Part shown: piece after piece, positions 1 through 12,938 of the stretch
Layout: every line of letters begins with the position of its first letter
Numbering within the stretch: the stretch's first letter is position 1
Assembly (NCBI GenBank): GCA_946965045.2
Contig: CAMPTO020000006.1
Coordinates: 1 to 12,938 of the forward strand
Source of the DNA: Epithemia pelagica
Taxonomy: Eukaryota; Protista; Bacillariophyta
Reading direction: 5' to 3'
DNA length: 12,938 nucleotides
Made by a program: the position numbers and the translations under genes
The notes under the pieces: model-generated
The model's database searches: none
Told to the model about the DNA's origin: nothing
What the model saw: the letters and a program-made list of their open reading frames with translations, nothing else

Positions 1-50
1 GAAGCAAAAAAACCCACACAACAACAGCAGAAGTTTAGAACCACATTCAG

Positions 51-87
51 ACCCTGACCCAACTCCAACAAGGGGCCCCTGTCTTGT
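51..87 (+). promoter_or_regulatory. 37-nt upstream element (Pol III-class), copy 1, upstream of U6
   Basis: ACCCTGACCCAACTCCAACAAGGGGCCCCTGTCTTGT; 32/37 identical to copies 3 and 4; ends 24-25 nt before U6. Confidence 0.8.
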
Positions 88-111
88 CAACCACCTTGTG
101 CATATATACTG

Positions 112-215
112 GACCCCAGAAATGGGACATCCGTTAAAATTGGATCGATACAGAGAAGATTAGCATGGTCCCTGCGCAAGGATGACACGCATTAATCGAG
201 AAAGTATCAACTTTT
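112..215 (+). ncRNA. U6: U6 snRNA
   Basis: ACAGAGA box 150-156, AGC triad 162-164, ISL GGTCCCTGCGCAAGGATGAC, T9 at 212-220; the 3' CGAGAAAGTAT pairs 10/11 with the U2 5' end; 5' end +/-1. Confidence 0.98.
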
Positions 216-387
216 TTTTTGTCCCCCGGATCACACGTATTTTTTACACTGGTGTCTTCTTCATGCTTCCCAGACCAACACATATGTGCAGACATACCCA
301 TCACCCACAGGTGGCAAGTGGCAGGCTGCAGTAACCCATTGAAATATTGGTTTCAAAAAACGACCATATGCTTTATGCTACTGGCAT

Positions 388-397
388 GCTTCCCTGA
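388..397 (+). promoter_or_regulatory. -48 snRNA-type upstream element of SL RNA copy 1
   Basis: GCTTCCCTGA, 47-48 nt upstream of the SL 5' end; same motif and spacing as U2/U3/U4/U5. Confidence 0.75.
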
Positions 398-434
398 GCA
401 TATACATGTCGAAAGCTGTGTAGAGAAAAAGAGC

Positions 435-546
435 AACCAACGATTTCTAAAGCTACAGTTTCTGTACTTCATTGGTATGGAAGCATGAAGATTACTCTTC
501 TCACACAACTTTGTCAAAACATGGCCGGTTTCGAAAGAGACTGGCC
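435..546 (+). ncRNA. Spliced-leader (SL) RNA, copy 1 (exon 435-474, donor GTATGG at 475)
   Basis: AACCAACGATTTCTAAAGCTACAGTTTCTGTACTTCATTG|GTATG carries the kinetoplastid/diplonemid CAGTTTCTGTACT..ATTG|GTATG core; GAAGA/TCTTC hairpin, Sm-like AACTTTG, GAAA-tetraloop 3' hairpin, T6 at 547-552. Confidence 0.95.
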
Positions 547-639
547 TTTTTTACGTTAGCATGATTGTCTTTGTGTGTCTTTGTGCAAAGCAAAAAAAAA
601 ACACACACAAGAAGTGAGGATCTTCAAAACCACGTTTTT

Positions 640-676
640 GACCTGACCCACCTCCAACTAGACAACCCTGTCTTGT
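640..676 (+). promoter_or_regulatory. 37-nt upstream element, copy 2, upstream of 7SL
   Basis: 34/37 identical to copies 3 and 4; ends 25-26 nt before the SRP RNA. Confidence 0.8.
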
Positions 677-701
677 ATTCCGACAATATGGTATCTATTG
701 A

Positions 702-1013
702 GCCGGGATGTGTTGGCTGCATCCTGAAACCCCTAGCTTCTGGGGGGGCAAGCTTCTCCAGAACTGGGCACTCTTTGAGGTGGACCAAAGGCACCTTCAA
801 CTTCTGTGTTGATGTGTTGTCCGTGTTAGTCTACTGTCCTGTTTGCGGCCTTGGTGTAAACCAGGGCAACAATCAGAGTGAAATGGGGTGAACCGGGCCA
901 GGCTGGTCTCACAGAGCAGCTCATAACTCCTGCAGTGGACAGTTCAAGGATCGCAGCACAGAGCAGAGTGAGGGTGTTTCCAACTCAATGGCTTGAACTG
1001 GAGAAGCGTTTCT
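702..1013 (+). ncRNA. SRP (7SL) RNA
   Basis: Alu-like 5' GCCGGG; helix 6 GCCTTGGT-GTAA-ACCAGGGC (848-867); helix 8 with CAGG (899-902) and AGCAG (915-919); GCTTCTCCAG/CTGGAGAAGC long-range helix; T6 at 1013-1018. Confidence 0.92.
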
Positions 1014-1176
1014 TTTTTACATTTTTCCATGTGAACATTGTTTCCACATCACCATACACATGTGTTGTTGATACACCCCACCACGTTGCCCAGACCATTC
1101 CTACCCACATTATTCACCACAAGTGGCATGTTTACCAGCACATGTTGGTGCTTAGAGCAATGTTAAGAAAAAGGGC

Positions 1177-1289
1177 AACCAACGATTTCTAAAGCTACAG
1201 TTTCTGTACTTCATTGGTATGGAAGCATGAAGATTATATTCTTCTCACACAACTTTGTCAAACATGGCCAGCCTCGAAAGAGACTGGCC
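1177..1289 (+). ncRNA. Spliced-leader (SL) RNA, copy 2 (exon 1177-1216)
   Basis: Exon identical to copy 1; intron part differs in the stem-II loop and stem III; T6 at 1290-1295; -48 motif is degenerate (GTTTACCAGC, 1130-1139). Confidence 0.93.
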
Positions 1290-1361
1290 TTTTTTACGTC
1301 ACCATGAGAAAAAAACATTCACACATATGATGCATGTACAAAGTGCACAGGTGTGTGTGTC

Positions 1362-1398
1362 ACCCTGACCCACCTCCAACAAGACAACCCTGTCTTGT
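1362..1398 (+). promoter_or_regulatory. 37-nt upstream element, copy 3
   Basis: ACCCTGACCCACCTCCAACAAGACAACCCTGTCTTGT; identical to copy 4. Confidence 0.8.
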
Positions 1399-1421
1399 TT
1401 TCCCATACTCTCCCTATGTTT

Positions 1422-1742
1422 GGGTGCTAAGTTAGTGTGCTACTTCGAAACCAAACAACTCGTTCAGCAACAGCTAAAACTTGAAAAGACCTTTCTTATC
1501 AGAAAATTCTTTACAATTTTTATGATGTGTCCTGCTGTGGCCTGATATGGCCCAAGGCGGAACCACTTTCATATGATGTAAATCCCGTACGTTCGTACAG
1601 AATATTACCCATGATGATTATTCTTACATTAGCGTGTAACACTAATTCTGACTGCGTTCTATTTCACACTTCAAATATTAGAACTGGATGTGGGGCTGCC
1701 AGTTTACTGGTGGTCCCGATCCAGCACACAACGCAAGCACCC
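1422..1742 (+). ncRNA. Orphan ~320-nt structured Pol III-class RNA, vault RNA-like candidate
   Basis: Starts 24 nt after the 37-nt element; GGGTGCT (1422-1428) pairs with AGCACCC (1736-1742); second stem GTT(A)GTGTGCT/AGCACACAAC; TACTTCGA at 1441-1448; T6 at 1743-1748. An RNA is likely; its identity is tentative. Confidence 0.65.
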
Positions 1743-1814
1743 TTTTTTATATTACCCCACCCAGTACCCCCCCTGTGTCTGTGTTGTTGCCTAAAAAAGC
1801 ATCACCTTTTACAG

Positions 1815-1824
1815 GCTTCCTTGT
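1815..1824 (+). promoter_or_regulatory. -48 snRNA-type element of an orphan small RNA
   Basis: GCTTCCTTGT; +48 lands on A1863. Confidence 0.5.
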
Positions 1825-1862
1825 GGGGAGTGTTCGGTCAAGTGATAGTGATGAAGAAGGAC

Positions 1863-1927
1863 AGGGGCGAGTTTTCTCGTGAAATGCTTTGAAGCCTCTG
1901 ACATTGAGAGGCTCGCTCCGACCTCTG
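1863..1927 (+). ncRNA. Orphan ~65-nt snRNA-class RNA candidate
   Basis: -48 motif; GGGGCGAG (1864-1871)/CTCGCTCC (1912-1919) stem; AGCCTCT/AGAGGCT hairpin (1893-1913); GTTTTTAA 3' signal like that of U3. Confidence 0.5.
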
Positions 1928-1957
1928 TTTTTAATAACCCTTACCGGTAACCACTGT

Positions 1958-1990
1958 GTATGTATGGTATGTATGGTATGTATGATATGT
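1958..1990. repeat. GTATGTATG microsatellite (3 units plus a degenerate unit)
   Basis: Direct reading. Confidence 0.85.
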
Positions 1991-2025
1991 TGCCTTTGTG
2001 TGTTTGTTTTTGTTTTGTTAAAAAA

Positions 2026-2215
2026 GAGGGTATGCCACTCCTGGATGTTGTGCAGCTCCAGGGCAACATGTGTGAACGGACCAGGTTGCCCTGGCGACCC
2101 GTCACCCCAATGAGAAATTGCGTTAATATCATCAGTGCACAAGGCACTGTATCAGATATTAAGCTGATAAGAACAGATAATACACTTGATCTTAGCCAAA
2201 AGGCCGAGAAGGTAT
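2026..2215 (-). ncRNA. U2: U2 snRNA
   Basis: Reverse complement begins ATACCTTCTCGGCCTTTTGGCTAAGATCAAGTGTATTATCTGTTCTTATCAG; stems IIa/IIb, III and IV present; ~190 nt; T6 follows. Confidence 0.97.
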
Positions 2216-2253
2216 GACTTCTTTTTAGTCCATACCAAATTCGACACCCATGT

Positions 2254-2263
2254 ACAGGGAAGC
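2254..2263 (-). promoter_or_regulatory. -48 element of U2
   Basis: GCTTCCCTGT exactly 48 nt upstream of 2215; near-duplicate at 2311-2330. Confidence 0.8.
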
Positions 2264-2364
2264 ATGATGATGATCAATATTACTAGGAAACAACAAGGCA
2301 AACAGATTACACACCCATGTCACAGGGAAGTGAGCGAAGGTGATGATCAATCGTAGTAAAAACA

Positions 2365-2507
2365 AGGCCGCCGAAGCAGCTACACAAATTGCCAATGTGG
2401 CAACGCCGAAGCGGCCCATGGCGGGAATTGGGTAGTTTTCAACCAGCAATCTCTCCACAGCGTCCCTATTTGGTCATTGCTTATGGAATTATCCCGAGCG
2501 CAAGAAT
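2365..2507 (-). ncRNA. U4: U4 snRNA
   Basis: 5' ATTCTTGCGC pairs with U6 GCGCAAGGAT; TTGCTGGTTGAAAAC (stem I); CCCGCCATG; Sm AATTTGTG; 3' GCTGC-TTCG-GCGGC; T5 follows. Confidence 0.96.
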
Positions 2508-2545
2508 ACCTCCTTTTCTCCCAGTCGTGTCACAAAGCTATGTCA

Positions 2546-2555
2546 ACAGGGAAGC
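2546..2555 (-). promoter_or_regulatory. -48 element of U4
   Basis: GCTTCCCTGT exactly 48 nt upstream of 2507. Confidence 0.8.
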
Positions 2556-2620
2556 GTGTTGGGGTGGTAACATAAAGACACCACGTAAAGCTAACACACC
2601 AGAACTACCACCACCAATGT

Positions 2621-2630
2621 GCCTCCCTGT
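2621..2630 (+). promoter_or_regulatory. -48 element of U3
   Basis: GCCTCCCTGT exactly 48 nt upstream of 2669. Confidence 0.8.
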
Positions 2631-2668
2631 AGACATCTGTGCAGCCGATAGGTGGAACAAACAAGGGC

Positions 2669-2878
2669 AAGACTGTACTCTACACAGGATCTGTTTTTGA
2701 GTGCATTCGTGTTGAAGATTGTTTTCTTCGGCACAAGACCAAAGCTGGATGATGACATAGGTTGGGCATGTGCAGCATGAGCACTTGCGATGATTGTCAC
2801 ATACTTCTTGTATTGTTTTGTCTCTCCCCTGTATGGCGCAGGGAAGAGTACCAGGCACAGCCCTTCCACTTACAGCTT
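2669..2878 (+). ncRNA. U3: U3 snoRNA
   Basis: 5' AAGACTGTACTC..AGGATC (GAC/A'/A boxes); C' GATGATGA at 2748-2755; B/C CATGAG..GATGA at 2776-2793; terminal stem AAGCTG/CAGCTT; 210 nt; T5 follows. Confidence 0.9.
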
Positions 2879-2980
2879 GTTTTTAAGAAAAACCTCAAAA
2901 AAGGCTTCACATTACTTTTTTCACCTTCAAGGACATCTTGATCAATCAAGAAGTTACCACACTATCCTCGCTCTCAACAT

Positions 2981-2990
2981 GCTTCCATGT
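2981..2990 (+). promoter_or_regulatory. -48 element of U5
   Basis: GCTTCCATGT exactly 48 nt upstream of 3029. Confidence 0.75.
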
Positions 2991-3028
2991 GTAGCAAAGT
3001 GCATACAGCAATAGAACAAAACAGAGCC

Positions 3029-3138
3029 ATATCACGGTTCTTGCCCATATCGAACTCATCTTTCGCCTTTTACTAAAGATGACCGTGGGTAAGAGCCACT
3101 AAGTGAAAGCATAATTTTTGAAGGGGCCTTTGTGTCTC
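3029..3138 (+). ncRNA. U5: U5 snRNA
   Basis: Loop 1 GCCTTTTAC (3065-3073) in an ATCTTT/AAAGAT stem; Sm AATTTTTG at 3113-3120; short 3' hairpin. Confidence 0.96.
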
Positions 3139-3166
3139 ATCTGTTTTAAGTCTTGACAACCACTAC

Positions 3167-3176
3167 GCTTCCCTGA
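3167..3176 (+). promoter_or_regulatory. -48 element of U1
   Basis: GCTTCCCTGA; +48 predicts a start at 3215. Confidence 0.7.
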
Positions 3177-3214
3177 AGGTGTTGGAGTTTCGCATGTTGT
3201 TAAACTCAGCTAGA

Positions 3215-3375
3215 GGTTACATACCTTACTGGTGTCTGACCTGATCAACAAGGGCGTCGACACACCAGTGGCCCTTGCATTGCACTGCGCAGGGGATACT
3301 GGTGGCACTAGCTTCGGCTGGCTTGCACAGTGAAATTTTTGACAGCGGCGGTGCTGTGCTTTGCACAAACCCGCC
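3215..3375 (+). ncRNA. U1: U1 snRNA
   Basis: ACATACCT at 3219-3226; helix H ACTG/CAGT (3228-3231/3328-3331); 70K-like loop GATCAACAAG; U1A loop ATTGCACTGC; Sm AAATTTTTG at 3333-3341; GGCGG/CCGCC stem IV; 5' end 3214-3217. Confidence 0.93.
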
Positions 3376-3598
3376 TTTTTAAACAAACAAACCAAAACAA
3401 ACGTGATCACACAAACCATCATGTTACCCAGTAAACCCAGTAAACCCAGCACACTGGTCTAGAGGGATCGACCACTGAGTGGTGACCTGTGAGCACACAG
3501 GCACCTGCTCCGATGCAGTAGTGCAGCGCACTAAGTGCTGTGCTAAGGACTGGCCAAACTTGTTAAACCTGCTGACCCACAAACCGGTTTTCACAACC

Positions 3599-3643
3599 GA
3601 AGCAAAAACAAGCTCAGAAATAAAAAGCTCTTCAAAGGTTTTC
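3599..3643 (+). repeat. 45-nt block upstream of 5S copy 1
   Basis: Identical to 4354-4398; both end 17 nt before the 5S gene. Confidence 0.85.
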
Positions 3644-3660
3644 GAACCTGACTCAGTATT

Positions 3661-3780
3661 GGATTCGGCCATACTCTGGTGAATACACCTCATCCCGCCT
3701 GATTTGAGAAGTTAAGCACCAGCAGGCCTGGATAGTACTGGCGTGGGTGACCAGCTGGGAAGTCCGGGTGCTTGAATCCT
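3661..3780 (+). rRNA. 5S rRNA, copy 1
   Basis: GGATTCGGCCATAC...GAAGTTAAGC...TAGTACT...GGGAAGTCC...GAATCC; helix I GGATTC/GAATCC; T-run follows. Confidence 0.98.
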
Positions 3781-3824
3781 TTTTGCTTTTCTTCCGTGTT
3801 GGTGTGTGGTTTTAGGACATCCAG

Positions 3825-3861
3825 ACCCTGACCCACCTCCAACAAGACAACCCTGTCTTGT
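3825..3861 (+). promoter_or_regulatory. 37-nt upstream element, copy 4
   Basis: 37/37 identical to copy 3; no known RNA gene downstream. Confidence 0.8.
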
Positions 3862-3885
3862 ATCCCTGTGTTTGTTGCACTATCC

Positions 3886-4262
3886 AGAGAGCAGAAATGA
3901 GGGGAGACTACACCACCGACGGTGCTTCAGCCTACAGGAGCATGCTGGAATGTGAATGCTGCATGACAGCATTCACAATTTCACCTTTGGTGAGATGGAG
4001 ATGAGCGCAAAGGTGCAAAAATGCACAACAAAAACTGAGGAAGAGGCATCCATACTCCCCAGAAGGGACGTGCGCACCTGCAGCCAAAAATTCTCCTGTG
4101 CTTAATATCATGCGCGCTGGGGATGCCGAAATAGCTAAACTGTTGCAAGAAGTGGGACTAATTCCCAGGCAGTTGCCCTGTACAACATGCAAGTCCACAA
4201 TGCCAGAAACACTGTACTGGACACCAAGATACTCCAAGAAGATCGCAAACTGGCCTTATTTT
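3886..4262 (+). ncRNA. Orphan Pol III-class transcript candidate (~375 nt)
   Basis: Starts 25 nt after the element; first T4 at 4259-4262; 9-bp end-closing helix 3894-3902/4254-4262; perfect 11-bp hairpin 3951-3977. Alternatively a decayed transposase (see findings). Confidence 0.4.
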
Positions 4263-4353
4263 AGGTGAAATGACCTAATGCAGAGTGCAGCGGAACAGGG
4301 GAGACAAATAAAGTTTCCTGTACCATGCAACACCCAAGACCTTTTGCACAAGT

Positions 4354-4398
4354 GAAGCAAAAACAAGCTCAGAAATAAAAAGCTCTTCAAAGGTTTTC
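4354..4398 (+). repeat. 45-nt block upstream of 5S copy 2
   Basis: Identical to 3599-3643. Confidence 0.85.
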
Positions 4399-4415
4399 CA
4401 CCCAGACCCATTATT

Positions 4416-4535
4416 GGATTCGGCCATACTCTGGTGAATACACCTCATCCCGCCTGATTTGAGAAGTTAAGCACCAGCAGGCCTGGATAGTACTGGCGTG
4501 GGTGACCAGCTGGGAAGTCCGGGTGCTTGAATCCT
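4416..4535 (+). rRNA. 5S rRNA, copy 2
   Basis: Identical to copy 1; T6 follows. Confidence 0.98.
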
Positions 4536-4617
4536 TTTTTCCTTATTTGTGGTGTAACACACAGAAGTTGGTTGAAAAGTGAACTGATAGTATTCAGCGC
4601 AAAGCATGATTATTGAA

Positions 4618-4689
4618 GGGTATATAGCTCAGTGGTAGAGCATTCGGCTGCAGTCCGAACGGTCCCTGGTTCGAACCCGGGTGTGCCCT
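4618..4689 (+). tRNA. tRNA-Cys(GCA)
   Basis: Cloverleaf; TTCGG-CTGCAGT-CCGAA; U73. Confidence 0.97.
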
Positions 4690-4790
4690 CTCTTTTTGTT
4701 TCAAGACCAGATTTTCTCTTGAGTGTTACTTCTCCCTTTTTGGTTTTGAATTCCATCCCCACCTTGTAAAGATTCGTTTAAGAAATGTAA

Positions 4791-4863
4791 GGGGGTTTAG
4801 CTCAAATGGTAGAGCGCTCGCTCAGCATGCGAGAGGTAGAGGGATCGATACCCTCAATCTCCA
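4791..4863 (+). tRNA. tRNA-Ala(AGC), C33
   Basis: CTCGC-TCAGCAT-GCGAG; G3:U70. Confidence 0.96.
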
Positions 4864-4954
4864 AACATTTTTTGGCTTGGAAACACTGTTGTGATATTTC
4901 CAGATCTCGATTCTTTTTGGTACCAAAGAAAAAGAAGGAAGCGACAGAATTGTA

Positions 4955-5026
4955 TCTCCTATGGTGTAGTGGTTAGCACTCGAGACTCTGAATCTCGCGA
5001 CCGCGGTTCGAATCCGCGTAGGAGAA
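4955..5026 (+). tRNA. tRNA-Gln(CTG)
   Basis: CGAGA-CTCTGAA-TCTCG; acceptor TCTCCTA/TAGGAGA. Confidence 0.96.
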
Positions 5027-5119
5027 CTTTCCTTTTTCTCCATTTCGTCCCTTGTTATTCTCCTCTATGACTGGTTGAAACACATTCCCACTTCCATATT
5101 CTTGTTGGCTTTTATTGAA

Positions 5120-5201
5120 GGCGAGATGGCCGAGTGGTCTAAGGCGCCAGGTTAAGGCCCTGGTCCCTTCGGGGGCGTGGGTTCAAACCCCACTCTCGTC
5201 A
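5120..5201 (+). tRNA. tRNA-Leu(AAG)
   Basis: CCAGG-TTAAGGC-CCTGG; long variable arm. Confidence 0.97.
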
Positions 5202-5290
5202 CTTGTTATTCTTTTTCATTTTCATTTTCAATCTATCCCTTTTGTTTTGTTTTCAAGATTGTGCAAAACACAAAAAGCACACTTGTCAGG

Positions 5291-5363
5291 TCCTCCTTGG
5301 CGCAGTCGGTAGCGCGTCAGGCTGTTAACCTGCAGGTCGTTGGTTCGAACCCAACAGGAGGAG
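5291..5363 (+). tRNA. tRNA-Asn(GTT), copy 1
   Basis: TCAGG-CTGTTAA-CCTGC; identical to 10735-10807. Confidence 0.96.
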
Positions 5364-5422
5364 ACTTTTTTCCCTTCTCAAACCATTTTCTGTTCTTTGC
5401 AAAAGTCATAAAAAACTGGGAA

Positions 5423-5504
5423 GGCGAGATGGCCGAGCGGTCTAAGGCGCCAGGTTTAGGCCCTGGTCTCTTCGGAGGCGTGGGTTCAAACCCCACTCTC
5501 GTCA
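5423..5504 (+). tRNA. tRNA-Leu(TAG)
   Basis: CCAGG-TTTAGGC-CCTGG; long variable arm. Confidence 0.97.
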
Positions 5505-5568
5505 CGTTATTACCATTTTTCCGCAGAAAACCCACCTCTTGTGGAAAACAGTTCCGGTCATTATTGTA

Positions 5569-5641
5569 GCAGCTATCGTCTAGTGGTTAGGACGCTCGCC
5601 TCACACGCGAGAGATCGTCGGTTCAATCCCGACTAGCTGTA
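5569..5641 (+). tRNA. tRNA-Val(CAC)
   Basis: CTCGC-CTCACAC-GCGAG. Confidence 0.97.
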
Positions 5642-5731
5642 ATTTCTTTTTGAACTTTCCTTCACATTTTCGTTCAATGCAACGATCGAAAAGATGTCCC
5701 CATGCAGATAATAGTTTTGCCTACTATCAGA

Positions 5732-5803
5732 TCCGCTGTAGTATAGTGGTTAGAACAGCCGGCTCTCACCCGGCAGACCGGGGTTCAATTCCCCGCAGCG
5801 GAA
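5732..5803 (+). tRNA. tRNA-Glu(CTC)
   Basis: GCCGG-CTCTCAC-CCGGC. Confidence 0.97.
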
Positions 5804-5897
5804 AATACCTTTTTTTAGACCAAGTTTTGGAGAGAAGAATTTCTGACTTTTGAATATTAACGCCATCATGTAAATCTGGATGAAGAAAATAATCAGT

Positions 5898-5969
5898 GGC
5901 TTAGTGGTCTAGTGGCATGATTCTCGCTTCGGGTGCGAGAGGTCCAGGGTTCGATTCCCTGCTGAGCCC
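5898..5969 (+). tRNA. tRNA-Pro(CGG)
   Basis: CTCGC-TTCGGGT-GCGAG. Confidence 0.97.
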
Positions 5970-6036
5970 CTCTTTTTATTTAGGTAGTTTCTTGCTTGGG
6001 AATTGTTTAGAAAAATTATTTCCACATCTTTTCGAC

Positions 6037-6126
6037 CACCAAAATCCCAAGATGAGGAAGTTTGGAAAAGTGCATTTTTGTGAAAGTATTTTGCCATATC
6101 TTTGTTGTCACCAAAATCCCAAGATG
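6037..6126. repeat. 18-nt direct repeat CACCAAAATCCCAAGATG (6037-6054, 6109-6126)
   Basis: Exact match, 72-nt period. Confidence 0.8.
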
Positions 6127-6183
6127 GTGAGAGAATCTTGAAAAATCATTTTCCATATTTTCACTTCCCAGTGAAAAAGAGAA

Positions 6184-6256
6184 TACCCATGGTGGGGATC
6201 GAACCCACAATCTTTCGCTTAGGAAGCGAACGCCTTATCCATTGGGCTACACGGGC
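6184..6256 (-). tRNA. tRNA-Arg(CCT)
   Basis: TTCGC-TTCCTAA-GCGAA. Confidence 0.97.
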
Positions 6257-6362
6257 CTAATAGTTTTACCTTCTTTCCTTTTCTCTGGGGTGGTCAAATT
6301 TAGGACAAGAGACTTTTCTGCATGACCACCCCACAATGATTCTTTGGTTTAAATGAATGTGA

Positions 6363-6435
6363 GCCTCCCTAGCTCAGTCGGTAGAGCGCAAGGCCCTTAA
6401 CCTTGTGGTCGCGGGTTCGAGCCCCGCGGGAGGTG
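6363..6435 (+). tRNA. tRNA-Lys(CTT), copy 1, C33
   Basis: CAAGG-CCCTTAA-CCTTG; identical to 11364-11436. Confidence 0.96.
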
Positions 6436-6701
6436 CTTTTCTTTTTGAATGTTTACGATTTTGCAGGTTTCTGAGATTTTGAGGCAAATGAAAACCAAAA
6501 AATATTTCCTCCACTTGATCTCAGTTCTGTTTCGTTGGCAAGTTGAGAGTGGAATTTGGGTGAAAATATGTGTTTTCCGAACCAACACAGGACTCCCACC
6601 GACCGGTGTAGGTTTTGCGTTCAACCAGGTGTGAACTGCTTCCACTCGCGAAAAGTGCCAGACCCTTTTGCTGGGGATAGCACGTTTCAGCCCCACAACT
6701 T

Positions 6702-7214
6702 ATCTCCTTTCTGGGCATGTCCAGTGTGCTCAGCTGCCGCTTCTTGGCGACTCACCAGTACAGAATGGTGGAATCCAGCACAGAATGGAATGGCTGGGAA
6801 ATCCTTAGCAATCCATAATTCAGATGGAAAAACTCCTGACCTGGCTATTGAATTTTCGGATCATTTTCTCAGTCACAATGCAAGCACAGAATGGAAACCA
6901 AAACCAAGCACAGAATGGAACACGGCTATAAGACTCCAGCCATTCCATTCTGTGCTGGTTTTTCGTTTCCATTCTGTGCTTGCATTGTGACTGAGAAAAT
7001 GATCTGAAAATTCAATACCCGGGTCAGGAGTTTTTTTTTCCACTCCTAACAAATCCTTACAGTAAGCCTATAAGTCTCCAGCCATTCCATTCTGTGCTGG
7101 TTTTTGGAGCCCATTCTGTGAGCACTCGCTCGGGCCTGTACTGGAGTATAGCGGCCAGGCCATCTCCCTTCTGCGTTCCTGCCTGTCACATCCAGTGCTC
7201 AGTTGCTGCTTCTT
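6702..7214. repeat. Nested foldback element: ~95-bp inverted arms 6826-6920/6943-7041, outer 23-bp IR 6775-6797/7078-7100, flanking imperfect direct repeats 6702-6745/7162-7214
   Basis: Direct comparison of arms; CAGAATGG/CCATTCTG sub-repeat occurs four times per side. Confidence 0.9.
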
Positions 7215-7255
7215 CAGCACAACCGCATCACACATCACATCACCAAAAAATAGAA

Positions 7256-7327
7256 AGGCAACTGGGGGGATCGAACCCCCGACCCTTGGTTTACAAGACC
7301 AATGCTCTGCCACTGAGCTAAATCGCC
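7256..7327 (-). tRNA. tRNA-Thr(TGT)
   Basis: TTGGT-CTTGTAA-ACCAA. Confidence 0.97.
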
Positions 7328-7409
7328 GCTGATTAAGATGCTTTTGCTGTTTCTCCTGCGAAGAAGTTTTTCAAGACAACACAGAAAGGAAAGTGTGTAA
7401 AAAAAGAAA

Positions 7410-7480
7410 TGACCCTAGACGGAATCGAACCGCCGTTGATGGATTTGGAATCCATAGTGCTACCGCTACACCATAGGGCC
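7410..7480 (-). tRNA. tRNA-Trp(CCA)
   Basis: ATGGA-TTCCAAA-TCCAT; 71 nt; A73. Confidence 0.93.
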
Positions 7481-7565
7481 CATGATTTAGGGCTTCAATG
7501 CGTTTAGCATGAAGGTGGAAATTTTGCTGAAAATCCCACACAAAGGAAAAAGACACACAAAAAAG

Positions 7566-7638
7566 TGCGAGGTGCCAGGATCGAACTGACGACCTTAGGA
7601 TTATGGGACCTACGCGCTCCCGACTGCGCCAACCTCGC
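7566..7638 (-). tRNA. tRNA-Met(CAT), elongator type, C33
   Basis: TAGGT-CCCATAA-TCCTA; U31:U39, G1-C72 and T54 indicate an elongator. Confidence 0.95.
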
Positions 7639-7762
7639 CTTGATATTATCGTATCATTAAGAAATACATGGGGTGCAAATTTCTACAGGTTTGTGTGGCA
7701 AAAAAATTTTTTTGAGCCAAAAAATTTTATGGGCTTCTGTGAAAACAATGACAGTTGTAGAA

Positions 7763-7846
7763 CCTCTCGTAGCTCAATTGGTAGAGCGCTCGACTGTAGA
7801 ATACTCGGTTATCGAGCGGTCGCTGGTTCGATTCCGGCCGAGAGGA
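7763..7846 (+). tRNA. tRNA-Tyr(GTA) with 11-nt intron (7800-7810)
   Basis: CTCGA-CTGTAG[AATACTCGGTT]A-TCGAG; 73+11 nt. Confidence 0.96.
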
Positions 7847-7923
7847 TTTTTTTCGTTTTCGTGTTCCAGATTATTTTCTGCAAACAGATGACTGCCTAAA
7901 AACAAAGAACGGTGAGAATTACA

Positions 7924-8005
7924 GCAGTCGTATCCAAGTGGTTACGGAGGTGGACTAGAAATCCATTGGGCTCTGCCCGCGCAGGTTCAAGTCCTGCCGA
8001 CTGCG
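7924..8005 (+). tRNA. tRNA-Ser(AGA)
   Basis: GTGGA-CTAGAAA-TCCAT; long variable arm; G73. Confidence 0.97.
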
Positions 8006-8103
8006 ATTCATTTTTTGTTCACGAATTTTCGTGCATTTTCGTCGTTTCTGTGCTCATTTTAGACCATTTTGATGCGCGAAATTAAATCAGAGTGAAGATT
8101 GTA

Positions 8104-8175
8104 TCCTCGGTAGTATAGAGGTCAGTATTTCCGCCTGTCACGCGGAAGACCCGGGTTCAATTCCCGGCCGGGGAA
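8104..8175 (+). tRNA. tRNA-Asp(GTC), A73
   Basis: TCCGC-CTGTCAC-GCGGA. Confidence 0.95.
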
Positions 8176-8237
8176 TTCTTTTTTGTACAGGGCTCCCACT
8201 CATTGTTTCGTTTCTTTTCTGATGAAAATCAAATCAG

Positions 8238-8310
8238 GCCCCGTTGGCGCAATGGATAGCGCGTTGGACTTCGAATCCAAAGGTTGCGGGTTCGAGTCCC
8301 GCACGGGGTT
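8238..8310 (+). tRNA. tRNA-Arg(TCG)
   Basis: TTGGA-CTTCGAA-TCCAA. Confidence 0.97.
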
Positions 8311-8595
8311 AACTTTTTGAACATTGTTTTTTTGAACTTTTTTGAAACACAAAAAAGTGAGAGGTTGGTGTCAAATGAATTACAGTGACAAGTTACAGTC
8401 ACAACAGATAAAAACATTGGGTCCAGTGGGAAGGGGTCACCCCGGGATTTTGGATTTTTTGGTAGTCAACCCACCCATAAGAACCTTGAAAAAATTTTGG
8501 GAAAAACTTGAAAACTGGAAATTCTTTGAAAAGCTGACATTTCAGAAAAAATTTTCTGAACATGAAAATTTTGCTTCCCCCTTTAAAAAAAGAAC

Positions 8596-8667
8596 TGCAC
8601 TTACCGGGAGTCGAACCCGGGCCGCTCGCTTGGAAGGCGAGAATACTAACCGTTATACCATAAGTGC
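8596..8667 (-). tRNA. tRNA-Gly(TCC)
   Basis: CTCGC-CTTCCAA-GCGAG. Confidence 0.97.
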
Positions 8668-8756
8668 TGTTACTTTCATGCAAAGTGTTTTCTTTGTGAG
8701 GGGCGATTTCAAAATGAAAATAATTTCAAATTCTTCAAATTGCCTAAAAAAAGAAG

Positions 8757-8828
8757 CAACCGTGGCAGGACTCGAACCTGCAACCGCCTGATCCGTGGTC
8801 AGGCGCTCTTCCATTGAGCCACACGGTC
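8757..8828 (-). tRNA. tRNA-Arg(ACG), C33
   Basis: CCTGA-CCACGGA-TCAGG. Confidence 0.96.
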
Positions 8829-8917
8829 CATGTCTTTAGGCAATAGTATTTTTTATGTGGCCTGCATATTTTTGGAGTTGAAAAAAAAATTTAGACGGTT
8901 GATTGTACAGCTAAAAA

Positions 8918-8990
8918 AGCGGTTACCGAGAATTGAACTCGGGTCTCCCGTGCCACAAACGGGTGTTCTAAACCACTAAACCATAACCGC
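8918..8990 (-). tRNA. tRNA-His(GTG), U73
   Basis: CCCGT-TTGTGGC-ACGGG. Confidence 0.96.
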
Positions 8991-9106
8991 TTGAATATTC
9001 CCACTTATTGGGATCTCAGAAAGGGTTTTATTTCGAGGGATATTGTGAAATATTTTTCAACCATGCAACGAGCGGCAACTCGAGCACAATTTCGACTAAT
9101 ATCGTA

Positions 9107-9176
9107 GCGTAATTGGTCTAGTGGTAGAATGGCCCCCCGCCACGGGGTCGGCCGGGTTCGATTCCCGGATTACGCA
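9107..9176 (+). tRNA. tRNA-Gly(GCC), C33, 3-nt variable loop
   Basis: GCCCC-CCGCCAC-GGGGT; 70 nt. Confidence 0.93.
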
Positions 9177-9416
9177 CTCTCTTTTTGCGATTGACAAAAG
9201 CAAAACAATATGGTTTCGGACAGTTTCAGGTCAGTCACAAACTCGTTCAAAACGAAAAAGTGGAAATGATATGTACTCTTTCTTGTGTAAGGATTCTTAG
9301 TGGAGAAAGAAATTTTTTGTCTGATGCCGGTTTTTGCTCGACATAGTAAGTCAGTTCAGTCACAACTTCCGTCACAATCGAAAAAAAAATTTGACTCATA
9401 TGTTTATAAACCCATG

Positions 9417-9653
9417 CTGACTTACATGTTTATTTGTTCACAAAAATCCCAGTTCATAAACATGTAAGTCAGTATGGCCGCTCTGGTGGCCGCATGTTTT
9501 TGGGTTAACTTACGTGTTTATGAAAAACCTGACTTACATGTTTATTTGTTCACAAAATTCCCTGGGTTAATAACCATGTAAGTCAGGTTTTTCATAACCA
9601 TGTAAGTCAGGTTGGGACTACAACATGTTCATAAACCCAACCTGACTTACATG
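9417..9653. repeat. Array of three perfect inverted repeats built on the 12-mer CTGACTTACATG
   Basis: 17 bp 9417-9433/9456-9472; 23 bp 9518-9540/9575-9597; 18 bp 9599-9616/9636-9653. Confidence 0.92.
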
Positions 9654-9722
9654 TATATTTCTTCACAAAATTCCCAAGATATGGCCGGTGCACTGGTCAG
9701 AGACATCACGTTTGCGGGCCAA

Positions 9723-9836
9723 CCCCCCTGTGCGCCCGATTAGCTTACCCCCCTGTGCGCCCGATTAGGAATACCCCCCTGTGCGCCCGATTAGGGATCC
9801 CCCTGTGCGCCCGATTAGCTTACCCCCTGTGCGCCC
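9723..9836. repeat. GC-rich ~25-nt tandem repeat C5-6TGTGCGCCCGATTAG, 4 full units plus 1 partial
   Basis: Units at 9723, 9748, 9774, 9799 and 9823, separated by CTTA/GAATA/GGAT/CTTA. Confidence 0.93.
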
Positions 9837-9862
9837 ACCTACCTAGTCACTGTGACCAGGTG

Positions 9863-9882
9863 CCTGGTCAGATCTGACCAGG
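9863..9882. repeat. Perfect 20-bp palindrome CCTGGTCAGATCTGACCAGG
   Basis: Self-complementary; half-sites also at 9693-9701 and 9853-9860. Confidence 0.9.
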
Positions 9883-10196
9883 TACCCTTACTAATATGCC
9901 TTACCAATATGGCCAGGGGTGTGGTATGTTGGGTGCACAAGGGAGTTTCACGATGGGGGAATACATGCTGGACATGTGCCTTATCTTATGCACAGGTGCA
10001 ATGGATGGCATAGCAAACCCGTATGCCCATTGCGTGTGTGGGTTTGCTGGCCTAGGACTGTACGGAAAGTGCACGGGTCCACCACAGTACAACCAGTCAT
10101 GCACCAAGGGCAACTGGCTGTTTTATCAATTTTTGAACTTTTTTTTAGACATTGCCAAACCTTCTCCATAATCTGAGATCTTGGGAAACAAGATAA

Positions 10197-10268
10197 GCTC
10201 GCGTGGCGCAATGGAAGCGCGTCGGTTCCCGACGCCGGAGGTTGCGGGTTCGATCCCCGCCGCGAGTA
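10197..10268 (+). tRNA. tRNA-Arg(CCG), C33
   Basis: TCGGT-TCCCGAC-GCCGG; Arg-like body with D-loop AATGGAA. Confidence 0.9.
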
Positions 10269-10379
10269 CTTTTTGTTCATTCCAAAATATTTTTAGATTT
10301 CCTCCTTTGCCAAATTGAAAATTCAGAAATGCGAAAATATCAAAAAACAGCTCCGAAATTTGAAAGCAATTAAAAAGGA

Positions 10380-10451
10380 TTCCCCCTCCGGGGTTTGAAC
10401 CCGGGTCGCCTGGGTGAAAGCCAGGTATACTAACCACTGTACTAAAGGGGA
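10380..10451 (-). tRNA. tRNA-Glu(TTC)
   Basis: CCTGG-CTTTCAC-CCAGG. Confidence 0.97.
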
Positions 10452-10548
10452 GGTGATACTTAGGCACAATCCAAAAAGGGTACTTTTGTGCAAGGAACAC
10501 GGAATTTCAAACGAAAAAATAAATAAAAATGAAAATCCAAAAAGACAA

Positions 10549-10620
10549 GGGCTCGGCGGGGAATTGAACCCCGGACCTCTCGCACCCTAAGCGAGAATCA
10601 TGCCACTAGACCACCGAGCC
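10549..10620 (-). tRNA. tRNA-Pro(AGG)
   Basis: CTCGC-TTAGGGT-GCGAG. Confidence 0.97.
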
Positions 10621-10734
10621 ACGAATTCTCTCGCATTCTCTTCGTAACGCGGCCATAAGTTTCCATCATTCCTTGTGTGTGTTTTCGTTTTGAATAAGGT
10701 CCCCATGTAAATGCTGTCTTCGCTAACAATCAGA

Positions 10735-10807
10735 TCCTCCTTGGCGCAGTCGGTAGCGCGTCAGGCTGTTAACCTGCAGGTCGTTGGTTCGAACCCAACA
10801 GGAGGAG
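10735..10807 (+). tRNA. tRNA-Asn(GTT), copy 2
   Basis: Identical to 5291-5363. Confidence 0.96.
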
Positions 10808-11061
10808 ATTTTTCATTTTTTTGAGTTTTTGATTCTATTTTTGATTTTGAGCTAAAAATCCACATTGTGTGTCATCTTGATGTTGAAACTATTTTTCAGA
10901 TTTCCAAGGTTGTCTCACCAAAAAAACCAAACATCTTGAATGCTGTCCTAACTTGGAGATTGTTGACCTGAAGATAAAACAGATTTTGTCAGGTTTTTTT
11001 TTTTGAGTTTGAAAAAGTTCAGAACAGAATGAAAAAAGGGATCGATGCAGTGTATAAAAAA

Positions 11062-11143
11062 CGCGAACGGCAAGGTTCGAACTTGCGCATGCAGAGCACA
11101 CTCGCTTAGCAGGCGAGCCCCGTAACCACTTGGGTACGTCCGC
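11062..11143 (-). tRNA. tRNA-Ser(GCT)
   Basis: CTCGC-CTGCTAA-GCGAG; long variable arm. Confidence 0.97.
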
Positions 11144-11363
11144 TTAATTACCTGTCAGTACTTAGGACGAAGCTTGTACTTTGTTTAACGACACGTTAGT
11201 GATCACTTGTGTGGTCACCAAAAATCATCGCAATTGTGACCACCAAAAAAATTTTTTGGGCACGATTTCGCGCGATGGTGAGCTCATTGCACGACGGCCG
11301 ACACACCATGTTTTCCAACAAATTTAAAAAATTCCAGAAAAATTCAGGTATCAATACAAAAAG

Positions 11364-11436
11364 CACCTCCCGCGGGGCTCGAACCCGCGACCACAAGGTT
11401 AAGGGCCTTGCGCTCTACCGACTGAGCTAGGGAGGC
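11364..11436 (-). tRNA. tRNA-Lys(CTT), copy 2, C33
   Basis: Identical to 6363-6435, opposite strand. Confidence 0.96.
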
Positions 11437-11538
11437 TCATATTAACTTAAATCAAAGAATCAACGTGGGGTACTTGTGTGTACCTGCAACCACCAAATTT
11501 TCCATCGTTGTTGCGTGAACAAAAGGATCCGGATTATC

Positions 11539-11610
11539 TCTCCTATGGTGTAGTGGTTAGCACCCTGGACTTTGAATCCAGTAGCCGCGGTTCAAACCCG
11601 CGTGGGAGAA
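11539..11610 (+). tRNA. tRNA-Gln(TTG)
   Basis: CTGGA-CTTTGAA-TCCAG. Confidence 0.97.
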
Positions 11611-11724
11611 CTTTTCTTTTTCCAAGTGTTTTCAATATTTTTTGGAGCTTTGTCACACACATCTTCAATCTCTGCATTTGATGACAAAACATAGATCACA
11701 GAAATCAAACGAAAAGGTAAAGAA

Positions 11725-11806
11725 CGCTGACGGCAGGGTTCGAACCTGCGCGGGCAGAGCCCAGTGGATTTCAAGTCCACCTCCGTAACCACTTGGATAC
11801 GTCAGC
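11725..11806 (-). tRNA. tRNA-Ser(TGA)
   Basis: GTGGA-CTTGAAA-TCCAC; long variable arm. Confidence 0.97.
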
Positions 11807-11882
11807 ATAGTTGAGGAAGTACAACGCCCCAGATCCTGAAAATGAGCGCAAAAAGAGAATCCAATTGATCCAAAAAAGTAGG

Positions 11883-11954
11883 CACCCGCCGTGGGGATCG
11901 AACCCACGACCATTGGATTAAAAGTCCAACGCTCTACCGCTGAGCTAGGCGGGC
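11883..11954 (-). tRNA. tRNA-Lys(TTT)
   Basis: TTGGA-CTTTTAA-TCCAA. Confidence 0.97.
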
Positions 11955-12067
11955 ATTCGTTTTAAAGGAAAGAGTCAATTTCAAGGCTTGTTGCGTTCTT
12001 GAAAAAAACTGACAAAAAGACGAACAGAAAGTGCCCCAAGTACGTCTCCTTGAGGGACATTTATCAG

Positions 12068-12139
12068 GGGCGTTTAGCTCAGTGGTAGAGCGCCCGTTCT
12101 GCATACGGGAGGCCGAGGGTTCGAACCCCTCAATGTCCA
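12068..12139 (+). tRNA. tRNA-Ala(TGC), C33
   Basis: CCCGT-TCTGCAT-ACGGG; G3:U70. Confidence 0.96.
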
Positions 12140-12239
12140 TTTTTTTGCCTTATTTTGTTGATTATTTTTTGGTTGGGCCAGTTAACACACAAAAATATGA
12201 ACTGGCACCATTGTGCAGTGCCTGCGATGAGGATGTGTG

Positions 12240-12659
12240 TGATGGTCCAATTGGCGAGTCTGATGTCATAATGTGTTCAGGAACATCCAAATGACCCATT
12301 TTCCCAACGTTTTCACATTTTTGAGCATTTTGCTATTACGCAATAGTGGTACAATAGGCATTTTACTGGGTCATTTTAACCAACTCTATCAGGACACTTC
12401 TGATGCTCCAATTGGCGATTCTGACCTCATAATGGCTTCATGAGCAGCCGAATAACCCGTTTTCCAAATATTTTCACATTTTTGAACATTTTGCCATTCG
12501 TGGAATGGTGGCACAAAAGTCATTTTACTGGGTCATTTTCGCCAACTCGATCAGGGGACACTTCTGGTGCTCCAATTTGCGGTTCTGACCTCATAATGGA
12601 TTCAAGAGCACCCAAATAACCCATTTTCCCAACGTTTTCACATTTTTGACCATTTTGCT
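12240..12659. repeat. ~161-164-nt imperfect tandem repeat, ~2.6 copies
   Basis: CCAATT anchors at 12247, 12408 and 12572; TTTTCACATTTTTGA and CATTTTACTGGGTCATTTT recur. Confidence 0.9.
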
Positions 12660-12764
12660 GTTGCAGAGTATCAGTAAGATGAGGTCATGCAAATACAGTT
12701 TTGTGCACAACAGAAAAAAAATAGTGTGTACCCCAGGTTGGCGATTCCTTTCGTCATTATTGTC

Positions 12765-12837
12765 GGTCGTGTAGCTCAGTCGGTAGAGCATTGGTCTAAT
12801 AAGCCAACGGTCCCAGGTTCGAGCCCTGTCACGACCA
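12765..12837 (+). tRNA. tRNA-Ile(AAT)
   Basis: TTGGT-CTAATAA-GCCAA; C49:U65 mismatch in the T stem. Confidence 0.94.
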
Positions 12838-12915
12838 ATACTTTTTCTACTACTTTGACTTTGACCTGTTCAAAAAATGTTGGCCGTGTAAAAAATATGC
12901 ATACCCTAAAACAAG

Positions 12916-12938
12916 GCCTCTTTAGCTCAGTTGGGAGA
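12916..12938 (+). tRNA. 5' part of a tRNA, truncated by the window edge, probably Phe
   Basis: GCCTCTT-TA-GCTC-AGTTGGGA-GA; the D-loop is typical of eukaryotic Phe; anticodon not visible. Confidence 0.7.

Follow-up and report, generated by a model that had tools for sequence, protein, structure and literature searches.

In Diplonema (Paradiplonema) papillatum, SL RNA, 5S rRNA and U2 genes form a tandem repeat with three genes per unit, an arrangement that its authors regard as an exception, seemingly not present in other diplonemids (PMC10161547). A 2.7-kb region of L. tarentolae contains U3, 10 tRNAs, U1 and 5S (PMC2784804, PMC12204681). Euglena gracilis, in addition to its U3-U5 linkage, has an SL-5S repeat (PMC2784804), and the SL RNA genes of Perkinsus marinus cluster with U2 and U4 (PMC3101222). 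We analysed a DNA stretch of 12,938 nt from the Epithemia pelagica assembly (GCA_946965045.2, CAMPTO020000006.1:1-12938), hereafter the window, in which about 47 small-RNA genes are packed on both strands within 13 kb. This island is an extreme form of the small-RNA gene clustering known in Euglenozoa.

The identities of these genes, their terminators and the boxes that they share are shown by the analysis, as are their conservation in relatives and tandem repetition in one relative. A 4.6-kb part carries U1, U2, U4, U5, U6, U3, 7SL, an orphan RNA, two 5S and two SL RNA genes, with each snRNA gene in a single copy, and is followed by 33 tRNA genes (Table 1). Using the Rfam gathering threshold as the acceptance cut-off for small-RNA family calls, U6, 7SL, U2, U4, U5, both 5S genes and the 33 tRNAs scored at or above it. 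No protein gene was detected in the window, where the longest open reading frame, read with the permissive bacterial code, was 149 aa, and ten of its open reading frames gave no Pfam match. The first-pass annotation had listed five major snRNAs, two SL RNAs, U3, 7SL, two 5S genes and 33 tRNAs with no protein gene among them, a list that our analysis bears out with some corrections.

The same genes are linked in two relatives. On a metagenome contig (L001), 7SL, U3, U5, U1, U2, U4 and SL lie in this order within 2.4 kb; its genes are 79-97% identical to those of the window, and the spacers cannot be aligned. The second relative is represented by contigs 9, 67 and 76 of CBDCEV01, mis-binned in a bacterial MAG, which carry the full set together with a homologue (~300 nt) of the orphan RNA. 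Its unit contains the five snRNAs, U3 and 7SL, along with two 5S genes and about six for SL RNA, and is tandemly repeated with a length of ~8.4 kb (period ~8.3-8.6 kb), copies being 97.7-99.4% identical and contig_9 spanning 2.3 units. The tandem repetition suggested in the first-pass annotation is thus borne out in a relative. The SL genes of the MAG contigs form a sub-array of ~370 bp without 5S; SL adjoined 5S in contig L002 alone. No tRNA was found in the repeat unit of the MAG relative; tRNAs are seen joined to the snRNA block in the window only. The genes are arranged and oriented differently in each of the three species: the lineage conserves their linkage but not their order. No long direct repeat was found between the ends of the window within its 12.9 kb; consequently, if the block is tandem here, its unit either exceeds 12.9 kb or is repeated only in part.

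Table 1. Features of the window, in order of position (nt from its first nucleotide).
Feature	Position	Strand	Basis or remark
Class A element before U6	51-92	+	42-nt family D7; internal 8+8 dyad
U6 snRNA	112-217	+	Rfam 93.7 bits; T-run
Class B box GCTTCCCTG	388-396	+	At -47 of SL RNA gene 1
SL RNA gene 1	435-552	+	40-nt exon 435-474, GT donor at 475, 3' stem-loop, T6
Class A element before 7SL	640-681	+	42-nt family D7
7SL (SRP) RNA	702-1009	+	Rfam 129 bits
SL RNA gene 2	1177-1295	+	RNA intact; -48 box mutated
Class A element before orphan RNA A	1362-1403	+	42-nt family D7
Orphan RNA A, ~320 nt	1424-1747	+	Class A element; homologue in MAG contigs
Candidate ~67-nt RNA (uncertain)	1815-1934	+	One-mismatch class B box upstream
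U2 snRNA	2025-2215	-	Rfam 141.6 bits
U2 class B boxes	2255-2263; duplicated copy 2323-2331	U2 on -	Box scan
U4 snRNA	2368-2507	-	Rfam 63.3 bits
U4 class B box	2547-2555	U4 on -	Box scan
U3 class B-like box	2621-2629	U3 on +	Box scan
U3 snoRNA	2669-2885	+	Rfam Plant_U3, below gathering score; homologues
U5 box	2981-2989	U5 on +	Box scan
U5 snRNA	3030-3140	+	Rfam 85.8 bits
U1 box	3167-3175	U1 on +	Box scan
U1 snRNA	3217-3375	+	Rfam, below gathering score; homologues
5S rRNA gene 1	3661-3780	+	Rfam 89.3 bits; 215-nt repeat D2
Class A element (3825-3866), then ~375 nt of unassigned sequence ending in T4	3825-4262	+	Repeat family D7
5S rRNA gene 2	4416-4535	+	Rfam
Nine tRNAs: Cys-GCA, Ala-AGC, Gln-CTG, Leu-AAG, Asn-GTT, Leu-TAG, Val-CAC, Glu-CTC, Pro-CGG	4618-5970	+	ARAGORN, Rfam
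tRNA Arg-CCT (-), Lys-CTT (+)	6184-6436	both	ARAGORN, Rfam
tRNA Thr-TGT, Trp-CCA, Met-CAT (elongator-like, by eye)	7256-7638	-	ARAGORN, Rfam
tRNA Tyr-GTA (11-nt intron), Ser-AGA, Asp-GTC, Arg-TCG	7763-8311	+	Intron-allowing scan
tRNA Gly-TCC, Arg-ACG, His-GTG	8596-8991	-	ARAGORN, Rfam
tRNA Gly-GCC (9107-9177), Arg-CCG (10197-10269)	9107-10269	+	ARAGORN; 1 kb of repeats in between
tRNA Glu-TTC, Pro-AGG	10380-10620	-	ARAGORN, Rfam
Second tRNA Asn-GTT	10735-10807	+	Repeat family D3; with flanks 98% identical to 5286-5369
tRNA Ser-GCT, second Lys-CTT	11062-11436	-	Lys copy is inverted 121-nt duplicate of 6328-6448 (pair I1)
tRNA Gln-TTG (+), Ser-TGA (-), Lys-TTT (-), Ala-TGC (+), Ile-AAT (+)	11539-12837	both	ARAGORN, Rfam
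34th tRNA, 5' part	12916-12938	+	Cut by window end; D-arm Phe-like (by eye only)

Two of the RNAs listed fell below the Rfam threshold and were assigned with the help of their homologues, the U3 assignment being a probable one. U1 scored 68 bits against a gathering threshold of 69.5 (E 2e-15); its homologues on L001 and the MAG contigs exceed this threshold, with the window sequence being 79% identical to L001, in a single alignment running across U5, the spacer and U1, and 92% identical to the MAG contigs. U3 matched Plant_U3 with 35 bits (E 2e-6), a low score. Over the first 129 nt, identity to the two relatives is 91-97%, and the GAC, A', A, B and C boxes are readable; the 5' domain and two UGAUGA-type boxes are kept in the three species, and the 3' hairpin is variable. 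Near the 3' end of U3, no canonical CUGA box D was found. The snRNAs of the window are full-length and canonical, as are those of Diplonema, unlike those of kinetoplastids.

Rfam gave no SL match in the window, and both SL RNA genes were called from their exon and GT donor. Each has a 40-nt exon ending in ...CAGTTTCTGTACT(N)(N)ATTG with the GT donor directly after it, as in the kinetoplastid/diplonemid type, and folds with a short intron part, a U-rich single-stranded site, a terminal stem-loop and a T6 terminator. The 3' hairpin is retained between the two copies despite internal changes. Across six genes from four sources, no variation was found in the exon or in the bases that open the intron. 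The exon begins with AACCAACGATTT; its first 12 nt are those of the D. papillatum SL (genome paper supplement), and this start matches only 1 of the 14 euglenozoan SL types tabulated in PMC3795323. The window does not contain the alternating SL-5S arrangement (unit of ~0.5-1 kb, many repeats), SL genes starting at 435 and 1177 and 5S genes at 3661 and 4416, with other genes between them. The block is real and of Euglenozoa type, in agreement with the first-pass annotation.

ARAGORN called 33 tRNA genes, whose 31 different anticodons serve 19 amino acids; Phe is not among these, and Asn-GTT and Lys-CTT alone are duplicated. If 33 tRNAs were drawn at random from 46 equally frequent anticodon classes, the probability of obtaining at least 31 different ones would be 7.5e-5. 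The default scan called positions 7763-7846 as tRNA-Ser, a candidate rejected in favour of tRNA-Tyr(GTA) when introns were allowed. The tRNA-Cys(GCA) and tRNA-Arg(ACG) genes of the window are ordinary genes. The description of the block as almost the whole small-RNA kit goes too far: the tRNAs cover ~31 of ~46 anticodon species and, by eye, include no recognisable initiator-type tRNA-Met.

Two classes of upstream element are shared among the genes. Four copies of the class A element precede U6, 7SL and two unannotated starts by ~20 nt, at an equal offset each time, and the MAG species has a dyad of its own before U6, 7SL and the homologue of orphan RNA A. A shared upstream element combined with a T-run, as found for U6 and 7SL, is the arrangement of external-promoter (type 3-like) Pol III genes, and class A may thus represent the RNA polymerase III external-promoter class. 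The class B box precedes six genes, at positions -50 to -39 (11 matches versus ~3 expected by our own arithmetic); centred near -45 before SL, U1, U2, U4, U5 and U3, it would correspond to an snRNA-type promoter. Judging from their position and sharing, both classes are putative promoters, and the boxes differ in sequence among the window, L001 and the MAG species. ARAGORN found no tRNA in 1-4617: the snRNA, 7SL and U3 genes carry shared, non-tRNA upstream boxes instead of depending on a tRNA. A T-run was found within 10 nt of the end in 46 of the 46 genes. The first-pass suggestion of a co-regulated cassette does not hold if it means that the genes share a transcript: they have their own terminators, lie on both strands, show three putative promoter arrangements (dyad element, -48 box and the internal promoters of 5S and tRNA genes) and vary in order. 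We consider the locus a gene island rather than one co-transcribed cassette.

Orphan RNA A matched no Rfam family. It is conserved at its 5' and 3' termini, which base-pair with one another, with 11 pairs changed on both sides; an internal T5 is present at 1519-1523. No homologue of the candidate ~67-nt RNA was found in the relatives, and the unassigned sequence at 3825-4262 had no homologue in the relatives and no Rfam or Pfam match.

Regarding the origin of the block, both halves of the window were found in the same eleven public runs (X1-X11) from seven studies, with parallel ranking and under at least seven organism labels, and sibling runs of the same studies recovered 0.00 of it. Runs of just 110-170 million letters recovered 0.7-0.9 of the window words. 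Recovery from the low-share runs (X9-X11) was ~2x better for the left half than for the tRNA half, a weak hint that the left half has a higher copy number. Given the SL type and the sample-specific occurrence in runs, the contig probably comes from a passenger, diplonemid-like euglenozoan rather than from the sequenced diatom. That the block is native to the assembled diatom, for example after horizontal transfer from a euglenozoan, seems scarcely credible: it is present in that assembly, but it would duplicate the entire spliceosomal RNA set of the host under foreign promoters, and its presence follows the sample, not the species label. Nor do we give much weight to an assembly artefact, by chimerism or collapse, in which small-RNA genes that lie apart in every genome were brought together, a very improbable origin. 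The contig is indeed short and stops within a tRNA gene, and repeated genes are prone to mis-joins; however, two independent assemblies of relatives link the same genes within 2.4 and 8.4 kb, the flanks of the duplicated genes are diverged and not collapsed, and both halves co-occur across the runs.

We rather favour, as the probable explanation, a genuine small-RNA island from a diplonemid-type nuclear genome in the diatom sample, made up of ~47 independent units that are kept together in a co-amplified repeat. Each transcription unit would end at its own T-run; U6, 7SL and the conserved ~320-nt RNA would be driven from behind the 42-nt dyad element, SL RNA, U1, U2, U4, U5 and U3 from behind the GCTTCCCTG box, and 5S and tRNA genes by internal promoters. 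We infer amplification of this block and a selective reason for it: the genes would travel jointly in a co-amplified, concertedly evolving repeat, which could provide a high and balanced dosage, chiefly of SL RNA, consumed at each trans-splicing event, and clustering would keep promoter-bearing small genes outside the long polycistronic units in which Euglenozoa typically carry their protein genes. The snRNA/SL/5S part of the window would probably lie within or border such an array, with the near one-of-each tRNA block adjoining. A single-copy island without amplification, having a small and largely non-redundant gene complement as in trypanosomatids, is possible, if rather unlikely; its genes would be together outside polycistronic units or in one nuclear transcription or processing hub. 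The low redundancy of tRNAs and snRNAs and the lack of an end-to-end repeat are consistent with it, as are the T. cruzi tRNA genes, which are clustered with snRNA and 7SL genes and have no tDNA duplicates except tRNA-Sec, and the polymerase-specific hubs and tRNA-tRNA contacts of T. brucei. However, for a trans-splicing organism the number of SL genes is very low: there are two, one of which has a damaged box, as against ~110 in D. papillatum (PMC10161547) and about six per unit in the MAG relative. Moreover, a locus present once in the genome of a passenger would probably neither assemble nor reach the word recovery observed, and a close relative repeats the set.

No account of one block holding nearly the whole small-RNA kit was found in the searchable literature, in line with the first-pass annotation. 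The SL and snRNA genes of Karenia brevis reportedly lie in 5S spacers; like Perkinsus marinus, this species resembles the window in having SL-snRNA linkage in another trans-splicing lineage, and both differ from it by an unrelated SL family and partial sets, with no 7SL, U3 or tRNA block. The U3-U5 linkage of Euglena gracilis has a counterpart in the window and L001, where U3 adjoins U5, and in the MAG contigs, where it adjoins the U5-U1 pair; in E. gracilis, however, U5 and U3 are convergent and form an isolated pair that is present in many diverged copies (PMC2784804), whereas the two genes of the window share one direction within a larger set.

The window shares with trypanosomatid clusters, in which tRNA genes are joined by snRNA, 7SL, U3 and, in Leishmania, 5S genes, a dense, protein-free organization on mixed strands, spacers of ~100 nt, low tRNA redundancy and adjoining genes of several RNA functions. 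Those clusters, however, hold 2-10 tRNAs and a few other genes across many loci (PMC2784804, PMC12204681) instead of one block, and exclude the SL RNA genes, which are inside the block here. Moreover, trypanosomatid snRNA, U3 and 7SL genes need a divergent tRNA ~95-105 bp upstream that supplies the A and B boxes, whereas those of the window have their own boxes, the nearest tRNA being more than 1 kb away. The D. papillatum unit (PMC10161547) has the same SL family and canonical snRNAs, and combines SL, 5S and an snRNA in one repeated unit, the unit of the MAG relative also being tandem. In contrast to that three-gene unit, SL and 5S do not alternate in the window, whose 4.6 kb holds far more gene kinds, along with 33 tRNAs, and the ~8.4-kb MAG unit has at least 12 kinds.

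In the window, ARAGORN predicted 33 tRNA genes, each one confirmed by Rfam; U6, 7SL, U2, U4, U5 and two 5S genes were detected at curated Rfam thresholds within the first 4.6 kb. At relaxed thresholds, U1 was recovered with 68 bits, 1.5 under the family cut-off (E 2e-15), and U3 as a weak Plant_U3 match. The identities of both were supported by homologues in relatives. The U1 homologue in the MAG contigs (three CBDCEV01 contigs from the GTDB collection) was 92% identical to that of the window and scored above the Rfam cut-off, as did the homologue in L001, a JGI metagenome locus (79% identity over an alignment including U5 and the spacer). The first 129 nt of U3 were 91–97% identical in two other organisms, and its GAC, A', A, B and C boxes were readable; its 3' hairpin was variable, as U3 3' hairpins generally are. 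A canonical CUGA box D was not found near the conserved 3' end of U3, either in the window or in the homologues. The longest open reading frame of the window, under the permissive bacterial code, did not exceed 149 aa, and Pfam returned no match for ten ORFs. The block packed with small RNAs and without a detectable protein gene, as described in the first-pass annotation, was confirmed. Annotated genes occupied 37.5% of the window bases, with a median tRNA spacer of 99 nt.

Positions of features in the window and in related loci
Sequence	Position	Feature	Details
Window	435–552	SL RNA gene	
Window	1177–1295	SL RNA gene	
Window	1424–1747	Orphan RNA A	
Window	about 1864–1930	Possible 67-nt RNA	Uncertain as a gene; no counterpart in L001 or MAG contigs
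Window	2255–2331 (−)	U2 promoter segment including class B box	Duplicated in tandem, 68 nt apart
Window	2669–2878	U3	
Window	2860–2885	Conserved U3 3' end	CUUACAGCU in three of three species (window and homologues)
Window	3217–3375	U1	
Window	3887–4262	Unannotated stretch	Uncertain as a gene; no counterpart in L001 or MAG contigs
Window	4005–4265	Open frame	Suspected zinc-ribbon transposase remnant; dropped, no Pfam match
Window	4618–12837	33 tRNA genes	
Window	5117–5202	tRNA-Leu(AAG)	95% identical to tRNA-Leu(TAG)
Window	5420–5505	tRNA-Leu(TAG)	
Window	6828–7035	Long hairpin	93-nt arms, 94% complementarity, 22-nt loop; inside 819-bp gap between two tRNA genes
Window	7068–7120	Half-copy related to the hairpin	
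Window	7763–7846	tRNA-Tyr(GTA)	11-nt intron
Window	9400–9851	Large gap in tRNA block	
Window	9508–9607	Palindrome within 112-nt repeats	
Window	9722–9851	25-nt C-rich tandem repeat	Five copies
Window	12231–12658	Large gap in tRNA block	
Window	from 12916	34th tRNA	Truncated by window end
L001	whole contig (2392 bp, complete)	7SL (5' end cut), U3, U5, U1, U2, U4, SL RNA gene	One strand
L001	1066–1091	11-mer GACAACCCTGT	Directly upstream of U1; identical to the class A (U6/7SL) element core in the window
L003, contig Ga0209092_10001252	3820–3870 (−)	Diplonema-like SL exon joined to ORF-like sequence	Very AT-rich DNA
L007	2500–2830	Box TAACCAACGGTTT (also at other snRNA genes)	Closely resembles first 12 nt of SL RNA, AACCAACGATTT

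Because a scan allowing introns retyped a supposed second tRNA-Ser(AGA) as tRNA-Tyr(GTA), the set comprised 31 distinct anticodons among 33 genes, covering 19 amino acids. When 33 genes were drawn from 46 anticodon classes taken as equally likely (200,000 simulations), at least 31 distinct types were obtained with a probability of 7.5e-5. The two tRNA-Leu genes probably arose by duplication followed by anticodon change. The hairpin located between two tRNA genes may be a foldback element, and the remaining two large gaps between tRNA genes were filled by three kinds of repeat, namely the 112-nt and 25-nt repeats and a 162-nt tandem repeat in three copies.

No SL RNA match was returned by Rfam in the window. 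Both SL genes were identified by direct reading, each consisting of a 40-nt exon followed by GT, with a U-rich stretch, a 3' hairpin and T6 downstream. The first twelve bases of the exon were those of the Diplonema papillatum SL given in the supplement to the genome paper, and are present in only one of 14 tabulated euglenozoan SL types (PMC3795323); the 3' end of the exon corresponded to the kinetoplastid/diplonemid core. In SL copy 2, the RNA was intact and the upstream class B box was mutated.

The interpretation in the first-pass annotation was supported in part: its suggestion that the block may be a co-regulated cassette was not borne out if a shared transcript is meant. A T-run of four to seven T was found within 10 nt downstream of all 46 genes, and genes lay on both strands, with antiparallel neighbours in 12 of the 32 tRNA pairs (counted from ARAGORN calls). 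With a T-run for each gene and both strands in use, the island does not form one transcription unit.

Three promoter arrangements were distinguished. Class A, an element of 42 nt containing an 8+8 dyad, was present in four copies (repeat family D7), each of them stopping about 20 nt short of a start: that of U6, of 7SL, of the unannotated RNA at 1424 and of the unannotated stretch at 3887. Since polymerase III makes U6 and 7SL wherever this has been studied, we infer that class A is a putative external polymerase III promoter. Class B was the box GCTTCCCTG, in some cases with one mismatch, and lay between −50 and −39 relative to SL copy 1, U2, U4, U3, U5 and U1. In trypanosomatids, U-snRNAs are transcribed by polymerase III and SL RNA by polymerase II, with T-runs at the ends of both. 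The 5S and tRNA genes (class C) had no upstream box in common; their promoters are presumably internal. The class A core of the window recurs directly upstream of U1 in L001; promoter modules may move between gene classes.

The set was found to be linked in L001 and in the MAG contigs, mostly in a different order and orientation. A single pattern scan of JGI metagenomes with the diplonemid SL signature yielded three loci (L001–L003). The genes of L001 were 79–97% identical to those of the window and the SL exon was identical, with unalignable spacers, so L001 derives from a different but close organism. L003 matched the SL pattern, but here the exon runs straight into downstream sequence with no GT donor, and it was rejected as an SL RNA gene. 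Its appearance suggests either retro-copying of a trans-spliced mRNA or capture by another genome.

The same SL pattern, searched in the GTDB genome collection, identified three contigs (CBDCEV010000009.1 and contigs 67 and 76) assigned to a Hyphomicrobiales MAG, CBDCEV01. Eukaryotic small-RNA tandem repeats of diplonemid type, about 40 kb in all (L004–L010), were observed inside a "Hyphomicrobiales bacterium" species-representative MAG, where these repeat contigs are a binning contaminant. Each unit contained, in order, SL, U5, U1, U3, U4, 7SL, U2, SL, U6, a homologue of the orphan RNA and two 5S genes, followed by three or four further SL genes spaced by about 370 bp; a unit has about six SL genes. 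On contig 9, the unit repeated with periods of 8587 and 8297 bp and a unit-to-unit identity of 97.7–99.4%, demonstrating that the set is a tandem multigene unit in this relative. Its genes were 81–98% identical to those of the window; no tRNA was found in the MAG contigs.

The gene set was common to the window, L001 and the MAG species. U5 adjoined U1 in all three species, with U3 beside this pair in each; apart from these, gene order and orientation varied. Promoter box sequences differed between species and the box classes persisted: in the MAG species, U6, 7SL and the orphan RNA homologue stood behind a different dyad, which U6 and the orphan share in divergent orientation, and a TAA(C/G)CAACGG box preceded U1–U5 and U3. 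The likeness of the latter box to the start of SL RNA hints that the SL 5' end may double as a promoter-like element.

The 5' and 3' ends of the orphan RNA were conserved and form a terminal helix. In its internal hairpins, pairing was kept with changes on both sides at 11 of the 63 predicted pairs, effectively from two different sequences only. The orphan RNA had no Rfam family; at permissive thresholds, Rfam gave nothing credible on 1404–1950, on 3870–4280 or on the MAG homologue. Neither RNase P or MRP motifs nor a TTAGGG-type telomerase template was seen by eye in the orphan regions or in this homologue.

The SL type matched Diplonema, and the snRNAs of the window were full-length and canonical, as are those of Diplonema, versus the reduced kinetoplastid snRNAs, a point stressed by the D. 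papillatum authors. These sequence features point to a diplonemid or a close relative as the probable origin of the DNA. Public runs containing the window carried at least seven organism labels from seven studies, with both halves (the snRNA/SL/5S part and the tRNA part) present and ranked in parallel; sibling runs with identical studies and labels contained none of it. The tRNA-Cys(GCA) and tRNA-Arg(ACG) of the window were of the ordinary gene form. We are therefore confident that a passenger flagellate, rather than the diatom, is the source of the contig.

Separate units, promoter classes used in common, linkage of the set across the lineage and, in one species, its tandem amplification are shown. 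As to why these genes are linked, the most likely reading is that they are kept together through amplification and homogenisation as one repeat. More tentatively, we propose that, in a diplonemid-like clade, the full RNA kit for cis- and trans-splicing (U1, U2, U4, U5, U6 and SL), together with U3, 7SL, 5S and an undescribed conserved RNA of ~300 nt, might reside on one co-amplified, rDNA-like repeat, to which a near one-of-each tRNA set would have been added in the species of the window. This repeat, chromosomal or extrachromosomal, could be the sole source of these RNAs and a second "organiser" locus besides rDNA. SL RNA is consumed once per mRNA; about 110 SL genes are present in D. papillatum (PMC10161547). 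With two SL copies in the window, one of them behind a damaged box, the number seems too low, unless there are other arrays or the block, or its left part, is multi-copy. From runs of only 110–170 million letters, 70–90% of the contig words were recovered, and in the low-share runs X9–X11 recovery of the snRNA half was about double that of the tRNA half; both, like the assembly of a passenger contig at all, fit a high copy number of the left half and are weak evidence for it.

The main rival, which we consider less likely, is an island present in single copy in a genome poor in small-RNA genes, kept apart from polycistronic units or at the service of one nuclear hub; the literature on trypanosomatid clusters and hubs makes it plausible. 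A chimeric assembly is unlikely because the linkage occurs in two independent relatives and both halves of the window co-occur in runs.

The conserved unit offers a compact natural system for asking about the dosage balance of stoichiometrically consumed SL RNA versus catalytic snRNAs, about two classes of external promoter that evolve fast and yet are common within a genome, and about the role of a conserved orphan RNA. For databases, a diatom assembly contains a foreign contig, the feature lying very probably on a contaminant, and a GTDB species-representative bacterial MAG contains about 40 kb of eukaryotic small-RNA repeats.

Linkage of small-RNA genes, an established oddity of Euglenozoa, is known only as pairs, triplets and clusters with no more than about a dozen genes. 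The SL-5S-U2 repeat of D. papillatum was called exceptional by its authors and is apparently absent in other diplonemids (PMC10161547), and a 2025 snRNA survey of six diplonemid draft genomes did not mention linkage. U3-U5 and SL-5S linkages occur in Euglena (PMC2784804) and SL-U2-U4 clusters in Perkinsus (PMC3101222). Trypanosomatid clusters combine 2–10 tRNA genes with some snRNA, 7SL, U3 or 5S genes, as in a 2.7-kb region of Leishmania tarentolae with U3, ten tRNAs, U1 and 5S (PMC2784804, PMC12204681). In these trypanosomatid clusters the snRNA genes require a divergent tRNA gene next to them, whereas those of the window do not. Among open papers, whose silence is no proof of absence, we found no report of a unit with the complete spliceosomal set plus SL, U3, 7SL and 5S, nor of such a set beside a one-of-each tRNA block. 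The feature is real and conserved and represents an extreme variant of small-RNA gene clustering in Euglenozoa, and this complete set, in tandem in at least one species, stands at the extreme of the linkage trend of the group.

Follow-up and report, generated by a model that had tools for sequence, protein, structure and literature searches.

In trypanosomatids spliced leader (SL) RNA is made by RNA polymerase II (Pol II) with SNAPc, whereas the U snRNAs are Pol III products transcribed from tRNA-linked promoters (PMC5829719, PMC4950102), a contrast which the first-pass annotation had pointed out and which the literature bears out. The stretch of DNA analysed here (the window, 12.9 kb) carries SL RNA, U snRNA and U3 genes within one island of small-RNA genes, and raises the question whether these genes share one promoter type and what such sharing would say about their ancestry.

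SL RNA genes and the source of the contig

Two SL RNA genes are present in the window:

435-552, plus strand: SL1 RNA gene, with a 40-nt exon starting AACCAACG, a GTATGG splice donor and three stem-loops
1177-1295, plus strand: SL2 RNA gene, with an exon identical to that of SL1; a T6 run (1290-1295) is followed by AC

Both fit the kinetoplastid type, i.e. they contain an exon of the form AAC(T/C)AACG...CAGTTTCTGTACT...ATTG (39-41 nt within the type), a GT donor and three stem-loops as well as the single-stranded Sm-like site that this type requires, and their folds have z-scores of -4.6 (SL1) and -4.2 (SL2). SL1, too, ends in a T6 run (547-552) followed by AC, and by analogy with kinetoplastid SL RNA genes the T6 runs after the last stem-loop may act as terminators (PMC1888695). 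The two copies lie 742 bp apart with the SRP RNA gene between them, and no other SL copy was found in the 60.5-Mb assembly that contains the contig. Hence there is no head-to-tail arrangement; the SL genes are dispersed in a mixed small-RNA island, whereas those of kinetoplastids form a tandem array.

The SL exon is closest to the SL of Diplonema, and the contig comes from a diplonemid-like euglenozoan, an island of its small-RNA genes having been assembled together with the genome of an alga. In this algal assembly, to which the contig (C21) is foreign, U2 and U6 are encoded by separate genes that differ from those of the window; the contig should be flagged as foreign DNA. Likewise, the contigs of MAG CBDCEV01 that carry these genes and are labelled Hyphomicrobiales are mis-binned eukaryotic DNA. 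No exact window-type SL was found in prokaryote genome records; a broader pattern led to the closest relative found, here called H. Relatives were compared by local BLAST.

The -48 box and the genes downstream of it

The pattern GCYTCCHTGW has seven exact matches in the window, beginning at 388, 1815, 2621, 2981 and 3167 on the plus and at 2263 and 2555 on the minus strand, and the remaining 8 kb of the contig contains no further exact copy. Among 200 dinucleotide shuffles the matches averaged 0.30 and never exceeded two. An unbiased motif search returned GCTTCC at -48 in 6-7 of the 8 upstream regions, which again none of 200 shuffles equalled. The boxes and their genes are:

388-397, plus: box of SL1, GCTTCCCTGA, exact match, 47 nt upstream of the SL1 start
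1130-1139, plus: diverged box of SL2, GTTTACCAGC, 6/10 match, at the aligned position homologous to the SL1 box
1815-1824, plus: box of an orphan RNA, GCTTCCTTGT, exact match
~1863-1932, plus: orphan RNA of ~65 nt, same promoter class; ends T5 then AA
2020-2215, minus: U2 snRNA gene, Rfam 141.6 bits; T6 then AA at 2020-2025
2254-2263, minus: box of U2, GCTTCCCTGT, exact match, 48 nt from the start
2322-2331, minus: near-copy of the box, ACTTCCCTGT, with flanks resembling the U2 promoter
2358-2507, minus: U4 snRNA gene, Rfam 63.3 bits; T5 then AC at 2358-2362
2546-2555, minus: box of U4, GCTTCCCTGT, exact match, 48 nt from the start
2621-2630, plus: box of U3, GCCTCCCTGT, exact match, 48 nt from the start
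2669-2884, plus: U3 snoRNA gene; ends T5 then AA, internal T5 at +26
2981-2990, plus: box of U5, GCTTCCATGT, exact match, 48-49 nt from the start
3029-3147, plus: U5 snRNA gene, Rfam 85.8 bits; ends T4 then AA, internal T4 and T5 runs
3167-3176, plus: box of U1, GCTTCCCTGA, exact match
3215-3380, plus: U1 snRNA gene; ends T5 then AA, internal T5 in the Sm site

Each of the seven boxes precedes an RNA 5' end by 47-50 nt, the gene starts having been set independently of the box by Rfam models and by the point where similarity to relatives begins. The spacings given in the first-pass annotation are confirmed, i.e. the starts at 2215 (U2), 2507 (U4), 2669 (U3) and 3029/3030 (U5) yield the claimed 48 nt, or 48-49 nt for U5, and the SL1 start at 435 yields 47 nt, within the 47-48 nt proposed. 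Its prediction of a U1 start at 3215 also proved right, as similarity to H begins at exactly this position and the Rfam match at 3217. The U1 match scores 68 bits against a cut-off of 69.5 bits (E = 7.6e-16), and U3 matches Plant_U3 with 35 bits (E = 8e-7), under the family cut-off, its 5' 129 nt being 91-97% identical in relatives. The ~65-nt orphan matched no Rfam family, gave no homologue in the relatives and folds unexceptionally (z = -1.5); a C/D-box identity over 1847-1903 was discarded, the match being weak (E = 1.3).

Might the 10-mer be no transcription signal at all, but the remnant of a segmental duplication or a site of another kind, e.g. for processing or a chromatin boundary? Part of the U2 promoter is indeed duplicated, at 2311-2351; the duplicate comprises the near-copy ACTTCCCTGT, and no gene lies 48 nt downstream of it. 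However, the flanks of the seven boxes are no more alike from gene to gene than unrelated sequences (31% identity), and thus the boxes are not duplication leftovers. Moreover, box orientation follows gene orientation in every case and on both strands, the distance from box to RNA 5' end varies by only 1-3 nt over seven different RNAs, and exact copies are lacking from the other 8 kb of the contig, all of which makes a non-promoter role very improbable.

The common -48 box therefore suggests that the SL1, U1-U5 and U3 genes all use one promoter type. As in promoters with a proximal sequence element (PSE), a conserved element stands at a fixed distance (about 45-65 nt in this class) amid unrelated flanks and is common to the Sm-class genes U1, U2, U4 and U5. 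Thus, the box is probably a PSE-like, fast-evolving element that belongs to a single snRNA-type promoter class of a diplonemid-like organism and fixes the start of transcription. In this model GCYTCCHTGW would be the upstream core element of one external promoter and the functional counterpart of the PSE, would set the start 47-48 nt downstream, at an A after a pyrimidine, and would act together with a purine-rich tract at -15 to -3. This class would serve one SL RNA gene, U1, U2, U4, U5, U3 and the orphan 65-nt RNA, its genes ending in T4-6 and then AA or AC, and a second class, marked by a 37-nt element, would serve U6, SRP RNA and two other RNAs.

Accompanying signals and the choice of polymerase

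The tract at -15 to -3 contains 11-13 purines in 13 positions in six of the seven box-class genes, against 49% purines in the whole window, and immediately ahead of the start SL and U snRNA genes have RGGNY|A in the window, in H and in a further related lineage, L020, whereas TATT(R)|G is found there in U6, SRP and 5S genes. That the genes end in T4-T6, often with AA or AC behind, had been noted from the start and applies to all eight genes of the class, SL2 included. Among tRNA genes only 3 of 33 show this context (p = 1.7e-6), although AA/AC is not kept in L020 or in another lineage, L040. Both the purine-rich tract and the T4-6-AA/AC end are specific to the box gene class. A consistent TATA box was found neither in this class nor in that of the 37-nt element.

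The 37-nt element defines the contrast class:

51-87, plus: 37-nt element of U6, whose core lies at 134-192
640-677, plus: 37-nt element of SRP RNA, whose gene lies at 702-1009
1362-1398, plus: 37-nt element of an orphan RNA of ~320 nt at ~1420-1745
3825-3861, plus: 37-nt element upstream of a sequence at ~3885-4260

Both ends of the ~320-nt orphan are conserved in H; permissive Rfam scans of 1863-1932, ~1420-1745 and ~3885-4260 gave nothing credible. As U6 and SRP RNA carry this different element and U6 does not share the -48 box, SL RNA groups by promoter type with the Sm-class snRNAs. The CCCTG core within the 37-nt element had been taken as a sign that one SNAPc-like factor serves both classes, but this reading has to be abandoned: the overlap is limited to CCCTG(T), is at chance level (estimated p ~0.4 for a shared 5-mer and ~0.08 for the 6-mer CCCTGT) and is out of register, the core lying 8-9 nt nearer the start in the U6/SRP class than in the box class.

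The T-runs at every 3' end count against our model, being typical of Pol III genes as well. The box might then be an external Pol III element like that of vertebrate type 3 promoters, so that the U snRNAs, and possibly SL RNA, would be made by Pol III without an upstream tRNA gene and the T4-6 runs would be ordinary terminators. All trypanosomatid snRNAs are indeed Pol III products (PMC4950102, PMC5829719), plants and trypanosomatids use Pol III for U3 (PMC2784804), and neither SL transcript of the window contains an internal run of at least four T. On the other hand, such internal runs occur at 7.1 per kb in the box class versus 0.58 per kb in the Pol III-type genes (tRNA, 5S, SRP and U6), i.e. 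at 12 times their density (p = 4e-4), with T5 in U1, U3 and U5, as long as the terminal runs of these very genes, and T4 in U2 and the ~65-nt orphan. This argument is weakened by the ~320-nt orphan of the U6/SRP class, as it has an internal T5, too. Further points against Pol III are the class-specific AA/AC context of the terminal run, which differs from that of tRNA genes, the different promoter that U6 and SRP have on this contig, the internal T5 ahead of the terminal T4 in the SL RNA of L040, and the production of SL RNA by Pol II in every case tested (PMC1888695, PMC11822377). Altogether we regard Pol III transcription from the box as unlikely, and lean slightly towards Pol II as the enzyme that transcribes the box class, which may terminate at T tracts as in kinetoplastid SL RNA genes. 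The box itself may be bound by a SNAPc-like factor.

Related lineages and known promoters

Within the class SL2 is the exception. It shares the SL1 exon without any difference and appears functional, yet its box agrees with the pattern at no more than 6 of 10 positions, which is at odds with our model. This gene keeps TGGCATG (-55 to -49), the purine tract and GCAAT at -20, the latter resembling the -21 box of relatives. The box could thus serve U snRNA and U3 genes only, SL genes relying on TGGCATG, the purine tract, the initiator and perhaps the exon; the box of SL1 would have been gained secondarily, e.g. by conversion, and its sharing would therefore say little about ancestry. In line with this, the SL gene of L020 carries GCTGACCAGA where the box would be, which is nearer to the SL2 version than to the box, GGCAC or GGCAT occurs at -60 to -45 upstream of 11 of 30 metagenomic SL genes, and in H the promoters of SL and U snRNA genes are alike only in the last ~6 nt. 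However, the SL1 box is perfect and at the right distance, for which the chance in one 10-nt slot is ~1e-5 as estimated from the pattern degeneracy, SL and U snRNA genes have the same initiator region in three lineages, and in L020 and L040 a lineage-specific motif is found in both gene types. We therefore consider a box confined to U snRNA and U3 genes improbable and retain the common promoter class.

The first-pass annotation had proposed a motif search upstream of these genes in related genomes, and its outcome is mixed. Related loci totalling ~330 kb contain no -48 box save for two chance matches, and H lacks it; being found in no sampled relative, the box itself is lineage-specific and not ancestral. 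Position-fixed motifs do occur in three related lineages, a different one in each; two of them are common to SL and U snRNA genes and one is restricted to U snRNA genes. Both shared motifs belong to diplonemid-like lineages: L040 has GCGGC(A) at about -56 (also written -56 GCGGCAC) in five of six genes including SL, with none of 200 shuffles as good, and L020 has GCAAC at -21, exact in four of six genes and as RCAAC in all six, again including SL. The U snRNA box of H, CAACGG at -23, is not found upstream of the H SL genes, and thus sharing is not universal in the clade. In the four genes available from L012 no significant shared motif was detected. The motif thus appears to turn over rapidly between lineages, and in concert across the gene class, which is reminiscent of insect PSEs, which also evolve fast and lineage by lineage (PMC1761439). 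The idea of a single ancestral snRNA gene class that includes SL RNA stands insofar as SL1 groups with U1-U5 and U3, but is limited by the poor box of SL2, the unshared motif in H and the lineage specificity of the box.

In animals and plants a PSE or upstream sequence element (USE) is common to Pol II and Pol III snRNA genes, the polymerase being set by a TATA box or by spacing. The present layout is similar in that U1, U2, U4 and U5 (and U3) are split from U6 and other Pol III small RNAs, but in contrast to the animal PSE the element is not shared with U6.

The nematode PSE lies at about -65 to -45 and has a motif unrelated to the one at -48 described here. In Caenorhabditis elegans it serves snRNA, SL2 and SmY genes (PMC1474057), and nematode SL1 is made by Pol II beside Pol III-made 5S genes (PMC11822377). 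The nematode system (UM1/PSE) and ours have in common that one position-fixed upstream element serves SL, Sm-class U snRNA and small orphan RNA genes, the latter being of Sm type in nematodes (PMC1474057). They differ in that every gene here ends in a T-run with AA/AC rather than in a 3' box, in the phylum, Euglenozoa, and in that binding of SNAPc is a matter of inference in our case. A promoter type shared by SL and U snRNA genes is thus of a kind already known from nematodes, and the present motif is a new variant; an incomplete literature search, which is no proof of novelty, returned no prior description of these SL sequences or of diplonemid snRNA promoters.

Among kinetoplastids the SL RNA genes depend on Pol II and SNAPc and terminate at T tracts (PMC1888695, PMC5829719). 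Their promoter, to which tSNAPc binds, is bipartite with elements around -60 and -30. The closely related SL RNA, the external promoter in two parts (box plus proximal tract) and the T tract as 3' signal are shared with the window, but the elements are located at -48 and -15 to -3 instead of -67/-58 and -40/-31, and the trypanosomatid SL promoter serves SL RNA only, whereas the same box here also precedes U1-U5 and U3. The trypanosomatid Pol III genes for U snRNAs, U3 and 7SL resemble the island in the RNAs encoded (U1-U5, U3), in their T-run ends and in a clustering with tRNA genes on a larger scale. Their promoters, however, need a divergent tRNA gene or A/B boxes ~95-105 bp upstream, unlike the dedicated 10-nt box (PMC4950102, PMC2784804). 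No tRNA gene was found by ARAGORN and Rfam in 1-4600, the nearest lying at 4618, and no tRNA or tRNA-like A/B boxes occur within 100 bp upstream of any box-class gene; these U snRNA genes must therefore rely on a promoter other than the tRNA-linked Pol III type of trypanosomatids.

Textbooks present trypanosomatids as an oddity: all of their U snRNAs are transcribed by Pol III from tRNA-linked promoters, and only SL RNA retains a Pol II/SNAPc promoter. We tentatively speculate, although the odds are somewhat against it as a whole, that the genes for SL RNA, U3 and all Sm-class U snRNAs of diplonemid-like euglenozoans constitute one Pol II-transcribed, SNAPc-type, T-tract-terminating class, that this was the ancestral euglenozoan state, that the trypanosomatid U snRNAs moved later to tRNA-linked Pol III transcription, and that the motif is replaced wholesale and in concert between close lineages. 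The sister group of trypanosomatids here has a conventional two-class layout with SL RNA in the U1-U5/U3 class. The rearrangement in trypanosomatids would accordingly be younger than their split from this group, and nematodes would no longer be the only phylum in which SL RNA is linked to the transcription apparatus of the Sm snRNAs. Finally, the four lineage-specific motifs form a natural series in which to follow how the promoter element of an entire gene class co-evolves with its factor.

Small-RNA genes of the window and source of the contig

A dense island of small-RNA genes occupies the first 4.6 kb; the remaining 8 kb of the window contain 33 tRNA genes, the tRNA gene scan finding none within positions 1-4600.

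Small-RNA genes of the window
112-217, U6 (Rfam, above cut-off)
435 (predicted start), spliced-leader RNA gene SL1
702-1009, SRP RNA (Rfam, above cut-off)
1177 (predicted start), spliced-leader RNA gene SL2
1420-1745, orphan RNA of ~320 nt behind a 37-nt element
1863-1932, orphan RNA of ~65 nt behind the seventh copy of the box GCYTCCHTGW, at 1815
2025-2215, minus strand, U2 (Rfam, above cut-off)
2368-2507, minus strand, U4 (Rfam, above cut-off)
2669-2878, U3 (Rfam, relaxed threshold; E = 8e-7)
3030-3140, U5 (Rfam, above cut-off)
3217-3375, U1 (Rfam, relaxed threshold; 68 bits vs the 69.5-bit cut-off, E = 7.6e-16)
3575-3789 and 4330-4544, the two copies of a 215-nt repeat (93% identical, 755 bp apart), each with a 5S gene (Rfam, above cut-off)

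The exon of SL1 and SL2 comprises 40 nt, opens with AACCAACGATTT and is followed by GTATGG, and both RNAs show the classic three stem-loops (fold z = -4.6 and -4.2). The ~320-nt orphan RNA (1420-1745) matches no Rfam family, and its interior has motifs resembling a C box (ATGATGA) and a D box (CTGA) as well as an internal T5; we regard it as a real gene because both its ends (1413-1458 and 1721-1752) are kept at locus L076 of lineage H, a diplonemid-like relative. The 5S genes have no 37-nt element directly upstream, and their starts read ATT followed by GGAT, as in H. The tRNA gene region also holds three tandem arrays, one of five GC-rich 24-26-nt units at 9722-9851, one of three ~112-nt units at 9400-9676 and one of three ~162-nt units at 12231-12658.

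The window is the entire contig, one of 23 in an assembly of 60.5 Mb. U6 and U2 genes of a separate set are present on the main chromosomes; the U2 genes there are only 60% identical to that of the window, differ in their upstream element and lack a T-run, and neither the SL genes nor the 37-nt element can be found anywhere else in the assembly. Moreover, 32-92% of the window's sampled words occur in runs that bear the labels of at least seven organisms and come from an equal number of studies, and none occurs in other runs of those same studies. The share is 71-92% in eight DNA runs and 32-47% for two further strains. Finally, the SL exon is closest to that of Diplonema (PMC3795323). We conclude that the contig is foreign to the alga and that DNA of a diplonemid-like heterotroph was co-assembled here.

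The -48 box and its gene class

GCYTCCHTGW has seven exact matches in the window, all oriented toward a gene, vs 0.30 expected and a maximum of two in 200 shuffles. Predicted RNA starts were placed without the motif, by the ends of the Rfam models and the onset of similarity to four related lineages; similarity to H sets in 6 nt upstream of the start for U3 and SL, 3 nt for U4 and 1 nt for U2. The box lies 47 nt from the start of SL1, 48 nt from those of U2, U4 and U3, 48-49 nt from that of U5 and 48-50 nt from that of U1, so that the fixed spacing of ~48 nt, which the first-pass annotation had claimed for SL1 and U1-U5, holds with independently placed starts; the U1 start predicted there is exactly where similarity to H begins, at 3215. 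A blind position-fixed k-mer search of eight upstream regions also returned GCTTCC at -48, a result equalled in 0/200 shuffles. As the sequences flanking the boxes are only 31% identical between genes, the boxes are not leftovers of duplication. A near-copy at 2322-2331 (minus strand) is part of a partly duplicated U2 promoter. SL2, whose exon is identical to that of SL1, has GTTTACCAGC at the place homologous to the SL1 box and matches only 6/10 positions; thus, the sharing of the box by SL rests on one of the two SL genes.

We consider it quite probable that the box is a functional promoter element, and it would then be the PSE-like core of an external promoter of the snRNA type. Its class comprises SL, U1, U2, U4, U5 and U3 together with a small orphan RNA, whereas the 37-nt element precedes U6, SRP RNA and two other RNAs, a division that matches the Pol II/Pol III gene split of animals. 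The CCCTG core found in both elements had been noted as what a common SNAPc-like factor would lead one to expect. However, by our estimate a motif of 10 nt shares a 5-mer with an element of 37 nt by chance in ~40% of cases and the 6-mer CCCTGT in about 8%, and the position of the core differs between the classes (-44 vs -35/-36); this chance-level, displaced overlap is therefore not counted as evidence.

Further features set the box class apart. The tract from -15 to -3 contains 11-13 purines in 13 positions in six of seven genes and is specific to this class. All eight genes end in a T4-T6 run, a feature noted in the first pass, and in each of them AA or AC follows the run, an ending shared by 3/33 tRNA genes (p = 1.7e-6). 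In the window, H and lineage L020, RGGNY directly precedes the initial A of the SL and U snRNA genes; U6, SRP and 5S genes have TATT(R) before a G at this place.

In trypanosomatids all snRNAs are Pol III transcripts, whose promoters rely on a tRNA gene lying upstream in divergent orientation (PMC4950102, PMC2784804), an arrangement absent from the window, where positions 1-4600 are devoid of tRNA genes. The 3' T-runs alone do not indicate Pol III, since the kinetoplastid SL RNA genes, which depend on Pol II and SNAPc, also terminate at T-tracts (PMC1888695, PMC5829719). Moreover, internal runs of at least four T are 12 times denser in the box class than in tRNA, 5S, SRP and U6 genes (p = 4e-4), and in U1, U3 and U5 internal T5 runs match the terminal run in length, which argues against plain Pol III termination. 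As judged from sequence, this argument is only moderately strong, because an internal T5 also occurs in one RNA of the U6/SRP class and because Sm sites are sequence-constrained; hence we lean only slightly toward Pol II as the polymerase that may transcribe the box class.

Related lineages and turnover of the motif

When sequence records were scanned with a pattern for SL exons of the diplonemid type, 61 metagenome loci and, in genome records of prokaryotes, 12 loci were obtained, several with the same kind of island (SL, SRP, U6, U1, U2, U4, U5, U3, 5S, tRNA). The island recurs with shuffled gene order in the window, L049, L063, L031 and L076, all those small-RNA genes and dozens of tRNA genes lying within a few kb, and in the window U5 follows U3, reminiscent of the linkage of these two genes in Euglena (PMC2784804). 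The closest relative found, H (U1 92%, U2 95%, U3 91% and 5S 98% identical to the window), is represented by contigs 9, 67 and 76 of MAG CBDCEV01 (L076, L077, L078, L081, L082, L085, L087), which carry multi-copy SL RNA genes and U1, U2, U3, U4, U5, SRP and 5S, 81-98% identical to the window. These contigs are eukaryotic, and the Hyphomicrobiales label of the MAG is a binning error.

A search of upstream regions in relatives, proposed in the first pass, recovered a position-fixed motif in each lineage listed below, but not GCYTCCHTGW itself, which is present in no relative (two chance hits in ~330 kb of related loci).

Upstream motifs in related lineages
H: CAACGG within CTAASCAACGGTTT, at -23, in all five U snRNA/U3 genes (0/200 shuffles); SL genes without it
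L020: RCAAC, at about -21, in 6/6 genes including SL; exact GCAAC in 4/6 (1/200 shuffles)
L040: GCGGC(A), at about -56, in 5/6 genes including SL (0/200 shuffles)

Each lineage has its own position-fixed motif; the principle of one promoter class for SL and Sm-class snRNA genes recurs, and the motif itself turns over quickly between lineages, as reported for insect PSEs (PMC1761439). GCAAT, found at -20/-21 in SL2 and U5 of the window, appears to be what is left of the -21 box. H is an exception in that its SL and U snRNA promoters share little outside the initiator region. Myb proteins recognize the consensus YAACKG, which CAACGG in H fits; the motif would thus suit a Myb-domain SNAPc subunit. 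The H U snRNA box, TAACCAACGGTTT at -27 to -12, includes CAACGG and agrees at 11/12 positions with the opening 12 nt of the SL exon, AACCAACGATTT (upstream regions in L076:2799-4289 compared with window positions 435-446), and a copy of the exon start lies at about -75 in many SL genes of H.

Among the loci are ~25 AT-rich contigs (25-48% GC; L014-L018, L021, L024, L025, L030, L032, L035, L036, L042-L047, L052, L057, L061, L067, L069, L070, and also L083) with a complete 39-nt diplonemid SL exon and no intron behind it. In most of them A(6-9)(T)TGA(A/T)TTTTGCTATA is conserved at a fixed distance upstream of the exon, a motif that resembles the mimivirus early promoter AAAATTGA. After a further 8-68 nt, an ATG opens an ORF of 80-340 aa; L025 has tightly packed ORFs, including a SNF2-type helicase and ankyrin repeats, and other leader-linked ORFs contain RING or DUF285 domains. 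These contigs may carry giant-virus genes that encode the host spliced leader directly, without trans-splicing, for which we found no published description.

Among known systems, the PSE of nematodes, an element common to U snRNA, SL and SmY genes (PMC1474057), comes nearest to the box class. For Euglenozoa, the literature searched yielded no account of snRNA or SL promoters in diplonemids; SL-5S-U2 repeats are described in the genome paper on Diplonema papillatum (PMC10161547), which contains no promoter analysis. The main value of the box class lies in polarising the Pol III oddity of trypanosomatids and in the concerted turnover of the promoter motif.

Follow-up and report, generated by a model that had tools for sequence, protein, structure and literature searches.

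The window, by which we mean the whole stretch of 12,938 nt analysed here, carries on its plus strand a locus that is very probably a real, expressed and strongly structured RNA gene of the RNA polymerase III (Pol III) class. The predicted RNA (hereafter the candidate) has paired ends that are most like those of trypanosome vault RNA (vtRNA), a likeness that is not proven. Our preferred reading, which we hold tentatively, is that the candidate is an enlarged vault-type (TEP1-binding) RNA of its lineage and a relative of the trypanosome vtRNA. Since internal boxes, size and covariance model all fail, we stop short of treating it as a confirmed vault RNA family member. Formal membership aside, it may function like a vault RNA.

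Results

A small-RNA gene cluster read as diplonemid-type

The first 4.6 kb of the window form a dense cluster of small-RNA genes, beyond which a tRNA array extends until the window ends inside a further tRNA gene. Apart from the candidate, the genes are as follows.

112-217, U6 (Rfam)
435-553 and 1177-1295, plus strand, two spliced-leader (SL) RNA genes of ~115 nt, with a 40-nt leader at 435-474 and 1177-1216
702-1009, SRP RNA (Rfam)
2025-2215, minus strand, U2 (Rfam)
2368-2507, minus strand, U4 (Rfam)
2669-2878, U3, a weak match (Rfam)
3030-3140, U5 (Rfam)
3217-3375, U1 (Rfam)
within 3575-3789 and 4330-4544, two 5S rRNA genes, in a 215-nt direct repeat of 93% identity
3886-4262 (3828-4262 with its promoter), plus strand, a second orphan RNA, with an exact 33-nt promoter and ~375 nt to a T4 run
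4618-12938, both strands, array of 33 tRNA genes over 8.3 kb, covering most amino acids

The 5S repeats are spaced 755 nt apart and flank the second orphan RNA.

The lineage was read from the SL RNA genes. Their leader, AACCAACGATTTCTAAAGCTACAGTTTCTGTACTTCATTG, is followed by GTATGG, and the arrangement AACCAACGATTT...ATTG, then GTATGG, is the spliced-leader pattern of kinetoplastids and diplonemids. The first 12 nt of the leader and its core match the sole Diplonema-type entry, "Euglenozoa 14" (PMC3795323). In addition, the snRNAs of the window are canonical in length, as snRNAs are reported to be in Diplonema, unlike in kinetoplastids (PMC10161547 supplement). The SL pattern and the snRNA lengths together lead us to read the window as DNA from a diplonemid-type euglenozoan. 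This SL pattern conflicts with a diatom assembly, and the 12.9-kb piece may be a short contig of a co-cultured or contaminating diplonemid-like flagellate.

A putative Pol III unit of 321 nt

An initial annotation had described an orphan Pol III-class RNA of ~320 nt behind a perfect promoter copy. Both the promoter class and the terminator agree with this description, and the unit can be drawn as follows.

1365-1397, plus strand, 33-nt upstream promoter element of the Pol III class, CTGACCC...CTGTCTTG
1422-1742, plus strand, predicted 321-nt RNA
1743-1748, plus strand, T6 terminator directly after C1742, read from the sequence

The element at 1365-1397 is indeed identical to a copy at 3828-3860, which precedes the second orphan RNA. 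A further copy, with one mismatch, stands before the SRP RNA (643-675), and a more diverged one precedes U6 (54-86). Shuffled sequence gave no matches to the 33-nt element, and none is expected by chance. The distance from the end of the element to the start of the RNA is 25 nt for U6, 26 nt for the SRP RNA and 24 nt for the candidate, with G1422 as its first nucleotide. The two ends of the candidate are predicted in different ways, the 5' end from this promoter spacing and the 3' end from the position of the T6 run, a terminator of the same kind as those at the SRP, U6, 5S and tRNA genes of the window. From an element shared with U6 and SRP RNA at equal spacing, together with the T6 run, we infer that the candidate is transcribed by Pol III.

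The ends of the RNA form an interrupted helix

The minimum free energy (MFE) of the whole RNA is -96.2 kcal/mol (z = -4.77). Its main elements are these.

1422-1441, plus strand, 5' strand of the terminal helix: helix I (1422-1428), loop AA, helix II (1431-1433), bulged A1434, helix III (1435-1441)
1441-1448 (nt 20-27), plus strand, motif UACUUCGA at the inner edge of the terminal helix, read from the sequence
1448-1459, plus strand, single-stranded tract of C and A only, AAACCAAACAAC, with a mean unpaired probability of 0.89
1539-1553, plus strand, small hairpin GGCC/GGCC, present in the MFE structure
1587-1598, plus strand, small hairpin GUAC-loop-GUAC, stem strands kept in relatives
1624-1639, plus strand, small hairpin UUACA-loop-UGUAA, which differs from the MFE pairing
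1653-1730, plus strand, block invariant in diverged relatives (X18/X19 contigs)
1685-1723, plus strand, 3' hairpin of 17 bp with one bulged G, -26.0 kcal/mol, adjoining the terminal helix and invariant in relatives
1723-1742, plus strand, 3' strand of the terminal helix: helix III (1723-1729), helix II (1730-1732), loop GCA, helix I (1736-1742)

The first 20 and the last 22 nt pair as an interrupted helix of 17 bp, in the order 7 bp, an internal loop (AA/GCA), 3 bp, a bulged A and 7 bp. Of 2000 arm shuffles, one matched the energy of this end duplex, -25.9 kcal/mol; among 2000 pairs of window segments lying 300 nt apart, none did. The terminal helix is far beyond chance. Much of the architecture proposed in the initial annotation was recovered here: the 7-bp terminal stem was confirmed at 1422-1428 with 1736-1742, and the long 3' hairpin given as 1685-1724 was found at 1685-1723. 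A second stem of 10 bp, said to be built from an A-box-like segment, is also present as a stem (3 bp, a bulged A and 7 bp; 1431-1433 and 1435-1441 with 1723-1732), although its A-box label did not survive scoring, which gave a chance value (see below). The interior of the candidate is AU-rich and variable, and direct repeats of 5+4 or 8+3 nt occur within the C/A tract (1448-1459).

RNA libraries and natural variation

The candidate stretch was matched in sequencing runs of 14 studies, the best run covering at most 0.79 of the sampled words. When contigs of four of these runs were aligned to positions 1020-2020, all aligned contigs fell within 1422-1742; the flanks and the adjacent SL gene had none. 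One contig, from a metatranscriptome, spans 1501-1741; two from a second RNA study span 1595-1682 and 1653-1742; and 1595-1730 is found in two further runs. Two contigs stop exactly at the predicted 3' end (1741/1742), bearing in mind that contigs cannot prove transcript ends. RNA libraries contain at least the 3' three quarters of the candidate. The 5' 79 nt are absent from the RNA contigs, and no aligned contig of the four runs extends upstream of about 1469; these 5' ~50-80 nt may either differ more from strain to strain or be poorly represented in the libraries.

The contigs also reveal how the RNA varies. Those of runs X18 and X19 carry three substitutions and five gap letters in 1595-1652 and not a single change in 1653-1730, while further upstream the relatives drop below 80% identity. 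In the relatives represented by X14, X18 and X19, the loop of the GUAC/GUAC hairpin (1587-1598) changes from GUUC to AAUCU with both stem strands kept, as seen in a loose-end consensus. A 2-nt deletion at 1631-1632 in relatives turns the loop of the UUACA/UGUAA hairpin from UUAGCG into UUCG and leaves the stem intact. In run X10, a natural G insertion after position 1538 would pair with C1553, extending GGCC/GGCC. These three natural variants respect the small hairpins. In one metagenome scan, a 19-mer taken from the invariant hairpin hit 15 loci, each a chance match of 19-21 nt, and scans of viral and prokaryote genomes for the hairpin, the promoter and the SL gave no match.

Family searches and promoter boxes

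Rfam was searched at gathering thresholds and at E≤10 with the whole window, with positions 1-4620, and with the isolated stretches 1410-1755 (346 nt) and 3870-4290. The candidate matches no Rfam family, with Vault, RNase P, RNase MRP, 7SK, Y RNA and the telomerase families included, and this holds at E≤10 for the isolated 346 nt, which leaves it an orphan as first described. The Vault model (RF00006), to which the initial annotation had pointed, gives nothing at E≤10 on the isolated stretch. Neither does Rfam hold, even at E≤10, a better match to another family such as telomerase or MRP, which the initial annotation had named as a finding that would refute the vault label. 7SK RNA was set aside, with no Rfam match at E≤10; to our knowledge, the 7SK family is known only from animals.

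The vault-like layout had originally been argued from an A-box stem and from a degenerate B-box lying just before the 3' strand. We scored both with A-box and B-box matrices derived from the 33 tRNA genes of the window itself. The sequence proposed as a B-box, GGTCCCGATCC, does stand at 1712-1722, but it scores 0.17 bits versus 10.8-18.6 bits for the tRNAs, and the proposed A-like segment scores -7.5 bits or less. Anywhere in the candidate, the best A-box (4.2 bits, p = 0.37) and the best B-box (3.9 bits, p = 0.27) are no better than in shuffles. Measured against the window's own tRNA genes, both boxes are thus at chance and the argument from layout fails with them.

Three further searches were negative. 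A duplex search against U1, U2, U4, U5, U6, SL, SRP, U3 and 5S gave no z beyond -1.2, with a method poorly suited to RNAs of such lengths. The candidate shows no similarity to the second orphan RNA (3886-4262), whose own fold is weak (z = -1.3) and which has no Rfam match at E≤10 (3870-4290) and no P/MRP motifs. A literature string search for the promoter, the candidate RNA and the T. brucei vtRNA ends found nothing.

The paired ends compared with vault RNAs

The vault RNA of T. brucei is TBsRNA-10 (Kolev et al. 2019, as summarised in PMC9326685 and PMC12547018). Its primers are given in Table S1 of PMC12547018 as GGGCGCAAGGATTTCGGATAC and the reverse complement CTGTCCGAAGCCGCAATCGCCCT. Because the two are complementary at their outer ends, we took them as the termini of the RNA, so that the comparator consists of 44 nt of ends only. 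Both pairs of ends were co-folded, with the following results.

T. brucei ends: (((((...((.(((((((((.&.))))))))))).....)))))
Candidate ends: (((((((..(((.(((((((.&..))))))))))...)))))))

The order of elements is the same in both: helix I, an A-rich internal loop, 2-3 bp, a bulged A on the 5' strand and 7-9 bp. In both, too, the internal loop has an AA-containing 5' side and GCA(A) on its 3' side. Helix III is completely different in sequence, with its pairing kept. At the 5' start, the candidate (GGGUGCUAAG) and T. brucei (GGGCGCAAGG) are identical at 5/6 positions, with the pattern GGGYGC.AAG; at the 3' end (ACGCAAGCACCC and CCGCAAUCGCCC, respectively), 9/12 positions are identical, with the pattern CGCAA.C.CCC-U tail. 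Between the two sets of ends a C4-G pair is replaced by U4-A, a compensatory change.

We then asked how often such a correspondence arises. The end-anchored scores are reached at only 129 (5') and 8 (3') of the 25,854 window positions, and among simulated RNAs given a 7-bp terminal helix, the fraction attaining both scores runs from 1.5e-5 with uniform composition to 2.4e-4 with a G start and GC-rich composition. The 44 control RNAs of the window include none that attains both. Two tRNA-Ala genes (4791-4863 and 12068-12139) come close, with an end-anchored score of 14 versus 16 for the candidate; this near-match indicates that the T. brucei ends are tRNA-like and therefore that the null has a heavy tail. 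The acceptor/T-arm ends of tRNA-Ala resemble the T. brucei vtRNA ends almost as well as the candidate does, consistent with vault RNA termini of tRNA-like origin.

Unanchored local alignments to eight published, primer-derived vtRNA sequences of T. brucei, human and mouse were no better than shuffles (p 0.2-0.9), and the best unanchored local match of the T. brucei ends lies elsewhere in the candidate. With these alignments at chance, the vault case rests on positional and structural correspondence, judged post hoc with both sequences in view. We regard the comparison of the ends with T. brucei as moderate, independent support for the vault reading.

Other features set the candidate beside and apart from known vault RNAs. 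Its 321 nt, far longer than known vault RNAs as the initial annotation had claimed, exceed the longest one reported 1.7-fold and fall outside the range of about 84-190 nt; within Euglenozoa the length of the vtRNA central domain varies, up to ~190 nt in Leishmania (PMC9326685). The candidate and the T. brucei vault RNA are both Pol III transcripts of a euglenozoan, with polymerase and lineage by inference in the case of the candidate. However, the candidate is ~3 times longer, and it has an upstream element where the T. brucei vault RNA has a tRNA-type internal promoter. In T. brucei, moreover, the B-box-like GUCCGAAGCC is the 3' strand of helix III, whereas the similar GUCCCGAUCC of the candidate lies in the separate 3' hairpin.

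Like the candidate, vertebrate vault RNAs (RF00006) are of the Pol III class, with paired ends and a centre that varies, and their 5' strand carries the octamer UACUUCGA at its inner edge. The octamer, claimed at nt 20-27, was found at 1441-1448. It lies within GGTTACTTCGAC of human and mouse vault RNA (printed in PMC8057075 and PMC11185573), in both of which the motif GGUUACUUCGAC occurs, and its local alignment score is not above that of shuffles. Compared with these RNAs (84-140 nt), the candidate has no A or B box, no covariance-model match and a terminal helix of unrelated sequence. Y RNAs, which are bound by Ro60, are likewise Pol III RNAs with a bulged terminal helix, and in them this helix docks a TROVE-domain protein; they are ~100 nt long versus 321 nt, and the candidate has no Y RNA match in Rfam. 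Trypanosomatids have yielded neither a Ro protein nor a Y RNA, and trypanosome vtRNA is thought to fill the Y RNA role (PMC9326685).

Alternative identities

The initial annotation had ended on a giant vault RNA or a new class, and this pair still spans the two leading readings: the box-based argument for a vault RNA is gone, the match to the T. brucei ends provides moderate support in its place, and membership is unproven. Under the second of these readings, which we consider rather unlikely, the candidate would be the founding member of an undescribed, lineage-restricted class of ~320-nt Pol III scaffold RNAs, specific to diplonemids and without kinship to vault, telomerase or RNase P/MRP RNAs. 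The closed ends and the 3' hairpin would bind protein partners, the tract at 1448-1459 and the invariant loop in 1653-1684 would recognise a nucleic-acid target, and the resemblance to vault ends would be a coincidence or a shared tRNA-like end design. This accommodates 1) the failure of every Rfam family at any threshold, 2) the chance-level unanchored alignments to vault RNAs, the missing A and B boxes and a size outside the vault range, 3) the tRNA-Ala controls that nearly match the T. brucei ends, and 4) the second orphan RNA with the same promoter at 3886-4262, which makes at least two unassigned Pol III-class genes. It accounts poorly for an end-anchored match that comes with an identical layout of helix, loop and bulge, a combination unlikely by chance in the simulations (1.5e-5 to 2.4e-4). 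Furthermore, diplonemids are reported to encode two MVP paralogues and TEP1 (PMC12547018), so that the lineage has the proteins without a known vault RNA, and the candidate would fill this slot. Our literature search found no paper describing a diplonemid vault RNA, telomerase RNA or RNase MRP RNA.

It is improbable that the candidate is a telomerase RNA of the plant/ciliate Pol III type. Pol III telomerase RNAs, 160-300 nt long, share their promoter with U6 and pair their 5' and 3' regions over a long range; a boundary helix directly precedes the template, and there is an extended stem resembling P4-P6 (PMC8287931). The candidate resembles those of plants and ciliates in a promoter shared with U6, the closure of its ends, a helix upstream of a C/A-rich tract and a long distal stem. 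Helix III would be the template boundary and the single-stranded AAACCAAAC(AAC), six nt downstream, the template; the AU-rich interior would form a pseudoknot, the 3' hairpin would be a TERT/LARP-binding stem, and the 5'-3' helix would close the molecule. The tract at 1448-1459 suits this role in being pure C/A, unpaired (0.89) and repeated (5+4 or 8+3 nt), although short internal repeats are common, with 26 in the candidate. The telomeric probe used for D. papillatum is (CAAACCCG)n, an 8-nt repeat and not CCCTAA (PMC10161547, supplementary Table S2); the telomere repeat of this species reads GGGTTTGC. Diplonemid telomeres are therefore unusual and not TTAGGG. The repeat CAAACCCG and the tract both contain AAACC. 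Yet the tract has no demonstrated telomere-repeat match, where a template should span at least 1.3 complementary repeats: it fits neither TTAGGG nor the D. papillatum repeat and would call for telomeres of (GGTTT)n or (GTTTGGTT)n, of which there is no sign, and a CCCUAA-type template for a TTAGGG telomere is absent from the candidate. Several AU-rich crossing helices, among many options, can be drawn as candidate pseudoknots, and the region that would hold them is the part least conserved in relatives. No telomerase family of Rfam matches. Trypanosome telomerase RNAs are Pol II transcripts. If true, this identity would overturn the split between Pol II telomerase RNAs (Opisthokonta, trypanosomes) and Pol III telomerase RNAs (Diaphoretickes).

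A feature that the initial annotation had overlooked raises another alternative.

1517-1521, plus strand, run of five T inside the candidate, where Pol III might stop too early

Such a run is a genuine difficulty for a Pol III gene in this window, whose tRNA genes have T5 as their most frequent terminator: after 15 of the 33 tRNA genes, the first T run is exactly T5. The other Pol III genes of the window (33 tRNAs, U6, SRP, two 5S and the second orphan RNA) contain no internal T5, and only one tRNA among them has an internal T4. Part of Pol III transcription should therefore stop at 1517-1521, and a truncated by-product of ~100 nt is to be expected. That this ~100-nt transcript is the real product, or that the locus is a decaying, functionless copy, is nonetheless very improbable. 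Against it stands the terminal helix, which pairs nt 1-20 with nt 300-321 and closes right at the T6 run. The RNA contigs over 1501-1742 also cross the T5, so that some read-through occurs. The 3' 78 nt, moreover, do not vary in diverged relatives, and the copy of the promoter is a perfect one.

Finally, RNase MRP or nuclear RNase P RNA, classical Pol III RNAs of ~300 nt with paired ends, is hardly credible as an identity: size, promoter class and a P1/P2-like terminal helix fit, but there is no RNase_MRP or RNaseP_nuc match even at E≤10, a motif scan (CR-I, CR-II, CR-IV, CR-V, GARAR and ANAGNNA) found no CR-I/CR-V within one mismatch, no P4 pairing and no convincing motif set, the 3' hairpin adjoins the terminal helix and so occupies the place of the P4 3' strand/CR-V, and in the euglenozoan T. 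brucei PRORP proteins account for all RNase P activity (PMC3807811).

Discussion

If the candidate is the vault-type RNA that we tentatively favour, a scheme for its life can be proposed. With transcription dependent on the upstream element, the internal A and B boxes known from other vault RNA genes could have decayed and the central domain could have grown. La would bind the U tail first, and the bulged terminal helix (helix I, A-rich loop, helix II, bulged A and helix III) would serve as the docking site for TEP1 with its TROVE domain. The resulting RNP might be stored in vault particles or be active free in the nucleus, as has been proposed for T. brucei, where the vtRNA is required to make trans-spliced mRNA.

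The meaning of the finding depends on which identity holds. Were the RNA not of vault type, it would be an expressed, structured and conserved Pol III RNA without a known family, in a lineage whose members are among the most abundant marine heterotrophic protists. As a vault-type RNA, it would be three times the usual size, with an external promoter and without internal boxes, and it would suggest that the family's conserved core is the bulged terminal helix rather than the A and B boxes. In addition, the proposed connection of vault RNA with trans-splicing could then be approached in a second euglenozoan lineage, one that is genetically tractable.

Follow-up and report, generated by a model that had tools for sequence, protein, structure and literature searches.

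Cytidine at position 33 in elongator tRNA genes of a small-RNA gene array assigned to Epithemia pelagica, and in related environmental DNA

Few nucleotides in biology are as strongly conserved as uridine 33, which forms the U-turn that presents the anticodon. The stretch of DNA analysed here (the window: 12,938 nt of contig CAMPTO020000006.1, assembly GCA_946965045.2, assigned to the diatom Epithemia pelagica) contains a dense tRNA array in which, according to a first-pass annotation made from the sequence alone, 8 of 33 tRNA genes, covering seven isoacceptors, encode cytidine at this position. This raises the question of whether these are real and working genes and, if so, what becomes of their C33.

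C33 in the tRNA genes of the window

Re-reading the window by script and with ARAGORN returned the same eight genes, and the script reading reproduced all the anticodon loops given for them (TCAGCAT, TCTGCAT, CCCTTAA twice, CCCATAA, CCACGGA, TCCCGAC and CCGCCAC). The isoacceptors are Ala-AGC, Ala-UGC, Lys-CUU (two copies), elongator Met, Arg-ACG, Arg-CCG and Gly-GCC. The array and its C33 genes are as follows.

4618..12837, both strands: array of 33 tRNA genes, about 250 bp per gene (ARAGORN)
4791..4863, plus strand: tRNA-Ala(AGC), loop TCAGCAT, C33 at 4823; ARAGORN, 53.8 bits, T-run downstream
6363..6436, plus strand: tRNA-Lys(CTT), loop CCCTTAA, C33 at 6395, G1-U72; ARAGORN, 63.4 bits; arm of a 121-nt inverted duplication
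7565..7638, minus strand: elongator tRNA-Met(CAT), loop CCCATAA, C33 at 7606; G1, U31-U39, T54; ARAGORN, 55.9 bits
8756..8828, minus strand: tRNA-Arg(ACG), loop CCACGGA, C33 at 8797; ARAGORN, Rfam alignment 62 bits
9107..9177, plus strand: tRNA-Gly(GCC), loop CCGCCAC, C33 at 9138; ARAGORN, Rfam 45.2 bits, the minimum of the set
10197..10269, plus strand: tRNA-Arg(CCG), loop TCCCGAC, C33 at 10228; ARAGORN, 57.9 bits
11363..11436, minus strand: tRNA-Lys(CTT), identical second copy, C33 at 11404; ARAGORN; 121-nt inverted duplication
12068..12139, plus strand: tRNA-Ala(TGC), loop TCTGCAT, C33 at 12099; 65.8 bits; the only U34 tRNA of the window with C33

The remaining 25 genes have U33. The Rfam tRNA model, which provides an independent alignment, places a C under the consensus U33 in Arg-ACG and Gly-GCC, and position 32 of the C33 genes is an ordinary C or U. 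The U33 expected to be invariant in a nuclear elongator tRNA gene is therefore lacking in 24% of the genes of the window; assuming a background of 3% for non-U33, which is a generous setting, the probability of finding eight or more among 33 is 5e-6. The changes had been described as independent of one another. They do lie on both strands and are specific to position 33, but the Lys-CTT pair is part of the 121-nt inverted duplication and thus reflects a single duplication, so that there are seven independent cases, not eight.

An error of sequencing or assembly would have had to generate seven independent changes at one structural position and, moreover, to have arisen anew in dozens of metagenome assemblies independent of one another, as well as in the genome of the haptophyte Emiliania huxleyi, all of which contain C33 (see below). 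Furthermore, 60-82% of the sampled words of the stretch were present in public runs filed under five organism labels. We found no points in favour of such an error, which we regard as barely credible. The eight C33 genes are confirmed as a real feature of the DNA.

Integrity of the C33 genes and their place in a small-RNA array

The claim that the C33 genes are otherwise intact was borne out. Firstly, all eight are called by ARAGORN, fold into cloverleaves and score 45-66 bits against Rfam RF00005, which has a gathering score of 29. Secondly, a run of four to seven T residues, the terminator of RNA polymerase III, lies at most 12 nt from the 3' end of each gene, and none of the eight encodes CCA. 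The array also contains, according to ARAGORN, a eukaryote-type set of A34 anticodons (AGC, AAG, AGA, ACG, AGG and AAT). Thirdly, the anticodon stems of the C33 genes keep 4.96 of 5 pairs, and the stem pairs of C33 orthologues differ by 23 compensatory changes versus two breaks. Since their stems are preserved by compensatory changes, the C33 genes look functional, that is, like otherwise normal elongator genes under selection for structure.

The Met(CAT) gene is of the elongator type, having G1, an anticodon stem UAGGU/UCCUA with U31-U39 and the T loop GTTCGATCC. The marks of an initiator (A1:U72, three G:C pairs at the foot of the anticodon stem, and A54 with A60) are absent from it; they are present, together with U33, in the true initiators of related loci. 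The assumption that C33 is normally limited to some initiators is, however, contradicted by tRNA-Leu(GAG) of Saccharomyces cerevisiae, a natural C33 elongator. Within the window, the C33 genes are indeed the only genes for their codons, as had been noted, and U33 paralogs are absent from it.

It could be argued that translation relies on U33 paralogs located elsewhere in the genome, the C33 genes being redundant copies or silent ones. The Glu tRNA, the Asp tRNA and the U2 RNA of the window are unlike their counterparts in three model diatoms, so that the cluster could be a second set; the published U2 primers of Phaeodactylum tricornutum have no match in the U2 of the window, and the tRNA probes differ as well. 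(Recent papers report that the tRNA genes of P. tricornutum are mostly singletons.) Against redundancy, the cloverleaves and terminators are intact, the changes in the stems are compensatory, and the arrays of relatives described below hold whole decoding sets in which many anticodons are served by C33 genes only. In addition, such arrays contain snRNA, SRP and 5S genes and can form tandem units. We therefore consider redundancy or silence very unlikely. The small-RNA genes that adjoin the tRNA array of the window span 112..4535, a gene mix like that of the C33-rich metagenome arrays:

112-217: U6
702-1009: SRP RNA
2025-2215, minus strand: U2
2368-2507, minus strand: U4
3030-3140: U5
3661-3780 and 4416-4535: two 5S rRNA genes

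C33 in related arrays and in Emiliania huxleyi

A survey of C33 in related genomes, proposed in the first-pass annotation, was made by scanning metagenomes, and showed C33 to be common in two array lineages. The scan gave 120 loci, many of which are dense arrays of tRNA, snRNA, SRP and 5S genes like that of the window. In the two lineages, 8-60% of the tRNA genes have C33, and the share reaches 45-60% in some relatives. Counting distinct sequences, which are not independent events, C33 is present in 79 of the 271 tRNAs of these relatives, and a purine at position 33 in only one. The dense arrays of other lineages in the same scan yielded no C33 among 91 distinct tRNAs. Position 33 is variable in 29 of 32 tRNA families in the group of the window and in 13 of 18 in the second group, versus none of 16 in the control arrays; it is the most variable site of the anticodon arm, with T and C as nearly the sole alternatives. 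Complete sets of small-RNA genes make up the arrays, at least two of which are tandem or circular units, and some arrays serve many anticodons with a C33 gene only. Mutational GC pressure was rejected as a cause, because the relation between spacer GC and C33 fraction was not significant (rho 0.17, p 0.37). The ORFs flanking the C33-rich metagenome loci gave no Pfam matches.

A published tRNA table lists many C33 elongator tRNAs in E. huxleyi, among them Thr-AGU, Pro-NGG, Glu-UUC, Phe-GAA and Arg-ACG, and none were found in two model diatoms; Thalassiosira pseudonana counts among the C33-free algae. Our full-text literature search returned no paper linking C33 or U33 to any alga, whether diatom, haptophyte or other. 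The presence of C33 in related environmental DNA and in E. huxleyi suggests that a near-universal tRNA rule is relaxed in these algae: U33 appears to be relaxed to a pyrimidine across the lineage and also in E. huxleyi, and the feature is not peculiar to the eight genes of the window. C33 elongators as such were known before, from the yeast tRNA-Leu(GAG).

The distribution of C33 among tRNA families is uneven. Among the distinct metagenome tRNAs, those with A34 are enriched in C33 (31/54, p=1e-6, about 4- to 4.7-fold), those with A36 are depleted (6/50 versus 73/221 of the others, p=0.003), G34 tRNAs carry it in 8 of 51 cases, and the Asn, Tyr and Trp tRNAs lack it altogether. U34 tRNAs show no depletion (15/58), C33 being present in five of the eight Gln, Glu and Lys tRNAs with a UUN anticodon. 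Thr-AGU has C33 in every array seen that holds any C33, and also in E. huxleyi. An effect of codon-anticodon strength was tried and rejected, as C33 shows no trend against G+C at positions 35-36 outside the A34 families. The biases against A36 and G34 suggest that C33 is visible to selection.

One possibility is that C33 is positively selected in certain tRNAs, for instance to tune decoding by inosine 34 or to escape nucleases that cut the anticodon loop. In line with this, the same C33 families (Thr-AGU, Pro-AGG, Arg-ACG, Ala-AGC, Leu-AAG and Lys-CUU) recur in the lineage of the window, in the second array lineage and in E. huxleyi, and Thr-AGU is C33 throughout the arrays holding any C33. 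However, most families alternate between C33 and U33 among close relatives, and both forms of Ala-AGC occur within locus L065 and again within L087. Such back-and-forth change resembles drift rather than selection, and we consider positive selection an improbable explanation.

Retention or editing of C33

The first-pass annotation opposed editing of C33 to its tolerance, and this is still the right pair of alternatives. The reading that we prefer, with a probability of about 0.5, is that the C33 genes encode working nuclear elongators, the C33 of which persists in the mature molecule and is tolerated. According to this reading, "U at position 33" would have become "pyrimidine at position 33" in the lineage of the window. 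The ribosome would use C33 as such, as it does in plant and animal initiators and in yeast tRNA-Leu(GAG), and the enzymes that read U33 (Elongator, the t6A machinery and possibly the queuosine enzyme) would be less strict about it in these algae. How strongly a given anticodon relies on a true U-turn would then account for the unevenness of C33, which is common in A34 tRNAs, scarce in A36 tRNAs and lacking in Asn, Tyr and Trp.

Several lines of evidence are consistent with retention. The genes are intact and of the Pol III type, their stems are conserved, and they form complete arrays, some with C33-only genes for many anticodons; in the relatives, C replaces U in 79 of 271 tRNAs with a single purine at the site; the A36 and G34 biases fit C33 being under selection; and a named alga, E. 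huxleyi, has many C33 elongator genes. There are also precedents. The C33 encoded by the cytoplasmic initiator tRNA-Met genes of plants and animals is retained in the mature, functional tRNA, and is accepted by the t6A machinery of these organisms. However, that tRNA acts in the P-site and is one species per genome, whereas here elongators of seven anticodons are concerned, and the related arrays reverse the pattern, having U33 on the initiator and C33 on the elongator Met. The yeast tRNA-Leu(GAG) is, like the genes studied here, a natural C33 elongator; it works, and replacing its C33 by U has a minimal effect. Yet it is single-copy, non-essential and backed by tRNA-Leu(UAG), whereas in the window 24% of a nearly one-of-each set is C33, including tRNAs with no evident back-up. 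Candida tRNA-Ser(CAG), with G33, is another elongator that naturally deviates from U33. There, a purine in one tRNA accompanies codon reassignment and lowered decoding efficiency, whereas here C alone replaces U, in many tRNAs and with no sign of reassignment.

On the other hand, retention has its difficulties. It has recently been shown that U33 is a trigger for Elongator and that U33C abolishes its activity (human enzyme, yeast cells); in human ELP3, U33 is faced by His476, Arg242 and Arg402. Yet the U34 tRNAs are not depleted in C33. In addition, U33 is a determinant of t6A in yeast and bacteria, and the yeast and E. coli enzymes reject C33, whereas those of human and worm accept it. Because of these demands for U33, retention requires that several enzymes have adapted. 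Nor does simple tolerance readily explain the fourfold enrichment of A34 tRNAs.

Alternatively, C33 may be deaminated to U33 after transcription, perhaps by a widened activity of ADAT2/ADAT3. We see this as a serious, though less probable, explanation. Editing would render T-to-C mutations at position 33 harmless in the DNA, so that they would accumulate by drift, and the nearly neutral flipping between T and C would be accounted for at once by a single enzyme. In agreement with this, position 33 alone in the anticodon arm behaves as a nearly neutral site, T is replaced by C only, and C33 occurs freely in tRNAs that, in yeast, human or E. coli, must have U33 to be modified at U34 or A37. Furthermore, A34 tRNAs, the natural substrates of ADAT2/3, are enriched, and Thr-AGU is fixed as C33 in the C33-holding arrays. 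Thr-AGU is also the prime case of C32-to-U editing in Trypanosoma brucei, where ADAT2/ADAT3 acts together with Trm140, and Ser tRNAs of Arabidopsis are likewise edited at C32 in the cytosol; as here, the nuclear tRNA genes in these systems encode a C in the anticodon loop, close to A34, which ADAT targets. However, known C-to-U editing acts on position 32 (34 in mitochondria) in few tRNAs and never on the candidate site, 33, and C33-to-U editing of tRNA was not described in the literature that we searched. Moreover, natural C33 initiators of known mature sequence retain the C, and the avoidance of C33 in A36, Asn, Tyr and Trp tRNAs would need an extra assumption on the specificity of the enzyme. 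Public RNA runs contained only 5-8% of the sampled words of the stretch. That C33-to-U33 editing is general in the lineage of the window, the second array lineage and E. huxleyi, perhaps through a widened ADAT2/ADAT3, is a tentative proposal. If it is true, post-transcriptional repair would reach from one quarter to over one half of the cytosolic tRNAs. This would surpass all nuclear tRNA editing known so far, and would act where editing has never been observed.

Sets of elongators with 20-60% C33 may thus mean that the ribosome and several modification enzymes can work without U33, or they may imply an editing activity that restores it. As a further alternative, C33 tRNAs may lack modifications thought to be essential, for example in Glu-UUC, Gln-UUG and Lys-UUU of the relatives and E. 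huxleyi. Real tRNA genes in these groups would be under-scored by tRNA gene finders and pseudogene filters in which non-U33 counts against a gene.

As a separate observation, the tRNA-Leu(UAG) with G33 that ARAGORN called at several loci is a misread, intron-bearing tRNA-Tyr(GUA) with U33, and the "Ser-AGA" called at 7763-7846 of the window is likewise a misread, intron-bearing tRNA-Tyr(GUA).

C33 in a nuclear block of small-RNA genes

ARAGORN detected 33 tRNA genes in the window, spread over both strands from 4618 to 12837 at about one per 250 bp, and an Rfam search recovered the same 33. Upstream of the tRNA block, Rfam identified U6, SRP RNA, U2, U4, U5 and two 5S rRNA genes; no convincing protein gene was found in the window. 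The anticodons form a eukaryotic set in which the Ala, Leu, Ser, Arg, Pro and Ile tRNAs carry A34. None of the tRNA genes encodes CCA, and each has a T run (Pol III terminator) within a few bases of its 3' end. Based on this, the window is nuclear DNA of a eukaryote, and it constitutes a dense block of small-RNA genes. The tRNA-Ser(AGA) that ARAGORN reported at 7763-7846 (+) was rejected, because it is actually an intron-bearing tRNA-Tyr(GUA). This gene and the repeats found between tRNA genes are the following:

7763-7846, + strand: tRNA-Tyr(GUA), 11-nt intron after position 37; loop CTGTAGA, U33
within the 12231-12658/6828-7035 regions: unit of about 162 nt in three tandem copies, 80-88% alike
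within the 12231-12658/6828-7035 regions: 93-nt inverted repeat, 22-nt spacer

To read position 33, positions 27-43 were extracted from every tRNA gene in the window. C33 was present in 8 of the 33 genes (Ala-AGC, Ala-UGC, two Lys-CUU, Met, Arg-ACG, Arg-CCG and Gly-GCC), exactly the eight, with the same loops, that the first-pass annotation had named. Independently of ARAGORN, the Rfam covariance model places a C under the consensus U33 in Arg-ACG and Gly-GCC. G1, a mismatch between U31 and U39 and a normal T54 loop mark the Met gene as an elongator rather than an initiator. The annotation had also counted the identical Lys copies as independent changes. Both indeed contain C33, but they are the arms of one 121-nt inverted duplication, which leaves seven independent cases. 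With a 3% background rate of non-U33, a quoted and generous figure, 8 of 33 would be expected with a probability of about 5e-6. Sequencing error, already considered unlikely in the annotation, and assembly error are in our estimation extremely improbable.

Variability of position 33 in related arrays

Public metagenome contigs were scanned with a query made of the middle 37 nt of the Lys-CUU gene, in which any base was allowed at positions 32 and 33, and at least 120 loci were matched. Among the matches listed, positions 32-33 read CT in 88 cases, CC in 39 and GC in one, and about one third of the loci were very dense tRNA arrays, with 94-330 bp per gene and up to 45 tRNAs per 5 kb. Ten arrays, all holding C33, were searched with Rfam and variously contain U1, U2, U4, U5, U6, SRP RNA, 5S rRNA and tRNA-Sec. 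These metagenome arrays are the same type of small-RNA block as the window. In one of them, L059 (1-8823), the two ends share a 103-bp overlap, so that the unit measures 8720 bp and comprises 30 tRNAs plus a 5S gene. Another, L046 (1-10267), has a repeat period of about 7.9 kb; thus, at least some blocks are tandem or circular. None of the papers found appears to describe an entire "RNA toolkit" in rDNA-like repeats. The flanking ORFs gave no clue to the taxonomy of the metagenome lineages.

The arrays were sorted into group A (tRNAs 88-93% identical to those of the window, U2 and 5S about 80%), group B (tRNAs 79-83%, U2 and 5S about 73%) and a control set of eleven arrays without any C33 among the matches listed. 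With the Lys-CUU gene, the search probe, left out of the percentages, and among the matches listed, C33 occurs in 45-60% of the genes of the richest group A arrays (L119, L111, L086, L065 and L087), in 8-40% of those of group B arrays and in none of the 91 distinct tRNAs of the control arrays; the window, computed in the same way, has 19%. A survey of related genomes, which the annotation had proposed, thus revealed C33 beyond the window in both groups; it is also present in the haptophyte Emiliania huxleyi. Taking the C33-holding arrays and the window together, position 33 is C in 79 of the 271 distinct tRNAs among the matches listed, T in 191 and A in one. The G33 read in "Leu-UAG" at eight metagenome loci was rejected as an ARAGORN misreading of an intron-bearing tRNA-Tyr with U33.

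Variability was assessed in tRNA families having at least two different anticodon arms, again among the matches listed. In group A together with the window, 29 of 32 families vary at position 33; the arm position ranking second varies in 10 families, and loop positions 32, 37 and 38 vary in just one or two. The corresponding figures for position 33 are 13 of 18 in group B and 0 of 16 in the control arrays. Hence, a nucleotide that is normally the best conserved of the anticodon arm is here the one that varies most, restricted to T or C. Otherwise identical Lys-CUU genes of different loci differ at position 33 alone (among the matches listed), and both forms of one tRNA coexist in some arrays. 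Of the 5 anticodon-stem pairs, 4.96 are intact in C33 genes versus 4.94 in U33 genes, and C33 orthologues show 23 compensatory double changes versus two broken pairs. As the annotation held, these genes are otherwise intact: they show no decay, and it is improbable that they are silent redundant copies.

Affected tRNAs and the fate of C33

C33 is unevenly distributed among tRNAs; the following counts, all among the matches listed, are of distinct sequences and not of independent events. A34 tRNAs are enriched (31/54 vs 48/217, odds ratio 4.7, p=1e-6): all C33-holding arrays have C33 in Thr-AGU, and it is frequent in Pro-AGG, Ala-AGC, Leu-AAG and Arg-ACG. A36 tRNAs, which decode U-starting codons, are depleted (6/50 vs 73/221, p=0.003). 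No depletion is seen for U34 tRNAs (15/58), with C33 in five of eight Gln-UUG, Glu-UUC and Lys-UUU sequences, or for ANN decoders (28/91). Asn, Tyr, Trp, Leu-UUR, Ser-GCU, Ser-UGA, Sec, Gly-CCC, Pro-CGG and Pro-UGG tRNAs never have C33 in the arrays, whereas the latter two do in E. huxleyi. Comparison of Met genes (L035, L103, L045, L046, L067, L065, L087 and window 7565-7638) showed that the initiator has U33 in related arrays and that the elongator has C33 in the window and part of group B. This arrangement is the reverse of that in animals and plants, where C33 is standard in the initiator and only there among Met tRNAs.

Named algae were compared using a published tRNAscan table of three species (PMC4156623, supplement 5). 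In its first part, all of the approximately 35 distinct Thalassiosira pseudonana tRNAs have U33. A search of T. pseudonana and Fragilariopsis cylindrus for 18 C33 loop motifs found none of them as an anticodon loop. C33-rich elongator sets thus seem to be absent from these two model diatoms, as far as tested. In parts 6-9, E. huxleyi has high-scoring C33 elongator genes in at least 10 families (Arg-ACG, Lys-CUU, Phe-GAA, Ala-CGC, Pro-AGG, Pro-UGG, Pro-CGG, Thr-AGU, Glu-UUC and Ile-AAU) and a C33 initiator, so that such sets are present in a cultured model haptophyte. The same parts list a tRNA-like repeat, "Pseudo CGG", in many copies; the paper comments neither on this nor on the C33 elongator genes. 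A full-text literature search returned no paper linking C33 or U33 to diatoms, haptophytes or other algae.

Two readings are compatible with the DNA data. On the one hand, C33 may be kept in the mature tRNA, to which we give a probability of about one half. We rank this reading first because every natural C33 tRNA of known mature sequence keeps the C. The first-pass annotation regarded C33 as normally limited to some initiators; however, in yeast the elongator tRNA-Leu(GAG) naturally has C33, and its replacement by U has minimal effect. Candida tRNA-Ser(CAG) has G33. Retention would also explain why some families avoid C33, since selection would see the change. For this, U and C would have to be interchangeable for the ribosome, Elongator and the t6A machinery of these algae: a U33-to-C swap abolishes acetyl-CoA hydrolysis by Elongator in vitro and mcm5U34 formation in yeast, and the t6A enzymes of yeast and E. 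coli reject C33, while those of human and worm accept it.

On the other hand, C33 might be edited to U, which we consider somewhat less likely. A single step would explain the free drift of position 33 in about 30 families, the replacement of T by C alone, the occurrence of C33 also in substrates of Elongator and the t6A enzymes, and the fact that natural ADAT2/ADAT3 deaminase substrates are the most affected. Cytosolic C-to-U editing of position 32 is known in Thr tRNAs of T. brucei (by ADAT2/ADAT3 with Trm140) and in two Ser tRNAs of Arabidopsis, but it has no precedent at position 33. Compared with editing, retention remains the reading that we prefer, by a narrow lead.

Other features of the RNA gene set

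The Lys-CUU genes of the window (6363-6436 and 11363-11436; 11881-11954 is also cited) have a G1-U72 pair and G73, as do those of related arrays among the matches listed and the T. pseudonana Lys tRNAs in the published table (PMC4156623). The window U2 gene (2025-2215, -) has a canonical 5' end and does not match published Phaeodactylum U2 primers; on this ground, Phaeodactylum was rejected as the source of the window. The Glu and Asp tRNAs (8104-8175, 5732-5803 and 10380-10451) lack the D-arm and acceptor signatures common to Thalassiosira, Fragilariopsis and Phaeodactylum; therefore, the cluster need not be the sole tRNA set of the alga. The RNAs of the cluster have a "generic eukaryote" appearance, so that it might represent a second RNA gene set. 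Three very small public sequencing runs (X1, X3 and X4; 113-166 million letters) contain 65-82% of the window's sampled words, and the runs with window sequence bear five different organism labels. The locus may be multi-copy, or its sequence may be shared among differently labelled samples. RNA runs contain only 5-8% of the sampled words.
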